DNA of 64,000 nt, from NCBI GenBank assembly GCA_051439505.1, contig JBFRWI010000174.1, positions 1 through 64,000 on the forward strand, given 5' to 3'. The DNA is from Hormoscilla sp. (GTDB lineage: Bacteria > Cyanobacteriota > Cyanobacteriia > Cyanobacteriales > Desertifilaceae). Position 1 is the first letter of the stretch; each line of letters starts with the position of its first letter. Positions 1 to 64,000 of this stretch are shown piece by piece. Made by a program: the position numbers and the translations under genes. A model generated the notes under the pieces. That model saw only the letters and a program-made list of their open reading frames with translations, made no database searches and had not been told where the DNA came from.

Positions 1-132
1 GTAAAGCGATCGCCTCTTTGATATAGGGCGGTTTTTTCAGTAGATGCTAGAAACTGGGTTTCTTCCCCAGCTTTGACTCGAAACCCGGTTTCTCAACTGA
101 CTCTCTAGGACGGTGCAAACCGCAGAAGTAAA

Positions 133-236
133 TAAGCTGTAGTGCATTTAAATTGCATAGGCAGATCGGCTGAGATCCTTGTTCTCAGGGACTTTCCCCA
201 TATAGAATTGCTGAATTTTGAATTTTGAATTGCTTA
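133..236. mobile_element. ~100-bp MITE-like element (TAAGC...GCTTA ends); related copies at 29949-30044 and 43531-43633
   Basis: The three copies share TAAGCAATTCAAAATT at one end and ATGCAATTT(A/C)AATG...ACAGCTTA at the other; this copy is inverted. Confidence 0.7.
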
Positions 237-466
237 ATGCTCTCCCCGAGTTGCGACTAAGTGCCTAGAAACCTACACATCTCTCATATTTGAGGTTAAA
301 TTAAGTACATTAGGTGCTAATCAATGTAATCCAAATATTATTACTTACCGTATTTTTACGCTTGACGATCGGAGTTATGTGGAGTGTATAGTTATAAATA
401 CGAAGTTAATAAAGCTAATGTAATGCAGCAAAAACCGAGCATTTACTGCTCAATAATAAATAAAGC

Positions 467-2299
467 ATGAATATACCCCAGCCCTGGAGGCGTTCCATGC
501 ATGGGAGGACATCGGTGAGTCCCTTAGAAGGTAGTAAAGAGAAGAGAAAATCACCTCGTACAGGACCCGAGGGCTGCGCCGTTTTATCAAAAGAGAAATC
601 CTCTGCCTTTGCAGGTTTAGAGTTGCCAACTACAACGGTTTTATGCGGCGGGTCTCAAGTTATTCCCAAGGTGACAATCTTGAGCAACAACTTGAAGACT
701 TGCGCTCACAATACCCAGAAGCGGAATTCATTTGAGAGATTGAAGTCCGGCTTAATTTTAGATGACGGAAATTTAAATCCATTCTGGAATGAATTGTCAA
801 GCAGGATATCCAGCGGCTTGTCGTTGCCCACCGCGTCAGAGGATGTCGTAAGGGATGGGAACTGGTTGAGTGGTATTGCTTATATAATGCGGTCCAACTC
901 GTGGTTCTCAACGAGCAACAACTTAGTCCAAAACAAGAGCTTGTTCAGGATATGTTGTCCATCATCCACCGTTTCAGTTATCGGTTCTACAGTTGGCGAA
1001 AGTACCGAAAAGAAATCAGCGAAAAAGTATGGGAAGAATCCATTCAAGAGAAGCCATAATGTCCCACCAAACAGTCTCCTGAAAATTCCTCTATTCCCCG
1101 AACCGGAACTGCATGTCATTTGGAAAAAATGGCTTGCAGCTTACCGTTGGGTTTACAATCAGTGTGTTGAATTTTACAACAACAATCGATCTTTATCCGA
1201 GGGACAGTCGTTAGACCAGTACATACAACAGTTACAAACGAACCCAAAAAACTCGTGGACAAAGTGCTTAGGGAATACCAGACAAGAAGCTGTTTGTGAG
1301 GCCCAAAATGCTAGTCGTCAATCTCGCAAAGCTAATGGGGGCAAGTGTTTTATGCGATTTCGCTCTTGCAGAAATAAGTCCCAAGCTATTCAGTTTAAGA
1401 ATACGGCTTATCGAAACGGAACGTGGTTCCGCTCGAAGATTCACAACCTACAGTTTACAGTTGCGAAAGGTTATGAATTGCCTATGAACTGTGTATACGG
1501 GACTGAGTTACTCTATCAACGGGGACAGTGGTTTGCTTGTTTTCCTCAATACGTTCGGGAGGTGACTACAGGCTCCGATCGGGTAATTGCTCTCGACCCG
1601 GGTAATCGCACTTTTATGACTGGCTACGATGGAGAAAATATCTTAGAGATTGGCAAGGGAGACATCGGGCGGCTAACCAGGTTGTGCTTGCACCTTGACA
1701 AAATCATCGGGACAAAAAAGAAAGCCACAGGCAAAGTACACAAGCGTTTGCGGTACAAGCTGAATAAAGCGATCGAGCGGTTGCGGTTTAAGATTAGATC
1801 GCTAGTGGATGACCTGCACCGGAAAGCCACGAATCTACTGGTCAATAGCTATAAGTTGATATTTCTACCTACTTACGAGACTTCACAAATGGTGGTCAAA
1901 GCCAACCGCAAGATTAATCGGAAGTCTGTCAGGAACATGCTGACTTGGGCTATGGGACGATTCGCTTCTCATCTGGAGCAGGCAGCAAAGCGGAAAGGAG
2001 TGCTGGTCGTCCGCTGTAACGAGGCGTACACTAGCAAAACTTGCCCCAAATGTGGCCACGTTCACAAAAAACTTGGGGGATCGAAAGTCCACAAATGCCC
2101 GGCTTGCGGTCATAAAGCACCGCGAGATTGGGTGGGCGCTCTCAATATCATGTTGAGAGCATTGCAGGCTGTTGCCTTCGATGTTAGAGATGGCGTTATC
2201 ACCATTTCTGACGCCGATGTTATACTTGCGCAGAGCAATATGAGCTTTGTGAGGGTTGAAAACAGCACTATAGGCGGTGTAGTCGGGGTTTTGGAGTGA
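467..2299 (+). CDS. tnpB: IS607-family TnpB, pro-Fanzor-like RNA-guided endonuclease with long N-terminal extension
   Basis: RuvC-I IALDPG; canonical RuvC-II Glu position reads IFLPTYE; alternative Glu in NEAYTSKTC; Zn finger CPKC...CPAC; RuvC-III PRD. The true start is uncertain. Confidence 0.85.
   Translation: MNIPQPWRRSMHGRTSVSPLEGSKEKRKSPRTGPEGCAVLSKEKSSAFAGLELPTTTVLCGGSQVIPKVTILSNNLKTCAHNTQKRNSFERLKSGLILDDGNLNPFWNELSSRISSGLSLPTASEDVVRDGNWLSGIAYIMRSNSWFSTSNNLVQNKSLFRICCPSSTVSVIGSTVGESTEKKSAKKYGKNPFKRSHNVPPNSLLKIPLFPEPELHVIWKKWLAAYRWVYNQCVEFYNNNRSLSEGQSLDQYIQQLQTNPKNSWTKCLGNTRQEAVCEAQNASRQSRKANGGKCFMRFRSCRNKSQAIQFKNTAYRNGTWFRSKIHNLQFTVAKGYELPMNCVYGTELLYQRGQWFACFPQYVREVTTGSDRVIALDPGNRTFMTGYDGENILEIGKGDIGRLTRLCLHLDKIIGTKKKATGKVHKRLRYKLNKAIERLRFKIRSLVDDLHRKATNLLVNSYKLIFLPTYETSQMVVKANRKINRKSVRNMLTWAMGRFASHLEQAAKRKGVLVVRCNEAYTSKTCPKCGHVHKKLGGSKVHKCPACGHKAPRDWVGALNIMLRALQAVAFDVRDGVITISDADVILAQSNMSFVRVENSTIGGVVGVLE
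469..1059 (+). pseudogene. tnpA: Decayed IS607 TnpA serine recombinase in an overlapping frame
   Basis: The +2 frame reads SLRR**REEKITSYRT (MerR-HTH-like), RVSSYSQ..LRSQYPEAEFI*EI..LNFR*RKF..LVVAHR..LSPKQELVQDMLSIIHRFS; it contains five in-frame stops. Confidence 0.8.
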
Positions 2300-2331
2300 C
2301 TAGAAAAAGGAAGTATTGTGGAGTATTGTTG

Positions 2332-5300
2332 ATGAAACCTTTAGAAGAAGCGACCTGGTATCAAGCGCTCACCTTGACTGAACGGATCCCATCTCTAGGT
2401 ACGAACCGGTTTGATGAGAAACTGGCAGAAAGTCGCCGGCAGCGTTGGCGATCGCAGACTCCTTTTGCCACGGACTCTTACTATCACCAACGGTTGGCAA
2501 TGGATGGGATGGCCGACCCTGAGTCCTTTGACTGTATTTTAGGGGAACCGACCGAGGCGCTGAAGGAGCGATCGCCGGTTCCTCCTACCTGGTTGAAAGA
2601 ACTGGAGAAGGCATTTGCTCGTACCGAACCGCCGGAGATCGAAGTTGTACCTCCTGCAAAATTACCACCGGGGAAAGAGTCGAGGGGCTTTCTATATGCC
2701 ATAGAACCCCTCCTTAGTCAAGGAATTGACCGCCTGAAAAAAGAAGTTAAAGCACTGCGATCGGGAACGGAAGCAACTGGGAAAATTCCCTTTGACCCCC
2801 TGACGGTAGTCCAGGAGGTTTGCTATCGGGAATTGCCCCAGCAATTGCTGCGGATGTTGAGTCAGACAATGGCGTTAGAACTAAACGTGGCCCGTTTGCA
2901 AGGACTGCTATCAGGAGACAGTCCTAGAGAGCGATTTTTGAACTTTTTAGAACGGGTGTACCGGCGAGAGGCAATGCTTTCCATCTTGGAAGAGTACCCA
3001 GTTTTGGCAAGAGAATTAGTAGTTGCCATCGATCGCTGGGTTAATTTTAGTCGAGAATTGCTTCAACACCTTTGTGCTGACTGGGATGAGATCTGCACTA
3101 CCTTTAGTCCCGAAGGGGATCCGGGCAGGTTAGTAGAGATCGAAAAGGCGGGTGACAGCCATCGTGGCGGACGTTATGTAGTTATTGCTAAATTTAGTTC
3201 CGGTTTGCAACTGGTTTATAAGCCCAAAGCCCTAGCCATAGATGTCCATTTTCAGGAACTCCTCACTTGGCTAAATCTGCAAGACGTTATCCCCCCCTTA
3301 AAAACTCTGAAAGTTATCGATCGCGGGACTTATGGATGGTGCGAATTTGTCAGGGCCGGCAGTTGCAATTCAAAAGCAGAGGTGGAGGGTTTTTATCAGC
3401 GGATAGGGGGATACCTGGCTCTCCTTTACGCCCTAGAGGCGACGGATTTTCACTCGGAAAACTTGATTGCAGCCGGAGATCAACCGGTTCTGATTGACTT
3501 GGAAGCTCTTTTCCATCCGCGCCGCGCCACAACTGAGAAAAAAGCATCGGTGTTTCTGGCAAGAAAGCAGATGGCAGATTCGGTGTTGCGGGTGGGATTG
3601 CTGCCCCGGCGAACCTGGGCAAATGCCGAGTCTGAAGGCATTGATAAAAGTGGCATCGGTGCCAAACCAGGTCAAATGAGTTCCAGACCTATCCGTGCTT
3701 GGGAGGGAGTGGCTACAGATGAAATGCACGTGGTTCGCCAGAGAGCGCAACTGCTAGAGGATCGAAATCGACCGCAGTTGCAGGAAGCTGATGTAAATGT
3801 CCTAGATTATGCAGAAGAAATTGTCAGTGGATTTGCAGCAGTTTATCAATGTTTGGCGGAACGCCGCTCTGAGTTCCAGGAATTTTTAACTCGCTTCGCA
3901 GGGGATGAGGTGCGGGTGGTTTTGCGTCCGACGCGAACTTATTCTTTATTACTGCAAGAGAGTTTCCACCCCGATGTCCTGCAAAATGCCCTCGACCGCG
4001 ATCTGCTCTTCGATCGGCTCTGGATTGAAGTCCAGTACGATGAGTATCTGGCGAGGTTTATCCCTAGGGAAAGATTATCTTTATGGCAGGGAGACATCCC
4101 CATGTTTACCACTCGTCCTAATTCCCGCGATATCCTGGGTAGCGATAACCAGCTATTTACCGATGGGTTCGATCGCTCTGGGATGGAACTGGTGCAAAGT
4201 CGCCTGTCCCAGTTAGATGCACGGGATTTAGCGCGACAAATTTGGTTTATCCGGGCTTCCCTCTCCACCGTAGCAATGGCAGAAGAACCGGCCCGATGGA
4301 AAGGATACGATTTGTTTGCACCCCAGAGAAGCTGCGATCGATCCCAACTTATAGCCGCTGCTAGTGCGATCGGAGACCAGTTAGAGTTGTTGGCTCTCCG
4401 CAGTGAAGAAGAGGCGACTTGGATGGGTTTAACCCTCGCAGGAGGTTACCATGGGACTCTGGCTCCTTTAACTTGGACTCTCTACGATGGCTTGCCGGGA
4501 ATGGCTCTTTTTCTTGCTTATCTGGGGGCGATCGCCGGAGAAGAACGCTACACCAAACTGGCGCGATCGGCAATGTCCGCCCTAGAACCTCAGATAAAAG
4601 AGGGGGAAGCCTTAATTCCGACAATTGGCGGCTTTAGTGGGTGGGGAGGGGTGATTTATACTCTGACGCATTTGAGTATATTGTGGTCCCAACCCGAATT
4701 GTTAGCTCAGGCGGTGCAGTTGGTTGAGAACGTCAACAGATTGATTGCCAAAGATGCATGTTTTGATATCATTGCCGGGGCGGCTGGATGTATTGCTAGT
4801 TTGCTTGCTCTATATCGTTGCGCCCCTGACGAGAAGGTGCTGGCAACTGCCATGGCATGTGGCGACCATTTGCTGAGCCAAGGGAAACCCCAGAATGAGG
4901 GGATTTGTTGGGTTCGCAATGATGGAAATTTTCCGACGACGGGATTCGCTCATGGTGGGGCTGGCATCGCTTGGGCATTGCTAGAATTAGCTGCCGTCAC
5001 TAACTGCGATCGCTTTCGTGAAGGGGCTAGCGCTGCTATTGCTTACGAACGGAGTCAGTTGGCAGGAGGGGAGAATTTGACCTATCCTCCCATCTGGTGT
5101 AATGGGATTTCAGGGATAGGGTTAGGTCGTTTGCATTCTCTTAAATACATGGATGATGCCCAAACCCGTAGGGAGATAAATACCGCAGTTAATGCTACTC
5201 TAGAACGGGGATTCGGTCTGAACCACTGCCTCTGTCACGGCGATCTGGGTAACCTGGAACTGCTAAGATCCGCCGGGGAAATTATTCCGTTCACCGAAAA

Positions 5301-5499
5301 TCAGATCGATCGCCTGACTGCTACAATCGTCGAAAGCATGAATAAGCATGGCTGGCTTTGCGGAACACTCTTGGGAGTAGAGACACCGGGGCTAATGATA
5401 GGACTGGCAGGTATCGGCTACGGACTGTTGCGACTGGCGAGTCCCGATCGGGTGCCATCGGTGCTGCTGCTAGCTCCGCCAAAGTGTGGCCAAAAGTAG
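2332..5499 (+). CDS. lanM: Class II lanthipeptide synthetase LanM
   Basis: Dehydratase motifs LVYKPK and TDFHSENLI..IDLE; LanC cyclase motifs GFAHG, WCNG, CHG. ATG 2332 is preferred over GTG 2296. Confidence 0.93.
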   Translation: MKPLEEATWYQALTLTERIPSLGTNRFDEKLAESRRQRWRSQTPFATDSYYHQRLAMDGMADPESFDCILGEPTEALKERSPVPPTWLKELEKAFARTEPPEIEVVPPAKLPPGKESRGFLYAIEPLLSQGIDRLKKEVKALRSGTEATGKIPFDPLTVVQEVCYRELPQQLLRMLSQTMALELNVARLQGLLSGDSPRERFLNFLERVYRREAMLSILEEYPVLARELVVAIDRWVNFSRELLQHLCADWDEICTTFSPEGDPGRLVEIEKAGDSHRGGRYVVIAKFSSGLQLVYKPKALAIDVHFQELLTWLNLQDVIPPLKTLKVIDRGTYGWCEFVRAGSCNSKAEVEGFYQRIGGYLALLYALEATDFHSENLIAAGDQPVLIDLEALFHPRRATTEKKASVFLARKQMADSVLRVGLLPRRTWANAESEGIDKSGIGAKPGQMSSRPIRAWEGVATDEMHVVRQRAQLLEDRNRPQLQEADVNVLDYAEEIVSGFAAVYQCLAERRSEFQEFLTRFAGDEVRVVLRPTRTYSLLLQESFHPDVLQNALDRDLLFDRLWIEVQYDEYLARFIPRERLSLWQGDIPMFTTRPNSRDILGSDNQLFTDGFDRSGMELVQSRLSQLDARDLARQIWFIRASLSTVAMAEEPARWKGYDLFAPQRSCDRSQLIAAASAIGDQLELLALRSEEEATWMGLTLAGGYHGTLAPLTWTLYDGLPGMALFLAYLGAIAGEERYTKLARSAMSALEPQIKEGEALIPTIGGFSGWGGVIYTLTHLSILWSQPELLAQAVQLVENVNRLIAKDACFDIIAGAAGCIASLLALYRCAPDEKVLATAMACGDHLLSQGKPQNEGICWVRNDGNFPTTGFAHGGAGIAWALLELAAVTNCDRFREGASAAIAYERSQLAGGENLTYPPIWCNGISGIGLGRLHSLKYMDDAQTRREINTAVNATLERGFGLNHCLCHGDLGNLELLRSAGEIIPFTENQIDRLTATIVESMNKHGWLCGTLLGVETPGLMIGLAGIGYGLLRLASPDRVPSVLLLAPPKCGQK

Positions 5500-5519
5500 T
5501 TGCAGCGGGGGATCTCCCC

Positions 5520-5773
5520 CAATACTTCTCGGTTAACAACCTGTCATTGCGAGGGGGAAACCTAAACCGATAATTTAGGGCTCGCCGTCGAGATCCCCCG
5601 AAGCAATCTCACCGACGGCGCCGAAGCGCTTTTCCTCTCATAGGTCGCGGGGGGATTGCTTCGGGGGGGGATTGCTTCGTGCCTCGCAACGCTGCGCGAC
5701 TCAAGAAAGCATAAGTTAATCGCTACGTACCCCCCTCGCAATGACAACCTATATGCTTAACCGAGAGGTATTG
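5520..5773. mobile_element. MITE with 17-bp terminal inverted repeats enclosing a GTCATTGCGAG...CTCGCAATGAC palindrome
   Basis: CAATACTTCTCGGTTAA (5520) and TTAACCGAGAGGTATTG (5757-5773); inner inverted repeat at about 5542 and 5731. Confidence 0.7.
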
Positions 5774-5812
5774 TGACCACACCCGGTGTTAGCCTATGAT
5801 TTGCGTATTTTC

Positions 5813-7105
5813 TCAGAAAAGCTCTAGCTGAATTTGTTTAGCTGCACGAGAGCTAAAATACGCTGGCTCGTATTTTCTTGTTTCCTGCCACGTAGCATAA
5901 ACACAATACTCGAACAGTTCTTTCTTGCTGTTTCGTTTTCTGACTATCTTGCTTCCAATGTTGGTAAATCCTAAAGATCTAAGGGAATCTTCAAGCAACT
6001 GTTCGGTGTGGACTTGTACGCCATAAAAGCTAGAATTACCTACGATGTAAGAAAGAACCGCGCCCTTTTTCAAACGCGGACGCAAGTTCTGAAGATGCAA
6101 ATGCATGTCATGAAAATACTTCCAAACATAGTTCCCCATCAGTAAGGCATTTTTTTCTTTCGTTTGAAGTATGTCAGAAACAACTGCTTTCAATGATTCC
6201 GGTAGTTCAATAGCATTTGATTCCCAATACTGCAATCTGCTAGTGGCAATACCCCATGTTCCACCTATTGCTTTCCAATCAAGTTCACCCGCTTCACGGG
6301 CGGTATCAAGAAACTTAGTCCAATACATGTATGGCCTCAGTTCGCGAATGTAACTTATTCTGTTCGGGTAAGGAGGAGACGTGATAACATGGGAATATTG
6401 AAAATCGCCAATTGAAGTAGGTTCCCTTGAATCTACAAAATGAACGGACGAATTACCAGATATATTCTCACCAGCACTTTGAATAATTGCTTCTAATATC
6501 TCCAGGTACAAATATTCTATCTGTTCAATTTCAAACGCGGTTACTTCATTATGAAATGACATTGAAACATGATTAAAAGCAGCAGATGAGGTTTCAATGA
6601 TTAGCCGACAGAATGAAATCCAAGCAAGAGATGAAACATGGTTGTCCCTTGGTTCTCCAAACTGATTCACCAATGCTTGACGAAGTGCGCCAAGAACTTT
6701 AAGCGTCTGTCCGCACCACCATCTTTTAATGTTGTGAATGTTTGGCAACCAGTTATCTTCATCCACAAGTTCTTGCCATTTAATAATAACTTTGTAAATG
6801 GATATTTTTAATTCCTTAATTTCGGAATAAGAGTAGTTTATACATTTAGAATTCCCGAGCCATATTAAAAACGGGTTGATATCAAAGCAGTGTGCAGAAA
6901 TGCCATGTTCGGCAGCGACAAGTCCAGTTGTTGCTGTTCCTGAAAACGGGTCAAGTATAAAAGAATCTTCAGGAAGATTCTCAATTATCTCTTCAACCAG
7001 TTTGACCGAATATGCGGGAGTCAGCCGCAACCATCCATGTCTCCCAAGTTTCTTGTTGTACTTGAACGTGTAGTCCGAACGTTGCTTAATCTTCATATCC
7101 ATCAT
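5813..7105 (-). CDS. Amino-DNA methyltransferase, probably m4C alpha class, of a type II R-M system
   Basis: Motif I DPFSGTATT precedes motif IV TSPPY; 4-bp overlap with the upstream gene. Confidence 0.85.
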   Translation of the reverse strand: MMDMKIKQRSDYTFKYNKKLGRHGWLRLTPAYSVKLVEEIIENLPEDSFILDPFSGTATTGLVAAEHGISAHCFDINPFLIWLGNSKCINYSYSEIKELKISIYKVIIKWQELVDEDNWLPNIHNIKRWWCGQTLKVLGALRQALVNQFGEPRDNHVSSLAWISFCRLIIETSSAAFNHVSMSFHNEVTAFEIEQIEYLYLEILEAIIQSAGENISGNSSVHFVDSREPTSIGDFQYSHVITSPPYPNRISYIRELRPYMYWTKFLDTAREAGELDWKAIGGTWGIATSRLQYWESNAIELPESLKAVVSDILQTKEKNALLMGNYVWKYFHDMHLHLQNLRPRLKKGAVLSYIVGNSSFYGVQVHTEQLLEDSLRSLGFTNIGSKIVRKRNSKKELFEYCVYATWQETRKYEPAYFSSRAAKQIQLELF

Positions 7106-7911
7106 TCAGCACTCAGCAGGGTTTCAAGGACATCGTGGATTTCTTCTTTTATCTCTGTACTGTGTTGCTGGAAGAAAGCAGCCAAGTTATAACCGAGAAT
7201 TTGTTCGCAAAATGCGTACAATGATGTTTTGTTGTTGCCGTTTGTTGTACCGATAAGAATACCGCAACGGTTGTTTCTGTATCTCAGAACAAGATCGGAA
7301 TCAATCTGTGACGAAAAAATAGCAAACACGGGCAGATAGTTATTTGCCCATGCTACGGTAGCATTATCAATATCTGCATTTTGACGTTTGGAATCCTTGC
7401 TTTTATAGCCTTGGCGGACTTCAAAAACAATTCCGTTTGATGGTTCCGACACTTCCGCCAAGTCTTCACAGTAGTCTGTTATCCAATGTTTGACATTATT
7501 AAGTACAGTTTGATTCTTTATTTCACCAAGTTCTAATCTACCATCAAGAGACAGTTTTTTTGCTTTTCCTGACTGTGTATGTGCCGTGTATGACCACGTT
7601 GCTAACTCGGGGTCTGTGTATCCAGTGGTATCGACCAGCACTGCACGAAATAAACGTTCGCAACCGATACCAATTTGACGATATACAGATGTCATTCCAC
7701 CCGCTGCACGGTGGGCGGAATACATAAGGTCAGTATCCAGACCTAACCAAGCATAGAATGGATCTGAACCATATAGGTGCTTAAATTGGTTTAGGGAAAG
7801 ACCGTCGTCATTTTTGCCTTGCCCAAATTTAGGTCGGTAGTCCTTGCACTTCCCGATCGGTTCCAGAAAGGTTTCAATGTATTTTTTTTCTTTCGTTTCC
7901 ATTTTTTTCAA
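7102..7911 (-). CDS. Putative type II restriction endonuclease
   Basis: Coupled to the methyltransferase; PD-(D/E)xK-like LDG...FEVR; AT-rich. Confidence 0.65.
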   Translation of the reverse strand: MKKMETKEKKYIETFLEPIGKCKDYRPKFGQGKNDDGLSLNQFKHLYGSDPFYAWLGLDTDLMYSAHRAAGGMTSVYRQIGIGCERLFRAVLVDTTGYTDPELATWSYTAHTQSGKAKKLSLDGRLELGEIKNQTVLNNVKHWITDYCEDLAEVSEPSNGIVFEVRQGYKSKDSKRQNADIDNATVAWANNYLPVFAIFSSQIDSDLVLRYRNNRCGILIGTTNGNNKTSLYAFCEQILGYNLAAFFQQHSTEIKEEIHDVLETLLSAE

Positions 7912-7931
7912 CTTTAGTTACGTGTTTGTCG

Positions 7932-8008
7932 GGCTAACTATGAATTCAATGTCAGATTTGCGCTTATCGGCTCCACTCCGATCTTATCCGTCAGTTTTGC
8001 GCTTATCG
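7932..8008 (-). other. attI-like integron recombination site preceding the R-M cassette
   Basis: On the minus strand, two GATAAGCGCAAA(A/T)CTGAC direct repeats are followed by AATTCATA-GTTAGCC. The exact inverse core GGCTAAC lies after the MTase stop (5788-5794). Confidence 0.55.
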
Positions 8009-8392
8009 CCCCCTTATTGGGGTAGCGTTCCATGGTGCGATCGCCTAATATAATCCGACTGACCACAACTTTTACTACTTTACAGGCTACATTTCAATAA
8101 CCTCAACAGTAATTATACTTAATTGCAATCTTTAACCGATAAAATTTTATTTTGCTGTCAAGCAACCGATCGCCGAATCCAATCAGACTGGCTACAACCC
8201 AGTGTAGAAGGAGGAAAACTGTGGCGATCTATGACCACAGACCGGAAAATTATCAAAAGTTTCTTATCTGCACTTGACAGAAAACAGAAAAATGCGTTAA
8301 AATAAACGTGACTGGGATCTGAGCAGATGCCAGTCAAACGAGAGAAAAAAGCCAGATCGCAATTTCAAATTTACAATTACCAATCGCCAAAG

Positions 8393-10540
8393 ATGAAATC
8401 TCCAGTAGTTGTTAGACAGCACAATATAGAAGACTGTGGTGCAGCAAGTCTTGCTACTATTGCCAAATATCACGGGCAAATTTTTAGCATCACCCGCACC
8501 CGCGAAGCTGCCGGGACAGGACAACTTGGCACCACATTACTCAACCTCAAGCAGGGGGCAAAGGTGCTGGGTTTCAATGCCCGGGGCGTGAAAGTCCCAT
8601 TGGAATTAGTCGATAACCAGACCATACCCCTACCGGGAATTATTCACTGGAAAGGCAATCACTGGGTAGTATTGTACGGGCGACGGGGTAAAAAGTATAT
8701 TATTGCCGATCCAGTTGCCGGAATTCGCTCCTTATCTAGAGAAGAACTGGTTTCCGGTTGGAGTAATCGCGCTATGCTGTTACTGGAACCCCGTCCCGAT
8801 TTTTATCAAATAGCCGACGATCGAGACAAGGTTAAGGGTTTGTGGCGCTTGTGCGGACGCCTGTGGAACTATCGCCCTATTCTCGCGGAAGCGTTGCTGC
8901 TTAACTTCGCGATCGGGTTGCTTTCCCTCACTTCTCCATTTTTAATTCAACTCCTTACTGATGACGTGTTGATTAGAGGCGATCGGGATCTGCTGACGGG
9001 GGTGGCGATCGCGGTTTTGGTAATGAATGTAATTGCCATCAGCATCAGATTCGTGCAATCAAACCTAATTGCACATTTTGCCCAACGCCTAGAGTTAGAT
9101 TTAATTCTCGAATTTGGCAGAGTAATACTGAGTTTGCCCCTCTCCTACTACGAATCTCGTCGGAGTGGCGAAATTACGACTCGCTTGCGAGATATTCAAG
9201 AAATCAACTTCCTGATCTCTCAAGTTGGCGTTACCTTGCCCGGTCAATTTTTTATCGCCATAGTTTCCCTGGGCTTTATGCTGTTCTACAGTTGGCAACT
9301 GACGATAGTTTCTTTCTCGATCGCGGGCTGCATGACTCTCTCATTCCTAATTTTATTGCCTACGGTCCGCAATAAAATCAGGAAATTATTAGTTGTCAAT
9401 GCTGAAAATCAAGGGGTTTTAATCGAAACATTTAAAGGCGCGATCGCTCTGAAGACTACAAATGCTGCTCCCTACTTTTGGGAAGAATTTCAAAGCCGAT
9501 ACGGACATCTAGCTCGCGTGACTTTGCGGGCGACCCAACTGGCGATCGTTAACAATAGCTTCTCTCAATTCTTCTACAGAAATGGCGGGATTATCTTACT
9601 CTGGTTAGGGAGTACCCTGGTCATCAACAAGCAATTAAGTATCGGACAACTGTTAGCTTTTAACAGCATGAATAGTAATTTATTGACCTTAATTGTTACC
9701 ATTCTGAGCTTTATCAATCCCTTCACCCGCGCCCAATTGGCTACCCAACGGATTGCGGAAGTAATTGATGCCACTCCCGAGAGTCGAGAAGATACTCAAA
9801 AACCCGTAGCCTCCATTCCCGCTGATGCCGAGATTATTTGTACCGATCTCAACTTTCATCATCCCGGCAGAGTCGATCTACTCCAAGAATTTTCTCTCAG
9901 TATTCCCGGGGGAAAGGCGATCGCCCTGATTGGCGAATCCGGTTGCGGGAAAAGCACTCTCGCTAAACTTATTGCTGGTTTATATCAGCCCCAGTCTGGC
10001 AATATTCGCTACGGTATTTATAACCAGCAAGACCTTTCCCTGGATTGCCTGCGATCGCAGGTAGTCTTAGTTCCCCAAGATGCTCATTTCTGGAGTCGGA
10101 CGATTATTGAAAATTTCCGTTTAGCGGCTCCACAAGCTACCTTAGGAGATATAGTTCGGGCTTGCCAGATTGCTAGGGCCGACGAATTTATCAGTCAACT
10201 GCCCGACAAATATCAAACTGTCTTGGGTGAATTTGGCGCGAATATTTCCGGCGGGCAAAAGCAACGATTGGCGATCGCGCGGGCCCTGGTTACAAATCCG
10301 CCCATCTTGATTTTAGACGAATCCACTGGGGCCCTGGACCCCGTGAGTGAAAGTAAAGTGCTAGACAACGTATTGGGCGATCGCCAGGGAAAAACTACAA
10401 TTCTAATTAGCCACCGTCCGAGAGTCATCCAACGGGCCGATTGGATTATCCTGTTAAAAAATGGTCAACCTCACCTTCAAGGCACTCCATCCGATTTGCT
10501 CCTGATACCGGGGGACCATCTAGATTTCCTCAATCCTTAA
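8393..10540 (+). CDS. Peptidase C39-containing ABC exporter (LanT-type)
   Basis: QHNIEDCGAA and HWVV/DP C39 motifs, transmembrane domain, Walker A GESGCGKS, signature ISGGQ, Walker B ILILDE. Confidence 0.92.
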   Translation: MKSPVVVRQHNIEDCGAASLATIAKYHGQIFSITRTREAAGTGQLGTTLLNLKQGAKVLGFNARGVKVPLELVDNQTIPLPGIIHWKGNHWVVLYGRRGKKYIIADPVAGIRSLSREELVSGWSNRAMLLLEPRPDFYQIADDRDKVKGLWRLCGRLWNYRPILAEALLLNFAIGLLSLTSPFLIQLLTDDVLIRGDRDLLTGVAIAVLVMNVIAISIRFVQSNLIAHFAQRLELDLILEFGRVILSLPLSYYESRRSGEITTRLRDIQEINFLISQVGVTLPGQFFIAIVSLGFMLFYSWQLTIVSFSIAGCMTLSFLILLPTVRNKIRKLLVVNAENQGVLIETFKGAIALKTTNAAPYFWEEFQSRYGHLARVTLRATQLAIVNNSFSQFFYRNGGIILLWLGSTLVINKQLSIGQLLAFNSMNSNLLTLIVTILSFINPFTRAQLATQRIAEVIDATPESREDTQKPVASIPADAEIICTDLNFHHPGRVDLLQEFSLSIPGGKAIALIGESGCGKSTLAKLIAGLYQPQSGNIRYGIYNQQDLSLDCLRSQVVLVPQDAHFWSRTIIENFRLAAPQATLGDIVRACQIARADEFISQLPDKYQTVLGEFGANISGGQKQRLAIARALVTNPPILILDESTGALDPVSESKVLDNVLGDRQGKTTILISHRPRVIQRADWIILLKNGQPHLQGTPSDLLLIPGDHLDFLNP

Positions 10541-10706
10541 ACTTAAGCTAGGGGAAAAAGTAACTACAGGAATTCGGCGTTAGTCGGGAATAAAAATTGC
10601 TGTTGATAAGTGTTACTTATCACCAAAACCCAAGGAGACCCACGCGATCGCCTCCTCTCAAAGAGAATGGAGGTAGAGCGGCAGGTCTTCTTCCATTGCT
10701 TTGGGT

Positions 10707-11411
10707 TTATCCGTAGGATACAGTGCTAAAGGTGACGTCATCATTGCCAGGGTTATATCGGGCGTAGGTTGCTAGACCTTGGATGCGCCCTACAGATCCA
10801 ACGCCGACAACGCGGCGGGGTGTTTTCCCCTGTTCCTGTGGCTCCTGTTTGCCGTCTAGGGTCGTGACTGTTGAGCGGAGTTTACCGGGAGTCACCCAGC
10901 ATTCAAAGGTCAGCCCCGATCGCCCACAAAATAGGGTATTGGCATCGGCACGGATGAGGCGATCGCACAACTGAATCGCAGGTGTGTCCGGTGTCAGTTC
11001 ATCGGCATAGCTAACGGTACTGCCGTGGATGAGTAAGCAGTCCAACTCATGAAATCCGAAGTGGAGCGATCGCAACCACCCCACCGACTCCCGCGATACC
11101 GATTCCCACAGGTGCTTGACCCCATCGCCCCCAAATTGGGCCATCAATTCGGGGGCATCCGGCAGTCCACTCAGCCCATGCAAACTAAAGCATTGCTCTT
11201 CCCACCAACCGATACAAACCTGAGGTTCGAGTTCTCCCGAACGAGGCGATCGCAGTCGCTCAATCACCGCCTCATTGTCCCCCTTTAGCCCGATCGCATC
11301 TCCCACGACGTATAGGTCAGTGACCGGGCTGCGCTGTCGTCTAATATCCTGCAACACGGCTTCATAGGCTGCCAGGTTGCCTTCAATTCCGCTCAAAATA
11401 GCCCATTGCAT
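10707..11411 (-). CDS. Metallophosphoesterase-fold protein with degenerate metal ligands
   Basis: SGIEGN, GDAIG, GWWEE, HGS and GRSG replace the DxH/GD/GNH/H/GHxH motifs. Confidence 0.8.
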   Translation of the reverse strand: MQWAILSGIEGNLAAYEAVLQDIRRQRSPVTDLYVVGDAIGLKGDNEAVIERLRSPRSGELEPQVCIGWWEEQCFSLHGLSGLPDAPELMAQFGGDGVKHLWESVSRESVGWLRSLHFGFHELDCLLIHGSTVSYADELTPDTPAIQLCDRLIRADANTLFCGRSGLTFECWVTPGKLRSTVTTLDGKQEPQEQGKTPRRVVGVGSVGRIQGLATYARYNPGNDDVTFSTVSYG

Positions 11412-11447
11412 CTGCGAACCTCCTTGAATCTGAACCGGACAGGCCCC

Positions 11448-11882
11448 CTAGAGAGAATCTGTGAGGGCGATCGCCCGTTGCTGCATGGTCTTGAAAATAT
11501 TGTAGAAACCATTGCTACGAGACGGGGTGAGACTGACATTTAGCCCAGTTTGCTGAATAAAGTCGGGGGACAACTGCACAACCTCTTCCGGTGGGATGCC
11601 ATTGAGTCCTTCCATCAATAGCCCCACCAGCCCCTTGGGAATTTGAGCATCGGCATCCGCCTGGTAGACAATGGACCCGTCTTGAAGGGTAGCGGTGAGA
11701 TACACCTGGGAAACACAGCCCGGTACCCGATAAGCGGAAATCTTGGCCTCATCGGGAAAAGGCGGCACGCGCTTGGCAAACCACAGCAGATATTCGTAGC
11801 GTCGTTTCGGTTCAGTGATGCGCTGAAACTTTTGAATAATCTTTTCTAAATTTGGAGGCAGTTGCTGGGTAGTGGAAGTCAT
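11448..11882 (-). CDS. sufE: SufE family sulfur acceptor
   Basis: VPGCVSQVY and ADADAQIPKGL motifs, SRSNGF. Confidence 0.92.
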   Translation of the reverse strand: MTSTTQQLPPNLEKIIQKFQRITEPKRRYEYLLWFAKRVPPFPDEAKISAYRVPGCVSQVYLTATLQDGSIVYQADADAQIPKGLVGLLMEGLNGIPPEEVVQLSPDFIQQTGLNVSLTPSRSNGFYNIFKTMQQRAIALTDSL

Positions 11883-11960
11883 TGTTCAACGGTTAAGCTT
11901 ATGAATTGGTGTCATCTGAATATAGCGCATGGGTACACTTTCCTCTTTGAAGAGTGACCA

Positions 11961-12057
11961 TCAGAAGAGTGATTTGTGAGCTGGCCTGCCCGGCTTGCAT
12001 TTTTTCCTGTAATTCTTCAAGGGGAAGTGCGCCCAAATCTCCAGATTGACGCGATCG
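11961..12057 (-). pseudogene. thrS: 3' fragment of a thrS paralogue
   Basis: RSRQSGDLGALPLEELQEKMQA, then a frameshift to AHKSLF*; matches the C-terminus of ThrS at 38160. Confidence 0.7.
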
Positions 12058-12195
12058 CCCTCGTGCTGCGCGGCTGAAATAATCCACCAGTCGGATAGTG
12101 GATCAAAGCCTTGCCCCAAAAGCATTTTGAATTCTGAATTTTGAATTTTGAATTCCGCGCAGCGGCCCTCGTTGGCATCCGGTACCTTCCTTGGT

Positions 12196-12681
12196 TCAAA
12201 GTTGAGTAGGATTGGGAGCATCCCCATAGACGGCGACGGGGTCAAAAGTTTTGGTGGTTTCCGTAAGCACGAGGGCAATGGGCAGACTCGCCTTAACATC
12301 GCCCTCACCAGGAGAAATCTGACGGTAAAAGCAAGAGCGATAGCCCACATGGCAACTGGCCCCTGACCCGGCGACCTTGACCTTCATCCACAGGCAATCT
12401 TGATCGTCATCGATCAATAATTGCTGCACGGCCTGCACCAGCCCACTGGTGGCTCCCTTGTGCCAGAGCTGCTGACGGCTGCGGCTGTAGTAGTGGGCTT
12501 CGCCGGTTTCAAGGGTTTTTAGCAACGCCGCTTCATTCATATAGGCGTGCATCAGCACCTCGCCGGTTGCAGCATCCGTGGTGATAACGGGGATGAGCCC
12601 ATTGGCGTCAAACTTAGGGGCCAAGAGCATCCCTTCTTCGACAGCTTCAACTGAAGTCCGGGCAGAAAATTGTGATGACAT
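12196..12681 (-). CDS. hisI: Phosphoribosyl-AMP cyclohydrolase
   Basis: [32 protein letters not shown]; start reassigned to MSSQF. Confidence 0.92.
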
Positions 12682-12731
12682 AGGACAGAAACAATGAATA
12701 TCGCTGGTCGAGAGCAAATAGACTGCCAGAA

Positions 12732-12746
12732 TGACAATCATTCTAA
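12732..12746. promoter_or_regulatory. Probable Zur box upstream of hisI
   Basis: TGACAATCATTCTAA, 11/14 match to TGATAATNATTATCA. Confidence 0.5.
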
Positions 12747-12799
12747 TTATAGATTGAGGTTTTCTCGATGTCCAGTTTTGGCAAGTCAATCGTTTCTTT

Positions 12800-12938
12800 T
12801 GCTGGCAAGACGGGTGGCGCGATCGCGGTCCTATGTGGCAAGCTGATTGCCAGAAAGATTTCCGAGCGCTGGTTGACCGGAGGAAGCGGCGGGTTGTTTT
12901 TGCTGTTTGGGGCGATCGCGATCGTCGAGAGCTTATAA
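12800..12938 (+). pseudogene. C-terminal fragment of a TMEM165/GDT1 (UPF0016) membrane protein
   Basis: Reads [39 protein letters not shown]; no 5' part is present. Confidence 0.55.
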
Positions 12939-13192
12939 ACTAGCGATCGCAGTTATCGACAATCCAGCTTGGCGGTAATTGTCGCACTGCGAGATGCCCT
13001 GGGTCGCGTCTGCCAGGCGCGGTCTGCGGCTGGACGCTGTTGGTGGTGCTGGTGGCGGCGATCGCCCTAGGCAGTGCTGACGCGAAGGAGTTCTGATGGA
13101 GTCGCCTGGCCCGGAAGCATCGGGCTTACTTAAACTCCGAACAGGTGCCCCCCAGGCCGGTCACAATGGTACAGGTATTGTAAACCAGCATG

Positions 13193-14670
13193 CCGTTACA
13201 TAAGAATTACCCAAACTTACCCATTGCTGGACATACTTGGAACTCACTTCCTGGCAACACTGCTGGTAGTGTCGGCACTCACCAGTCCACAGGCTAACAC
13301 CGCCTAACTGGCGGCTTTTTCCAAATTAATCGAGGCGTTTAAGTCTCGGTCGCAGGAAAACCCACAATTATCACACCGGAAAACCCGCATCCTAAAGGGC
13401 ATAGATTCCTTTTTGGTCCCACACTGAGAACAAGTTTTGGTTGAGGGATACCATTGATCCACTACTACTAAGGTCGATCCGTACAATTCACACTTGTACT
13501 CTAATTGCCGCCTGAATTCGTAGAAGCCCATGTCACCAATAGCCTTGGCCAACTTGTGGTTCGCCATCATCCCTGACACAATAAGCGTCCTCAATCAAGA
13601 TCGAGCTGTGGTTTTTGGCGTTGCTGAGGTAGTAATTTTATGTAATGTATCTTTACGGATGTTTGCAATTTTTCGATGTAGGCGAGCTATCTTAACCTGG
13701 GCTTTTTTCCAATTAGCCGAACCTCTTTGCTTTTTCCGATTCAGCCATTGCAATCGCGAAAGTTGTTTTTCATATTTTTTGTAGCTTTTCGCCCCTTCAA
13801 ATCTTTCACCGGTTGATAGAACTGCTAGGCTTTTTATACCTAAATCTACCCCCACTACAGGGTAAGGCTTTTCGAGACTAACTGGCTCTGTTTCTATCTT
13901 AAAGCTAATGAACCACCGGTCAGCAGTTCTGGATATGGTTACTGACTTTGGTGCTGCACCGAATGGCAGTCTTTCATGTGTTCTTAGCCAACCAATCACT
14001 GGAACTCTAATCCCAAAATGATCTAGTTTGATAGATCCGTCTAATGTAAAACTGTCAGCGCGGCCTTTTTTCTTAAACCTAGGCGGCTTACTAACCTTTC
14101 GGAACGCCAGTCTCCATGCAACACGAGCGCTGTTTCAAGGCATATTGCGGAGCACACTTACTCACTTCATAGTACCAGGGATATTCTGGTTTTACCAGCG
14201 CTACCAACCACTTGTGTAGATCGATCGCCGTGGGGAATTTTATTTTTTCGGATGGATTGTCGCGATTGTGATCCAATATTTCCTTGGTCAGACGTAATCC
14301 CCAATTCCAAGCATGACGGGCCACTCCCGCATGTTTTGCCAGTAATGTGCGCTCTTTGTTGTTCAGTTTTAATTCTGTCTTAAAGCCTAATAACACGATT
14401 CGTGATATCCTTGACTTAACTGATAAAATCTAAGGGAGCTGAACGCTTCCTTTTCTGTTGTTTCTATTTTAACTGTCTCTCTGGATTAAGTTAACCGAAA
14501 TAATACTTAATTCTAGAGCGATAGCGCTGCGCGCGGGATTTTCATCCAATTGGCGATCCGGCCAATTGGATGAAAATCCCAGCATGCAGAAACTTGGGAA
14601 AAATCTAGACTCCTCATCCTTACCCAATTTAGCAACAATGTCCAAAGGGGTCAAACAATTTAGTTACAGC
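13193..14670 (-). mobile_element. tnpB: Decayed IS607-family element: frameshifted tnpB (14396-13304), tnpA largely deleted, ends retained
   Basis: Three consecutive ORF pieces (MLLGFKTEL..., VGVDLG..., CSQC..CDNC..DRDLNA); ends GCTGTAAC... and ...GGGTAAGTTTGGGTAA..GTAACGG. Confidence 0.85.
14535..14580. repeat. Perfect 20-bp inverted repeat with 6-nt loop
   Basis: GGGATTTTCATCCAATTGGC-gatccg-GCCAATTGGATGAAAATCCC. Confidence 0.9.
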
Positions 14671-14858
14671 TACTAGCCCTCTTCTGTCACTTTCGGAGAT
14701 CGCGATCGCTGTATCCCCTATAGAGAGAGACAAATGCCTCTCTGACTAGATTTTTGAGTTTCTGTTAGGAAAAACAGTCGCGATCGCCGTTACCGGCTGC
14801 TCCCGCTGGATTCAAGCGAACCCACATGGGTGCCGGGATCGGAGCGATCGCACTGAGA

Positions 14859-16085
14859 CTAGGCGGCGTCCACTGTTGGCTCGCCCACGAGCCGATCGAG
14901 TGGTGTCCCCCAAAAACCCGTCATCAATCGCAGCATCACGCAGCGTAGGGGGGAAAAGCCGGCCATCAACCGCAGTACCCACCGCCGCAGCACCATCATG
15001 GGCAACCAACGGTTAGAAAAGGTGCGGTTGAGAATATCCGTGAATAGCAGCATCACCCAATTCTCAAAGCGGCGGCGGCGACCGTAACGCCGCAACACCC
15101 GGACATCGCCCAAATCCTGTTGCTGTTGCGTTGCGCCCGACAGCACCTGCGCCAGCATCGCCGCATCCCGAATTCCCAGATTTAACCCCTGACCGGCCAC
15201 CGGATGACAGTGGTGAGCCGCATCTCCCAGGAGCGCCAGCCGGGGCTGATAGTAGCGGCGGCTGTGCATCAGGCGGGCGGGGAACACCAGCGGTTCACTA
15301 AGGAGGGTCAGTGAACCCGAGTGATCGCCGTAGCGCTCTTGCATGGCGGCCATAAACTCATTCGGAGGGAGTGCGACGAGCGATTTTGCCTCCTCATGAG
15401 GAGCAACCCAGACAATCTGACAGCGGTTATCTGGCAAGGGCAAGATGGCAAAGGGACCATCAGGCCAGAATCGCTCGTGGGCAATGTCCTGGTGAGACCG
15501 CGCCGGAGACACAAAAGCCGTGATGCAAGACTGCCAATAGTTCCAGCCGTCGGTTTCGATCCCTGCCTGTTGCCGAACGCGGGAGTTGGCTCCGTCGGCG
15601 GCAACCACCAGCGGGGCGCTCAAGCGCAGTTGTCCCTGCTTGGTTTCTACGATCGCCTCGGCTGAAGAATCGCCATAGGTGACCTCCTGCACGCGGGCGT
15701 CGTAGTAGCAGGTGATGTGTGGGTCGGCAGACGCTTGATGGCGCAGTGCCATTTGCAACACGCGATGCTCCGCGCAGTAATACACGGACGGCTCCCCCAA
15801 GTCTTCGGGCGCGAACATTATCCGATGGGCATAGTCCGCATCCGACAGCAGAACTCGGGGAAAGTGGGAGATATCTGGGGCAACCTGCTCCCAAATTCCC
15901 ACCGATCGAAACACTTTGGCGGACAGCGGCGAGAGGGCGTAGGCACGGGGGCGATCGTCTACTCGATCTTCTGCCTGAGCCTCAATTACCGCGACACGCA
16001 GCCCAGAATCCCGCAGCCCACAGGCCAGGGTTAGGCCGGCGATGCCGCCGCCAACGATAATCAGATCGTAGGTTAATTCACTCAT
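14859..16085 (-). CDS. UbiH/COQ6-like FAD-dependent hydroxylase
   Basis: GGGIAG, AADGANSRVR and GDAAHHCHPVAGQGLNLG motifs. Confidence 0.88.
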   Translation of the reverse strand: MSELTYDLIIVGGGIAGLTLACGLRDSGLRVAVIEAQAEDRVDDRPRAYALSPLSAKVFRSVGIWEQVAPDISHFPRVLLSDADYAHRIMFAPEDLGEPSVYYCAEHRVLQMALRHQASADPHITCYYDARVQEVTYGDSSAEAIVETKQGQLRLSAPLVVAADGANSRVRQQAGIETDGWNYWQSCITAFVSPARSHQDIAHERFWPDGPFAILPLPDNRCQIVWVAPHEEAKSLVALPPNEFMAAMQERYGDHSGSLTLLSEPLVFPARLMHSRRYYQPRLALLGDAAHHCHPVAGQGLNLGIRDAAMLAQVLSGATQQQQDLGDVRVLRRYGRRRRFENWVMLLFTDILNRTFSNRWLPMMVLRRWVLRLMAGFSPLRCVMLRLMTGFWGTPLDRLVGEPTVDAA

Positions 16086-17086
16086 GAACGCACTAATTTA
16101 TCGTCGTTTTGTTCGGAAATTACGGTTTGGGTCGGTGCTTCAGGGGAAGCGGCTCGCTCTGCTCGGAACATACCGAAGCGGCACAGTCCCGCCCCGAAGG
16201 CCAGACGCATCAGCAGGAAGGTGGGCACTTCACGCAGGGACTTGATGAAACCAACCACCCCAAATTTCAGCAGTCCTTTCGGGCGGACAATGCCTTGCCA
16301 GATCGAATCCATCCAGGCGGGGAGCGTTTCTTGGGTCCAATCCGTGGTTGTCACCCGGCCTGAAACAAGCCCAGTCTCTTCCAGCTGCTCAGAAAAGCCT
16401 TCGATGCTGGAAAACGCCGGGTGAGACCACTGGTCGAGCAGTTGGCGCATCACCGGACGCTCCCACCAGTTCAGGGGAACCTGGCGATCGTCGCGCTGGT
16501 TCCAGTCAGCGACCACCAGCGTGCCGCCCGGTTTGAGGACGCGCAGCATCTCTTGGCCGTAGCGGGCTTTGTCGGGCATGTGAGGACCTGCCTCGATGGA
16601 CCAGACCACATCGAAGCTGGCATCGGGGAAGGACAGGTTCAGAGCATCGTCTACCTTGAACTTGGCATCGACATCTGCGGGGGTCAGTTCCTGAGCGCGC
16701 TTCACCTGTTGCGGGCTGATGGTGATACCCGTCACGTTGAAACCATAGTCGCGCGCCAGGATGCGGCTGCTGCCGCCAATACCGCAACCGACATCCAGCA
16801 CTTTCGTCCCCGGCGGAAATTTCTCCAAGCCGCCCCAGCGAACCATCTCATGCACGAAGTCATGCTTGGACTCGATGAAGTTTTTACGTCGCGGCGGGGA
16901 GCCGTAGTGACCGAGGTGGATGTGTTCGCCCCAGTAAAACTCCAGGATGCCGTCCATCGTCCAATCATCGTAGGATTGGGCAACCGAGGAGGAAGATTCG
17001 TAGGTGCGAGGAGTGAGCAGGTAAATGGCCAGTCCGACGACTAGCAGAAGGAGGGCAATACTCAGACCCCAAAGTAAAGGATTCAC
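16082..17086 (-). CDS. MPBQ/MSBQ-type SAM methyltransferase (plastoquinone/tocopherol pathway)
   Basis: N-terminal TM helix, YWGEHIHLGHY, VLDVGCGIGGSSR, WSIEAGPHMPDK. Confidence 0.85.
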   Translation of the reverse strand: MNPLLWGLSIALLLLVVGLAIYLLTPRTYESSSSVAQSYDDWTMDGILEFYWGEHIHLGHYGSPPRRKNFIESKHDFVHEMVRWGGLEKFPPGTKVLDVGCGIGGSSRILARDYGFNVTGITISPQQVKRAQELTPADVDAKFKVDDALNLSFPDASFDVVWSIEAGPHMPDKARYGQEMLRVLKPGGTLVVADWNQRDDRQVPLNWWERPVMRQLLDQWSHPAFSSIEGFSEQLEETGLVSGRVTTTDWTQETLPAWMDSIWQGIVRPKGLLKFGVVGFIKSLREVPTFLLMRLAFGAGLCRFGMFRAERAASPEAPTQTVISEQNDDKLVRS

Positions 17087-18077
17087 CAGATTTACAGTTT
17101 ATTTCGTAGTTTGGAACAAAGTTGACGAGCGATCGCAGCTCGGTCGGAGGCATCTGAAAGGTGCATTTGAGGATGAGTCAACCATCACTTTGCACGTCTG
17201 CCGATACGTTGAAACAGGGACGCGATCGCCCAAGGCACACCAATGGCAATCGCGTCACGTACCACACCACCTCCCAGAACAAGGCGATCGCGCCATTGAG
17301 CCATACGCTGACCCTGAGATAGGGGGCGTTGCGGTTGACTCTGATGGCTGGTAGCAAGTCTTGCCGCATGCTTGACAAACGGATGGTGGGAAGCAGGGAT
17401 CTGACCAGGGCGGTGCAAGTACTGCTGGAGCTGGCGAACTTTGATGTCAGGATTTGCATCTGACCGAGGTGTTGGCCCATCGTTCGGTATCATTGAACCT
17501 CCTGTTAGATTCAGGCTTCAGGTTAGATTCGTCCCGGTGGCTGTACCGTTGGTAGGCGCGATCCTTGGGTTTCGCAGCCTGTCGATACTTGACCAGCTCG
17601 CCCCCAATAGCGATTGAAGCGCCTTGGGCGGGAGCGAAAGACTAATTTAGTTAATATAACTTTACCATAACTGCCGCTGGTGTTAAGCATCAGACTTTTT
17701 TGTCCGTAATATCAAGTCTCATTGATTAATCTTAATTAAGAACGGAGACACGGATACACGGATACGCGGTGACTCCCCTTCTCCGCGTCTCCCTCATTTT
17801 TTATGGTTGTTTATTGCGACCTGATATCAGGCTGAAGTCGGTGGGGGCGGTGCGTTGCGGCAAGGTTAATATTTTCGTGAAAACCCATCATTTATCGATG
17901 CTGCAACACACCCTACCGGGGTTTTGGGAAACGCCACAACCCAGTCACCCTTTATATCATGTCAAGTTGAAGACCCATAGTTAGGAGGGACGCACCAGAC
18001 GGGGAGACGCGGGGACGCGGAGAAATTTTTCCGCCTGGGCAATTATGCTGACATGATATTAAGGTAAACTACAGCCG

Positions 18078-18402
18078 TTACAACCAGTTGCCTCCCCAGG
18101 CCAGAAGCATCGAAAACGCGATCGCGGCGATCGCCAGGCGATCCATCAGCCCCACCGCAAACCGCACCGACTGTTCGCGGGCGATGGTCAGTGCGGTGAC
18201 CGGGCAGGGCAGCAACCGCCCGGCCTGTGGTACGCACCCGTCAAGATTTGCAGAGGTGTTAGTACCGATCGCGGCGGGCACATTGCAGCCAAACCCCATA
18301 ATTACCCGCAGCAAATCTCGCCCGGATAGGCCGAAAGGTCTCAGGAGGGTTTGCAGCGCCACGGTAATGCGTTCCACCAACCCGCTGGCCTTGTATGCAC
18401 CA
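18078..18402 (-). pseudogene. Internally deleted duplicate of the 3' half of the FeoB-like gene
   Basis: Near-identical to 19927-20760 (GAYKASGLVERIT...GFGCNVPA joined to LLPC..TALTIAREQSVRF). Confidence 0.85.
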
Positions 18403-18441
18403 TTAAGGGTAAAATTATTACGATCTATTTTCGCTTCTACC

Positions 18442-19218
18442 ATGAATCCTTACACTATTTTCAAAGAAACTCAGCGCCAAAGGACGAGCGATCGCGCCAC
18501 AGTCCCGATCCTCAGTAATTGTGAAGGAGCCGATCGCCTCCTCATATTACTGTGGTCGCAATTGGGGGATTTCGATAGTCTGGAATATGCTTGGTGGTTA
18601 CAACGAGAAGCCGAAACACTGCAATCCCAGGGCATTAGGATTCGGGCGGTGGGAATTGGCGATCGCAATTCGGGATCTATATTTTGCGACTACACCGGAT
18701 TTCCCCCAGAATGGCTATTTGTAGATCCCACGGCAGAACTGCACCAACAATTAGAACTTTATCGAGGGTTATCGTTAAAATTACCCGGTTTATCGACCGG
18801 GCAAAATGCTTGGCTCAACTTAATGTTAATGTGTGCCGGGATAGCCAGTCCGGGGACTTTGGCAGAAGTGTTTCGCGGTTATCGGGGCGATCGGCAAGCC
18901 CCCCAATTAATTGATGAGCAAGAAACGATTAAGGCGGCACCATTACCGGCTTTTAAAGGTTCATTTTTCAAGATGGCAGGAGGGACTGGGTTTCAGCGTC
19001 CCTTTGAACTGGCCACCTTGCGACTGCGGAACATGACCGAAGTGCTGGGAAACTGGAAAACTTATGTCCCCGATGCTGCGTATATGACCCAACGAGGTGG
19101 CACTTTCTTGTTTGATGGTCAAGGAAATTTGCTCTACGAACATCGCGATCGGGGAATTCTCGGTTTTGCGGAAAATATGAGTCGTCCTCTGTCTTTTCTA
19201 TCCCTGGATCGGATCTAA
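18442..19218 (+). CDS. Peroxiredoxin-like (AhpC/TSA-2) family protein
   Basis: QLGDFDSLEY, FVDP and TQRGGTFLFD motifs. The real start is MNPYT; the longer ORF is antisense read-through of the FeoB-like fragment. Confidence 0.8.
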   Translation: MNPYTIFKETQRQRTSDRATVPILSNCEGADRLLILLWSQLGDFDSLEYAWWLQREAETLQSQGIRIRAVGIGDRNSGSIFCDYTGFPPEWLFVDPTAELHQQLELYRGLSLKLPGLSTGQNAWLNLMLMCAGIASPGTLAEVFRGYRGDRQAPQLIDEQETIKAAPLPAFKGSFFKMAGGTGFQRPFELATLRLRNMTEVLGNWKTYVPDAAYMTQRGGTFLFDGQGNLLYEHRDRGILGFAENMSRPLSFLSLDRI

Positions 19219-19301
19219 CGTTGCCCATCACCCGCCGCTGACTAATTTTGTGTCATAGACGCTCAACTCTCAACGGTCGGTGTGCATGGGCATTGTTATG
19301 C
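19213..19301 (-). other. attC site (89 bp) of the HAD-gene cassette
   Basis: GCATAAC..GCCCATgCACaCCGaCCG / CGGCGGGTGATGGGC..GTTAGAT, with unpaired extra bases on the left arm. The gene's stop codon lies in the inverse core. Confidence 0.85.
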
Positions 19302-19757
19302 CGCTGACAAGAATAGCTCTAAAGCTAATGCTGAAGATATATCAAAACCAGTATACGCATCAGTTACCACAACATTAGTATCTGATGGATAATGTTCCCG
19401 AATGTCATCGATCGCCACCCAAAAATCCTCTAAAGCATTGTTTTGACGTAAGAACTCTAAAACTTCTTGATGCCGAAGATATTGAAAATTATGAATAATC
19501 TTGGGGTCTAAAAAAGGTGTAAAACCGACAACTCGCTCAGCAATGCTAGGCGAAAATAAAGGTTTAACCAAGTCAAATGTGAATATCTCTCTCCACGAAG
19601 AAGAGATGACAACAAAAACTGCTGGGTGCCGTTGCAAAACATCTTCAAAAATTTGCAAGCAATTGGGCTCGAACTTCAACAGGTCTTCTTTCTCCACCGA
19701 AGTATCAAACTTCTTTTCTGGAACAAGAACACCATCAAGATCTAAAAAAATCCACAT
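19296..19757 (-). CDS. HAD-superfamily protein (Swiss-Army-knife RNA-repair HAD-like)
   Basis: IFLDLDGVL, VISSSWR, WVAIDD; AT-rich. Confidence 0.8.
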   Translation of the reverse strand: MWIFLDLDGVLVPEKKFDTSVEKEDLLKFEPNCLQIFEDVLQRHPAVFVVISSSWREIFTFDLVKPLFSPSIAERVVGFTPFLDPKIIHNFQYLRHQEVLEFLRQNNALEDFWVAIDDIREHYPSDTNVVVTDAYTGFDISSALALELFLSAA

Positions 19758-19811
19758 TTTAGGAAAAAATGTAATGTTTTAATCAGTGATTCAGTACTTT
19801 ATAGCGTTTCC

Positions 19812-19889
19812 CAGACTAAAAGTCAAGTTGCCGCCTCAACGCAAAATCAAGTCTTTAGCGCCTTACTGTTCCTCTATCGAGAAGTCTAA
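19812..19889 (+). pseudogene. intI: Integron integrase fragment (N-terminal domain)
   Basis: Translates to QTKSQVAASTQNQVFSALLFLYREV*, the conserved IntI segment V(S/A)ASTQNQA(L/F)SALLFLY; it is divergent from the cassette. Confidence 0.8.
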
Positions 19890-19926
19890 TTGAGTTAGGC
19901 AATGAATTGCACAGATTGTCGCCAAT

Positions 19927-21597
19927 TCAGGCGAACGCTACCAAAACTGCGCCTCCCCAGGCCAGAAGCATTGAAAAAACGATCGCGGCGATCGCCTGGC
20001 GAGCCATCAGCCCTACGGCAAACCGCACCGACTGTTCCCGGGCTATGGTGAGTGCGGTGACCAGGCAGGGCAGCAAAACCCCTGCCAGGTACGCACCGGT
20101 CAAGATTTGCAGAGGTGTTAGTACCGCTAGGGTGTCTGGTTCGGCAAAGAGTAGCAGTCCGTCTTTGCGAATCGAGGCCAAAATAACCGGTAGAGCTGCT
20201 TCTGGAGGCAGGCCAAACAGCCCCATTAGGGGATTAATCCATCCCGCCAGAGCGGTGATGAGGCCAAACCAGTCCAATACTGAGGCGACGATCGTAATCG
20301 CTAAAAAGATGGGAATCGCATTGGAGAAAAACTGGCTGAGGGTACCTTGGGTTTCGCGCCAGATGGCCGACCAACGGGGCATTTCCAAAAACGTGCGCCG
20401 TTCGATCGTCAGGGTATTGCGGGGGGAACGGGCGGCTTTAGGTGCAATCAGACGAGTGTAGATTAGGGTGGTTAGGGTTAAGTAGCCCAGGTAAGGCACC
20501 ACTAAACCGGGCAAATTGGCGGCACTGAAAACCCCCAGGGTGGCCCCGAACTGGTAGGAACAGGCGGAACCAAAGGCGATCGCACTCATACAGGTCTGCC
20601 GGGAACAACTGGAACAGGCGCGAGTACCGATCACGGCGGGCACATTGCAGCCAAACCCCATAATTACCCGCACCAAATCTCGCCCGGATAGGCCGAAAGG
20701 TCTCAGGAGGGTTTGCAGCGCCACGGTAATGCGTTCCACCAAGCCGCTGGCCTTGTATGCGCCTAAAAACAGGGCATACAGAATCACCGTAGGCACCGCC
20801 CAGACAAATAACAGCGGCCCCATCGTCACTAAGCCATAGCGGCCAATCAGAATCGCCTCTAGCAGCGAGGGGGCCTGAGATAGGAAATTGACCAGAGGGG
20901 CTAATCCGGTTTGGATCGGTGGATCGAGTATGCCCGCGACTCCATTGGCGACCCAAACGGCAATGACCGCAGGCAACAGCAACAGCAGGATGGCCAGCAA
21001 CCCACCCCAGCGGGGATGCTCCAGCAAAGTGGGCGCGGGTTCGATCCGCCAGCCCGCCGGAATCGGGTGCCACTGCTGGGGGAAGGGGACTGGAGTCTGC
21101 AACGCCTCTAGAATCTGCTGGCGTTGCCCCTGGCTTAAATGACGGGCATCCACGGGAATAAACCTAACCTGGGAGGTTTGCTCCCAACGGCCCAAGACCT
21201 GCTGGGTGAAGTCAGAAGGCAATACTTTATCCCAGAAGGTGACAACTATCAGCCCTTGTTTCCCAGCGACTAGGGGTAGCAGGTCTGCGAGGTCATCATC
21301 CACATGGGTCGCTTTCACCACCAACAAAATAGTTTCATGGGCCTGAAGTTGCGTCAGCGCTACACGAGTGGTGGCGGTGTCAGAGCGAAAGAGAATGCCT
21401 GGGGTGTCGATAAAGGTATCGTCTCTGGTCTGATAGGTTTCGCAGGCGATCGTCGAGCCCTGAATGTTGGTGCTGACAGGAGAACGCCCCGTGAGCGCTG
21501 CTGCCAGTTCGGATTTGCCGGTGCTTTCTTTGCCGACGAGGACGGTGGTGCGGTGAGTGGGAGTGGTGCTGGGCATGGGGGGGGTAGAAGAATTCAA
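19927..21597 (-). CDS. FeoB-like GTPase/gate-domain metal transporter
   Basis: GKESTGKS, DTPG, TFWD G-motifs, and GFGCNVPA gate motif. Confidence 0.85.
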   Translation of the reverse strand: MNSSTPPMPSTTPTHRTTVLVGKESTGKSELAAALTGRSPVSTNIQGSTIACETYQTRDDTFIDTPGILFRSDTATTRVALTQLQAHETILLVVKATHVDDDLADLLPLVAGKQGLIVVTFWDKVLPSDFTQQVLGRWEQTSQVRFIPVDARHLSQGQRQQILEALQTPVPFPQQWHPIPAGWRIEPAPTLLEHPRWGGLLAILLLLLPAVIAVWVANGVAGILDPPIQTGLAPLVNFLSQAPSLLEAILIGRYGLVTMGPLLFVWAVPTVILYALFLGAYKASGLVERITVALQTLLRPFGLSGRDLVRVIMGFGCNVPAVIGTRACSSCSRQTCMSAIAFGSACSYQFGATLGVFSAANLPGLVVPYLGYLTLTTLIYTRLIAPKAARSPRNTLTIERRTFLEMPRWSAIWRETQGTLSQFFSNAIPIFLAITIVASVLDWFGLITALAGWINPLMGLFGLPPEAALPVILASIRKDGLLLFAEPDTLAVLTPLQILTGAYLAGVLLPCLVTALTIAREQSVRFAVGLMARQAIAAIVFSMLLAWGGAVLVAFA

Positions 21598-21632
21598 AAC
21601 TCAAAATTCAAAATTCAAAATTCTGAACCTCA

Positions 21633-22757
21633 CTAACAAATGCAGTCGTTGCTACAGCAGGAGAGGTCATCGAGGAAGAGTCCGGCCTCGCGGTAGGCAT
21701 CAAGGGGGCTGGGGTCGAGGCCGAGGCGATCGGCGATCGCATTGGCCACCACGGCAAAGCGCTGACGAAACTTGTAGATGAAGCAAAAAATCAAATCCCC
21801 ATGGCGCAGGGAAGGCCCGGCGACAAAGAGGCCAGGGGTGAGAGTGGATTCATCGTTCTCAGTGAGGGCAGCATGGCCCTCGGACCAATCGAATAGGGGA
21901 GCAATCTGTTTCAAACTGGTGTTGAAGCCAGTGCAGAGAATGGGGGGATGGGCTGTCGTCCACTTCTTATATTCGCTGTAGACTGCGTAGCCGCCGGGGA
22001 TAGTTTTGACGCCTTCAATGAGGGCGTTACCGATCATATCCAGACGCCCGGTGCGGTAGATAAACTCTAATCGCTGTAGCGTGTAGGGGGAGAGGGCAAT
22101 GCTGGGGTCGGTGTCAGGATTGGCCCAGGCCCCGGTGCGATCGAGCACACCGACTTTCTTCCCCAGCGCTACTAAATTGGCAGCTGCATCCAGGCCGCTT
22201 TCGTAGCCGCCGATGATGATGAATTCGTCGCCCTCTAGATCTGCCCACGAACGAATTTGACTGTTGTGGATGCAATGCTCTGCCCCGGGAAAGGGATTGA
22301 GATGGGGATATTGATATTCCCCGGCGGCCCAAATGACAAACTGGGCAGAAAGGTCACCGCTGCTGGTCTGCAGGGTAAAGCCTCCCTGGGGCAATGGCTC
22401 GACGGCATTTACGTCAACCTCAGTCTGAATCGGTAACTCAAAGTACTCGGCAATGGTCTGCAAGTACAGCGCGTACTGCTTGCCGCTGATGTGCTCTCGC
22501 TGAAAGGCGATCGCAGGGGAGGTATTCAAGGTCACTGCATTCAGGTCGAGCAGTCCAAAACCATGGCTTGGGAATGACGGGGTGATGAAGTTCATCTCCT
22601 CAGGCCAGCTGCTAAAGGAGGCTCCCACCTGATGTCTTTCTAAAATTGTGAAGTTTTCCAGGCCAAGCTCTTTGAGCACGACGCCACAGCCGATGCCTGC
22701 AGCTCCGGCACCAACGATGGCAACGTCATAGAACCGATTCGTTTGGGATTTGCTCAC
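21633..22757 (-). CDS. NAD(P)/FAD-dependent oxidoreductase with Cys-rich C-terminus
   Basis: GAGAAG and IIGGYESG motifs; ends in SCCSNDCIC. Confidence 0.85.
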   Translation of the reverse strand: MSKSQTNRFYDVAIVGAGAAGIGCGVVLKELGLENFTILERHQVGASFSSWPEEMNFITPSFPSHGFGLLDLNAVTLNTSPAIAFQREHISGKQYALYLQTIAEYFELPIQTEVDVNAVEPLPQGGFTLQTSSGDLSAQFVIWAAGEYQYPHLNPFPGAEHCIHNSQIRSWADLEGDEFIIIGGYESGLDAAANLVALGKKVGVLDRTGAWANPDTDPSIALSPYTLQRLEFIYRTGRLDMIGNALIEGVKTIPGGYAVYSEYKKWTTAHPPILCTGFNTSLKQIAPLFDWSEGHAALTENDESTLTPGLFVAGPSLRHGDLIFCFIYKFRQRFAVVANAIADRLGLDPSPLDAYREAGLFLDDLSCCSNDCIC

Positions 22758-22790
22758 GGTGGTTTACCCTAATCAATTAATATATTAGAA

Positions 22791-22805
22791 TGATAATCAT
22801 TATTA
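22791..22805. promoter_or_regulatory. Zur box
   Basis: TGATAATCATTATTA (13/14), 33 bp upstream of the oxidoreductase-FeoB operon. Confidence 0.7.
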
Positions 22806-22848
22806 TGCACTCTTGTCTAGGATGTCGGTATTTCGGTAACGATCTCAT

Positions 22849-22962
22849 CTAGCGATCGCCCGTGAACAGTCCTTCAAGTTTGCCCTGGGGCTGATGGTGA
22901 GGCAGGCGATCGCTGCGATTGGGTTCGCCGCAATTCTGGCTTGGGGAGGACGGTTTGGGTGA
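22849..22962 (+). pseudogene. Diverged 3' tip of a third FeoB-like copy, inverted
   Basis: LAIAREQSFKFALGLMVRQAIAAIGFAAILAWGGRFG*. Confidence 0.75.
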
Positions 22963-23099
22963 CGACAAGAGTATGGGCTTCACGAAACTGGTACGCCGAG
23001 GCAAGGGGTTATATGAAAACGTAACCGCCAATGACGGAGAACAACGCTTCATTGAAGCTTAAGGTTTGACTGGGGAAGCTGCTTGACTGATAAAAGTAC

Positions 23100-23225
23100 A
23101 AACGAGAAGTTGAGCAGCAAACCCTGAGTGTGCGATCGCGCCCTGCTGGGGATTTGGCGGCACTTCCTCTTTCGGAGTTACTGGAAAAAATGCAAGTCGC
23201 GATCACTCACAAATCTCTTTTCTAA
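23100..23225 (+). pseudogene. thrS: 3' tip of another thrS copy, inverted
   Basis: KREVEQQTLSVRSRPAGDLAALPLSELLEKMQVAITHKSLF*. Confidence 0.75.
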
Positions 23226-23377
23226 CTGTTATTTGCTCTAGAGAAATGTCCCAATTTCAAGCGATCGCCTACTCCAAATGACTCATAGGCCCAAGGTTCA
23301 TCTCCCTTGGGTTTTATGTTTTTCGTGGATTTTAAGGGTTGTAAATCTATGCCGTATTTGCTAGGTGAGATTTGTCG

Positions 23378-23460
23378 GCTCAACGTTCCTGCTGAGCGGC
23401 TGCAAGTAATCTGCGATAGAAATAAACCTTGATTAGTCCGCTCCAGCAGGATTGTTATGC
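23378..23460 (-). other. attC site (83 bp) directly after the Lamassu operon
   Basis: GCATAAC-AAT-CCTGCTgGAGCGGaC / GCCGCTCAGCAGG-AAC-GTTGAGC, with two extrahelical bases; begins 6 bp after the stop. Confidence 0.85.
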
Positions 23461-23466
23461 GGGGAT

Positions 23467-25341
23467 TCAGAGAGGGATTAGTTTGTTGTCATCATCAAAC
23501 TCAGCTAATATATATTCGCGAGCAATCTCTGGAACAGTATTATCAGAGACTATAATCTGTAAGCGATCCACGTAATCCTGACTAACTCGAATGAGATAAT
23601 TGTAAATAGATTCAATACGTTCTAAATCTAAACCTTCATAGCCAATATTTCCAGATAAACCATCAATTATCAAGATATTTGGAAGTTTCAATTCAAAGTG
23701 AATACAAGTTAGCTGATGTGCAAGGGCATGAGCAATATTAACCATTACTTTGAGACCCGGAGACTGTAACTCATCAAAACGCCTTCCCTCAAAGCGCGGC
23801 AAATATGTTTGTCGATCAATAATTGATGGGCCGGGATCTGAAAAAGAAGGCACCTGAAATTCTCCGAGAATTGCCTGAAAGGTTTCATCTAGGAAACACA
23901 TATGATCTTCAAATTCTGAAACTCGGTTATTCGCTAAATCAATGGAAACATCTAAATCTTCAAGCTCAGATTCTAGTTCTCGAATAGTGGTTATGGCTTT
24001 ATCTTGTCGATTATAAAGCTCTAGATACTCCTCTAATCGCTGTTTTTGATCCTGTAGCTGAGTACGATTGCGTTCTAACTGTGCGATTTGCTCAGCTTGC
24101 TCAGAAACATAGCGATGAGTTCGATGATTTATTTCATCTTGTAGAACTTGGCGCTGTGTCCCCAATTGTTCAATTTCATATTCGATGCTTGAAATTGCTA
24201 CTTGATGCGAATCTACCAACTCAAAAGTTTCATTAACCTGTTGATCTAATCGATCTTGTTCCTTAACTAAATCATCTTGAGTAATTTGAGGTTCTGTCGG
24301 TTGCAGGCACAAATAGCAAATTTCTGGTTCAGTTCGGGATGGTTGAATAGATGAGCCGCATCGTGGGCAAGAGAGAAAATCAAAATCTAACAAATAGTTG
24401 CCCGCAACAATAGATTTGGTAAGTCTAGCACTTTGAGTCTGCAATTGAGAAATAAGACTCTGTTTCTGAGAAAGACTATACTGCTCATACTGAAGTTTTT
24501 GATTCAAGTCATCCAATTGCTGTTGAACTTGGAGAAGGTTGCTTCTTAACTCATCTGTATTCGTGTAACTTCTAATTTCTTGCCCTAAGTTCTCTGAATC
24601 CAGATATGCAGCCTCTAGCTCTCTGTTGACATTATTTAAATTACTGAGAATAGTTGCTCGGTTTTCAAACGGTGTCCCAGCAAGAAACTCATCAACTGTT
24701 TTTGTGTAATTTTGTAGTCGCCGGATTTCACTAACAGTCTCACGCCGCTTCATTTGAAGCTGAGCTATTTTGACATCATACTTACCATAAATAACTTCAA
24801 ACACAAACTTTCTCTTATTGTTTTTTGAAAAATTAGTATGTCCAAAAACATTACTGTCAATCTCATCTTGACGGAGATGGCAATACATCATGTAATCGTT
24901 GATAGATAAAGGTGATGTCTCACTATCATCTTGAGTTGGAGCTGTCGGAACTCTTAAGGTTGGCAAATCAAGGCTCGTTAGTAACCAATTTCCATAAGTT
25001 TCTTCATCAGCCTTGCCGCGCAATGCAGGTAAACGTTTTGCCTCATTGTTACCCGCAATAGAAACTATTGCATCACTTGTTGTGACGAAAGGTCTAATAA
25101 TTTCGTATATATTTTCACCAATAAGAACCTCACCTGCTAGGTTGGTTATATTCCTTTGTGCTTCCCTTGAAAAATTTTTGAGTGTGGAACCCAACAAACC
25201 TCGAAAGCATTTAATAAGCGTTGTTTTGCCAGTCGTGATAGAACCACAAATAATGTTCAATCCGGGAGCCAATGAAAAATCGCGACCAGTACCCAATAAA
25301 TCAATTTTATTAATACGAATTCTCATATCTTTTGCCCCCAA
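23467..25341 (-). CDS. SMC/Rad50-like ABC ATPase, Lamassu LmuB-like
   Basis: Walker A GSITTGKTT, coiled coils around CPRC..CYLC, Walker B LIIDG. Confidence 0.8.
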   Translation of the reverse strand: MGAKDMRIRINKIDLLGTGRDFSLAPGLNIICGSITTGKTTLIKCFRGLLGSTLKNFSREAQRNITNLAGEVLIGENIYEIIRPFVTTSDAIVSIAGNNEAKRLPALRGKADEETYGNWLLTSLDLPTLRVPTAPTQDDSETSPLSINDYMMYCHLRQDEIDSNVFGHTNFSKNNKRKFVFEVIYGKYDVKIAQLQMKRRETVSEIRRLQNYTKTVDEFLAGTPFENRATILSNLNNVNRELEAAYLDSENLGQEIRSYTNTDELRSNLLQVQQQLDDLNQKLQYEQYSLSQKQSLISQLQTQSARLTKSIVAGNYLLDFDFLSCPRCGSSIQPSRTEPEICYLCLQPTEPQITQDDLVKEQDRLDQQVNETFELVDSHQVAISSIEYEIEQLGTQRQVLQDEINHRTHRYVSEQAEQIAQLERNRTQLQDQKQRLEEYLELYNRQDKAITTIRELESELEDLDVSIDLANNRVSEFEDHMCFLDETFQAILGEFQVPSFSDPGPSIIDRQTYLPRFEGRRFDELQSPGLKVMVNIAHALAHQLTCIHFELKLPNILIIDGLSGNIGYEGLDLERIESIYNYLIRVSQDYVDRLQIIVSDNTVPEIAREYILAEFDDDNKLIPL

Positions 25342-25844
25342 GATGCACCGGAAACTTCAGGAAAGTGTTGATAGACAAAATCTTTGAGATTATTGCCAGA
25401 AAGATTGAAATTTTGTTTCAGAAGCTTGATTCTTGCACTAGTCTCTGACCAACTTTCTTCTTTAGCAAGATCTCGGGCAATTTGACTACCTCGCTCAGTG
25501 GTCCGATAGCTAAGACCTCGTTTATTAGGTACCACTTCAACTAAACCTTTGCCGATAAGTTTTCCAAGTATAGAGTAGTAAGAAGGATCCCAAGGACCAT
25601 ATCGGTAACGAATCATACGCCCCTCAATATTATTCTGTTCTTCGGGAGCTACATCCATCATAACCTTTTCAGATGTGCGAATAGCCAGAGCACGTTGCAT
25701 AAAGTTGGGATAGCGTAAGAAGAAATCTAGTTTTGCTAGTTTAGTCCTACCTTCTAATGAATTTTTTTGGGTAGTGAAGGCATTGATAAGTAGCAGAATA
25801 CGTGCTTCTCCTTCAATTGAAGGCTGAAATAGTTCCTTACGCAA
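25323..25844 (-). CDS. ABC three-component middle component, LmuC-like
   Basis: Small winged-helix-like protein (KLAKLDFFLRYP) overlapping both neighbours. Confidence 0.7.
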   Translation of the reverse strand: MRKELFQPSIEGEARILLLINAFTTQKNSLEGRTKLAKLDFFLRYPNFMQRALAIRTSEKVMMDVAPEEQNNIEGRMIRYRYGPWDPSYYSILGKLIGKGLVEVVPNKRGLSYRTTERGSQIARDLAKEESWSETSARIKLLKQNFNLSGNNLKDFVYQHFPEVSGASWGQKI

Positions 25845-26988
25845 TTTTCACCCCCCAATCAATACGACACTCGTCAGATAATCCACAAGCTGCTCCAAGG
25901 AGTAGATAGGGATCTTGTTTATATATTCGGTTGGGATCAACAGAACTTACTGTGTCAGTTATCTCCTTGCGAAGTTCTCGCCAAATAGCTTTGGCCGGCT
26001 TATTTGAATCTTCAAATTGTTCAACGACTGAGTTGGCAAGAGTTTGTATTCTTACTTGCACATCAACAATCTTTTCTTCTTCCATGAAAAATCCTGATGA
26101 TAGGATTTCAGCTTCACGAATAGAAGCATTTGCGCGTAACCCTTTTGCATCTTCGATGATGCGATCACTTGCTCCTCCTGCCATAAGCTTTTTTTCAAGC
26201 TTGGTTGGTGTAGGTGCATTAAGATCAATAACTCGCAATAGTAAAGGATAACTACCACTTACAAGTGAACCAATAATATTAACTATACTATTAGCTGTCA
26301 GACGCTTAGAGTTTATTTTGCTTTGTATATCATATTCAAAATTATCTGCATTTGAAAGATAGCGATATAAAATCTGATCTAAGCGATCGCAGGACATCGC
26401 TCGCATAATTTCATCTGTAAGTTTTCCTTCTAGAGTTTCAATTTCAGAGACTGTAGTACTTTCCGAAACTTGTCCCATCAAATGGACATTACGAGATTTG
26501 ATGTATGCTCTAGGAGGTTGATTCGGATGAATAGTAACACGTTCAATAAACGTCTTACACTCAGATTCTTTAACACTGAGCTTTGAAGATATTCTTTGTA
26601 TTATTGCGTCTGAAATCTCGCGTCTTGGTGGAGTCAGAATATTTAAGTCGTCTCTTGCAGATATAGCACCTTCAATAAAAAGACTATATCTTGCTTTCAA
26701 ACGAGATGTTTCTGTAAAAGCTCTATATAGGCTTTTCAGGCCGTCTATGGCATCTGTAAGCTTCCATGGACCTCGATCGGCATTTCGAGTTTTGACCTGA
26801 ATGAAATGCCAATAGTCATCATATTCAACAACGATATCTTCAAAATGCTCCAAAATGACAGAGCGTATTTTTTCTCTGCGAGCGCACGATAGGCAGAAAG
26901 GTACAGCAAGTCTAGCCTGGTACCGAAATCGTTCAAGTGTATCTGTACCTGTATCATCGGGCGGTACTTGATTGAGAGGATTATTCAT
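25837..26988 (-). CDS. Cap4/DUF4297-type dsDNA nuclease effector, LmuA-like
   Basis: N-terminal G..T..RFRYQ, EHFED, IQVKT nuclease pattern plus a C-terminal domain. Confidence 0.78.
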   Translation of the reverse strand: MNNPLNQVPPDDTGTDTLERFRYQARLAVPFCLSCARREKIRSVILEHFEDIVVEYDDYWHFIQVKTRNADRGPWKLTDAIDGLKSLYRAFTETSRLKARYSLFIEGAISARDDLNILTPPRREISDAIIQRISSKLSVKESECKTFIERVTIHPNQPPRAYIKSRNVHLMGQVSESTTVSEIETLEGKLTDEIMRAMSCDRLDQILYRYLSNADNFEYDIQSKINSKRLTANSIVNIIGSLVSGSYPLLLRVIDLNAPTPTKLEKKLMAGGASDRIIEDAKGLRANASIREAEILSSGFFMEEEKIVDVQVRIQTLANSVVEQFEDSNKPAKAIWRELRKEITDTVSSVDPNRIYKQDPYLLLGAACGLSDECRIDWGVKIA

Positions 26989-27057
26989 CGCATGTTGCTA
27001 TTGAAGGATCGACAAAGCTAGATACCTAATTGAGGAATATTTAAACCCGCGTTGAAA

Positions 27058-27310
27058 TTGACATCCTCCCCGTCGTAAACGAACGGGGATTCCTCACCAC
27101 GCCACCTTTTTATGGATGCTCGCTGAATGGGGTTGACGTTTCATCGGGTGCTGCTATCTTGACGATAGTCTTCTGCCTTCCTCGACGTCCGTTTTAAATC
27201 TCCGAGTGCCCCCCGGCGATTACCTAAAAACCTAATTTTTAGATGGTGCTTCAAGTTTGAACTCAACATTGACTTTCAGCTTTTCCCGGACTACTTAAGG
27301 GACATTCAAT
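27058..27310 (-). mobile_element. Orphan right end of an IS200/IS605 element (tnpB tip plus omegaRNA-like scaffold)
   Basis: The minus strand ends GAATCCCCGTTCGTTTACGACGGGGAGGATGTCAA (subterminal hairpin plus TCAA); no tnpB ORF. Confidence 0.7.
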
Positions 27311-27439
27311 TATTAGACCAAGCCTAACAATAATGGCTAACCCCAGGGTAGCGAGCGCGGATGTCAGGCCCAGACTAAAGCCACCGATCAGCCACCGTTG
27401 TCAACGGGTTTTGACCACACCCCCTACTCAAAAACACTC

Positions 27440-28402
27440 TCATTCATCTTGAGTCCCAAAAATCGTTTCTAGTTCAGTCAATAGGGCATCCAGGGCATCC
27501 AATCGCTCTTGGATTTGAGGGTTTTGCCAAGCTTTGCCATTTTTTTTCTGTTCCCTTTTGATGTGCTTGTTAATAGCATCCAGACGATCTGTCAACTTGG
27601 GAATTGGCTCTGGATCTCGCTCTGGGGTAGCTTTTTCCCCCATCAGGGATTTTACATGATCCTTAATTTGCTTGAGGGACCATCCCGATGCGATCGCCCG
27701 TTCCAGTACCTCCCTGCGTTCGGAATCATCCTTAATTTTCGCTATCGCTTGAGCTTTAGTATATTTAATCCGATTTTTCATGACCGCATCGCCCAGGTCA
27801 CTGGGCAAATTCAGCAGAGACAGCCTGCTGGTCACAAAGGATTCCCAACTCATCCGGTTCAGACCGTCAAACACAGACTTAACCGTTGGCAACCATCGTT
27901 CTGGATGTTCCAATATGTTTTTCTCATCAGTTGCATCCGGTAATTTTTCCTTGCACAAAACGTTTTGTGCAAGGTCCGCCGAATTCTTATCGACTACATG
28001 CTTCAGCTTGTAAAGGAACTTAGTAACCTTGGCGACATCACACTCAAGATGTAGAGCCAGCAGAGACACAATAGCTTGTGTCTCCTCAATAGCATTAAGG
28101 TCTTCTCTTTGGATATTTTCCAAAAGGGCGAGTTCTAGGGCCTCCTTTCGATCCAGGTTTTTAATGACCGCCGGGATTGATTGAAGCCCCGCCGATGTCG
28201 CTGCCTGATACCGGCGCTCGCCAGCCACCAATTCATAGAGATTTCCCCCCACCGGTCGGACCACCACCGGTTGAATAATCCCAGATTGCTTAACGCTGGC
28301 AGTCAACTGCAGCATAGCAGCCTCATCAAAATACTGACGGGGTTGAAAATCCGGCAGTTGAATCTGCTCCAGGGGGATTTCTCTAGCAATGTCCGAAATC
28401 AT
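27440..28402 (-). CDS. Orphan ParB/Spo0J-family protein
   Basis: QPRQYFD, GIIQPVVVRP, LVAGERRY and ENIQREDLN motifs; no parA next to it. Confidence 0.9.
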   Translation of the reverse strand: MISDIAREIPLEQIQLPDFQPRQYFDEAAMLQLTASVKQSGIIQPVVVRPVGGNLYELVAGERRYQAATSAGLQSIPAVIKNLDRKEALELALLENIQREDLNAIEETQAIVSLLALHLECDVAKVTKFLYKLKHVVDKNSADLAQNVLCKEKLPDATDEKNILEHPERWLPTVKSVFDGLNRMSWESFVTSRLSLLNLPSDLGDAVMKNRIKYTKAQAIAKIKDDSERREVLERAIASGWSLKQIKDHVKSLMGEKATPERDPEPIPKLTDRLDAINKHIKREQKKNGKAWQNPQIQERLDALDALLTELETIFGTQDE

Positions 28403-28589
28403 TTTACCATTAGTAGCCTCGTGCGATCGAAAAGCTGAGAAGAAATATGGTTAAGAGCCGACCCAGGCGGGTGTGGTCACGCATTTGTTGATAGCCATTT
28501 GCTGCCGATAACTGTAGGGGGGACTGGCATTCTTCCGCAAATTATGACATAAATTGACAGATTTTCTATTCCGTTTGCAACGCCGGGGC

Positions 28590-28999
28590 ACCCCATGGGG
28601 ATTTTCTTAAGATTTCATCTGTGTAACACCCCCCACCTTCCAAAAAGCTTCTGGACGTGGGCCTTATCCCATCAACGCCACCGTTGTCAGACCGAGACCG
28701 ATGCCGACTGTGGCCAAAGCCCTGACCACTGACAGCCGCTGCATAACTCCAGCACCAAGGGGGGCTTTTTCGAGCCATTGTCTTCCATAGACGGCGACTA
28801 ACCCCAGGGTAGGGAGTACGGATGTCAGGCCCAGACTAAAGCCAGCTATCAGCTAACTATGAATTATACGGATTTTTTCCATCTAATCACCCCCATACGG
28901 ATTTTCTTAAGATTTCATCTGTGTAACACCCCCCCACCTCCCAAAAAGCTTCTGGACGTGGACCTTATCCCATCAACGCCACCGTTGTCAGACCGAGAC
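28590..28999 (-). repeat. Tandem duplication of the unit [Ni/Co transporter 3' end + intI stub + attI-like site]
   Basis: Near-identical to 37367-37770; the attI-like module at 28851-28957 ends ATCCGTATAATTCATA-GTTAGC. Confidence 0.8.
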
Positions 29000-29248
29000 G
29001 GGTGTGGTCACAAGTGGTTGATAGCCAACACCCCAAGAAACCGGGTTTCTTTGATCAATACAGAGGCAATAACCAGCTATTAAGGGAGAAACGAGGTTTG
29101 CTGACCCCCCACGCTTCCGTCTCACCGTACCAACTGCACGCGCTCACCACACCGGACAGTCCCTGGGCAGAAATTTTTTTTGATCGGTTGCCAATACTTG
29201 CAGAAACTGCCACAATAGCATATATATCATGATAAGGGAGAAAACAAT

Positions 29249-29941
29249 ATGACTTTCCGTTATCGCATCATCAAAAAATCCATCGGCAACGCCCCCTACA
29301 CCACCAGACCCAACCTCGGTCCAGCCCTCACCCAAGCGGAAGTCGTCCGCCAACTCAGTAGCTTCACCTCCCTCACCGAAGGAGAACTCTCTAACGTTTT
29401 CAATTCCCTATTCCAAGTCCTACTCACAGCGGCTCTCGCCGGTCGGCCCTCAGAGATACTCTTTGGTAGCTTTCGCATCAGTCTCTCCTGTGGGGGGGCG
29501 ATCGACGACCTAGAAAAATCACTCACCCTCGAAGACATCAACCCGCAAGTCACCATCCACCTCTCTTCATCCTTCCAGAAACGCTTTCTCGCCGACGTCA
29601 CCCTAGAACGCACCGGAGTAGTGGGAGAAAGAGTCCCAGAAATCGACTATACATTCGATTCCACCTCGCAAAGCAACGAGACCTACACCCCCGGCGGTCC
29701 CATGCGGCTAGTAGGGGACCACCTGAAATTCTCAATAGGGGATCCCCAACAAGGCATCTTTTTCCGCGCCGAAACCGATGGAACCGAAGTTAGAGCATCC
29801 GTATATGTCGAAGTAACCAATGGCAAAATCATTTTTGCCATTCCCCCGGAAATCACCGGAGACCAAAAATTAATAGTACGGGTAATATACAGCAAAAGCT
29901 TGCGAGAAACCGTTTATAAAGCCATCCTCCAACAGGCATAG
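29249..29941 (+). CDS. HU-like DNA-binding protein with C-terminal Ig-like (DUF4469-like) domain
   Basis: Helical N-terminus then FGSFRISLS (HU beta arm); C-terminal TPGG..LVGDHLKF..QQGIFF..IIFAIP. Confidence 0.65.
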   Translation: MTFRYRIIKKSIGNAPYTTRPNLGPALTQAEVVRQLSSFTSLTEGELSNVFNSLFQVLLTAALAGRPSEILFGSFRISLSCGGAIDDLEKSLTLEDINPQVTIHLSSSFQKRFLADVTLERTGVVGERVPEIDYTFDSTSQSNETYTPGGPMRLVGDHLKFSIGDPQQGIFFRAETDGTEVRASVYVEVTNGKIIFAIPPEITGDQKLIVRVIYSKSLRETVYKAILQQA

Positions 29942-30115
29942 ACGGGTGTAAGCAATTCAAAATTAAAAATTCCAAATGGGGAAAGTAATTGATCGCAAAA
30001 GTTTCAGCCATTTTATCCATGCAATTTAAATGGGCGACAGCTTATGGGAGAAGATCCTTTTCCCTGATGAGTTCCCTGGTGAGAGAAGAACCTTTTCCGC
30101 TATGGCAGAAGAAAT

Positions 30116-30237
30116 TTTTCTCGCCGATCGAAGATCCTTTTCTCGCCGATCGAAGATCCTTTTCTCGCCGATCGAAGATCCTTTTCTCGCCGATCGAAGA
30201 TCCTTTTCTCGCCGATCGAAGATCCTTTTCTCGCCGA
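30116..30237 (+). repeat. 22-bp tandem repeat, 5 perfect copies plus a partial copy, with degenerate flanks (about 30045-30280)
   Basis: Unit TTTTCTCGCCGATCGAAGATCC. Confidence 0.95.
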
Positions 30238-30404
30238 GAAAAAATTCTTTTCCGCTATGAGAGCAGATCCTTTTCCCTTGAGGGAGCGGCTTTTTGTCAT
30301 AATTGTCTATTCTAGAGCTAGGTTGATTACCTTTTATACCCCCCTCCCACTACTGGTCAGAGTCGCTCATTGCTCTACTCGATCAACTACTTTTGACCAC
30401 ACCC

Positions 30405-30577
30405 GACCGAGACCAATGCAGACTGTGGCCAAAGCGCTGATCACTGACAGCTGCTGCATAATTCCAGCACCAAGGGGGGCTTTTTCGAGCCATTGTCTTC
30501 CATAGACGGCGGCTAACCCCAGGGTAGCGATCGCGGATGCCAGGCCCAGACTAAAGCCACCGATCGGCACTGACCCT
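30405..30577 (-). pseudogene. Further fragment of the Ni/Co transporter 3' end
   Basis: GGFSLGLASAIATLGLAAVYGRQWLEKAPLGAG...CIGLG. Confidence 0.8.
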
Positions 30578-30621
30578 CGAAACTTGCAGGTGACAGAGAC
30601 ATATGAAGTATTAAGAGCGAT

Positions 30622-30707
30622 CGCCAACGATTGAGATGAGCCGCCGCCGATCGCTTTTGATGCCCACAGATAGCCTCTGGGCGGTCGGCTCCATCGATTT
30701 GTTATCT
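30622..30707 (-). other. attC site (86 bp) after the type III res gene
   Basis: AGATAAC..GATgGAGCCGaCCGCC / GGCGGCGGCTCATC..GTTGGCG, with two extrahelical bases. Confidence 0.82.
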
Positions 30708-30728
30708 CCCTTGACAAGCACATTTCGC

Positions 30729-33700
30729 TCACTTTCCAATTCTATGCAATGCCTCGATCCAGATCTTGAGTTCCTGCTCAGCCAGGTTTTTATCAGTCAA
30801 CTCTTGTTCCTGGTGGGCGATATAGGTATTCCGAAAATCATTGATGCGGGTAACGGTTTCCAAAAACTTGCGTCCGCCCTGAAACCGTAACTGAGTCTTT
30901 AAGGCTTCAAACACACCACCGATTTTCGTGGTGTCATTAAGTGCGTAGTCTAGGCACGATCGCAGCAAGCCAATGAGCGACAAGCCATTATTGAACAATA
31001 ACGTCCGTCTCAGATTTTGTGCCAATTTGCGGTAATAGTCCTCTGATTTACGGTCAACGCCACAGGGAGCAAACCAGGCTTTTTGGTCATCCACGGTGAC
31101 GGGCATTTCTGATTGCAGTCGCCGTACCAGAAAGCCTTTCGCCACTTCATCGATCGAACCCAACAGAGCGGTGAAAACAGGAGCATAATTCATGCCCTCT
31201 TTGTTCTCGAAGAAGCGGTAGAGCATCACTGCTTGGTCAGCAGCACGGCGATAGCGGGAAGGCAAAGCGTTGAGAACATCGGGATCGATAAAATTATCTA
31301 TAGCAGAGGTTTCTTCATCCACCTGCCCCAAGTTCGCGAACAGAGGTAAATCCTGAAATTCCTCAGATTGGAGCAGGTTTTGTAAGGCGGGGGCACAGGC
31401 GCGGGCCAGTTCGGCAATGCTATCCCCTGCCATGCGTTCAAATACCCCTTGGGGAATGTAGAGATAGTGCCATTGGGCTGTTTCTGTAGAAGCTGCTTCG
31501 CACCAGGCGATCGCGGCTTTAGCTTTCAAGGGTACATCCCGATCTTCTCGCCCCTTGGTTTCCACCAGGTAGTAGTGACCATCAATCGTGCGGATGAAGA
31601 AGTCGGGGGTGTAGAAGGCGAGGCGATCGCCATGAGCAAGATAGTCCACTCGTAAGCACTGGGATCCGGCGTTTTTGGCAAAGGCAGCAACATCGGGAGC
31701 GCGATCGCAGAACTTCGCCACTGCCACTTCTAACTCCCGGTTACAGGTAACGAGGTTAAACAGGGTCTTGGCTGCTTCCAATGCAGGACGGCGTTCGCTG
31801 AAGGTAACTTGAAAAGGTTTCCATTCGTTTAGGGATTTGGGAGGTTCAACCCTCAGCCGTTCTTCCGTGGTGGTAGTGCGGCTGCGGATCAAAGGAACAA
31901 AGACCGCCCGCAAGTGTTCCCCCACATCAGAATCAGCTAACCGGGCGACCAAAGCCGGATCGAACAGGGTAGTTTTCTCTTCAAACAGGATCTTTTCCAG
32001 GAAGGTCTGAATCAGAGGAGCGAGGATGGAATGGAGTCCTCGCAGTTTGCAAATCGTTTCCAGTTGTTTGACATAGTAGGAAACTGCACCAACTCCCGAT
32101 GCCAATAGCGGTAAATTGAGTTGCAGTTTCTCCACCACTTCACCTGTAAACAGGTGCCGTCCTTCGTACTGAATTTCGTTGTTGCCCTGTTTACCCAACG
32201 GCAACGGTTTATAGGGCTTAAAGGCTTTTTTCACATCCTGAATTGTCAACCCTTCCAGCTTGGGCACAATCCGAAAGCCAGAGGAAAGGGTGGGAATCTC
32301 AATATTCAGGGCATTCACATCCTTATGAGCTTCATCGGGGAAGATAGAAATCGTGGTAGCAGGGACGCGATCGAGTTCCACAATCTCCAGGGGCAAGCCT
32401 TCTTGCGCCAATTCCTGCTGATACAGACTGGCAAAGGCAGGATGTTCTACCACCGTCACCAGTTCATTCGCCTGACCGGGGGGAGTCATACGGCGCAGGC
32501 CCCGACCCAGGGTTTGTTCTGGCAAAATATTGGCTTTAGAACTGTAGGGACGCAGGGGCACAATCGTCGTCACGTTTCGCACATCCCAGCCTTCCCGCAG
32601 CATCAGCACCGAGACAATGCAGAAATAGGGGCTAGTATTGCTGTCGAGTTCCCGGCTGAGTTTCCGCAATGCTTTCAGGTCTTCATCGCTAATATTCTTC
32701 TCGTCTTCGACAAATTCATACCGCGCCCCTTTGCCGCGCCCCACCTTCTTCAGTTTGCCCTTGAGGTTGGTGTGCAGGTTGATAGTTTTGCCATTGAGTT
32801 GCTCAAACAGAGGGTCGGTATTGAAGCGTTGGGTAATTTGATTCGCGGCTTCAGTATTGTCACACATGATGAACAGTAAGGGTTTCTTGCTGCTGGCCTG
32901 CCATTCGGCTCTGCTGGCTTTCCAGCGTTCGTAACCCAGGAGTAAATGCTGCTCCCAACGGTAAGCGGCGTTGTCGTCGGCTTGTTCAACCAGCGTGCGG
33001 CTGGCTTGCCCAATCAGTGGGGTTTTGACGATGCCTGCATCGACTGCTTCCCCCAGGGGCGTATCGCAGACGACGTGCTTGAAAAGCAATCCCTTATTGT
33101 CTTTTGGGGTAGCAGAGAAATCCAGTTGTGCCACCAGCTTACAGCCGCTCCGAGACAGAATCGTTTCGTGCAGGGTGCGGATGGCTTCGTTCCAAGCAGA
33201 GCCAGAGTCCCAAACGTGGTGGGCTTCGTCGTTGAGTACCATCACCTGGCGATGGGTGGTGATTCTATCTCGCAGGGCAGCCCCGGTATCTAGGGCTTTC
33301 TTTTTGGAAATCTTCGGTCCCATCCAATCGTAGGTGTCAGCTTCCTTTCTGCTGCGCTTTTTAGGATTGTAAAGGCGGTGAATGTTTGTGAGGTAGAGGG
33401 TTCCGCCCGTCGCAGCACCACTGGCTTCATCTTGCAGCACTACAGACAGGTTCCAGTCACCCCGCCATTCCGGGGGAATCAGAGGGTCTTCGTCAAACAC
33501 GCGCCCGTTGCCAAAGTCCTCTTTGAGGCGTTCATAGACCGTGAGGTTAGGGGCAATGACGACAAAATGTCGCGCCATCTCTGAGTCTGATTCCCGTAGG
33601 GCGTGGAAGTAGCTCCAGACGATGCACAGGCTCATGACTTTGGTTTTGCCTGCCCCGGTTGCCAGTTTGAAGGCATAGCGGCCCCAGGCATCTTCGTCTT

Positions 33701-34121
33701 CGGTGATGCCCAGGGCTTGCAATTCCGCATTTGTGCCGCCAAATTCGGCGATGATTTGGGACAGGCATTCGATACGACGGACTTCTTTGAGATAAATCAG
33801 GGTTTCCACTGCCTCTCGCTGGCAGAAGTAGTAGCGAAACTCAAATTCCTCACCATCGGGCGTAATTTTGCGGTGGGCGCGGTTAAACCAGTGATTCAGC
33901 AGTTGAATCGTGGTGTCGCTGGCTCCAATGTAGAAAGCTTCTCGCCACTCTCGTACTGCCGATCGCAGGTTATTGACCAGATCGATGGGTGAGGCTCGGC
34001 GTCCCTGTTTCACCACAGCAGGGTCGCCGGATTTTTCTGCCCGGACGCGATGGGCGTTGGGTTCTTGCCAGGGGGCAAACAGGGGTTCGAGAACGGTGGG
34101 GTTGAGGGTGGATGAGGTCAT
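30729..34121 (-). CDS. res: Type III restriction enzyme Res subunit with C-terminal extension
   Basis: ATGAGKT, NDEAHH, FSATP, LREGWD, QTLGRGLR helicase motifs; PDF..VETKG nuclease motif. Confidence 0.9.
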   Translation of the reverse strand: MTSSTLNPTVLEPLFAPWQEPNAHRVRAEKSGDPAVVKQGRRASPIDLVNNLRSAVREWREAFYIGASDTTIQLLNHWFNRAHRKITPDGEEFEFRYYFCQREAVETLIYLKEVRRIECLSQIIAEFGGTNAELQALGITEDEDAWGRYAFKLATGAGKTKVMSLCIVWSYFHALRESDSEMARHFVVIAPNLTVYERLKEDFGNGRVFDEDPLIPPEWRGDWNLSVVLQDEASGAATGGTLYLTNIHRLYNPKKRSRKEADTYDWMGPKISKKKALDTGAALRDRITTHRQVMVLNDEAHHVWDSGSAWNEAIRTLHETILSRSGCKLVAQLDFSATPKDNKGLLFKHVVCDTPLGEAVDAGIVKTPLIGQASRTLVEQADDNAAYRWEQHLLLGYERWKASRAEWQASSKKPLLFIMCDNTEAANQITQRFNTDPLFEQLNGKTINLHTNLKGKLKKVGRGKGARYEFVEDEKNISDEDLKALRKLSRELDSNTSPYFCIVSVLMLREGWDVRNVTTIVPLRPYSSKANILPEQTLGRGLRRMTPPGQANELVTVVEHPAFASLYQQELAQEGLPLEIVELDRVPATTISIFPDEAHKDVNALNIEIPTLSSGFRIVPKLEGLTIQDVKKAFKPYKPLPLGKQGNNEIQYEGRHLFTGEVVEKLQLNLPLLASGVGAVSYYVKQLETICKLRGLHSILAPLIQTFLEKILFEEKTTLFDPALVARLADSDVGEHLRAVFVPLIRSRTTTTEERLRVEPPKSLNEWKPFQVTFSERRPALEAAKTLFNLVTCNRELEVAVAKFCDRAPDVAAFAKNAGSQCLRVDYLAHGDRLAFYTPDFFIRTIDGHYYLVETKGREDRDVPLKAKAAIAWCEAASTETAQWHYLYIPQGVFERMAGDSIAELARACAPALQNLLQSEEFQDLPLFANLGQVDEETSAIDNFIDPDVLNALPSRYRRAADQAVMLYRFFENKEGMNYAPVFTALLGSIDEVAKGFLVRRLQSEMPVTVDDQKAWFAPCGVDRKSEDYYRKLAQNLRRTLLFNNGLSLIGLLRSCLDYALNDTTKIGGVFEALKTQLRFQGGRKFLETVTRINDFRNTYIAHQEQELTDKNLAEQELKIWIEALHRIGK

Positions 34122-34124
34122 TGG

Positions 34125-34457
34125 TTAGGCAGTCGCATAGTCAGAATATTCGCGCATCGAAGGGTGATGGAATCCCACCACCATTTCTTTTTTGGAGATG
34201 CCCATTTCTTCTAGGTCTTTGTCAAGTTCAACATCGGTATTGTTTTCTTGAATCCAGATCTTGCCATCTTTTATATCAAAGTGAAAGACTGGATGATTGA
34301 TGCGTTTTTCTCCTTCCCAGCCAACACGAAGCAATAGATAATGATCTCGCTCTGAATCAATAACAAGTTGGGTCTCGACATCTTTTTCTTGCCACATATC
34401 AACATATTGGTCTAAGAACTTACGAATACTTTGGCGGTATTGTTCTAATCTATCCAT
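34125..34457 (-). CDS. xisI: XisI-family protein
   Basis: DSERDHYLLLRVGW, HFDIKDGKIWIQENNT, VGFHHP. Confidence 0.9.
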   Translation of the reverse strand: MDRLEQYRQSIRKFLDQYVDMWQEKDVETQLVIDSERDHYLLLRVGWEGEKRINHPVFHFDIKDGKIWIQENNTDVELDKDLEEMGISKKEMVVGFHHPSMREYSDYATA

Positions 34458-34861
34458 GATTGAATCTCCTTATTTGAAAGGTTATACACAAGTAGTTTTA
34501 CGGGGTAGGCTTGTAGAACTTTTTGAATTAACTCTTCGGTAAAAAAGAGGTCGTAAACGAGCCTGGGAACAGCTAAATAGAGGGTGCGATCGCGCTCTTT
34601 TTCTGCCAAAGCAACTTTGTAGCAAAGGTATTGTCCTAGAGCCGCGTAAAAGTCGGTAATCTGAGAGACTTTACTGAAGCTTTTGATTTCAACGGCTATC
34701 TTTCTTGTCCCTTTTTCTGCTCCGATGAGACTTTCTAAACCTAGATCGATCTGGACAGTAATTTTTCCAACCGAGATCGACAGTGGATCGTGAGAAATCA
34801 CCCATCCATCCAAAATCAACGTTTCTTTGACCCAGTCGTGGTAGCGATCTCTGGCAGACAT
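34445..34861 (-). CDS. xisH: XisH-family endonuclease-fold protein
   Basis: MSARDRYH..DGWVISHDPL, IAVEIKSF, ALGQY. Confidence 0.9.
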   Translation of the reverse strand: MSARDRYHDWVKETLILDGWVISHDPLSISVGKITVQIDLGLESLIGAEKGTRKIAVEIKSFSKVSQITDFYAALGQYLCYKVALAEKERDRTLYLAVPRLVYDLFFTEELIQKVLQAYPVKLLVYNLSNKEIQSWID

Positions 34862-34863
34862 GA

Positions 34864-36918
34864 CTACACCTCCACCTCTACGGTAATGGAGGTGTCGCAG
34901 CCGAAGGTATCGACAACTTTGACGCAGGCGGTATATTTACCGGGAGCAGGATAGGTGTAGTCCGCATCGCTGATGGTTTTGAGGCTGCGATCCTTGCGGG
35001 TGCGGTAGTCTTGCCAGTGGTGGGTGAAGGGTTTGCCGGGATGCCAGTTAAAGTCGATCGCCCAAAAATCAATAAAATCAAATCCACTACGGATCGCCCG
35101 TTCTTTGATGGCTTCCAGTTCCTTTGTAGGCACTTCGGCGAGGGAGGGGAGGAACTGGGTAAGTTTGATGTTCGTAGTAACGACTTTAGTCGTTGCTTTT
35201 CGGTAAACAGCCTCCGCCGCCAACACCGCCACTTCCAAAAACGGGGGCGGAGCCTTGCGATTCTTCTCCATAATTTCGCGGGGAATCTGCACCAGCTTTA
35301 GCTTCACACCCAACTCCTGCACCAGGGCATTCACCAGTAGATGCAAGTCCATCTCAAACTCCCAGGCAAGGCAATAGCACTCCCGCCCGCCCGCCTGCGC
35401 CGTCGCCTGCGCCACCAGTTTCGCTTCCTCGCGGGTAAACATGGAGTCGATGCCATCCACATGGCAGAATGCCCCGGCTTTGCGCCCATGCAGCAGGGGA
35501 GACGGCGTACTGGTCAGCACCTCGGCTTTGAAGAACTCCAGAATCACCCGCCGATGTTCCTCATCCGCCCCCTGCAAGCGGTCTTTTTGCCACCACTGCC
35601 GCTCGTAGCGTCCCAAATTATAGACATCAAAAGCGCGATAGGGTTTGTCCTCGTTGTGCAACTTGCGCTGAAGCTCAATCATCCGCTTGCGTGAGGTGTG
35701 AATGGCAAACCGCCCCAAGTCACACATCAACCACCTGCGCCCCAACCGCTCGGCAACTGCCCCAGTCGTGCCGCTGCCACAAAAGAAATCTGCCACCAGA
35801 TCGCCTTCGTTGGAAGAGGCTTGGATGATGCGATCTAACAGTGCTTCTGGTTTTTGGGTTGGATAGTCTTCTCTCTCTGATGAACTTGCACCCAATGCAT
35901 TGATATCATCCCACAAAGTTTGAATTGCAACTCCTAATCCCTCATCCAAGTACTGCTTTCTTTGCGGAACAGAACCAGGCTTAGTTTGTACAACCATTCC
36001 TTTACTAATTAAGTCTTGCATGGTCGCTTCAGAATAACGCCAATAACGGGTCACTCCCATAACCTCATATCGAGGATTTCCCTTTCCGCCACCGCCCGGA
36101 CCTATCATGCTAATTAGGCGATACCTGCGATTTTTTTTAGGCTCAATATACTTATAAAACTTGTCTACATACTCATCTGAGTAAGGGAGATATAAGGGAT
36201 TAAAATTTCTCTTCTCTGTCTTGCTGTAAGCAAATATAGAATCAGTATTGGAGTCTAATGAATCTTTACCTTGTCCAAAGTTACCTTTAATTGTATGAGC
36301 ACGCTTCCAAGTAATTTCATTGATAAAATTCTCAGTTCCAAATATTTCATCCATTATTTGACGAATATAACTATTCATTCGCCAATCACAATGCACATAA
36401 ATACTACCAACCTCTGATAAAAGTTCGTGTGCTAGAACTAGCCTTTCAAATATCATATGGAGATACGAGTCAGTGCCTTTACCCCATATGTCTCGATAAG
36501 CAACCATTTCTAGAGTAGATTGCTCCTTCTCAAGAGTGTCTGTTTCTTCACCAACGAGAACACTCATCGTAAAATCCGCCCCCACATCAAACGGCGGGTC
36601 AATATAAATCAGATCCACCTTGCCCTTAAACTCTTGCAACAGCGAAGCCATCACCAGCTTGTTATCGCCCCAGATCAGCCGATTCCTAAAATCATCCTGC
36701 CGCTTATTTTCGGCTTCAAACAACGATAACTGCTTCGCTGCCTCCGCCTCCCGCCTCGGTTCATCAATGCTCTCAATTTTCTGCATCGGCATCGCACACC
36801 CGGCAATATCCACCTCGCGGCGATTGCCATACTCGTCATACTTGCCCTCCCACACCAGTTCCGTGCGGAGCGTAGAGAGCGGGTGGGGGTTGTGGGGACC
36901 GTAGGTAGGCTGGGTCAT
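34864..36918 (-). CDS. mod: Type III Mod subunit (beta-class amino-MTase)
   Basis: IYIDPPF precedes YPTQKP and DFFCGSGTT; probable start MTQPTY. Confidence 0.9.
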
Positions 36919-36984
36919 GGGTAGTCTTCTGGTAAGCGTAATGGAGTCTGTAATATCAAGCAATGATTGCCGATCTCTTTGCAT
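36919..36984 (-). pseudogene. N-terminal stub of a HEPN (DUF86) toxin, in frame with mod
   Basis: [14 protein letters not shown] overlaps the MNT 3' end, as in MNT-HEPN pairs. Confidence 0.6.
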
Positions 36985-37306
36985 AAATAATCATTCCTGA
37001 CTCTAAAATTTCCTTGCGACGAAGCCAGTTACGACTATTTTGAATAGCAGTTTTACTGACAAAATCAACTTTTCTATGAAGCATCTTTTCTAGTTCTTCC
37101 TGTAGGTGCATTACCTCAAATAAACTATGCTTTGAACCTTCAGAGAAAAGATATAGAAAGTCAATATCGCTTGGCTCGTTGCCTCCGTCTCGAAAGTCGT
37201 CTCGTAGAACCGAACCAAAGAGTGCCAGTTCTTCAATTTTCCATTTCTCACAAAACATAGCCATTTGTTCAGGTGTGATACTCAACCCTTCGTAAATTTT
37301 TTGCAT
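36956..37306 (-). CDS. MNT-type nucleotidyltransferase antitoxin
   Basis: [22 protein letters not shown]; start MQKIY. Confidence 0.85.
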
Positions 37307-37469
37307 CGGTATAATTCCCGATATAACATATTTATTAATTCTTGCCCTGCCCCCCACTGACTCCCCCCAGGGGCTTTTTCGAGCCATTGTCTTCCATAGA
37401 CGGCGGCTAACCCCAGGGTAGCGAGTACGGATGTCAGGCCCAGACTAAAGCCAGCTATCAGCACTAACC

Positions 37470-37576
37470 CGCTAACTATGAATTATACGGATTTTTTCCA
37501 TCTAATCACCCCTATACGGATTTTCTTAAGATTTCATCTGTGTAACACCCCCCCATCTCCCAAAAAGCTTCTGGAC
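37470..37576 (-). other. attI-like site with divergent intI N-terminal stub
   Basis: Minus strand: AAAATCCGTAT direct repeats then AATTCATA-GTTAGCG. Plus strand encodes PKKLLD, like IntI N-termini. Confidence 0.6.
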
Positions 37577-37583
37577 GTGGGCC

Positions 37584-37860
37584 TTATCCCATCAACGCCA
37601 CCGTTGTCAGACCGAGACCGATGCAGACTGTGGCCAAAGCGCTGACCACTGACAGCCGCTGTATAACTCCAGCACCAAGGGGGGCTTTTTCGAGCCATTG
37701 CCTTCCATAGACAGCAGCTAACCCCAGGGTAGTGAGCACGGATGCCAGACCCAGACTAAACCCACCTATCGGCATTAACCCGTAGGTGATTTTGTGTAGG
37801 GCGATCGCGCTCAGCAGGGCCGATGGGCAGGGCACCAACCCACCCGAAATGCCAATGGGC
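37584..37860 (-). pseudogene. 3' remnant of a HoxN/RcnA-like Ni/Co transporter
   Basis: GISGGLVPCPSAL..SAIAL..FSLGLA..L; the 5' part is missing. Confidence 0.75.
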
Positions 37861-37906
37861 GGGATTGTGATGGGCCGCTCTACAGAATGGAGCAGCCCTT
37901 AGTGCT

Positions 37907-38098
37907 TTATGGCTTCACCTCAATGACGACGTTGCTGATGTGGGTAATCAAGGTGCGGCCATCAGATGGCATGATTTTGACATACCCACTAGCGATGCAA
38001 TATTCCACCGCCGATGACTCCAGAGTTTGGCTTGGAGAAATCAGCATCACCGTCACGTTTTCCAGATAATTAGTTGCATAGTGCTGGACAGCAGTCAT
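37907..38098 (-). CDS. Small hypothetical protein downstream of thrS
   Basis: 63-aa ORF with GAGG ribosome-binding site, co-oriented in the operon. Confidence 0.6.
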   Translation of the reverse strand: MTAVQHYATNYLENVTVMLISPSQTLESSAVEYCIASGYVKIMPSDGRTLITHISNVVIEVKP

Positions 38099-38159
38099 GG
38101 ACGTTTACCTCATTATTTAGACAGCTTTGTGAAAACGAACAAGTTCACTTTTAACCCGA

Positions 38160-40052
38160 CTAACAGACAGACTTTTGAGCGATCGCCCCTTGCATTTTCT
38201 CGACTACATCAGACACCGTTAGCACCCCCAAATCACCACTCTGACGGGTGCGAATACTTAAAGTCTGGGACTCTACTTCTCGCTTGCCCACAACCGCAAC
38301 CACTGGGATCTTCTCCAACTCAGCCGTGCGAATTTGCTTACCCAGGCGCTCGCCACTGGCATCGATCTCTACCCGAAAGCCCCGTTCTTGGAGTTGTTGA
38401 GCAGTTGCTTCAGCATAGGGACGCTGTGCATCGCTGACTGCCAGCAAGCGTATTTGCACGGGCGCTAACCACAGGGGGAAATCACCCGCATAGTTCTCCA
38501 CCAAAATGCCAAAAAAGCGCTCCAAAGACCCAAAAATGGCCCGATGAATCATAATCGGACGCTGGCGCGAGCCATCCGCCGCCACATAGTTCATATCAAA
38601 CCGTTCTGGCAGGTTGAAATCCACCTGAATTGTCGAACATTGCCAGAGCCGCCCAATAGCATCCCGAATTTTTATATCGATTTTGGGACCATAAAATGCG
38701 CCCCCGCCTTCATCGGTCACATAGTCCCAACCCTTAGTATTCAATGCATCCACTAAAGCTTCGGTGGCGAGTTGCCAAATGTCATCCGTTCCCACCGACT
38801 TGGCCGGACGTGTCGAAAGATTTACTTCATACTCAGGAAAACCAAAGTCCGACAAAATTTTCTCCGTCAGATTTAGCACTCCCAAAATTTCCTGTGCCAC
38901 CTGCTCTGGGAGACAAAAGATGTGAGCATCGTCCTGGGTAAAGCCCCGCACCCGCATCAGCCCATGTAACACCCCCGATCGCTCATAACGATACACCGTC
39001 CCCAACTCGGCCCACCGGAGCGGCAGCTCGCGATAGGAATGCAATTGGTTTTGATAGGTCAACACGTGGAACGGGCAATTCATGGGTTTGAGTTGATACT
39101 GTTGCGCCTCAACTTCAATGGCCTCGAACATATTCTCCCGGTAGAAATCGACATGCCCGGAAGTCTTCCACAACTCCAGATTCGCCACATGGGGGGTATA
39201 CAACAGGTCATAACCTGCTGTCAGATGGGCCGAACGCCAGTAATCCTCAATCAGCAACCGCATCCGTGCGCCCTTAGGATGCCAAAACACCAACCCGCCT
39301 CCAGCATCTTCTTGAATGCTGAACAAATCCAACTCTTGCCCCAGCTTCCGATGATCCCGGCGCTTGGCTTCTTCTTTCTGCTCTAGATAGGCTTGCAGTT
39401 GGTCGGGTGTTTCCCAGGCCGTGCCATAGATCCGCTGCAACTGGGGCTTGGTCTCGTCCCCGCGCCAGTAGGCTCCCGCCACACTTGAGAGCGCAAATGC
39501 ATCGGGGTGAATATCTCCGGTAAAGTTCAGGTGTGGTCCAGCACAGAGATCCCACCACACTTCTGTGGGTGGCACAGTGATTGGATCGATCAAGGATGGT
39601 TCAATCTCTGGATGGGAGGCAACCCCCCCATCAGGAGAGCCAATGAAGTAGCGGGTAATGGGTTCATCGGCAGGAATGCTGTCTAGAATTTCTTGCTTGT
39701 AGGGTTCACCGAGCGCGGCAATTTCCGCCCGAATGTCTTCCCGGTCTACGACCTCTCGGACGATGGGTAGGTTGGCGCGAACGATCCGCCCCATCTCTGC
39801 TTCAATTTGCTCTAAGTCTTCAGGGGTGAAGGCGGTAGGGCGATCGAAGTCGTAGTAAAACCCAGTCTCTGTCCAGGGACCGATCGTAACCTTGGTTTCG
39901 GGAAATAAGGTCTGCACCGCCATTGCCAGGATATGGGCACAGGTATGCCGAATCCGCAACAATGTCTGTGGGTCACCCTGAGCAAGCCGAGATTGCTCAG
40001 GGCCTCGCAACGCTGCGCGGTTTTTTTTGGGAGACTGAGTTGAATTCATCAT
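38160..40052 (-). CDS. thrS: Threonine--tRNA ligase, probably the Zur-regulated second copy
   Basis: RHTCAH, DLCAGPH, RDHRKLG, KPMNCP, GAFYGPKID, IHRAIFGSLERF. Confidence 0.97.
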   Translation of the reverse strand: MMNSTQSPKKNRAALRGPEQSRLAQGDPQTLLRIRHTCAHILAMAVQTLFPETKVTIGPWTETGFYYDFDRPTAFTPEDLEQIEAEMGRIVRANLPIVREVVDREDIRAEIAALGEPYKQEILDSIPADEPITRYFIGSPDGGVASHPEIEPSLIDPITVPPTEVWWDLCAGPHLNFTGDIHPDAFALSSVAGAYWRGDETKPQLQRIYGTAWETPDQLQAYLEQKEEAKRRDHRKLGQELDLFSIQEDAGGGLVFWHPKGARMRLLIEDYWRSAHLTAGYDLLYTPHVANLELWKTSGHVDFYRENMFEAIEVEAQQYQLKPMNCPFHVLTYQNQLHSYRELPLRWAELGTVYRYERSGVLHGLMRVRGFTQDDAHIFCLPEQVAQEILGVLNLTEKILSDFGFPEYEVNLSTRPAKSVGTDDIWQLATEALVDALNTKGWDYVTDEGGGAFYGPKIDIKIRDAIGRLWQCSTIQVDFNLPERFDMNYVAADGSRQRPIMIHRAIFGSLERFFGILVENYAGDFPLWLAPVQIRLLAVSDAQRPYAEATAQQLQERGFRVEIDASGERLGKQIRTAELEKIPVVAVVGKREVESQTLSIRTRQSGDLGVLTVSDVVEKMQGAIAQKSVC

Positions 40053-40192
40053 ATGCGTTCAATTTCTCGAATGATTGTCCTTCTCAATTTTACATGGAAT
40101 TTGCCACATTCATGCTGCTGCCACAGTCAAACGCGAGGTTTCGATAAAGTCAGGACTTATAATGTGGGTTGGAAAGGAACTACCCGGAGACA

Positions 40193-41440
40193 ATGAAGAA
40201 GCTCGTTTTTGCAGTTGCAGGGTACAATCTCGCCGAGACTGGCAGGATGATCGAGATCGCCAGGGAAGCGCGGAACCATTTCGATGTCATCTTTGCCAGT
40301 TACGGCGGGAAGTTCGAGGCACTGATAGAAGAGGAAGGCTTCTCGCTCAGAAAGATGGAGCCACGGCTTACGCGGGAGCAACTCGACCGTCTGCGCATTG
40401 TTCTCAGTGGGGAAACGCTGAACACGGTGGGATACCTATCCGTCAAGGATCTGAGATCCCGGATTCCGAATGAGATCGCGTTCTTCAAGGAGACCAGTCC
40501 CGCCGCCGTACTCACAGGCTGGTGCCTGAGCGTCACCATCTCAGCCCGCGCAGCCAAAGTCCCGTTTGTCAACGTCCTTCATTCTACGTCCGTCAGGGAG
40601 TACTACGAGGCCGGACTCCAGTCGTGGCCTGACCGGAGCAACTTCGCTCTTTTCCGGTGGCTGTTCGGAAATGACGAGGCGCGGATGAACCGATGGATAA
40701 GCAATTTGGTTTTGAAACTGGCAACTCCCGCGAAAGCGTACAACACCGTTGGACCAGAATACGGACTATCTAGGTTTAAGAACTTCATCGACCTGATTGA
40801 GGGCGATCGTACGCTACTCGCCGACATCCCCGATTGGGTAGGCTTCCCGGCAGTCCGCCCCTCGCTGCAATATGTCGGCCCCCTGCCCGCCAGGATAGAG
40901 ACATTCATTCCCGAAGAAGTGGCCTCAATGCCTCATGACCAGCCCATCGTGTACTTCGCCATGGGTAGTTCCGGCAAGCCGGGCTTGATTGCAGATATCA
41001 TTGAAGGCTTTAGACATAAGCCCTACTATGTCATTGCCCCGGTGAAATCTAACATAACTGACATGGATTTAGAAATCCCCTCCAATGTAATTGTCACGGA
41101 TTTCTTGCCAGCGCATAAGGTTAACCCTATGGCAGATGTTTCAGTTATTCACGGTGGTCAAAACACGGTCATGAACGCTTGTCTGTCAGGAACGCCAATT
41201 GTAGGCATAGGAATGCATCCAGAACAACAAGCCAACTTGGATGCTTGTGTAAGAAAAGGGTTTGCCATTCGTCTCAATAAAAAAAGAGTCACAGCATCTG
41301 CAGTGCTTGATGCGATCGACAAACTGCTAAACGACGCTAAAGCGAAAGAAGCAGTAACTAAATTTCAACAACAACTTATGGAGTGGGATGGGCCGACGAA
41401 TGCGGCCAAGTTCCTTTGTGACAAATTTGGGAGAGAATAA
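40193..41440 (+). CDS. GT1/MGT-like glycosyltransferase
   Basis: VYFAMGSSG and IHGGQNT..GTP..EQQAN motifs. Confidence 0.85.
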   Translation: MKKLVFAVAGYNLAETGRMIEIAREARNHFDVIFASYGGKFEALIEEEGFSLRKMEPRLTREQLDRLRIVLSGETLNTVGYLSVKDLRSRIPNEIAFFKETSPAAVLTGWCLSVTISARAAKVPFVNVLHSTSVREYYEAGLQSWPDRSNFALFRWLFGNDEARMNRWISNLVLKLATPAKAYNTVGPEYGLSRFKNFIDLIEGDRTLLADIPDWVGFPAVRPSLQYVGPLPARIETFIPEEVASMPHDQPIVYFAMGSSGKPGLIADIIEGFRHKPYYVIAPVKSNITDMDLEIPSNVIVTDFLPAHKVNPMADVSVIHGGQNTVMNACLSGTPIVGIGMHPEQQANLDACVRKGFAIRLNKKRVTASAVLDAIDKLLNDAKAKEAVTKFQQQLMEWDGPTNAAKFLCDKFGRE

Positions 41441-41449
41441 ATAGGAGAA

Positions 41450-41989
41450 ATGATGATAATTCGAGAAGCAACTGATTCGGACTTTGAAGATGTATTTTTA
41501 GTTGAGAAAGAAGCGTTTGGATATGATAAGGAGGCAAATCTCGTGAAGGATCTATTAGCCGATCCGAGTGCAAAGCCTTTTTGTTCATTGCTAGCTTTTG
41601 ATAATGATAGAGCCGTGGGGCATATTTTGTTTACCTCGGCACGTTTAGAGGGCACAAAAACTGATGTATCTATATCTATTTTGGCTCCTTTAGCTATCAT
41701 CCCCGCTTTTCAAAAGCGGGGAATAGGAGGCAAGCTCATAGAGCAAGGCTTACAGCACCTGACAAATGATGGCGTTGACTTAGTTTTCGTTCTCGGACAT
41801 CCAGAATACTATCCTCGTTATGGTTTTAAACCTGCGGGTGTGCAGGGATTTGAAGCTCCTTATCCAATAGCAGAAGTACATGCCAATGCTTGGATGGTTC
41901 AGGAACTACGTCCAGAGGCGATAAACAGCGTTTCTGGTAAAGTAAGATGCGCAGACATGTTAAATAAACCAGAACATTGGCGAGAATAG
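41450..41989 (+). CDS. GNAT acetyltransferase (YhbS-like)
   Basis: LAPLAIIPAFQKRGIGGKLI, VLGHPEYYPRYGF. Confidence 0.9.
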   Translation: MMIIREATDSDFEDVFLVEKEAFGYDKEANLVKDLLADPSAKPFCSLLAFDNDRAVGHILFTSARLEGTKTDVSISILAPLAIIPAFQKRGIGGKLIEQGLQHLTNDGVDLVFVLGHPEYYPRYGFKPAGVQGFEAPYPIAEVHANAWMVQELRPEAINSVSGKVRCADMLNKPEHWRE

Positions 41990-41996
41990 AGGTGAA

Positions 41997-42045
41997 CGCT
42001 AACAAGGTATTACAGTGGACGAGCCGCTGAATAACGTTGTTTGTG
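41997..42045 (+). other. Minimal or degenerate attC after the GT-GNAT pair
   Basis: CGCTAAC-AAGG-TATTaCAGTGG / CCGCTGAATA-ACGTT-GTT. Confidence 0.5.
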
Positions 42046-42085
42046 AAAAGCGATCGTTCTCCCTCTGAGACTGAGCCAGCATTGC

Positions 42086-43531
42086 CTAAGCACGATGCCA
42101 TTCCGTTTTGCCACCGGGACGGTCTATTACGGTGATGCCCGCAGCTTGTAATTCGGCACGAAGGCGATCGCTCTCGGCATAGCGTTTTTCCTGTCGTGCG
42201 GCTCGGCGTTGGTGCAATAACGTTTCTACCCAAGCAATATCAAGATCCAGTGACGAATCCGGTGAGGAAGCTGTGGGTTCTAGCCCAAGGATGCAGGCTA
42301 GTTGTTTTAACGTTTGCCATGTGATGCTAAGTTGCCGATCCGATAAGTCCTGAGTCAATTGATGGGTTCGTAGGTTCATCTCTCGCTGAATCGACTTAGC
42401 CAATTCAAACAGAACCGCCAACGCTGCGGCGGTGTTGAGGTCATCATCCATCGCAGATTGAAACCGTCTGACCGATTCAGCATCCAGCGCATCCACAGTA
42501 TCATGGGACAGCAATTCTGCGGTTAATGCTGCATTTAACGTTTGCCAACCCTTCTCGGCGGCTGCGATCGCCATGGGAGTGAAGTCCAGGGGTTTGCGGT
42601 AGTGAGCCTGCAAAACAAATAGACGAATCGCCATCGGATCGACTGGCTGTGGATAGTCAGACCATTGTCCATCCAGCAAGGCGCGAATCGTGGTGAAATT
42701 TCCCAGGGATTTGGACATTTTCTCCCCCCCCACTGTCACCATACCGTTGTGCAACCAGTAGCGAGCGAGGGGTTGTCCAGTCACCGCTTCCGACTGAGCA
42801 ATCTCATTCTCATGATGGGGAAAAACCAGATCGCCCCCGCCCCCATGAATATCGATGGTTTCGCCTAATCGTGCCCGGATCATCGCCGAGCATTCAATGT
42901 GCCAGCCCGGTCGTCCCATTCCCCAAGGGGATTCCCATGCGGGTTCGTCCGGCTTTGCCGATTTCCACAGGGCAAAATCAAAAGAGTTGCGCTTTTTCCG
43001 GTCTGGATCCTCAGGATCTACTCGCCCCCCTGCCCCCGCTTGCATCTGCTCAAGCCGCCGTCCAGAGAGCTTGCCATACTCCCCAAACTGCCCCACGTTA
43101 TAGTAGACATCACCATCGCTCTCATAGGCGTATCCTTGCTGTTCTAGGGTCTGAATCAGTTGATGAATGGCAGTGATGTGCTCTGTCACGCGGGGATATT
43201 CCTGGGCGTCAAGGATGTTGAGCCGTCGAATATCGCGAAAGTAAGAATCAATGTAGCGATCGCTCACCGCCTGCATCGTCGTCTCTTCTGCCCTAGCGCG
43301 ATTCAGAATCTTGTCGTCAATATCCGTAAAGTTCTGGACATAATGCACCCTGTAGCCCCGCCATTGCAGATAGCGCCGCAGCACATCCCAAACCAGGTAA
43401 GAACGGGCATGACCTAAGTGGCAATCGTCATACACTGTCACACCGCAGCAATACATCATCACCCGATCCGGATTGATGGGCGTGAATGGCTCTTTGTCCC
43501 GCGTCAGGGTGTTGTATAGGATGAGGCTCAT
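42086..43531 (-). CDS. cysS: Cysteine--tRNA ligase, probable second copy
   Basis: CGVTVY..HLGH, GRPGWHIECSAM, FPHHENE, KMSKS. Confidence 0.97.
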   Translation of the reverse strand: MSLILYNTLTRDKEPFTPINPDRVMMYCCGVTVYDDCHLGHARSYLVWDVLRRYLQWRGYRVHYVQNFTDIDDKILNRARAEETTMQAVSDRYIDSYFRDIRRLNILDAQEYPRVTEHITAIHQLIQTLEQQGYAYESDGDVYYNVGQFGEYGKLSGRRLEQMQAGAGGRVDPEDPDRKKRNSFDFALWKSAKPDEPAWESPWGMGRPGWHIECSAMIRARLGETIDIHGGGGDLVFPHHENEIAQSEAVTGQPLARYWLHNGMVTVGGEKMSKSLGNFTTIRALLDGQWSDYPQPVDPMAIRLFVLQAHYRKPLDFTPMAIAAAEKGWQTLNAALTAELLSHDTVDALDAESVRRFQSAMDDDLNTAAALAVLFELAKSIQREMNLRTHQLTQDLSDRQLSITWQTLKQLACILGLEPTASSPDSSLDLDIAWVETLLHQRRAARQEKRYAESDRLRAELQAAGITVIDRPGGKTEWHRA

Positions 43532-43733
43532 AAGCAATTCAAAATTCTTTCTTCAAAATTCAAAATTGGGAAATTCATTGATAGCACGGGTTTCAGCATT
43601 TGGATCCATGCAATTTCAATGGGCGACAGCTTAGGGTCGTGTATAGCAGTTCTCAGATTATTATATTATACGATGTTATAGCAGTTCTCGCCCTTTGTGT
43701 GATATGCTGTCGGAGATGGATACATCTCACGAA

Positions 43734-43948
43734 TAGCCCGCGCAGGCGGGCTTTGTTCATGTAGCCGGGCCCTTTAGGGTTCGGACTACGAGGTCTCCTA
43801 CCAACGGGTTTTGACCATACCCGTGCGACCGTCTCCTTTCAGCACAGGACATGCTGAAAAACTGCAATCAGGCAGGGTGCATCTCTCTTTTATAATCTAG
43901 CCCGCGCAGGCGGGCTTTGTCCATGTAGCCGGGCCCTTTAGGGTTCGG
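43734..43948 (+). repeat. Two 51-bp REP-like direct repeats
   Basis: TAGCCCGCGCAGGCGGGCTTTGT(T/C)CATGTAGCCGGGCCCTTTAGGGTTCGG at 43734 and 43898. Confidence 0.85.
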
Positions 43949-43967
43949 GCCCTTGGAGAAACTGCAA

Positions 43968-45077
43968 TCAGGCAAGGCAATCAGTCAGCTGTTGTCGAAT
44001 CTCATCGGCCTTAAGATGTCGTCCGATAAAAACAAGTTGATTTCGGGGTGGCGATCGCCATTCTTCCCCTTTGATGTCGAAGCGGGGTCCACTCAATTGG
44101 AAGATGTTGCGGAGGTCACTTTCCTCAAACCAGAGAATGCCTTTGGCTCGAAATACATTTTGTGGTAGTTGTTCCTGTAAGAATTGTTCAAACTTTTCGA
44201 CATGGAAGGGGCGATCGCTCTCAAACGCAACAGAAACAAATCCATCATTATCAAGATGGGAGGAGTGGTGATGATGATGCTCATGCTCATGGCCGTGATG
44301 GTCATGGCCGTGATGGTCATGGCCGTGATGCTCATCCCCGTGATGGTCATGGCCGTGATGCTGGTGATCGTCGTGCTCATGAGCATGACGATCGCGATCG
44401 TGCTCCGTTTGCTCGATTTCCTCCTGCACCAAATCAGCGTAGGCTGCGGGGTTATTATAGCACACATCCAAAATGAGTGGTAAAGGTACCTGCCCATGCT
44501 GGCTATGAAGAATCCTGACTCCGGCTTTGATCGTGCCAATATAGGTTTCGAGCTTCTCTAATTGCTCGGGAGAAGCTAAGTCCGTTTTATTCAAAATCGT
44601 AATGTCGGCATAGGTAACTTGTTGAAACGCAGCCTCGCTTTCAAAATGGTCGGGGGTAAAGGCTTCAGCATCCACCATCGTAATAATGGAATCCAGGCGC
44701 GTCAGTTCCCGCAGCTCCGTGCCTAAAAAGGTCAGGATAATCGGCAGTGGATCGGCAACGCCTGTGGTTTCAATCACCATGTAATCCACGCCATCGTCCC
44801 GTTCCAACACTCGATAAACCGCATCGACTAAGCCATCATTAATGGTGCAGCAAATACAGCCATTGCTGAGTTCCACCATATCTTCATCCATCGATACCAA
44901 AAGCTGACTATCGATGTTAATGTCACCAAATTCGTTCACCAAAACAGCAACTTTCAAATCTTTATTGTTGCTGAGAATATGATTCAAAAGTGTTGTTTTG
45001 CCACTGCCCAGAAACCCGGTAATGATGGTGACGGGCATTCCCCGTTTGATGGTCAAGTCTGCTGTTGAAAATGTCAT
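43968..45077 (-). CDS. COG0523/CobW-family G3E GTPase metallochaperone
   Basis: GFLGSGKTT, GCICC, ETTG, NKTD motifs and a His-rich insert. Confidence 0.95.
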   Translation of the reverse strand: MTFSTADLTIKRGMPVTIITGFLGSGKTTLLNHILSNNKDLKVAVLVNEFGDINIDSQLLVSMDEDMVELSNGCICCTINDGLVDAVYRVLERDDGVDYMVIETTGVADPLPIILTFLGTELRELTRLDSIITMVDAEAFTPDHFESEAAFQQVTYADITILNKTDLASPEQLEKLETYIGTIKAGVRILHSQHGQVPLPLILDVCYNNPAAYADLVQEEIEQTEHDRDRHAHEHDDHQHHGHDHHGDEHHGHDHHGHDHHGHEHEHHHHHSSHLDNDGFVSVAFESDRPFHVEKFEQFLQEQLPQNVFRAKGILWFEESDLRNIFQLSGPRFDIKGEEWRSPPRNQLVFIGRHLKADEIRQQLTDCLA

Positions 45078-45169
45078 ATAAAATACCTCGAATCAGTAGA
45101 GTAAGCAGGAAATGTAATCGAGCGCATGAAAGCCAAAGTGGCGCGATCGCAACCAGGGTACCGACAATA

Positions 45170-45982
45170 CTAACGTTGACAGACGTGATTAGGGTCATCG
45201 GCTCGCTCGGCAAATTCCATTCCCCTTGCCAAACGCCAGGCAAAAATAGCTGGCAGTCCCCGCTCGACGATCGCTGCACAGGTGCTCTGGTAGTCGTAGG
45301 AGACTTCCCGTAAGTTCACCTGAGCCGTGTCTGTGTCATAGAGGACATAAGTGGCATTGGGGCGACCATGCCGGGGTTCCCCCACCGAGCCAGCGTTCAC
45401 AATTTGCTTCACGGGTGTCTTGAACTGAGTTTGGGACCCCTCTTTACCCGGTTGCTGAACCCTGACAGTCAAGGTTCCATCTTCCAGGCTCCGCACGTAG
45501 GGAACATGGGTGTGACCGCAGAATAGAACTTCGGCATTAGCGGATAAGACTCGCTCCAATGCCGCAAAGCCATCCATGCTCGGCAGCAGGTATTCGTGTT
45601 GGCTATTGGGACTGCCATGGACAAAGCAAAGATTATCCAGTCGCAGGGTCATGGGGAGGGTTGCCAGATACTCACGCACCTCTGGATGAATGACGTTGTT
45701 TGTCCATTCATGAGCCAGTCGTCCTCGATGCTCCGCGAGCTGAGAAGGGTAACTGCATTCGCAGGAATTCAAACCTTCGACAATATCTTCATCCCAGCAG
45801 CCCTGACAGGTGGGAATATCGAGGGAGCGAATCAGTTCAACGACGGCATTGGGATAGGGACCATAACCGACTAGATCCCCCAGGCAATAAATCTGGTCTG
45901 CCTTGTGAGCGTCGATATCAGATAACACTGCATTCAACGCTTCATAGTTGCCATGAATGCAGGAAATGACGGCGATTTTCAT
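45170..45982 (-). CDS. Metallophosphoesterase with Cys-substituted motifs
   Basis: SCIHGN, GDLVG, GCWDE, HGS, GHTH, NAGSVG. Confidence 0.9.
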   Translation of the reverse strand: MKIAVISCIHGNYEALNAVLSDIDAHKADQIYCLGDLVGYGPYPNAVVELIRSLDIPTCQGCWDEDIVEGLNSCECSYPSQLAEHRGRLAHEWTNNVIHPEVREYLATLPMTLRLDNLCFVHGSPNSQHEYLLPSMDGFAALERVLSANAEVLFCGHTHVPYVRSLEDGTLTVRVQQPGKEGSQTQFKTPVKQIVNAGSVGEPRHGRPNATYVLYDTDTAQVNLREVSYDYQSTCAAIVERGLPAIFAWRLARGMEFAERADDPNHVCQR

Positions 45983-46767
45983 GTCAGGATACTCTCCTCT
46001 TGGTTAGTTTCACTCTGAATTAGGGCTTTGTACTGTTCCTGATAGTGGGCGATCGCCTCATCGGATAAACACCCAGCCAGTAAGGTTTGGGCAATGGTTT
46101 TCTGCTCCAGGTTCCAGCCCACAACCTCAATACCACTGAAGCGATCGGGACGGCCCTCTAGCCAGGGAGGGATACCCAATTCGGTGTATTCAATTCCGGA
46201 CAAGCCTTCGACAAAATCAACATGGAAGGCTCGACCATCCGGTAGTTCAAAAATACCCTTGACTCGCTGTACCTGTCCGTAGGCTCCCTCCGTCAGTTCA
46301 ATCAAAATCTCATCCAAACTGGGGGCATCGAAGACCTGTCCTGTCAAAGGCGATCGCCAAAACTCTGGTAAGTTATCGGGAGTAGGCATGGTGATGTCAT
46401 TGCCGTAAATCACCTCGTCGGCCCAGTCATGCCATTCCGATGCTGGCAGACCCTCGGGTAGGACGGCGACCCGATGGCAGGGCAGGGACGGGAGTAATGG
46501 CGCGGTCAAATCCAGGTGAAAGCCCAATTCCAGATAGACCAAGGCCCGGTCTGGCAGGTCGGCGAAGATCTGTGGAATCTGATACTCGGGAAGCAAATGC
46601 ACCCAGGGAAAGCGATACGCAATCCGTGCTCGATCCACGGAATCTGCTCCCATCCCCGGACAGCAGTAATACAGAGGACGGTTCTGGTCGCTGAGGAACT
46701 GACCGATCCAGGTGGTTTTGCCACTACCGGGGGGCCCTGCGATCGCAATCAACGTCATGGAGTCCAT
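45979..46767 (-). CDS. Divergent G3E/CobW-like P-loop protein
   Basis: GPPGSGKTT; CobW-C-like YGQVQRVKGIF. Confidence 0.75.
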   Translation of the reverse strand: MDSMTLIAIAGPPGSGKTTWIGQFLSDQNRPLYYCCPGMGADSVDRARIAYRFPWVHLLPEYQIPQIFADLPDRALVYLELGFHLDLTAPLLPSLPCHRVAVLPEGLPASEWHDWADEVIYGNDITMPTPDNLPEFWRSPLTGQVFDAPSLDEILIELTEGAYGQVQRVKGIFELPDGRAFHVDFVEGLSGIEYTELGIPPWLEGRPDRFSGIEVVGWNLEQKTIAQTLLAGCLSDEAIAHYQEQYKALIQSETNQEESILT

Positions 46768-46796
46768 TCAGGCTTGCCTTATTACCTAAAAAATAA

Positions 46797-46811
46797 TGAT
46801 AATCATTATCA
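46797..46811. promoter_or_regulatory. Perfect Zur box in a divergent promoter
   Basis: TGATAATCATTATCA equals the cyanobacterial Zur consensus TGATAATNATTATCA. Confidence 0.8.
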
Positions 46812-46841
46812 TATCATAGATGAATTGAACGAGACTGGAAA

Positions 46842-48125
46842 GTGATGTGTAATTGGAAGACGGCCTTGCGTTCCCAGGGGTCGCCAGGGAACGAGGGAAC
46901 GGTAGACAAGGTAGATATTGCCATCATTGGGGCAGGGCCTCAGGCGTTAACGTTGGTGACCCATTTGCTGCAAAAGAAGGAATCCATGGGCAACCGCTTT
47001 GTGGTGCTCGATCCCGCTGGGGATTGGCTACGGCAATGGCAACAGCAGTTTGCTGCCTACGATATTCCCCACCTGCGATCGCCCGCAGTGCATCATCCCG
47101 ACCCTGACCCCCATGCCCTCCGCACCTTTGCCGAATCACGCCGGGAGGAACTCTTTGCTCCCTACGACCTACCCGGAACCCAACTCTTCCATGACTTTTG
47201 CCAAGAGGTGATTCGGCGCTGGGGATTGCAGGAGCGGGTCATTCCAGCCCAGGTACAGCAGATCGAACTTTTTCATCAGCAGGGATGGCAGCAGTTTCGG
47301 TTGGGACTCGCCGATGGTCGGGTGCTGACGGCCAACCGTGTCGTCTTAGCGATCGCCGGTGGTAAACCCAACATTCCCCCATGGATGCAAACCTTGCCGG
47401 AGAACTACCCAAGCGATCGCCTCCTTCACTCCCATCAGGTCGATCTGCGCAGTCTTCGGCAGTTAACCGGAGAAACGATTTTGATTGTCGGCAGTGGGCT
47501 GACCAGCGGACATCTGGCATTGGGGGCGATCGCGCGGGGTGCAAAGGTCATCATGATGGCGCGGCGCACCTTTTACGAGAAACTATTCGATGCCGAACCT
47601 GGATGGCTCGGGCCCAAATACCTCAAGGAGTTCCACGCCGAACCCGATTGGGAAACCCGCTGGCAGATGATTCAAGCTGCCCGCAATGGAGGTTCCCTAA
47701 CCCCCGCCGTTCTCACCCAATTGCGACGCAGGAAACGAGACGGTAAGGTATCTTTTTACGAACAGTGCGAAATTCAGTCCGCAGCATGGCATGAGGATGC
47801 CTGGAAGGTGACCTGTAACCAACCGGGAGTTCATGATTGCATTGCCCAACAACGGATCGATCGCATCTGGCTAGCAACCGGTAGCACCCTAGATGTGAAT
47901 CACTGGCCCCTGTTAGCCAATATACGGGCGACCAACCCCTTACCACTGGTCAATGGCTTACCCGTGTTGGATGAGAAGCTTCGCTGGGCAGGACGCAATC
48001 TTTTCATTATGGGGGGAGCGGCGGCATTGCAACTGGGGCCAGTGGCCCGCAACTTATTTGGGGCCCGGCTGGCTAGTAACCGGATTGTCCCAGCGCTGAT
48101 CAAGGACTTCAGTGGACGAGCGTAG
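46842..48125 (+). CDS. FAD/NAD(P)-dependent oxidoreductase (N-hydroxylase-like fold)
   Basis: IIGAGPQA, LRSPAVHHP, IVGSGLTSG, WLATG. Confidence 0.85.
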   Translation: MMCNWKTALRSQGSPGNEGTVDKVDIAIIGAGPQALTLVTHLLQKKESMGNRFVVLDPAGDWLRQWQQQFAAYDIPHLRSPAVHHPDPDPHALRTFAESRREELFAPYDLPGTQLFHDFCQEVIRRWGLQERVIPAQVQQIELFHQQGWQQFRLGLADGRVLTANRVVLAIAGGKPNIPPWMQTLPENYPSDRLLHSHQVDLRSLRQLTGETILIVGSGLTSGHLALGAIARGAKVIMMARRTFYEKLFDAEPGWLGPKYLKEFHAEPDWETRWQMIQAARNGGSLTPAVLTQLRRRKRDGKVSFYEQCEIQSAAWHEDAWKVTCNQPGVHDCIAQQRIDRIWLATGSTLDVNHWPLLANIRATNPLPLVNGLPVLDEKLRWAGRNLFIMGGAAALQLGPVARNLFGARLASNRIVPALIKDFSGRA

Positions 48126-48449
48126 GGGCACGGAGATATTGCCTTCAACCGAAACCGAGGCGGGTGAAATGGACAGTGGCCCAACGTGAGGGAAGTAGTT
48201 CGTAGTTCGAGATTGCTAGCGCTCCTGCGTCGCGCCGCTACGCTAACGTGCCTCGCAACGCTGCGCGGTTCGTAGTTGGGGATCTCCCGAACGCAATCAT
48301 GCGGGTTTGAGGCATTTTCAACCCTCCGGAGAAATCAGGGTCCGGAGCATCCGTCGAACTCACGTTGCACCCATAAATTTTCCCGGTAATCTCGCTTGCA
48401 GTTGCCGATCGCCCGATGGATTGTTCGGTTATCATCTATTTTCCTATAG

Positions 48450-51400
48450 CTATTTTTCGCTGGATAGTAACGTCAATATATTCTGGTACTCAAACCGATC
48501 GCAACAGGCTGCGATCGCCTCTCCCAAATCCCGATCGCTCTGGCGAATCTTATCGATCACGGTTGCCAATAGATTAATGTTTCCCGTCAACAGGCCATGT
48601 TCTAGTTGTTGCCTTAATTCTTCAGGTAATTGCCTCAAGATGGGTCCAGTTAAAATTGCTTCCGACTGTTTGAGTGGCCCCTCGCTCTCGGCAACTGACT
48701 CGTAAACATAGCGCACTCCTAAATGTCGCTGCATCATCTCGAAGATATCTTCATCCCGAAATGGCTTGCCCAGAAGATCGTCACACCCAGCCGAAAGGAT
48801 CACTGCCTTTTGAGCTTCTAACACGCTAGCCGTCAAAGCGATAATTGCCGTGGCCTGTCCTTTCGTCGTCGCTTTGATCTGTTGAGTCGCTTCATCTCCA
48901 TTCATGACTGGCATCCGCATATCCATCCAAATTAAATGGGGTTCCCACTCCGACCACATTTCTACCGCTTCTTCGCCATTACTCGCTTCTTTAAGTTCAA
49001 ACCCCAAGGGTGATAGCAGTTCGATCAATAGCTTGCGATTGATGGGCTTGTCGTCTACAATCAGAATCCGATAGCGGGGCTGACCCGGTTCCAGGCCAAT
49101 GATGCGCTCTGTGGGTTTTGAAGTTTCTACTTCATCGGGTTCCACCAGGGTAGCCTTGATGTCAAACTTAAAGGTCGTCCCCACTCCTACTTGGGAGCGA
49201 ACCGTCATATCGCCTCCCATCAATTTTACGAAGGAACGGCTGATGGCCAGTCCCAGTCCCGTTCCTTCTTGGGCTTTTTTGCCACTAGCAGTTTGCGCAA
49301 ATGCTTGAAACAACTGGTCCAGTTCTTCGGGGGCAATTCCGGCTCCCGTATCTTCCACTTCAAAGGTAATTTTAGCTCCTTTGGAGTACTCCGATGTCGA
49401 GGATGCTACTCTCACCGAAATTCCCCCGGCCTCGGTAAATTTAATGGCGTTGTTAATCAGGTTAATCAGAATCTGGCGCAGTTTCACTTCATCGGTGCTC
49501 AGATACTGGCTCAAGTCTGGCTCTTGCTCGCAGAACAGGTGCAATCCTTTGGCTTCTGCTTTTAGGCGCAGCATGTCTTCAATGTCTGAAAGCAAGCGGT
49601 ACAGGTCGAAGTTTTTTTCGTTCAGGGTAGTGCGTCCGGCTTCGATTTTGGACAGGTCCAGGATGTTGTTGATTAAGGTCAGCAGATGTTCGCCACTGCT
49701 GCTGATAATGTTGACATTTTCTTGATGTTCTTCCGACAGGGTTTGGGAGCGGGTCATAATTTGGGTGAAGCCCAAAATAGCATTCAGAGGACTGCGGAGT
49801 TCGTGAGACATGTTGGCGATGAAGGTGCTTTTAGCAGCATTTGCGGCATCAGCTTTTATTTTGGCTTGTTCGAGTTCGGCGGTGCGTTCTTGGACCCGCA
49901 GTTCTAACTGCTGGGCCTGTTCTCTCAGTCGTGCTTCCGATCGCCTCAGGGCGGCTTCGGCTTGTTTTTGTTCGGTGATGTCTCGCAGAATAATCACATT
50001 TTCTTCTAAGTAGTCATGGGTGAATTCTGAGGTAGACATTTCTAGATAGATCGTCCGATCTCCCAAGATTAACTGCTGTTCGCTGCGTCGCGGCCAATCG
50101 GACACGGCATCTGGTAAATCGGTTAAGTAGTCTTTCAGATAGCGACCGATCGGGTCTTGTCGAGAAGTTTGAAACAGAGCGGCCATGGCGGGGTTGACTT
50201 GGAGGATCGCTCCACGGCGATCGATCGCCCCAATGGCGTCTTGGGCAATATTAAATAAAAGTTCCGATTTTTCTCTTGCTTCAACAATGGTAGCCACTTG
50301 AGGCAAGCTAGTCCAGCAAGCGATCGCCACTCCCACAAATCCTGCGGTTAACACCAGGATCGTCAACAAGCTGTTTCGCACCTCTGGCGGCAGGCCATTG
50401 AGGGCAGAAGCCACGATCCAACTGGCCACCGTGGCCCCGCAAACCAGAAAGATCAATATGGATACCTGGAACCCGACAAAATCCTTAAAATACCCTGCCG
50501 GACGCACCCGATCGCGCTGGATCCACCAACTGGGTTGAACAATTGCCCAGGGCAGTGCCGAGAGCGCGCGATCGGCTAAAATCAGCAAGACAGGAATTGT
50601 CAAACCTACGACAAAATCGGTCACGCTCCAAGCCAAACCACCGACAACCAGCACCACAGCTTCTACCACGAGAAAACCCAGAGACCACCAGGGCCAGAGA
50701 ACTTCCGGTTTGCCCCGATTCAGCCACAGTCCCAGATGCACCACCATCATGGAAATCAAGTAGCCAATTCCCGTAATCTCAATAATCCGCAATACATCTC
50801 CCCAAATCAAGCAACCGATGCTGATGACTAAGGTGGCACTGAGGGCCGGGCCCAAAACTCCCCGCCGGGAAACCACTCCCAACACCGGGGAAATATAGCC
50901 ATCGAGGGCCAGTTGGTAGAGAACTCTGGCGCTGAGGGCGACGGTGGTGGCGCAACTGAGCAAGGATGCAAAGGCAATGAGTAACACGATTAAGACAGTG
51001 GCGGCATCTCCCCAAAAGGCTTCAGCACATTTGATTAAGTTGAGCAGGACATCATCTCCTAAACTGCGATCGTTCGCCAAACGCATCACCACCCAAGATC
51101 CGCCCACATAGACAATTGGTAACAGTCCGGCAGTGAGTTTCAGGTAATGCAGTGCGGCACTCGGATGGCGACTGTCGGCAATGAAAGCAGCTGCTCCTTC
51201 GCTAGCATAGACTGCATAGACGGCGACTATATACCATTTAGCCCAGTCCACCGGAGCAAATGCCGACCAGCGATCGGGGAAAAACCCCGGACTTTCCGGA
51301 GATAGCAGCAACCACCCCAGTCCTTGAATCGCAAAGACGAGGAGGAAGCCAATGGCCGGGATCGTAAAAATCAGGTGCAAAATTGCCAAAGCCCGGTTGC

Positions 51401-51866
51401 CGCTGAAGGCGAGGATAAAAGCAATTAAGGTAAATCCAATCTTAAAGGTAGTTTGGGGAGTTTCAATGTGATAGGGCGTTAAGAGGGCGGCGATTAAATT
51501 CGTTAAGACGATCGCATTAATGGGAATCAGGGCAGCCCAACTGATAAAATAGCCGCTAGCTGCATATAAGCCCAAAGCTGGGTAGGAAGCGATTAAGCGA
51601 GTTGCGTAGTTGGAGGTACCGCCGGACATTTCCGGCCAATAACTGCCCAAGCGAGCTAATTGTAGATTGAGTAATATCGCCACAATTACAGCAGGCACCC
51701 AAACCAATAAGGCTTGAGGTCCCAAAGCGTAATGCATTCCGATCGCGGTTCCTGGCCACACTAATAATCCGGTCAGGCTAAAGCCAAAATCTTCTAAGCG
51801 ACTAAAGCTGCTCCTCAGGCGCAGCGAGGGTTTCAGGGGCTGGCGTCGTGCAATAAACTGAAACAT
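48450..51866 (-). CDS. Hybrid histidine kinase with N-terminal APC amino-acid-permease domain (APC-PAS-HisKA-HATPase-REC)
   Basis: About 520 aa of polytopic membrane region (WPEMSGG..YA), then SHELRSPLNAI, GTGLGL and IWMDMRMP. Confidence 0.88.
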   Translation of the reverse strand: MFQFIARRQPLKPSLRLRSSFSRLEDFGFSLTGLLVWPGTAIGMHYALGPQALLVWVPAVIVAILLNLQLARLGSYWPEMSGGTSNYATRLIASYPALGLYAASGYFISWAALIPINAIVLTNLIAALLTPYHIETPQTTFKIGFTLIAFILAFSGNRALAILHLIFTIPAIGFLLVFAIQGLGWLLLSPESPGFFPDRWSAFAPVDWAKWYIVAVYAVYASEGAAAFIADSRHPSAALHYLKLTAGLLPIVYVGGSWVVMRLANDRSLGDDVLLNLIKCAEAFWGDAATVLIVLLIAFASLLSCATTVALSARVLYQLALDGYISPVLGVVSRRGVLGPALSATLVISIGCLIWGDVLRIIEITGIGYLISMMVVHLGLWLNRGKPEVLWPWWSLGFLVVEAVVLVVGGLAWSVTDFVVGLTIPVLLILADRALSALPWAIVQPSWWIQRDRVRPAGYFKDFVGFQVSILIFLVCGATVASWIVASALNGLPPEVRNSLLTILVLTAGFVGVAIACWTSLPQVATIVEAREKSELLFNIAQDAIGAIDRRGAILQVNPAMAALFQTSRQDPIGRYLKDYLTDLPDAVSDWPRRSEQQLILGDRTIYLEMSTSEFTHDYLEENVIILRDITEQKQAEAALRRSEARLREQAQQLELRVQERTAELEQAKIKADAANAAKSTFIANMSHELRSPLNAILGFTQIMTRSQTLSEEHQENVNIISSSGEHLLTLINNILDLSKIEAGRTTLNEKNFDLYRLLSDIEDMLRLKAEAKGLHLFCEQEPDLSQYLSTDEVKLRQILINLINNAIKFTEAGGISVRVASSTSEYSKGAKITFEVEDTGAGIAPEELDQLFQAFAQTASGKKAQEGTGLGLAISRSFVKLMGGDMTVRSQVGVGTTFKFDIKATLVEPDEVETSKPTERIIGLEPGQPRYRILIVDDKPINRKLLIELLSPLGFELKEASNGEEAVEMWSEWEPHLIWMDMRMPVMNGDEATQQIKATTKGQATAIIALTASVLEAQKAVILSAGCDDLLGKPFRDEDIFEMMQRHLGVRYVYESVAESEGPLKQSEAILTGPILRQLPEELRQQLEHGLLTGNINLLATVIDKIRQSDRDLGEAIAACCDRFEYQNILTLLSSEK

Positions 51867-51908
51867 AGATAATTTTTATTTTCAGGAGATGGATAAAGTA
51901 TATTTTTC

Positions 51909-52501
51909 GGCGTTGCACATTTTTAGGATGATGATTGCTAATGGCTAATTGCTAATGGCTAATTTTTGCCATATATTAACGGGTGTGGTCAAAACCAGTT
52001 GATAGTTCTAGGATCGGACCAGTCGTCGGATCCCCCCAAACCCCCCTTAAAAAGCTATCCCTTACTCACATATTTCTTAACATAAGTGGGGAGTGGGGAG
52101 TGGGGAGTGGGGAGAGTCAATTGGGTTTTGTATAATTGTCTAGACACTTGTCACATGACCAGCAAAGATGCGTGAAACCCTGATTACTTTAACGTCAGCT
52201 ATTCTCAATAAATCGAATAATTTCTCAAGAACTATCGTGACCAAAAAGTCAACCCCCTAGCAGAGATAAAACCTCAAAACCTTTGCCCCATAAGGCTTTC
52301 AAGATTGTAAAGAATTATGTGAGTAAAGGTAAGCTTAAAAAGGGGTGCTTCCGGTGCGCCCCCCCAATCGCCACGGGGGGGTTTGGGGGGGGATCCGGCT
52401 ACAACTACTTTTGACCACACCCTATATTAACATTTATTCCCTCTCGTCAGGTCACTCTGCATGGTGCAAGGTCACTTATCATCCCGTTGTTGTGCAACGC
52501 C
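51909..52501. mobile_element. Nested MITE stack
   Basis: Outer GGCGTTGCACA inverted repeats; 51981-52422 GGGTGTGGTCA element with TSD TATATTAAC; 52055-52333 element with TSD CTTAAAAAG. Confidence 0.8.
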
Positions 52502-52600
52502 CCGGCATCAAACCATCATTATTGCGTCAGAGAGATCCCCAACTCCGATTTTTCCACCAACGGTACTCCGAAACTCCGAACGGAGAACTCCGAACTCACG

Positions 52601-53962
52601 TTAGGTTAGGGGGAGGGCGATCGCAAATTCGGTCCCTTTTCCCAATTCGGAATTACAGGTGATGCTGCCACCATGCTTTTCTACTACAATCTGACGGGCG
52701 ATCGCCATTCCCAACCCCGTCCCTTTACCTACTGGTTTGGTGGTAAATCCTTGATCGAAGATCCGTTGCTTCACCTCTAGGGGCATCCCCGTGCCATTAT
52801 CGGCAATTCTGACCACAACCCGATCGCCCTCTTGTGCTGTTTTAATTGTAATGCGATTGGGGTTGGCGGCCAGATCTGCAAAACTGCGTCCCGAGTTGCC
52901 TTCTTCTAAAGCATCGATCGCATTTGCCAGCAAATTCATAAACACCTGATTCAACTGTCCCGGGAAGCATTCGATCGGGGGGACTTCACCATATTCCGTG
53001 CCCACTTCAATGGCGGGACGGTTTTTATTAGCTTTTAAGCGATGTTTGAGAATCAGCAGGGTGCTTTCAATCCCATCGGGCAGATGGAACGATACTTTAT
53101 GTTTTTTGTCCGATCGGGAGAAGGTCCGCAGACTCGTGCTGATATTTTTAATTCGTTCCACCCCCAGAGTCATAGAATCGATCGACTCGGGCAAATCCTC
53201 ACGCAAATACTCCAGCTCGATCGCCTCTATTCGTTCTTCTATCTCCTCCCCGGGATTGGGAAATTTTGCTTGATATAGAGCCAGCAAACCCAGCACATCT
53301 TGCACGTATTCTTGGGCGGGCCGAATATTCCCTTGCAAGAAACCCACCGGATTATTAATTTCATGAGCTATTCCCGCCACCAACTGACCTAAAGTTGCCA
53401 TCTTTTCATTTTGAACTAATTGCAGTTGTGCTTGCTGAAGTTCGTGCAATCTTGCTTGCAATTCTTGATTCGCCTTTTCCAACTGTTGATTCATTTGCTG
53501 AAGTTGCACATTTTTTTCCTCCAGCTTGAGATCTTGCAGTTCCGTTTTTTCTTGCAATCCTTTCTGCAATCTCGCTAGTAACATATGGCTTTTCACCCTC
53601 ACCAACACCTCCTCCGCCTGAAAAGGTTTGGTAATATAATCAATTCCTCCTACCTCAAAGGCTTTGATTTTATCAAATACCTCATCTAAAGCACTCACAA
53701 AAATTACCGGTATGTCTTGCGTCCTGGCATCTGCTTTCAGATGCTTGCAAACTTCATAGCCGTTCATATCTGGCATGTTAATATCCAGGAGAATGATATC
53801 CGGATAGTCTAGATGAATTCCTTGGATCGCTAACTTGCCACTAGGAATTGGACGCACCGTATATCCTTTTTTTGACAACAAGCCCATCAATACTTTTAAG
53901 TTAGCTGGAGTGTCGTCTACAATTAAGATATTTCCCGATTCGTTAATCTGCTCTAAATTCAT
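52601..53962 (-). CDS. REC-HisKA-HATPase hybrid kinase
   Basis: ILIVDD, LLDINMP, IAHEINNP, FTTKPVGKGTGLG. Confidence 0.93.
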   Translation of the reverse strand: MNLEQINESGNILIVDDTPANLKVLMGLLSKKGYTVRPIPSGKLAIQGIHLDYPDIILLDINMPDMNGYEVCKHLKADARTQDIPVIFVSALDEVFDKIKAFEVGGIDYITKPFQAEEVLVRVKSHMLLARLQKGLQEKTELQDLKLEEKNVQLQQMNQQLEKANQELQARLHELQQAQLQLVQNEKMATLGQLVAGIAHEINNPVGFLQGNIRPAQEYVQDVLGLLALYQAKFPNPGEEIEERIEAIELEYLREDLPESIDSMTLGVERIKNISTSLRTFSRSDKKHKVSFHLPDGIESTLLILKHRLKANKNRPAIEVGTEYGEVPPIECFPGQLNQVFMNLLANAIDALEEGNSGRSFADLAANPNRITIKTAQEGDRVVVRIADNGTGMPLEVKQRIFDQGFTTKPVGKGTGLGMAIARQIVVEKHGGSITCNSELGKGTEFAIALPLT

Positions 53963-53968
53963 AAACCT

Positions 53969-54637
53969 ATTCTATTTATCTAGTAACGTCAAAATTTTCT
54001 GCTATTCAAAATTATCGCAACAAGATGCGATCGCCTCTCCCAAATCACGATTTGACGAGCGAATATTATCAAGCACGCTTGCCAATAAATTCATGTTTCC
54101 CGTCAACAGGGCCTGTTCTAGTTGCTGCCTTAATTCTTCAGGTAGTTGCATTAAGTTGGGCCCAGTTAAGATTTCTGCCGACTGTTTGACTGCCCGATCG
54201 CCCTCTGAGACACCAGGTGGCTCTAATTGTAGTAGAGTATGCATCACGGTCTGAAATTCTTCGCTAAAGGCATCCATCAGGGGCGCAATGTTCTCGCGGA
54301 TACCTTCTTTGAAAGCCTTTTCTCGGGCGGCAGCTGCGTGAAATAATTCATCGGCCCCCAGCTTGCCAGCGGCACCTTTAATTGCATGGGTCTTCTGGCG
54401 GGCGGCTTCATAGTCCGATCGGGCAACTGCTGTCTGAATCTCTTCAAGGGCTTGTCCCTGACGGCGCCGAAATTGCTGCAACACCTTGATGTAAGCCTTT
54501 TGATTGCCGCCGATGCACTTAATTCCACCTACAGTATCAATCCCTTCTAAAGTCAGCTCTTCCATTTCTGATGAGGGGATATCGGAGTTCTTGCCAGTAT
54601 TCTGCCGTTTTATGTACCGACTCATAGTCTTGAACAA
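53969..54637 (-). pseudogene. 5'-truncated hybrid kinase remnant with Hpt domain
   Basis: HAIKGAAGKLGA. The tail is paralogous to the 48450 kinase but has TAG where that gene has Tyr (FE*QKILTLL versus FEYQNILTLL). Confidence 0.7.
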
Positions 54638-54751
54638 CGTGAGTTCGACAGATGATCCGGACTCATAACCGGGTTTCGCCCGATCGCCTGTAGAGGGTCT
54701 AACTAGCTATTTACGGGGAAACCCGGTTGACCGTACCCTTTTGAGTTTGTC

Positions 54752-55777
54752 TCAACTTAAAGGAATTGGTATTGCTTGCTCTCCTATACTATAGCAACTC
54801 GGCTTTACCAACTTCCTCCCGGAAGCATTATTCTTCTTTATATCTTTCAATATTCCATCGATAACTTGCTCTACTTTTTCTTCTAAATCTGGCTCGATCC
54901 GATTTTTATAAATACTCAGAGGATCCTGCTGATTTTTTCCCGAACCGGATATCATGGCAATTAGAATCGGTCTCTCTTCGGACGAGTTAATTAAAGGCGG
55001 ACATTTCCGATCGTCGTACTGACCGAAATTCAATGCGTATGTGTTTGTCGATTCAGGAGCGGGAATAAAAGCATAAAAAGCTTCGTGTAAGTTCCTCGCC
55101 CGCCACCAGGCCCTTTCTTCTTCTATTTCCAAATCACCTTCCCGGGAAGCCATGCCAATAAAGAATACATCTGTTTTTCCTTTCATCGCATGTTCAAAGT
55201 TTTCCCTGGCTTTATCTTTAGAGGATAACCGCTCTGCAATTATATTTATTTTCCGCTCTCCGCCGGCGTGCTCGATCTTAGAGTTACTCCCCAATCCCCA
55301 TCGGTAGTTGAGCGGCACAAAATACACTTGGTGCTCAATTTCGTCCTTTCCTCCATTACTCTTATGCGCTTTTTGCTCTGATTTCCATGAGAAAACAAAT
55401 ACATTCCTCATATCCCGATCGCTGATTTCGCAAATAAGCGTTGCATAGCCACTGGGAACCTTAACCTCACTGCTTGAGCAATTACTTTCTTTCCGTAAAT
55501 CCCAATATGATTCCAGTTCCCTAGGTGGTAACACCGGTGATGCAGGTGGCTTAGGTGGCTCAGGTGGATTAGGTCCTGGCACCGGTGGCCGAGGTTGTTG
55601 TCCGGGGTTATTTATTAAAGCAATAGCGACACCAATACCAATAGAGACGACAGCTAAAATCATACCGAACCCGATCGCCCGCCCAGTCGCCGATATAGGT
55701 GTCTTCTTCTTCTTAATGCTAGGTCCGGAGTTCTTATTCTTCATGCTACTAACTATCTTTTTAATAAAATCCAGCAT
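54752..55777 (-). CDS. Membrane-anchored protein with Pro-rich linker and OmpA-C-like segment
   Basis: One TM helix, PRPPVPGPNPPEPP linker, IGMASREG..EEERA..RA. Confidence 0.55.
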   Translation of the reverse strand: MLDFIKKIVSSMKNKNSGPSIKKKKTPISATGRAIGFGMILAVVSIGIGVAIALINNPGQQPRPPVPGPNPPEPPKPPASPVLPPRELESYWDLRKESNCSSSEVKVPSGYATLICEISDRDMRNVFVFSWKSEQKAHKSNGGKDEIEHQVYFVPLNYRWGLGSNSKIEHAGGERKINIIAERLSSKDKARENFEHAMKGKTDVFFIGMASREGDLEIEEERAWWRARNLHEAFYAFIPAPESTNTYALNFGQYDDRKCPPLINSSEERPILIAMISGSGKNQQDPLSIYKNRIEPDLEEKVEQVIDGILKDIKKNNASGRKLVKPSCYSIGEQAIPIPLS

Positions 55778-55973
55778 CTGCTTTACTCCTTTTTACTTCG
55801 CCCTGCCGTGGTCTTGCACCAGTTGGTGAAAAAATACCACACCCACGAATGGTGGGCGATGCCCACCCTACGAATGCAACGACAAATGATCCACAGTTCG
55901 CACTGCCCGATCGCCTAAAGAGCGATCGCCCCCTCTTCTCGTAGGCGATCGCCCCTGCTACCTGAATTTAACC

Positions 55974-56828
55974 TTAATTTTCTGGGGCTTTTGGCGCGCC
56001 ATACTCAGAGGACTCTGCCTTCTTTGACTCTTCTGAATCTCCTTGTATTTGCTTGAGATGAATGCTATTCACCTTCGCGATAAAATTGGCGATCGCCTTT
56101 CTTAAGCTTTTTTCACGTTCTACGGGATCGACAATATCATAATGTCGATAAGCTGGAATTACCCCCAAGATCAATTTCTCCTGTTCCGCTTCTAGCAGTT
56201 CCACCACTCTGTTTGCCGAAATCCAATTTTCTTGAAACGGAAAAGACGTCACCATACTCGCCACAATGGATGCGATCGCCGGACAAATTACCGGCAACCA
56301 TTTCAGCCAAACCGAACCCGTTTCCAATTTATCCACCAGCACCAAAATGGGGGTGACTCCAGATAAAAGAATTGTCCCCAATTGCAAAACATAGTAAATA
56401 TTCCTCGATAGCCCCCGAGTTTTCTTGTAATCCTCGATCAACCCTTGAGAGTATCGCAAAGCCTTTTCCACTACTGGAGTTACTTGACTATTTTCTGTCA
56501 ATTGTTTAGTTCCTGACAGGCAACTATTGCATAAGAGCGCTTTATTTTTCAGGTTCAAATCCTTAGCTTCCTTGGCATAGTTTGTTTCTAATTGCAGATT
56601 TACCAGGAACATAAATACAAACAGACCCACAGCAATCGCCACAGCTACGATTAACCAGAAATATCCAGGAAAAACAAACGCCGTAATGCTCAAACCTATG
56701 GCAGCAGCCAAGGACATATACTCTAGTACCTTTAAGGGTAATGCTATACCCTTCCTTGATGATTTTTCAACTTTTTTCACGCTTTCCTTCGGCTTTTTTC
56801 CCCGATCGGACATCATTGAACTCGTCAT
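55974..56828 (-). CDS. SLATT/DUF4231-domain membrane protein
   Basis: YYVLQLGTILLSGVTPILV..FPFQENW..ELLEAE; two extra N-terminal TM helices. Confidence 0.75.
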   Translation of the reverse strand: MTSSMMSDRGKKPKESVKKVEKSSRKGIALPLKVLEYMSLAAAIGLSITAFVFPGYFWLIVAVAIAVGLFVFMFLVNLQLETNYAKEAKDLNLKNKALLCNSCLSGTKQLTENSQVTPVVEKALRYSQGLIEDYKKTRGLSRNIYYVLQLGTILLSGVTPILVLVDKLETGSVWLKWLPVICPAIASIVASMVTSFPFQENWISANRVVELLEAEQEKLILGVIPAYRHYDIVDPVEREKSLRKAIANFIAKVNSIHLKQIQGDSEESKKAESSEYGAPKAPEN

Positions 56829-57177
56829 TTTTCCCTCACAATTAACTTGTCTACTTTGTGAACTTCCAGGTATAGTATAGCATACTTCCCTCCTAACAGG
56901 GTAAGTAACTTCGCACTTCACCCGCCGGGGGTTCAAACCCCCGCGTTCCCAGGCGGGAGCCAGGGAACTCGGCTTTGTGTCGGTTTCAACCGACTAATAC
57001 TATAATACCATAATGCTTAAATTAGCAGTAATGTAATTCTCTATAGCTTCCCTTCATCCTCATACGACATTTCCCTTGAATTTTGTCACATCCTATACTA
57101 ACCTCTGTTCACAATTGAGTAGCAAGCACTCTTCTTGCTTACTACAAACGGCCTGGTTTGTCGGCATCAACCTAGTT

Positions 57178-58041
57178 TTATTTTCCCTTATAATCCTCTT
57201 CTCCCTCTCCCTCGAATTGTTGGAGACGAATGCGATTCAGCTTATTGACAAACTTTCCGATCTCCTTGCGCACCTTTACCTTTGTTGATACCTTTTGACT
57301 CTCCTTTTCTGTTTGACTCTCCTTGCACCCGTCTGTTTTTTTAGTCTGATACTGCTCGGTTGTGCCCAAGATAAATTTCGCCTCTTCCGCTTCTAGACTT
57401 TCTATGACTTTCTTTGCTGAAGTCCAATTTTCTTCTAATGGAAAAGACGTGGCTATACTCGCCAACATCGATACTATCGCCGGCAATATTACAGGCACCC
57501 ACTTCAGCCACAATTTATCACTTCCCATTTTTTCCAGTAGGACGAAAATTGGGGTGACACCCGACAAGACAATTGTTACCACTTGAATAGAATAGTACCA
57601 TCTCCTGTTCCCCGACATCTTTTTTTTTGACTCTATTGTCAAGTATTGAGAGTATCTTAAAGCCTCTGGCACTAATAGCTTTACCTCGCGATTATTTTCT
57701 CCATCTTCTAAGAGATGACTGCTGCATATTTCTGTTCCCTTCTTCAACTGCATTTTTCGATATTCTTCCTCCTCGTATTTCTCTAATTCACTATTATAAA
57801 TTAGCAGGAAAATAAACATAACAACAGCAGCAATACTCACAGCTACTATCGTCAAATTACCACCAATAACCACAGCCATAACTATCAAACCAATGGCGGC
57901 CACTAATGCCATCTTCTCAAGCACCTTTAATTGTCCCTTTAACGGTAATTCTATACTCGAACACGAACCTGGTGATTCATCGTTCTTCTGGTTGTCACCC
58001 GTCTTATTTTCCTCATTGGACTGTATTTCAGAACTTGTCAT
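57178..58041 (-). CDS. SLATT/DUF4231-domain membrane protein (tandem paralogue)
   Basis: YYSIQVVTIVLSGVTPIFV..FPLEENW..ESLEAE. Confidence 0.75.
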   Translation of the reverse strand: MTSSEIQSNEENKTGDNQKNDESPGSCSSIELPLKGQLKVLEKMALVAAIGLIVMAVVIGGNLTIVAVSIAAVVMFIFLLIYNSELEKYEEEEYRKMQLKKGTEICSSHLLEDGENNREVKLLVPEALRYSQYLTIESKKKMSGNRRWYYSIQVVTIVLSGVTPIFVLLEKMGSDKLWLKWVPVILPAIVSMLASIATSFPLEENWTSAKKVIESLEAEEAKFILGTTEQYQTKKTDGCKESQTEKESQKVSTKVKVRKEIGKFVNKLNRIRLQQFEGEGEEDYKGK

Positions 58042-58268
58042 AATCTCCTCCCTTGTGAATGGACTTGTCTACTTTTTCAATCCCCAGAGTATACCATATT
58101 TCATTTGTACGGGGTAAGTCGGGCTTCCTAGCAATCATGCTAATACAGCATTACCATTGAGTTTTGTCTCATCCGCTACCAACCTTGGTCAAACTACAAT
58201 CTAGTAGCAAGCACGCGCTCGCAATTTTCTACTTGCAGCGAGAATAGTTTATAGCCGATCGGCAACAA

Positions 58269-58293
58269 AGAAGCACCTATTATAGGTGCTTCT
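58269..58293 (-). terminator. Hairpin terminator after rpmA
   Basis: AGAAGCACCTAT-T-ATAGGTGCTTCT, followed by T residues on the minus strand. Confidence 0.6.
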
Positions 58294-58319
58294 ACATGTT
58301 TCGTTACATTTTCGGTCCA

Positions 58320-58613
58320 CTAAGATGCAGAAGCTGCCACCTCAGGAGTCACCTCAGCCGCTATAGGATAAATACTCACCTGCTGGCGGCCTTTCCACTT
58401 GCGTTCAAAGGTCACAACCCCATCGATCAGGGCGAACAAAGTGTCATCGGAACCGATACCGACATTTTTACCCGGGTGAAATTTACAGCCCCGCTGACGC
58501 ACTAAGATGTTACCAGCCCTAACCTCTTGACCGCCATAGCGTTTAACGCCCAAGCGTTGAGCATTCGAGTCTCGTCCGTTACGAGTGCTACCCGTTCCTT
58601 TCTTGTGAGCCAT
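58320..58613 (-). CDS. rpmA: 50S ribosomal protein L27
   Basis: [16 protein letters not shown]. Confidence 0.98.
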
Positions 58614-58687
58614 GATTTTTCCCCAATAATTTACATTCAATTCTATCAGCTTGGCGTCGGGTGGGCACCGCCCACCACCTCTGCTGT

Positions 58688-59179
58688 TTACCCTGATGCG
58701 GAAGCCTCTGGATCTGCTGGTGCATCAACTGCCACTTCAGTTGATGCCACTTCTACTGTAGTTTCCGCCGGCGCTGACTCTGGTGCTGACTCTGGTGCTG
58801 ACTCTGGTATTTTTTCAGCTATTACAGCTTCCGCTGTCGTTTCCGCTGATGCTAGCACTGTACCATTGAGATTGATCGAGTCAATCATCAGCCGGGTAAT
58901 CTCCTGGCGATGTCCCCGCTTCTTGCGAGTTTTCTTTTTCGGGCGCATCTTGTACACTAGAACTTTACGCCCTCGGAACTGTCGCAGCACCGTGCCTTCC
59001 ACCGTTGCGCCTGCTACCAGGGGCTGACCGATATGTATGTCCCCGTTATGCTGGACAAACAAGACTTTGTCGATCGAGACTTTCTCTTCTGGTTCCACTG
59101 GCAGTCGTTCGATGTCGTAAAAGCGACCGGCTTCTACGCGCAGCTGCTTGCCGCCAGTTTCGATGATTGCGTAACTCAT
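58688..59179 (-). CDS. rplU: 50S ribosomal protein L21 with acidic C-terminal extension
   Basis: [10 protein letters not shown] and KRGHRQ motifs; PESA repeats in the tail. Confidence 0.97.
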
Positions 59180-59194
59180 ACGATTCTCTCCTAA

Positions 59195-59270
59195 AGGGTG
59201 CCGTACAGGTAGCTGAGCTTTGCAGGTCTCAGCTTTTAGAACTTCTCAACCTGATCCGAGCAGGTAAGAG
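59195..59270 (-). promoter_or_regulatory. Possible L21-leader-like structured 5' UTR
   Basis: CAGGT...ACCTG stem with inner AGCTGAG/CTCAGCT hairpin just upstream of the rplU ribosome-binding site. Confidence 0.45.
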
Positions 59271-59619
59271 CAGACAATCTGTTATTATTACTCATGATTC
59301 CCTATTCTGTCAAGCTTGTGACTGGTGAATACATACCGGTGCATCTGGTGATGGGAAATTTGGGCGTTGCACTTCGACACCGACGATCGGCAATTCATTG
59401 AGATGCATGCATTTTGGCAACAATGCTCGCTAATTGCTAATTGCGCAAGGCGAGAATTGTTTGATTTCACCGACTTGAAGAGCCCAACACCAGCGGCGAT
59501 CGGCATAGGCAATTTTTAGCGCGACAGCTTAACTGAGTCACGTGCCGCGCGGCAAATCCAGATCGCCCTCGGATCTAATGACTTGTGACAACCCACAAAT
59601 GACTACTGACTACTGAGAA

Positions 59620-60624
59620 ATGACTACTGACTGGGATAAAAAAATGACGAATTTCTCTCTCCTAAATGATGTCGTAAATCAGTTAGAACAGCATGAAAAA
59701 TCCATAAGAATAAAAAAGATGATGGTTTGTGTTTGTAGAAATGTCTGGGAGAACGATGCTAGCAAACTAGCAAGTTTATCATTGCAGGATTTAATTCCGG
59801 AATTATGTCAATTCTATCCGAGTTTAGAACAATTAAGAGCGAGTTTAGATCGGGTAGTTAAAAGTCTGAATAAACCCAAAGAGTATAGTCTGGTTGCTAA
59901 CGCAATTATTAGTCATGTTAGCAATTTATACTCTGATGCAGAAGAGACAACGGAACTAATCTTAACTCAGCAACCGGAAGAGGTAATGACCTCAGTTGAG
60001 GTTCCAGTACAACAGCATTCCCAACACCCCGGTTCCTGGGAATTCTGTGATACCAGACGGGCCTATGACCCCTTTGATTTGCGACAGGAAGTGATGAAGT
60101 ATACAAACCCGCTGCGGGCGAAAATCCTGATTTTTTCGGCAATAGAGCAGATCTTTGCTTTCAACAAGGAAGACTGGTTAAGCATTAAAACTAAGGAACT
60201 GGATGATTTGCTACTCAGACTATTTACCGAATGCACGACGATCGAGCAACTTCAGTATAAGCTATGCGAGACTGCTAAACGTCTGCGCGACCCGTCGGAA
60301 AGCAATCAAGCTGCTGGGGCAATTATCCAAGCCCTCAGACCATTCTATACCCAGGGGCAAGGGTTGTCCAATCAAAATCAAGCATTTAATCACAATCTGG
60401 CTGCATCTATGAGAAGCATGGTAAATTCTCAGCAGGCAGCAGGACCGATGTCGGTCACGGTCAGTGATTCCGAAACTGGCATGATGTCGGCCACGGTCAG
60501 TGATGAGGCGGAAAGCGGAATGATGTCGGCCACGGTCAGCGATGAGGTGGAAACCGGAATGATGCTTGACACTGTAATTGATTCCGACGATGATGATTCT
60601 ACCTGTCAGTTTTTACCATCATAA
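59620..60624 (+). CDS. Cyanobacterial hypothetical protein with C-terminal repeats
   Basis: 334-aa ORF; repeated E(T/S)GMMSATVSDE near the end. Confidence 0.7.
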   Translation: MTTDWDKKMTNFSLLNDVVNQLEQHEKSIRIKKMMVCVCRNVWENDASKLASLSLQDLIPELCQFYPSLEQLRASLDRVVKSLNKPKEYSLVANAIISHVSNLYSDAEETTELILTQQPEEVMTSVEVPVQQHSQHPGSWEFCDTRRAYDPFDLRQEVMKYTNPLRAKILIFSAIEQIFAFNKEDWLSIKTKELDDLLLRLFTECTTIEQLQYKLCETAKRLRDPSESNQAAGAIIQALRPFYTQGQGLSNQNQAFNHNLAASMRSMVNSQQAAGPMSVTVSDSETGMMSATVSDEAESGMMSATVSDEVETGMMLDTVIDSDDDDSTCQFLPS

Positions 60625-60771
60625 TCAAATATCAGCCTAGGGCAAGCGACAAGAGCTGCCTATCCTCACGATCGGGTAATTCTGTTGAAGAAAAACAACC
60701 ACGAGAACCGAAAGTTCTCAATGAACAATTTTCAATGAACAATTTTCAATGAACAATTCTCAAATAAAGAT

Positions 60772-61767
60772 ATGCATGTGAATGAACTTCTGAGTAGATA
60801 TGCAGCAGGAGAGACCAAGTTTATTGGTGTCAACCTGAGTCGCGCCAATCTGAGCGATGCCGACTTGATTGGGATAAATCTCGAACGGGCAAGTATAGGG
60901 GGCGCTTCCCTGATATTTACCTTCCTGAGTCGGGCCAACCTCAGCAGGTCAAATCTCATGGGAGCAAAGCTGAGTGGGGCTAACTTAAATCAAGCGACTC
61001 TGACTGCTGCGGACTTGAGGGATGCTGATTTACATGGTGCCATGTTACAGCGTGCCGACCTGCGCAATAGCAATCTCACATTAGCTTCTCTGCTGGATGC
61101 GAATCTGATGGAGGCCGACCTGCGGGGGGCAAATTTGAGTGGTGCTAACCTGACGGGTGCCTGTCTGCGGGGTGCCAACCTGCGCGAGGAGAGGAGAATT
61201 TATTATGCTACCCTACGGGGAACATGCCTGCATAAGGCAGACCTGCGGGGTGTCAACCTGACTGGTGCTGATTTGGCTAAGGTGGATATGAGTGGTGCTA
61301 ATCTTTGGGAAGCGACCCTGCGCGATGCCGAACTGAGCGGTGCTAATCTGAGTGGTGCTAACCTGACTAATGCATCTCTGGGAGATGCTAATCTGAGTGG
61401 TGTAAACTTAAGTGGTGCCAATCTGACTGGTGCTAATCTCCCGAGGGCTAACCTGTCGGATGCAGAGATGTCGGATGTCAGGCTGCGTGATGCTTTATTG
61501 GCCGAGGCCATTTTGAAAAGGGCAAATCTGAGTAGGGCTGACATGAGTAATGTTAGAATGAATAGGACTGACTTAAGTCGGGCGAATCTGCGGGGTGCTT
61601 CTATGATGGGTGCTGACTTGATTGATGCTTACCTGGCCAGGGCCGACCTGACGGATGCCGACCTGAGTAATGCCAATTTTTTCAATGCCGAACTGAGCAC
61701 TGCCAATCTCATGGGTGCTTTCCTGGTTGGGGCCACAATGCCCGATGGTTCGATTAAACGTTACTAG
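60772..61767 (+). CDS. Pentapeptide repeat protein
   Basis: Continuous A(D/N)Lxx repeats. Confidence 0.95.
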   Translation: MHVNELLSRYAAGETKFIGVNLSRANLSDADLIGINLERASIGGASLIFTFLSRANLSRSNLMGAKLSGANLNQATLTAADLRDADLHGAMLQRADLRNSNLTLASLLDANLMEADLRGANLSGANLTGACLRGANLREERRIYYATLRGTCLHKADLRGVNLTGADLAKVDMSGANLWEATLRDAELSGANLSGANLTNASLGDANLSGVNLSGANLTGANLPRANLSDAEMSDVRLRDALLAEAILKRANLSRADMSNVRMNRTDLSRANLRGASMMGADLIDAYLARADLTDADLSNANFFNAELSTANLMGAFLVGATMPDGSIKRY

Positions 61768-61854
61768 GGTACGTGTTCATGGGCGATCGCTTGTACCAGT
61801 TGTCCGCTGATTTGAGGAGATTGGCCCTAACTGGACTATAGCTGTTTTTGGCTG

Positions 61855-62177
61855 ATGAAATAATTCCCGTGTCCTTACTTAGGAGTGATGGTTGAGCTGA
61901 CAGATGAACGAGAACAGCACATCTACGAGACTCATCCTGACTTGGTGCCAGCTTATTTACAGCAAATGGCTGATACCCTGGCTAATCCGGAGCAAGTGCA
62001 GGTAAGTAGGCGATCTGCTCGCGTTTATTTGTACGATGGTATGATAGCATTAAAGGGGGTAAATATGTAGTTGTGGTAGTGGAAATGGATAGCATTCCGA
62101 CTGAAAGGACCTGGATTTTTACGGCATATATTGCTAGAAAATTGCCAAAAGGAGAGGTAGAATGGAAGAAAAACTGA
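61855..62177 (+). pseudogene. Inactivated toxin-like nuclease gene partnered with DUF2283
   Basis: ATG AAA TAA nonsense at codon 3 and a frameshift near 62020; the joined protein reads LTDEREQHI..HP..TLANP / KYVVVVV..WIFTAY. Confidence 0.65.
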
Positions 62178-62398
62178 CATTGAAATACGATCGCGAAGGT
62201 GATATACTCTATCTTAGCAAGATATCGCCATATAAGGAGCAAGAATCGGAAGAGATTGAAGATGGCGTGATTGCTAGATTAAATCCGACTACGAATGAGA
62301 TAGAGAACCTGGAAGTATTGTTTTTCTCGAAACGGTTTCAAGTAAGCAATGTATTTGAAATTCCGATTAAAACAGATTGGCGAATGGTGAATGGTTAA
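62162..62398 (+). CDS. DUF2283-family antitoxin-like protein
   Basis: YDREGDILYL..EIEDGVIARL..IENLEVL. Confidence 0.8.
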   Translation: MEEKLTLKYDREGDILYLSKISPYKEQESEEIEDGVIARLNPTTNEIENLEVLFFSKRFQVSNVFEIPIKTDWRMVNG

Positions 62399-62498
62399 AT
62401 GCTATTGGCCTGCCCGATGGCACTGGCACGGGCGATCGGGAAAATCAGTGGTACTTGCAGATGACCGGCGAAGCGAGAGGAAATTGGGAAGGAGAAGT

Positions 62499-63623
62499 AT
62501 GATTACAGAAATAACGCCAGCACAAGAAGCATTGATTAGAGTATATCGGGAAAAATGGCGGGCGATCGCGCTTTCGACCGAACCAATTAACCGCCCCCAA
62601 GCGGCAGAAGCGGTGAAAGCATTATATGAGTTGTGCGGTCGCAAGGAACCACAGATATTTTTTTGTGACAGTCCCTTTGCGAGAATTCAGATAATTTTGA
62701 ATTTCAAGCAAAGGCCAGAAAGATTAGGATATGCGATCGGGCGGGAAATGGAAAAATTATCTAATTCATTTTTGCCGAGCTTGCAAAAAATGATCGATCG
62801 GCATGTCGCCGAAAAGATTAGAAAACAACTATATCGGTACCGAAATTCTCTAATAGTTGAGAAATTGGAGAACCAAATAGTAATCCAAATAATGCATTAT
62901 TTAAGCGTGTTTTGCCCGGAATTAGATAATTTTATTTCGCTGCAAAACTGGTCGGAAAATCGGGGAAATATAATGGATTTCTGCATTTCAGTGATGCATT
63001 GCGAGCACGACCAAAAAGCTTGGCAAGTGTTAAAAATGCTGTCGAGTTCCTGCAATGTGATTTATCCATTTGAGAAAATAGCAATTATCAGCGATCGCCC
63101 GAAGAAAATAGCGATGGACAGTCAAAACCGGTTACACGCAGAATCAGCAGCAGCGGTCCAATTTCGGGACGGATACAGCTTCTATTCCTATCATGGAGTG
63201 ACCGTACCGGAATCATACAGTCAAGCGCCTCCGGACCGGTGGGAAGAGGACTGGTACATCAAAGAATTAGACTTTGAGTTGAAGAACAAATTAATACAAG
63301 TGTTGCCGACGGAATTGGTGCGATCGCATTGGCTGCTCAAGGAAAGGAACTCGGAATTGAGGCGATCGTTAATTTCGCGGCTCGGCTATAAGAGACTCTA
63401 TCAAGAGTTGCAGGCCGAAAAACTAGACAGTTGGCAAGATTACGAGCTCTTAAAAATTAAGGCGAAGATAGATGAAGAGCCAATTAACTTGTTAAAGATG
63501 ACATGTCCTAGCACCGGAGAGGTGCATGCCATGCGCGTGCCGCCGAACATGACCTCTGCCAGGGAAGCAATTAGTTGGGTAAATTGGGACATCGACCCAG
63601 AGCAATTTTCCGTACAAACCTAA
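62499..63623 (+). CDS. DUF6745-type cyanobacterial protein
   Basis: RLHAE..AVQFRDGYSFYSYHGV, N.ELRR, LKMTCPSTG..RVPP. Confidence 0.75.
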   Translation: MITEITPAQEALIRVYREKWRAIALSTEPINRPQAAEAVKALYELCGRKEPQIFFCDSPFARIQIILNFKQRPERLGYAIGREMEKLSNSFLPSLQKMIDRHVAEKIRKQLYRYRNSLIVEKLENQIVIQIMHYLSVFCPELDNFISLQNWSENRGNIMDFCISVMHCEHDQKAWQVLKMLSSSCNVIYPFEKIAIISDRPKKIAMDSQNRLHAESAAAVQFRDGYSFYSYHGVTVPESYSQAPPDRWEEDWYIKELDFELKNKLIQVLPTELVRSHWLLKERNSELRRSLISRLGYKRLYQELQAEKLDSWQDYELLKIKAKIDEEPINLLKMTCPSTGEVHAMRVPPNMTSAREAISWVNWDIDPEQFSVQT

Positions 63624-63647
63624 TAATAAGCTGACAATTGACAATTG

Positions 63648-64000
63648 TCAATTGTCATCATCATCCAATCCAGGTCTGGGCATGGGTTTGACGGTTTTTT
63701 TATGCAACTGACGCAACCAGAACCAACCTACCACAGCCACAGTCAGGGACACCCAACCTGTCGCTGACTGGAGTAATAAAAAGCCACCTGTAGCGAACAT
63801 CGCGCCAAATAATAGTAACATAGCAGCTAAGACCCGGATCAGATCGCCAGCCAAGTCTTGGACTGGTAACAAACCAGTGCGTTGCTGCTGACGCCGCCAA
63901 CCCGGACCACCCGGACGCACCAACCGATAGAAATTATCCAAAGTTTCGTCGGACTCTGGAGGCGTCAATAGCATGACCGTCACCCAGAGAAGGGCGGAAA
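63648..64000 (-). CDS. C-terminus of a sodium:solute symporter-family protein (runs off the window)
   Basis: LLTPPE..L..FY..VRPGGPGW followed by two TM helices. Confidence 0.7.
   Translation of the reverse strand, partial: SALLWVTVMLLTPPESDETLDNFYRLVRPGGPGWRRQQQRTGLLPVQDLAGDLIRVLAAMLLLFGAMFATGGFLLLQSATGWVSLTVAVVGWFWLRQLHKKTVKPMPRPGLDDDDN

What the first reader, a model, noticed from the sequence alone, without database searches (positions are those of the whole stretch)
467..2299. Pro-Fanzor-like TnpB whose N-terminus overprints a dead tnpA
Seen: the rearranged RuvC (DPG, Pro at the canonical Glu, Glu just before the Zn finger) that is known for Fanzors and their IS607 bacterial relatives. 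The TnpB frame stays open over about 197 codons where the overlapping TnpA frame has five stops. At least two of these look like CGA>TGA changes at TnpB third positions (GAT, AAT), which are silent there. The PFWN..LPT..SNSWFS segment resembles, from memory, Fanzor2 N-termini. Inferred: selection keeps the overprinted domain after loss of transposition, possibly domestication.
Basis: partly seen in the sequence, partly recalled or inferred. Interest (0 to 1): 0.72.

Follow-up and report, generated by a model that had tools for sequence, protein, structure and literature searches.

The report
Nuclease domain written inside transposase gene
This bacterial jumping gene writes the front of its RNA-guided DNA cutter in a second reading frame inside its transposase gene, a layout shared by working relatives in bacteria and giant viruses that probably explains where the extra front domain of Fanzor2 nucleases came from; this copy has lost its transposase but is not a domesticated gene.

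Summary
In detail: a 610-codon pro-Fanzor TnpB (467-2299; DPG, Pro468, Glu519, Asp554) lies in the +1 frame over a dead IS607 tnpA (five stops, start lost). The reading needs correcting. The overlap is a family trait of working elements, not a result of tnpA death. In 68 non-redundant loci with intact tnpA (cyanobacteria, viruses, 9 giant-virus contigs) the +1 frame has 0 stops beyond codon 70 against about 637 expected, and PFW, LPT and SWFS are conserved beyond what TnpA forces. NSWF aligns to Asn82-Ser83 of mimivirus Fanzor2, which contact its guide RNA; the model matches that structure from residue 103. In 18 close copies, stops fall 72 in tnpA against 2 in TnpB, so the domain outlives tnpA. 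This copy alone shows that only weakly, and it has signs of decay. Domestication is not supported: ends are intact, flanks differ, copies sharing tnpA stops sit at different sites, and the genome holds an intact tnpA. Translation is not shown. I found no paper stating the overlap. This scan has reported the same overprint before on other DNA (8 notes); the decay series and the GAC target are what I add.

The parts
248..2268 (+). IS607-type element, 2021 bp, non-autonomous (dead tnpA, open tnpB)
   Evidence: Sister copies align from 248 and end at 2268 with different flanks
248..300 (+). Left end (starts GAG-TTGCGAC; the first bases probably come from the target)
   Evidence: 33 left-end matches in own and related genomes; empty site
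460..1059 (+). tnpA pseudogene (MerR-type HTH + serine recombinase): start ATG>ATA, stops at 532, 535, 733, 763, 790, local frameshifts
   Evidence: 200-bit match to a profile of intact TnpA; the intact sister L219:659-1306 hits Pfam Resolvase, MerR and HTH_17
467..2299 (+). tnpB, pro-Fanzor type, 610 codons, in the +1 frame of tnpA; ATG 7 nt downstream of the tnpA start site
467..661 (+). Predicted disordered leader (residues 1-65); frame kept but sequence scrambled by net-zero indels
   Evidence: pLDDT under 50 for 1-67; indels against the intact sister; +1 stops in relatives fall only in the first 67 codons
779..910 (+). Conserved core of the overprinted N-terminal domain: PFWN (779-790), L-x-LPT, NSWFS (896-910)
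   Evidence: Conserved far beyond what synonymous recoding of TnpA gives, e.g. W 0.91 vs 0.29, P 0.91 vs 0.17, S-W-F-S 0.99/0.94/0.93/0.87 vs 0.16/0.24/0.36/0.09; NSWF aligns to ApmFz2 N82-S83-W84-Y85
1595..2128 (+). Rearranged RuvC and zinc finger: D377 (1595, DPG), P468 (1868), E519 (2021), C526/529/544/547, D554 (2126)
   Evidence: Pfam PF07282 at 497-561
2120..2268 (+). Predicted omegaRNA scaffold overlapping the 3' end of tnpB (5' boundary is approximate)
   Evidence: 2090-2290 folds at z -4.41, 0 of 200 shuffles as good; short relatives match from 2120-2136 to 2268; no Rfam match; expression not shown
2269..2288 (+). Predicted guide (host flank just upstream of lanM)
   Evidence: Inferred from the right-end boundary and known TnpB biology; no exact 12-nt match elsewhere in the genome
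2236..2299 (+). Read-through tail caused by a 1-nt deletion near 2235; runs past the right end and overlaps the possible lanM start GTG 2296
   Evidence: Sister C35 ends AQSQYELCEG-stop at the right end; pLDDT under 50 for 583-610
2296..5499 (+). Flanking host gene lanM (class II lanthipeptide synthetase), not part of the element
   Evidence: Pfam DUF4135 and LANC_like

Best explanation
This is a non-autonomous copy of a cyanobacterial pro-Fanzor IS607 element. In this family tnpB starts inside tnpA, in the +1 frame, here 7 nt after the tnpA start. One stretch of DNA thus encodes the serine transposase and the N-terminal domain of the nuclease (shown for the DNA; translation inferred). The first ~65 TnpB residues are a loose leader. 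Residues ~105-150 form the conserved part, homologous to the RuvC-R segment of mimivirus Fanzor2, which buttresses RuvC and binds the omegaRNA pseudoknot (homology shown; function inferred from that structure). The domain most likely arose by overprinting the older tnpA gene (inferred). TnpB with a right-end omegaRNA should cut the empty donor site (predicted: GAC followed by the flank 2269-2288) and so restore the element by repair (inferred from known TnpB homing). When tnpA dies, selection stays on the TnpB frame, the old tnpA DNA is kept as nuclease coding sequence, and such copies still move with TnpA from an intact copy (pattern shown; trans-mobilisation inferred). The window copy is an early stage of this decay; whether its own TnpB is still active is about even odds.
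For: Family-wide overlap: 88 intact tnpA ORFs, 68 non-redundant; +1 stops only within the first 67 codons, apart from one at codon 278 of L136's long tail; 0 stops beyond codon 70 against 637 expected under synonymous recoding, L136 counted over 210 codons; in 61 of 68 the same frame runs on to DPG; 38 of 68 have a +1 ATG within codons 2-10 and 66 of 68 have one before codon 95. Two ordinary IS607 tnpA genes of this genome have several +1 stops. Motif-level constraint sits mainly at TnpA codons 108-151. Profile alignment puts NSWF on ApmFz2 N82-Y85; N82 and S83 contact the pseudoknot (PMC11832414). Best structural match 9b0l, Z 21.2, rmsd 4.0, 409 aligned, model 103-571 on chain 53-518, while ISDra2 TnpB aligns only from 199. 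Decay series: 72 vs 2 stops (34 vs 2 distinct positions, binomial p 2e-7 with opportunity 0.55:0.45); differences at TnpB positions 1/2/3 against the intact sister go from 5/28/14 (stop-free L182) to 32/32/66 and 27/32/54 (copies with 10 and 8 stops). L002, L003 and L068 share six tnpA stops and the window copy shares two with L029, yet all have different flanks. Intact tnpA in the same genome. Viral loci show the end point: domain kept, tnpA frame gone, in six places on a quick tree.
Against: No proteomic or ribosome data; no Shine-Dalgarno-like run is evident before 467 and no + strand promoter was found; a database gene call of this copy starts at residue 141 (P0006, 470 aa). For this copy the overlap still carries the TnpA signature against the intact sister (15/31/22; TnpB-frame dN/dS 0.79), and three stops against none is within chance (about 0.17 by hand). 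This copy has a scrambled leader and a C-terminal frameshift. 7 of 18 copies carry frame-shifting indels in the overlap, which the stop count does not score. Loci were fetched by likeness to TnpB and ranked on full length (best 80 of 570 and of 144), and they are related, so the p-values overstate. Shared stops could also come from gene conversion; the trees of overlap and core disagree. The model is of low confidence over much of the N-terminal domain (86-104, 125-131, 167-190 under 50). The tree is a quick one with long-branch outgroups.
Confidence: 0.8

Rival explanations
1. The family story holds, but this particular copy is a recent double pseudogene: tnpA died lately and the TnpB frame is open only by inheritance.
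For: Overlap differences still follow the TnpA pattern; three stops against none is about 0.17 by chance; leader scrambled, C-terminus read through, right end slightly changed.
Against: No stop in 610 codons; all catalytic and zinc residues kept; several indels in 467-661 sum to zero shift; the deletion near 2235 lies in a predicted hairpin loop and past the nuclease core; core dN/dS against sisters 0.03-0.12 where not saturated.
Confidence: 0.3
2. The extension is not translated: TnpB starts at ATG 887 or near 1060 and the open +1 frame is a by-product of tnpA codon use.
For: A database gene call starts at 887; several annotated relatives are 390-420 aa; no translation data.
Against: 0 vs 637 stops and motif constraint that TnpA does not force; there is no in-frame ATG/GTG/TTG between 941 and 1200; the motifs survive where the tnpA frame has vanished; the homologous segment is ordered in the Fanzor2 structure.
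Confidence: 0.05
3. Domestication: the host keeps this TnpB at a fixed locus with a fixed guide, for example to regulate lanM or another gene.
For: tnpA is dead, TnpB is whole, and the guide would be the sequence just upstream of lanM; one 16-nt near match (2 mismatches) preceded by GAC lies at G000:C193.
Against: The nuclease triad is intact, unlike dead TnpB repressors (recalled); both ends are kept; every sister has another flank; no full-length lanM and no orthologous locus in four same-genus genomes, 94-97% complete; one of four near matches having GAC is within chance.
Confidence: 0.04
4. The overlap serves a programmed +1 frameshift that makes a TnpA-TnpB fusion rather than a separately started TnpB.
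For: Fusion ORFs occur (L001, P0002, P0007; a 2-nt insertion shared by 4 of 18 copies); 2 of 68 loci have no +1 ATG before codon 95.
Against: 66 of 68 have their own +1 ATG before the motifs; the fusions are fixed DNA indels; the domain persists without any tnpA frame. I did not search for a slippery site.
Confidence: 0.05

Closest known systems
Pro-Fanzor (TnpB2) of cyanobacterial IS607 elements (PMC10711439; preprint 10.1101/2023.08.09.552727; PMC10530073)
   Same: DPG in RuvC-I, Pro at the canonical Glu, Glu six residues before the zinc finger, IS607 serine recombinase partner, cyanobacterial relatives.
   Different: The passages I read do not mention an N-terminal domain written inside tnpA; the preprint's metagenomic set was limited to 350-550 aa, and this protein is 610 aa. 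This copy's tnpA is dead.
Acanthamoeba polyphaga mimivirus Fanzor2, ApmFz2 (PDB 9b0l; PMC11832414)
   Same: Best hit by sequence (E 4e-50 with the family profile) and by fold (Z 21.2); shares the N-terminal domain, with NSWF on N82-Y85 of RuvC-R, and a disordered leader before it.
   Different: Viral protein of a eukaryote, about 20% identical; its domain is described as seen in no other TnpB structure, and the paper has no mention of TnpA or overlap. Its TAM is GGG; here the target is predicted as GAC. That its own tnpA is a separate gene is recalled, not tested.
IS607-family insertion sequences (PMC6188088; PMC13565253)
   Same: MerR-HTH serine recombinase followed by tnpB, no terminal inverted repeats, no target duplication; the two ORFs 'often overlap'.
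   Different: Here the overlap covers nearly the whole of tnpA and encodes a selected domain; the junctions are GAG and CAC with an empty site GAC rather than GG.
TnpB-only derivatives (IS1341 type; IStrons that keep TnpB after TnpA loss, per PMC13565253)
   Same: tnpA lost, tnpB kept, ends kept.
   Different: The tnpA DNA cannot be deleted here, because it codes for the nuclease's front; it decays in place by changes that spare the +1 frame.

Membership tests
Pro-Fanzor / TnpB2 | DPG motif in RuvC-I | tested here: met
   D377-P378-G379, invariant in 35 aligned proteins
Pro-Fanzor / TnpB2 | Canonical RuvC-II Glu replaced (Pro/Gly); alternative Glu six residues before the zinc finger | tested here: met
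   P468 and E519 invariant; C526 follows after six residues
Pro-Fanzor / TnpB2 | RuvC-III Asp and C4 zinc finger | tested here: met
   R553-D554; C526, C529, C544, C547; PF07282
Pro-Fanzor / TnpB2 | Encoded with an IS607 serine recombinase | tested here: met
   Dead tnpA here (200 bits); intact sister hits Resolvase, MerR, HTH_17
Pro-Fanzor / TnpB2 | Groups with Fanzor2 apart from canonical TnpB | tested here: inconclusive
   Quick tree of 67 rows: the window protein lies in a mostly cyanobacterial clade (support 100) inside a group with giant-virus proteins (99), but only two long-branch outgroups were used and no published reference set
Pro-Fanzor / TnpB2 | omegaRNA-guided, TAM-dependent DNA cleavage | not testable with these tools
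   Only a predicted structured right end
IS607 family | No terminal inverted repeats and no target-site duplication | tested here: met
   The two ends are not inverted copies (sequence); an empty site of a 280-bp mini-element with the same ends shows one shared base only
IS607 family | GG crossover dinucleotide (typical of most members, not universal, per PMC13565253) | tested here: not met
   Junctions GAG and CAC; empty site GAC in three genomes, one insertion event
Fanzor2 (eukaryotes and their viruses) | Structured N-terminal domain with RuvC-R segment | tested here: met
   Profile and structural alignment to 9b0l residues 53-130
Fanzor2 (eukaryotes and their viruses) | Basic thumb that grips target DNA | tested here: inconclusive
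   Lys-rich stretch 180-198 aligns loosely to the thumb region; model pLDDT under 50 at 167-190
Fanzor2 (eukaryotes and their viruses) | Eukaryotic or eukaryotic-virus host | tested here: not met
   6.47-Mb prokaryote genome; nearest named loci are cyanobacterial. Not filed as Fanzor2
Domesticated TnpB (fixed locus, fixed guide) | Conserved locus and guide across relatives, loss of element ends | tested here: not met
   Ends intact, flanks all differ, no orthologous locus in G001-G004

The most novel reading that the evidence does not exclude
The RNA-binding N-terminal domain that sets Fanzor2 apart from other TnpBs was born by overprinting the transposase gene in the ancestor of pro-Fanzors and Fanzor2. 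It became needed, so it outlives tnpA: first as stop-riddled tnpA under an open TnpB frame (this copy and its sisters), then with no trace of the tnpA frame and, in some giant-virus-type loci, with a separate tnpA on the other strand. This would be a documented birth of a structured functional domain from an alternative frame, with every stage still present in nature.
Probability: 0.7. Interest if true: 0.8.

Novelty: new variant of a known kind. Interest (0 to 1): 0.66.

Why it matters
Long same-strand overlapping genes with both frames under selection are rare in bacteria, and few overprinted products have a solved structure and known contacts. Here one does: the segment matches the Fanzor2 domain that binds the guide RNA. 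It gives a concrete origin for a domain called unique to Fanzor2 and a testable series from dual coding to independence. In practice, gene callers can truncate these nucleases (this copy is called from residue 141), so pro-Fanzors cloned from such annotations would lack part of the domain, and length filters can miss them. The domestication idea for this locus is not supported.

Tried and rejected
Silent CGA>TGA stops as evidence of selection: rejected, forced by the frame offset. Domestication or lanM regulation: no orthologous locus, no exact 12-nt guide match elsewhere. Rfam, window 1-6000, E up to 1: no match. Pfam on residues 1-198: no family; Pfam on the two longest tnpA fragments of this copy: no Resolvase hit. 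Promoter scan 200-2400: 1 site, fewer than in shuffles. Repeat search in each end found no convincing TnpA-binding repeats. Expression: one RNA run (X1) holds contigs nearly identical to 793-943, 915-1067 and 1394-1706, but contigs from an RNA library do not show transcription, strand or start. Empty-site searches: L198 and L199 flanks gave none; L180 gave an imperfect one in a repeat. The careful tree did not finish; the quick tree is cited. Earlier-findings look-up by sequence gave nothing. Literature: six searches; none of the 20 papers listed holds 'overprint'. Not used: complex prediction, ESM Atlas, the representative-protein search, test_one_clade.

Full report
1. The observation. The ORF 467-2299 (+) encodes 610 residues. 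Its C-terminal two thirds are a TnpB: PF07282 at 497-561, D377-P-G, P468, E519, a C4 zinc finger and R553-D554. The frame one base upstream holds an IS607 tnpA remnant (200 bits to a profile of intact TnpA) with stops at 532, 535, 733, 763 and 790 and its natural stop at 1057; the TnpB frame is open throughout. None of 1876 long ORFs in this genome is open over 197 codons in the +1 frame. The tnpA start is also gone (ATG>ATA at 460), 7 nt upstream of the TnpB ATG. Only stop 790 is a clean silent CGA>TGA change, and silence is forced by the frame offset.

2. The element. Sister copies fix the ends at 248 and 2268. The nearest named loci are from Hormoscilla and other filamentous cyanobacteria. 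The genome holds two more long copies on C125, one on C35, a truncated one on C170 whose tnpA is intact (216 codons; Resolvase, MerR and HTH hits), and mini-elements of 280 and 352 bp with the same ends. For the 280-bp element, three of four same-genus genomes have the empty site, which reads GAC where the filled site has GAG on the left and CAC on the right (one insertion event). So this subfamily appears to target GAC, not the usual GG (PMC6188088, passages). The last ~150 nt fold stably (z -4.41) and are the likely omegaRNA; Rfam has no match. In this copy a 1-nt deletion near 2235 removes the normal stop, and the ORF runs 31 nt past the right end.

3. The overlap is a family trait. A search with residues 40-330 found 53 proteins among 1197 candidates, most of them covering the extension; S145-W146-F147 is invariant in the 35 that I aligned. 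I fetched 80 genome loci (best of 570) and 78 viral loci (best 80 of 144) and added 8 stretches of the window's genome. They hold 88 intact tnpA ORFs, 68 under 90% identical. In all 68 the TnpB match lies in the +1 frame; +1 stops occur only in the first 67 codons, apart from one at codon 278 of the long tail of L136, while the +2 frame has 4-32 stops. Recoding each TnpA at synonymous sites predicts 637 +1 stops beyond codon 70; none is seen (L136 counted over 210 codons). Two ordinary IS607 tnpA genes of this genome have several +1 stops. In 61 of 68 the frame runs on to DPG; 38 of 68 have a +1 ATG within codons 2-10 and 66 of 68 one before codon 95. Nine of the 68 are contigs labelled as giant-virus assemblies. 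The TnpB-frame residues are conserved in their own right, mainly at TnpA codons 108-151: W 0.91 against 0.29 expected, P 0.91 against 0.17, S-W-F-S 0.99/0.94/0.93/0.87 against 0.16/0.24/0.36/0.09. Caveats: the loci were ranked by full-length TnpB likeness and are related.

4. What the domain is. The family profile aligns to mimivirus Fanzor2 (9b0l) from its residue 77, with NSWF on N82-S83-W84-Y85 (E 4e-50). PMC11832414 (main text and passages read) describes an N-terminal domain, 53-130, seen in no other TnpB structure; its RuvC-R part (65-91) completes the RuvC fold, and N82 and S83 contact the omegaRNA pseudoknot; 1-53 is disordered. The model of the window protein (pLDDT 70, residues 1-67 under 50) matches 9b0l best (Z 21.2, rmsd 4.0, 409 aligned, model 103-571 on chain 53-518); ISDra2 TnpB is tied within 1 Z but aligns only from 199. 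Since TnpA is an ordinary member of a wide family and the domain is limited to this clade, the domain is the newcomer (inference).

5. What happens when tnpA dies. Of 39 candidate close loci, 13 covered too little of the overlap and 9 were duplicates, leaving 17 plus the window copy. Over 661-1056 they carry 72 stops in the tnpA frame and 2 in the TnpB frame (34 and 2 distinct positions); chances for a stop are about 0.55:0.45, p 2e-7 (overstated by kinship). Insertions were dropped for this count, and 7 of 18 copies have frame-shifting indels here. Differences against the intact sister at TnpB positions 1/2/3 are 5/28/14 for a stop-free copy and 32/32/66, 27/32/54 and 29/33/50 for copies with 10, 8 and 11 stops: selection moves from the TnpA frame to the TnpB frame. 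The window copy (15/31/22, dN/dS 0.79 in the TnpB frame) has barely moved, so it is an early stage and proves little alone. Viral loci continue the series: tnpA decayed but visible (L102, L104), then no tnpA frame under PFW and SWF-like motifs (L115, L117, L120, L128, L130, L154, L157), with a separate tnpA on the opposite strand in five loci. On a quick tree of 67 rows (from 128), the 10 rows without overlap fall in six places, two of them inside well-supported clades with overlapped rows. This fits an ancestral overlap lost several times, but the root is weak.

6. Not domestication. L002, L003 and L068 share six tnpA stops, and the window copy shares two with L029, yet all have different flanks. 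The simplest reading is spread after tnpA death with TnpA from an intact copy; gene conversion is an alternative, as the overlap and core trees differ. No same-genus genome of four has the locus or a full lanM. The guide region has no exact 12-nt match elsewhere.

7. Mechanism, shown and inferred. Shown: dual-frame layout, constraint on both frames, homology to the Fanzor2 domain, frame-biased decay, intact ends, a GAC empty site. Inferred: initiation at the +1 ATG, omegaRNA binding by NSWF, cutting of empty donor sites with restoration by repair (as reviewed in PMC13565253, passages), and mobilisation in trans. Not shown: any transcript or peptide (searches are uninformative).

8. Literature and novelty. 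The protein class is known: pro-Fanzor (preprint 10.1101/2023.08.09.552727, parts 1 and 3 of 7 and passages; PMC10711439, passages, with no occurrence of 'overlap', 'frame' or 'N-terminal'). I also read passages of PMC3627910, PMC10530073, PMC10432273 and PMC10691335; the passages shown do not describe this overlap. PMC6188088 says only that IS607 ORFs often overlap. Six searches found no paper stating that the Fanzor2 N-terminal domain is coded inside tnpA. I read no supplements, figures are not held, and subscription papers are missing, so locus maps there or in IS databases may show it. Eight earlier notes of this scan report the same overprint on other DNA; I had reached this reading before seeing them, and they are not support. 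Verdict: a known kind of element with a gene layout I could not find in print; new variant; interest 0.66.

Noticed in passing
window 2296-5499 and 8327-10537: lanM (DUF4135 + LANC_like) and a C39-peptidase ABC transporter suggest a class II lanthipeptide cluster; no precursor peptide was identified. No full-length lanM was found in G001-G004, only fragments.
   Followed up: partly
window 5813-7902 (-): A DNA methylase (PF01555, 429 aa) and a 266-aa ORF without Pfam family, whose stop overlaps the methylase start, sit between lanM and the transporter; they look like a restriction-modification pair.
   Followed up: no
window 133-236: A dispersed repeat with many copies in this and related genomes lies just left of the element.
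   Followed up: no
G000:C100 (L197:531-810) and G000:C169 (L198): Mini-elements of 280 and 352 bp with this family's ends and no genes; many similar matches in G001-G004. They may supply omegaRNAs with other guides to the full-length TnpBs.
   Followed up: partly
L001, L041, L176, L182 (equivalent to window 685); proteins P0002, P0005, P0007: A shared 2-nt insertion joins the TnpA N-terminus to the TnpB frame upstream of PFWN, giving apparent TnpA-TnpB fusion ORFs; P0005 and P0007 show similar fusions.
   Followed up: partly
L123, L128, L145, L154, L157: Viral Fanzor2-like loci where tnpA lies upstream on the opposite strand and no tnpA frame underlies the nuclease N-terminus.
   Followed up: partly
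G000:C193 near 1532: A 16-nt stretch with 2 mismatches to the predicted guide, preceded by GAC; probably chance.
   Followed up: no
window 2236-2299: The read-through tail of tnpB ends on the possible lanM start GTG 2296 (an ATG start at 2332 is also possible), so the two could be translationally coupled by accident.
   Followed up: no

Follow-up and report, generated by a model that had tools for sequence, protein, structure and literature searches.

Sedentary chromosomal integrons have been reported to hold 783 defense systems, of types described there as streamlined and of no more than two components, with restriction of types II and IV favored (Darracq et al., bioRxiv 10.1101/2024.07.02.601686). 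A Lamassu-like system is also found in mobile integrons as brc128, a two-ORF BRiC whose SMC-like protein is described as lacking Walker B (Kieffer et al., bioRxiv 10.1101/2024.07.02.601719). Integrons have been reported in Cyanobacteria, and the 4-kb clustering rule of IntegronFinder is given as double the length of the largest cassette known, ∼2 kb (Cury et al. 2016, PMC4889954). Cassettes can further lie at chromosomal GWT sites (SALIN/attG; Loot et al., bioRxiv 10.1101/2022.09.11.507474), and both attI duplications and unusual cassettes bounded by attI are described for mobile integrons (PMC12901181).

We analyzed a 64,000-nucleotide stretch of contig JBFRWI010000174.1 of Hormoscilla sp. 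(here called the window; Table 1). As in the sedentary integrons outlined by Darracq et al., its defense systems are attC-bearing chromosomal cassettes, but these include a Lamassu of three genes and a complete type III system carrying additional cargo, and the integrase has been lost. Like brc128 as described, one cassette holds a Lamassu-like system, here with LmuA, LmuC, and a 624-amino-acid LmuB in place of two ORFs. The window resembles CALINs and single attC sites, as defined in PMC4889954, in having attC without an integrase, but whereas a CALIN comprises a minimum of two attC sites, spaced under 4 kb from one another, and no intI, the gaps here are 4,077 and 7,162 bases, and default settings would call isolated sites. 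The type II restriction block of relative G001 and the type III block at locus L100 sit at GWT sites, as in the SALINs outlined by Loot et al., but in the window attI and IntI stubs still lie beside the cassettes, which are operon-sized. Repeated attI sites within a cassette region recall the duplications outlined in PMC12901181, but the repeated unit of the window includes the end of a host gene and an integrase stub. The operon-sized Lamassu and type III cassettes thus exceed both the published cassette size (∼2 kb) and the two-component limit. Neither type III restriction-modification nor three-gene Lamassu cassettes are described in the titles and abstract openings of the literature covered, a scope that leaves aside cyanobacterial attC surveys and supplements, and the phrase "type III restriction" is absent from the integron papers that our search returned.

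Our reading, to which we assign a probability of roughly 80%, is that this region is an insertion hotspot where two or more chromosomal integron platforms have left remnants together with several true cassettes, two of which are full-size defense operons (Lamassu, ∼3.8 kb; type III, 6.6 to 7.4 kb with small toxin-antitoxin-like cargo), later locked by loss of the integrase.

TABLE 1 Integron-related and neighboring features, with positions numbered in the 64,000-nucleotide window
Feature	Position	Strand	Remarks
R'' core of truncated type II restriction-modification attC	5788..5794	-	Cut by genome-wide repeat end 5774-5784
Type II restriction endonuclease and methyltransferase, ∼2.15-kb candidate cassette	5813..7911	-	First position behind attI
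attI type 1 with upstream direct repeats	7932..8030	-	Crossover G at 7938
attC of candidate HAD cassette	19213..19301	-	HAD stop codon inside R''
HAD_SAK_2 family gene, candidate single-gene cassette	19296..19757	-	Pfam PF18143, E 1e-25
Internal integron integrase fragment	19812..19889	+	Profile positions ∼55-78; translation KSQVAASTQNQVFSALLFLYREV
Lamassu cassette attC	23378..23460	-	Homologous site after lmuB in L045
lmuA, lmuC, lmuB operon	23467..26988	-	lmuA, Cap4-type nuclease; lmuB, SMC-like ATPase; frames open
Non-cassette segment replacing Lamassu cassette 5' end	27050..27335	-	Single copy in genome
rcnA 3' copy E	27335..27392	-	Ends at internal GTTAGCC
parB-like gene	27440..28402	-	Pfam ParB_N; lies between repeat-element ends (27413, 28469)
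IntI N-terminal stub copy 3 (PPPSKKLLDV), truncated attI	28590..28661	+	Core 28640-28659
rcnA 3' copy D	28662..28853	-	Directly behind attI 28851
Second copy of attI type 2, plus IntI N-terminal stub (+ strand)	28851..28962	-	Stub core 28941-28960
rcnA 3' copy C	28963..30576	-	Split by 1.4-kb insert 29000-30404
Type III cassette attC	30622..30707	-	22 bases after res stop, no gene between
Type III mod (706 aa), xisH, xisI, res (1130 aa)	30729..36984	-	Frames open
Minimal nucleotidyltransferase gene fused to mod start	36956..37306	-	Pfam Polbeta
rcnA 3' copy B	37370..37470	-	Between attI 37470 and type III block
attI type 2, copy 1, with IntI stub (+ strand)	37470..37581	-	Crossover G 37476; stub core 37560-37579
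rcnA 3' copy A	37582..37858	-	Same position as single rcnA-like gene of relative G001 (synteny)
Glycosyltransferase + GNAT insert	40150..42072	+	Flanked by thrS and cysS; not in G001
Minimal, degenerate attC-like site following GNAT gene	41997..42045	+	Covariance model and fold

An earlier sequence-only reading had recognized three well-formed attC hairpins with extrahelical bases, and all its coordinates proved correct, the top strand of these three sites being the minus strand. In each of the sites at 19213, 23378, and 30622, the cores read AAC...GTT, the L boxes are paired, and two bases are extrahelical. Cyanobacterial attC models have reportedly been made by Ghaly et al. in 2021. For scoring, we built a covariance model from 13 sites in other genomes, each adjoining intI genes or intI remnants but chosen by a grammar that had been tuned to the sites of the window itself. 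It gave the three hairpins 62.5, 64.0, and 51.9 bits, respectively (E 1e-11 to 1e-14). The scores were strongly asymmetric, at 52 to 64 bits on one strand and at most 18 on the other, and the model's base pairs covary within the training set (0/500 shuffles). Five sites in the whole 6.47-Mb assembly scored as attC (150 of 1,011 candidates were scored), three of them being those of the window. Bottom-strand folding gave z values of -3.3, -3.6, and -2.0, in the same order. Judged by sequence and fold, all three hairpins are genuine attC sites. An Rfam scan returned no match to them; its sole matches were two CRISPR-DR28 elements at 43734 and 43898, both inside a genome-wide repeat. Two grammar scans for attC were abandoned: the first missed the 30622 site, and the second was unspecific (five matches scoring at least 24 in the reversed genome versus nine in the real one), so the covariance model was used in its place.

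The defense genes are what they had been taken for, according to both Pfam and PADLOC. For Lamassu, PADLOC assigned LmuA (3e-26), LmuC (2e-10), and LmuB (1e-95), with Pfam in agreement, and the predicted operon is complete, with an LmuA effector, LmuC, and an SMC-like LmuB; a sequence search of LmuB against solved structures gave no match. The Mod methyltransferase and Res helicase-nuclease are predicted to form a type III restriction-modification system (MTase_III, 6e-224; REase_III, 3e-22; Pfam ResIII; visible DPPF and DEAH motifs), with scores below the NCBIfam equivalog cut-offs. The nucleotidyltransferase cargo accompanies mod at L100 and L104 as well, at 81 to 85% DNA identity.

Neither large cassette retains its own 5' core in the window, and their cassette status here therefore depends on homologues. 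The proposal that whole multigene defense systems form cassettes is supported by matched 5' and 3' cores at such loci. At L047, L048, L053, and L105, 5' cores lie 3.8 or 6.6 kb upstream, behind attI-like sites. For Lamassu, the core complements the R'' arm of the attC without mismatch over 11 bases at L047 and 9 bases at L048, delimiting cassettes of 3,796 and 3,777 bp; at L047, the order is intI stub, attI, Lamassu cassette, and three further attC sites. At L053, the type III core complements R'' over 12 bases, and the complete cassette is 6,588 bp. Genome G104 carries a 7,366-bp type III block for which relative G303 has the empty site.

Could small cassettes instead have landed behind existing defense operons, which then spread by transformation or transposition and dragged the hairpin along? 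Close homologues without attC do exist (L034, L035, L046, and L049), 5' cores are missing from the copies in the window, a 9- to 10-base repeat flanks the G104 insert, whose crossover is at G|GT, not G|TT, and published data indicate that long cassettes excise poorly. Of 21 close type III homologue loci, 9 have the attC after res and the other 12 have no model match right after the gene; a full attC after the Lamassu gene had no model match in four of six close homologue loci and was present by eye in three of the six. Close homologues of both systems thus do carry the hairpin, where the sequence-only reading would have been weakened by its absence. Against the small-cassette explanation stand the complementary upstream cores of 9 to 12 bases behind attI-like sites, the 6 bases (Lamassu) and 22 bases (type III) between last defense gene and attC, with no room taken by a small gene, and the conservation of Lamassu and type III homologues, which stops at G|TT. 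Among 12 type III attC sites (that of the window and 11 others), 9 retain GTT, and each then runs into different sequence. We consider this explanation improbable and favor operon-sized cassettes.

The platforms themselves survive as fragments. The integrase fragment at 19812 to 19889, 25 codons long, is the only IntI-like match in the genome and matches integron-integrase models alone (TIGR02249, E 1e-4; PF13495), not other recombinases. Beyond it, we found three 10-codon N-terminal stubs, missed by the earlier reading and repeated together with the duplicated 3' end of rcnA, which agrees with that reading's suggestion of a decayed integrase. Neither the window nor the assembly holds the full-length integrase gene of a complete integron; no intact integrase acting in trans and no PF00589 tyrosine recombinase domain were found in the assembly, which is 93% complete, so that an integrase could be absent from it and yet present in the organism. 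None of four genus relatives has an integrase above the family cut-off.

In alignments, the three proposed attI-like sites match attI regions that other genomes have upstream of intI, and their motif, AATTCATAGTTAG, occurs in three copies genome-wide, all inside the window. The type 1 site at 7932, which has no adjoining IntI stub, shares 24 of 28 bases with the attI lying upstream of the intact intI at L002. The type 2 site at 28851 shares 76 to 78% identity over ∼40 bases with the attI regions of L013 and L008, and its stub resembles the IntI start of L013, PPPRKLLDV; it stands as an attI-like site, from which no defense cassette starts. The stub beside the site at 37470 is fused to the rcnA stop. 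Both type 2 sites lie ∼90 bases from opposite-strand IntI N-terminal stubs, the divergent placement of an attI next to an intI 5' end.

Two attI types, three N-terminal stubs, and a separate internal intI fragment do not fit the single shattered integron that had been proposed, weighed here as one platform with its cassettes scattered over 36 kb by later rearrangements. Such an array would account for three good attC sites, a truncated one, and all three attI sites on the same strand, and for three of the five genome-wide attC matches falling within 12 kb. However, besides the mismatch of attI types, the host genes feoB, an oxidoreductase gene, sufE, and a hisI-like gene lie between the blocks in the native order seen in G001, and the type II block occupies other places in G001 and G004. 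We therefore regard shattering in place as distinctly improbable and retain a hotspot with at least two platforms.

Relative G001 (∼95% identical) lacks the window's 22.8- to 37.6-kb region and has one rcnA there instead, whose product matches NF007454 and PF03824. The window's rcnA copies diverge from one another by 2 to 12%, more than fresh duplications would show. The insert that splits copy C has inverted repeat-element ends and a 9-base target duplication at 28991 and 30405. Homology of the Lamassu copy to the intact cassette leader ends at 27048, and the segment that follows is presumably a 3' remnant of an IS605-type tnpB, given its tail motif. The Lamassu and type III 5' ends are thus replaced by rcnA copies and this IS-like remnant, contrary to the clean single insertions previously envisaged. 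That the repeated rcnA/attI blocks reflect an assembly artifact or strain chimera is highly implausible. In its favor, 10 kb hold five or six partial repeats, and public contigs are short, with none spanning the region; the copies' divergence speaks against it, and two runs, possibly the assembly's own source, cover 30 of 30 bins at even depth outside repeat elements. A low-depth contig joining 37517 to 28599 over 36 shared bases was not used as evidence; it fits a circle or duplication, and a repeat-mediated assembly join is equally likely. The GGGTGTGGTCA repeat ends, with 504 copies genome-wide, were ruled out as part of the integron system. No test applied here supports cassette status for the parB-like gene.

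The smaller candidates fared unequally. The type II genes (PADLOC REase_II, E 3e-67; MTase_II, E 5e-23) are followed by a truncated attC, as proposed, of which the R'' core and four further bases remain; the core, GGCTAAC, and the 5' GTTAGCC at 7938 are complementary over 7 bases. The copy in G001 is 98 to 99% identical, sits at a ruvC-like gene's 3' end, and starts at the same GTTAGCC, and the attC is truncated at the same point in the window, G001, and G004. Homologue loci have attC matches in fitting orientation in 2 of 23 cases. The HAD gene has no recognizable 5' core and no PADLOC match and is not a recognized defense gene, contrary to its earlier inclusion among the defense cassettes. 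The minimal attC at 41997 is real-looking, as claimed, but scores weakly, at 19.1 bits (E 0.013) with a folding z of -0.25, and lies on the opposite strand; the end of the GNAT insert does not coincide with its crossover. Cassette status elsewhere is unsupported for both, with attC at 0 of 17 HAD and 0 of 14 GNAT homologue loci.

Site anatomy and junctions are observed here, and the recombination reaction is inferred from known integron chemistry. A cyanobacterial integron integrase would bind the folded attC bottom strand and might join it by recombination at G|TT to an attI or to a secondary site in the chromosome, so that a whole operon could move between genera as one unit. In the Hormoscilla lineage, an integron may have lain right behind rcnA, its integrase eroding to a ten-codon stub; the unit of rcnA 3' end, stub, and attI would then have multiplied, and repeat elements and deletions would have taken away the 5' ends of the big cassettes. 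These would now be fixed, open-frame defense loci, movable only by an integrase from outside.

Long cassettes are considered to recombine poorly, and integron defense cassettes have been described as streamlined one- or two-gene units. A broader proposal, to which we give even odds, is that cyanobacterial integrases routinely move full-size defense operons, from 4 kb to over 7 kb long, each as one cassette; that the size limit inferred from Vibrio and clinical integrons is partly an artifact of the 4-kb search rule; that the type III cassette collects small toxin-antitoxin-like genes in nested fashion between mod and res; that recombination of attI with the chromosome at rcnA multiplies the docking platform; and that integron relics are a hidden engine of cyanobacterial defense islands. 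If our reading is true, the known cassette size would be extended about threefold, across several cyanobacterial families, and the standard 4-kb clustering rule would hide a class of cassettes. The large cassettes would be natural substrates for studying length limits on recombination and cassette birth, and they may provide one way for restriction barriers to spread among cyanobacteria.

The gene calls of the sequence-only reading were borne out by Pfam and PADLOC (see table). The window lies on contig C174 of a draft assembly (6.47 Mb, 93% complete) and is cyanobacterial, as judged from its HIP1 density (48 copies within 5 to 43 kb), its xisH/xisI genes, and close homologues in named records.

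Defence and cargo genes assigned in the window
Feature	Position	Assigned by
Type II R-M	5813-7911	Pfam/PADLOC
HAD_SAK_2	19296-19757	Pfam/PADLOC
Lamassu lmuA-lmuC-lmuB	23467-26988	Pfam/PADLOC
Type III mod-xisH-xisI-res	30729-36984	Pfam/PADLOC
GNAT	41450-41989	Pfam/PADLOC

Three hairpins, starting at 19213 (HAD), 23378 (Lamassu), and 30622 (type III res), had been proposed as attC sites. Each has two bulged bases as well as AAC and GTT cores, and the top strand is minus, the strand of their genes. A covariance model was trained on an alignment of 13 correctly oriented sites that adjoin an intI gene or a relic of one in further genomes from the same order; because these were chosen from 25 hits of a grammar tuned on the window's own sites, the model is not fully independent. 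In the training structure 91.9% of cells were paired and 11 of 18 pairs had changed on both sides, with none of 500 shuffles as high. The hairpins at 23378, 19213, and 30622 scored 64.0, 62.5, and 51.9 bits, and the next-best window match was the 41997 site behind GNAT (19.1 bits, E 0.013). Genome-wide, five sites scored, three of them in the window (150 of 1011 candidates scored), and genus relatives held zero to three matches each. On sequence and predicted fold, we conclude that the three main hairpins are real attC sites. Two further single attC sites lie elsewhere in the genome: G000:C3:13240-13326, 3' of a PIN-type gene pair beside gatB and present in G002 too, and G000:C175:24335-24392, which is short and of the classic 58-base type.

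Six homologous Lamassu operons (one from 301 genomes, five from a genome collection) were compared. At locus L047 an intI 5' stub is followed by attI, G|TTATACGG, lmuA-lmuC-lmuB, CCGTATAAC and an attC-like arm, and then three further attC sites; this unit is 3796 bp long, with 11 complementary bases at its ends. In L048 an attI-like site accompanies that same unit, there 3777 bp with an attC of 70.7 bits, and the attC of L045 is homologous to that of the window. An attC directly follows lmuB at two of the six loci by model and three by eye, and none was found there in L040, L046, or L049. Homology of the window operon to the intact leader ends at 27048; its 5' core has therefore been lost. The matched boundaries argue that the Lamassu operon is an integron cassette. 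Behind the Lamassu attC of L048 (8176-13775) lies an operon of a cytosine methylase, a MORC-type ATPase, and a Z1-domain gene, a candidate for a still larger cassette.

Type III homologues comprised 6 from the 301 genomes and 58 loci from a metagenome collection; counts use the 21 loci at ≥79% identity that include the res 3' end, leaving out 17 metagenome loci that lack it. The model matched directly after res in 9 of these 21, and a remnant was visible by eye in 6 more, 4 of them near-identical to each other. No attC followed res in 23 loci at 53-71% identity or in 3 at 34-36%. GTT is kept in 9 of 12 sites compared (that of the window and 11 others), each continuing into different DNA. L053 bears an entire unit (6588 bp) that begins G|TTATCCCGC behind an attI-like site and ends at an R'' arm complementary to its start over 12 bases. 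The same start lies behind an attI-like site in L105 and at a site without attI features in L100. Genome G104 bears a 7366 bp block at a site that is empty in G303, although this block has a 9-10 base flanking repeat and its crossover is G|GT. The gene content within and beside the mod-res pair varies by locus: xisH/xisI, PIN-like pairs, Uma2-like genes, and nucleotidyltransferases. In the window the cassette's own leader has been replaced by rcnA copy B. These junctions support the conclusion that the type III system is likewise an integron cassette. In L052, L059, L061, and L069 an element of ~25 bases interrupts the attC at the same position.

The type II block begins at the 7932 crossover, and 7 bases of its R'' are complementary to this beginning. 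In the relative G001 a ruvC-like gene has a 98-99% identical copy at its end. The attC of the block (5788 in the window) breaks off after 11 bases in each of the three genomes compared. This putative cassette and its attI lie inside a lanthipeptide-type cluster (467-10540), with lanM (2296-5499) on one side and a C39 peptidase ABC transporter (8327-10540) on the other; ahead of lanM is a TnpB/Cas12f-like gene of 610 aa. At HAD a strong attC covers the stop codon but a 5' core is absent, and none of 17 homologue loci had an attC. The GNAT site is weak, with no attC at the 14 homologue loci fetched (of 16 matches), and the insert ends ~30 bases beyond the supposed 41997 crossover.

The motif proposed as attI has three genome copies, all inside the window. 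That at 7932 shares 24 of 28 bases with the attI upstream of an intact intI in L002, and those at 28851 and 37470 resemble the attI regions of L008 and L013 (76-78% over ~40 bases); there are therefore two attI types. The sequence-only reading missed a stub, PPxxKKLLDV, that resembles the IntI start in L013; it lies on the opposite strand, upstream of the type 2 attI by ~90 bases, with copies at 28640, 28941, and 37560. Its identification of the 19812 fragment as IntI held up, since only TIGR02249 and PF13495 match. No full-length integrase or PF00589 domain was found in the 93%-complete assembly, whereas PF00589 is present in 14 of 14 control genomes; the lineage possibly lacks XerC/D, or the assembly has a gap. 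TIGR02249 had no match in three of four genus relatives. Among 41 genomes searched, IntI exceeded the cut-off in 2 and fragments occurred in many, so decayed integrons are common in the order. In L023 and L024 (from G003 and G004), ~450-base tandem repeats each hold the upstream part of a type 2 attI without the GTT core. In L030 (1054-13472) and L029 (1225-3172), from genus relatives, attI-like relic repeats have as neighbours a methyltransferase fused to a reverse transcriptase, a pPIWI-RE island, and a pair made up of a patatin and a cyclic dinucleotide synthase.

In G001, syntenic and ~95% identical, thrS is followed by a small gene, a single rcnA-like gene, and the oxidoreductase whose start in the window is 22757; G001 lacks window 22.8-37.6 kb and the insert 40150-42072. 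All that is left of rcnA in the window is five 3' copies (88-98% pairwise identity), three with the stop codon fused to the IntI stub and attI and two beginning directly behind an attI crossover. On the simplest reading, the integrase was lost from an integron situated behind rcnA, and the unit then multiplied. The chances are about even that it did so by recombination of attI with a GTTAG site in rcnA, a step we only infer because the junction carries 8 extra bases. Host gene ends were duplicated here more than once: the feoB 3' end also has partial, rearranged copies at 18090-18401 and 22855-22949, one inverted, with breakpoints near HIP1 sites. Window 13195-19926 (broken tnpB, FAD monooxygenase, methyltransferase, putative HAD cassette) stands in place of the metal ABC transporter operon of G001. 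Ends of an abundant repeat element (GGGTGTGGTCA, 504 genome copies) lie at 5774, 27413, 28469, 29000, 30395, 51981, and 52422; one pair of them encloses an insert of 1.4 kb that has a 9-base target duplication, which suggests a MITE family able to carry genes. A 22-base tandem repeat (30086-30261) belongs to a family with ~65 copies elsewhere in the genome.

IntI acts on the folded bottom strand of attC and recombines it with either attI or chromosomal GWT sites (10.1101/2022.09.11.507474); it is also able to capture cassettes from single-stranded DNA that enters by natural transformation (PMC12614218). The observed basis for a mechanism in which IntI would have moved the Lamassu and type III operons whole is the anatomy of the sites, the matched ends, the junctions at the crossovers, and one empty site. 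Transformation may help such long cassettes to fold and excise, and loss of intI and of 5' ends would have frozen them in place. An integrase from outside could still recombine attI 37470 with attC 30622, or the two attC sites with each other. The features noted in the sequence-only reading are confirmed; its interpretation, that IntI had scattered multi-gene defence cassettes singly before decaying, is partly supported.

Integrons in cyanobacteria, attC sites without integrase, and defence cassettes were known already (PMC4889954; 10.1101/2024.07.02.601719; 10.1101/2024.07.02.601686). The defence cassettes of the window type differ from known ones in size. The 4 kb rule of IntegronFinder is double the size of the biggest cassettes known, ~2 kb (PMC4889954); no type of defence system carried by integrons has more than two components, as reported by Darracq et al. 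(10.1101/2024.07.02.601686); excision falls above 1.5 kb for some sites, with lengths tested up to ~3 kb (PMC5371416); and the sole cassette of the V. cholerae array never captured was a 4 kb one (10.64898/2026.03.17.712381). Our literature search, incomplete for key papers and supplements, yielded no description of a type III or three-gene Lamassu system as a cassette. We conclude that the locus is what remains of decayed integrons with more than one platform, a type of relic that is common among cyanobacteria, and that the new part, as read from the DNA, is oversized defence operons with demonstrable cassette boundaries.
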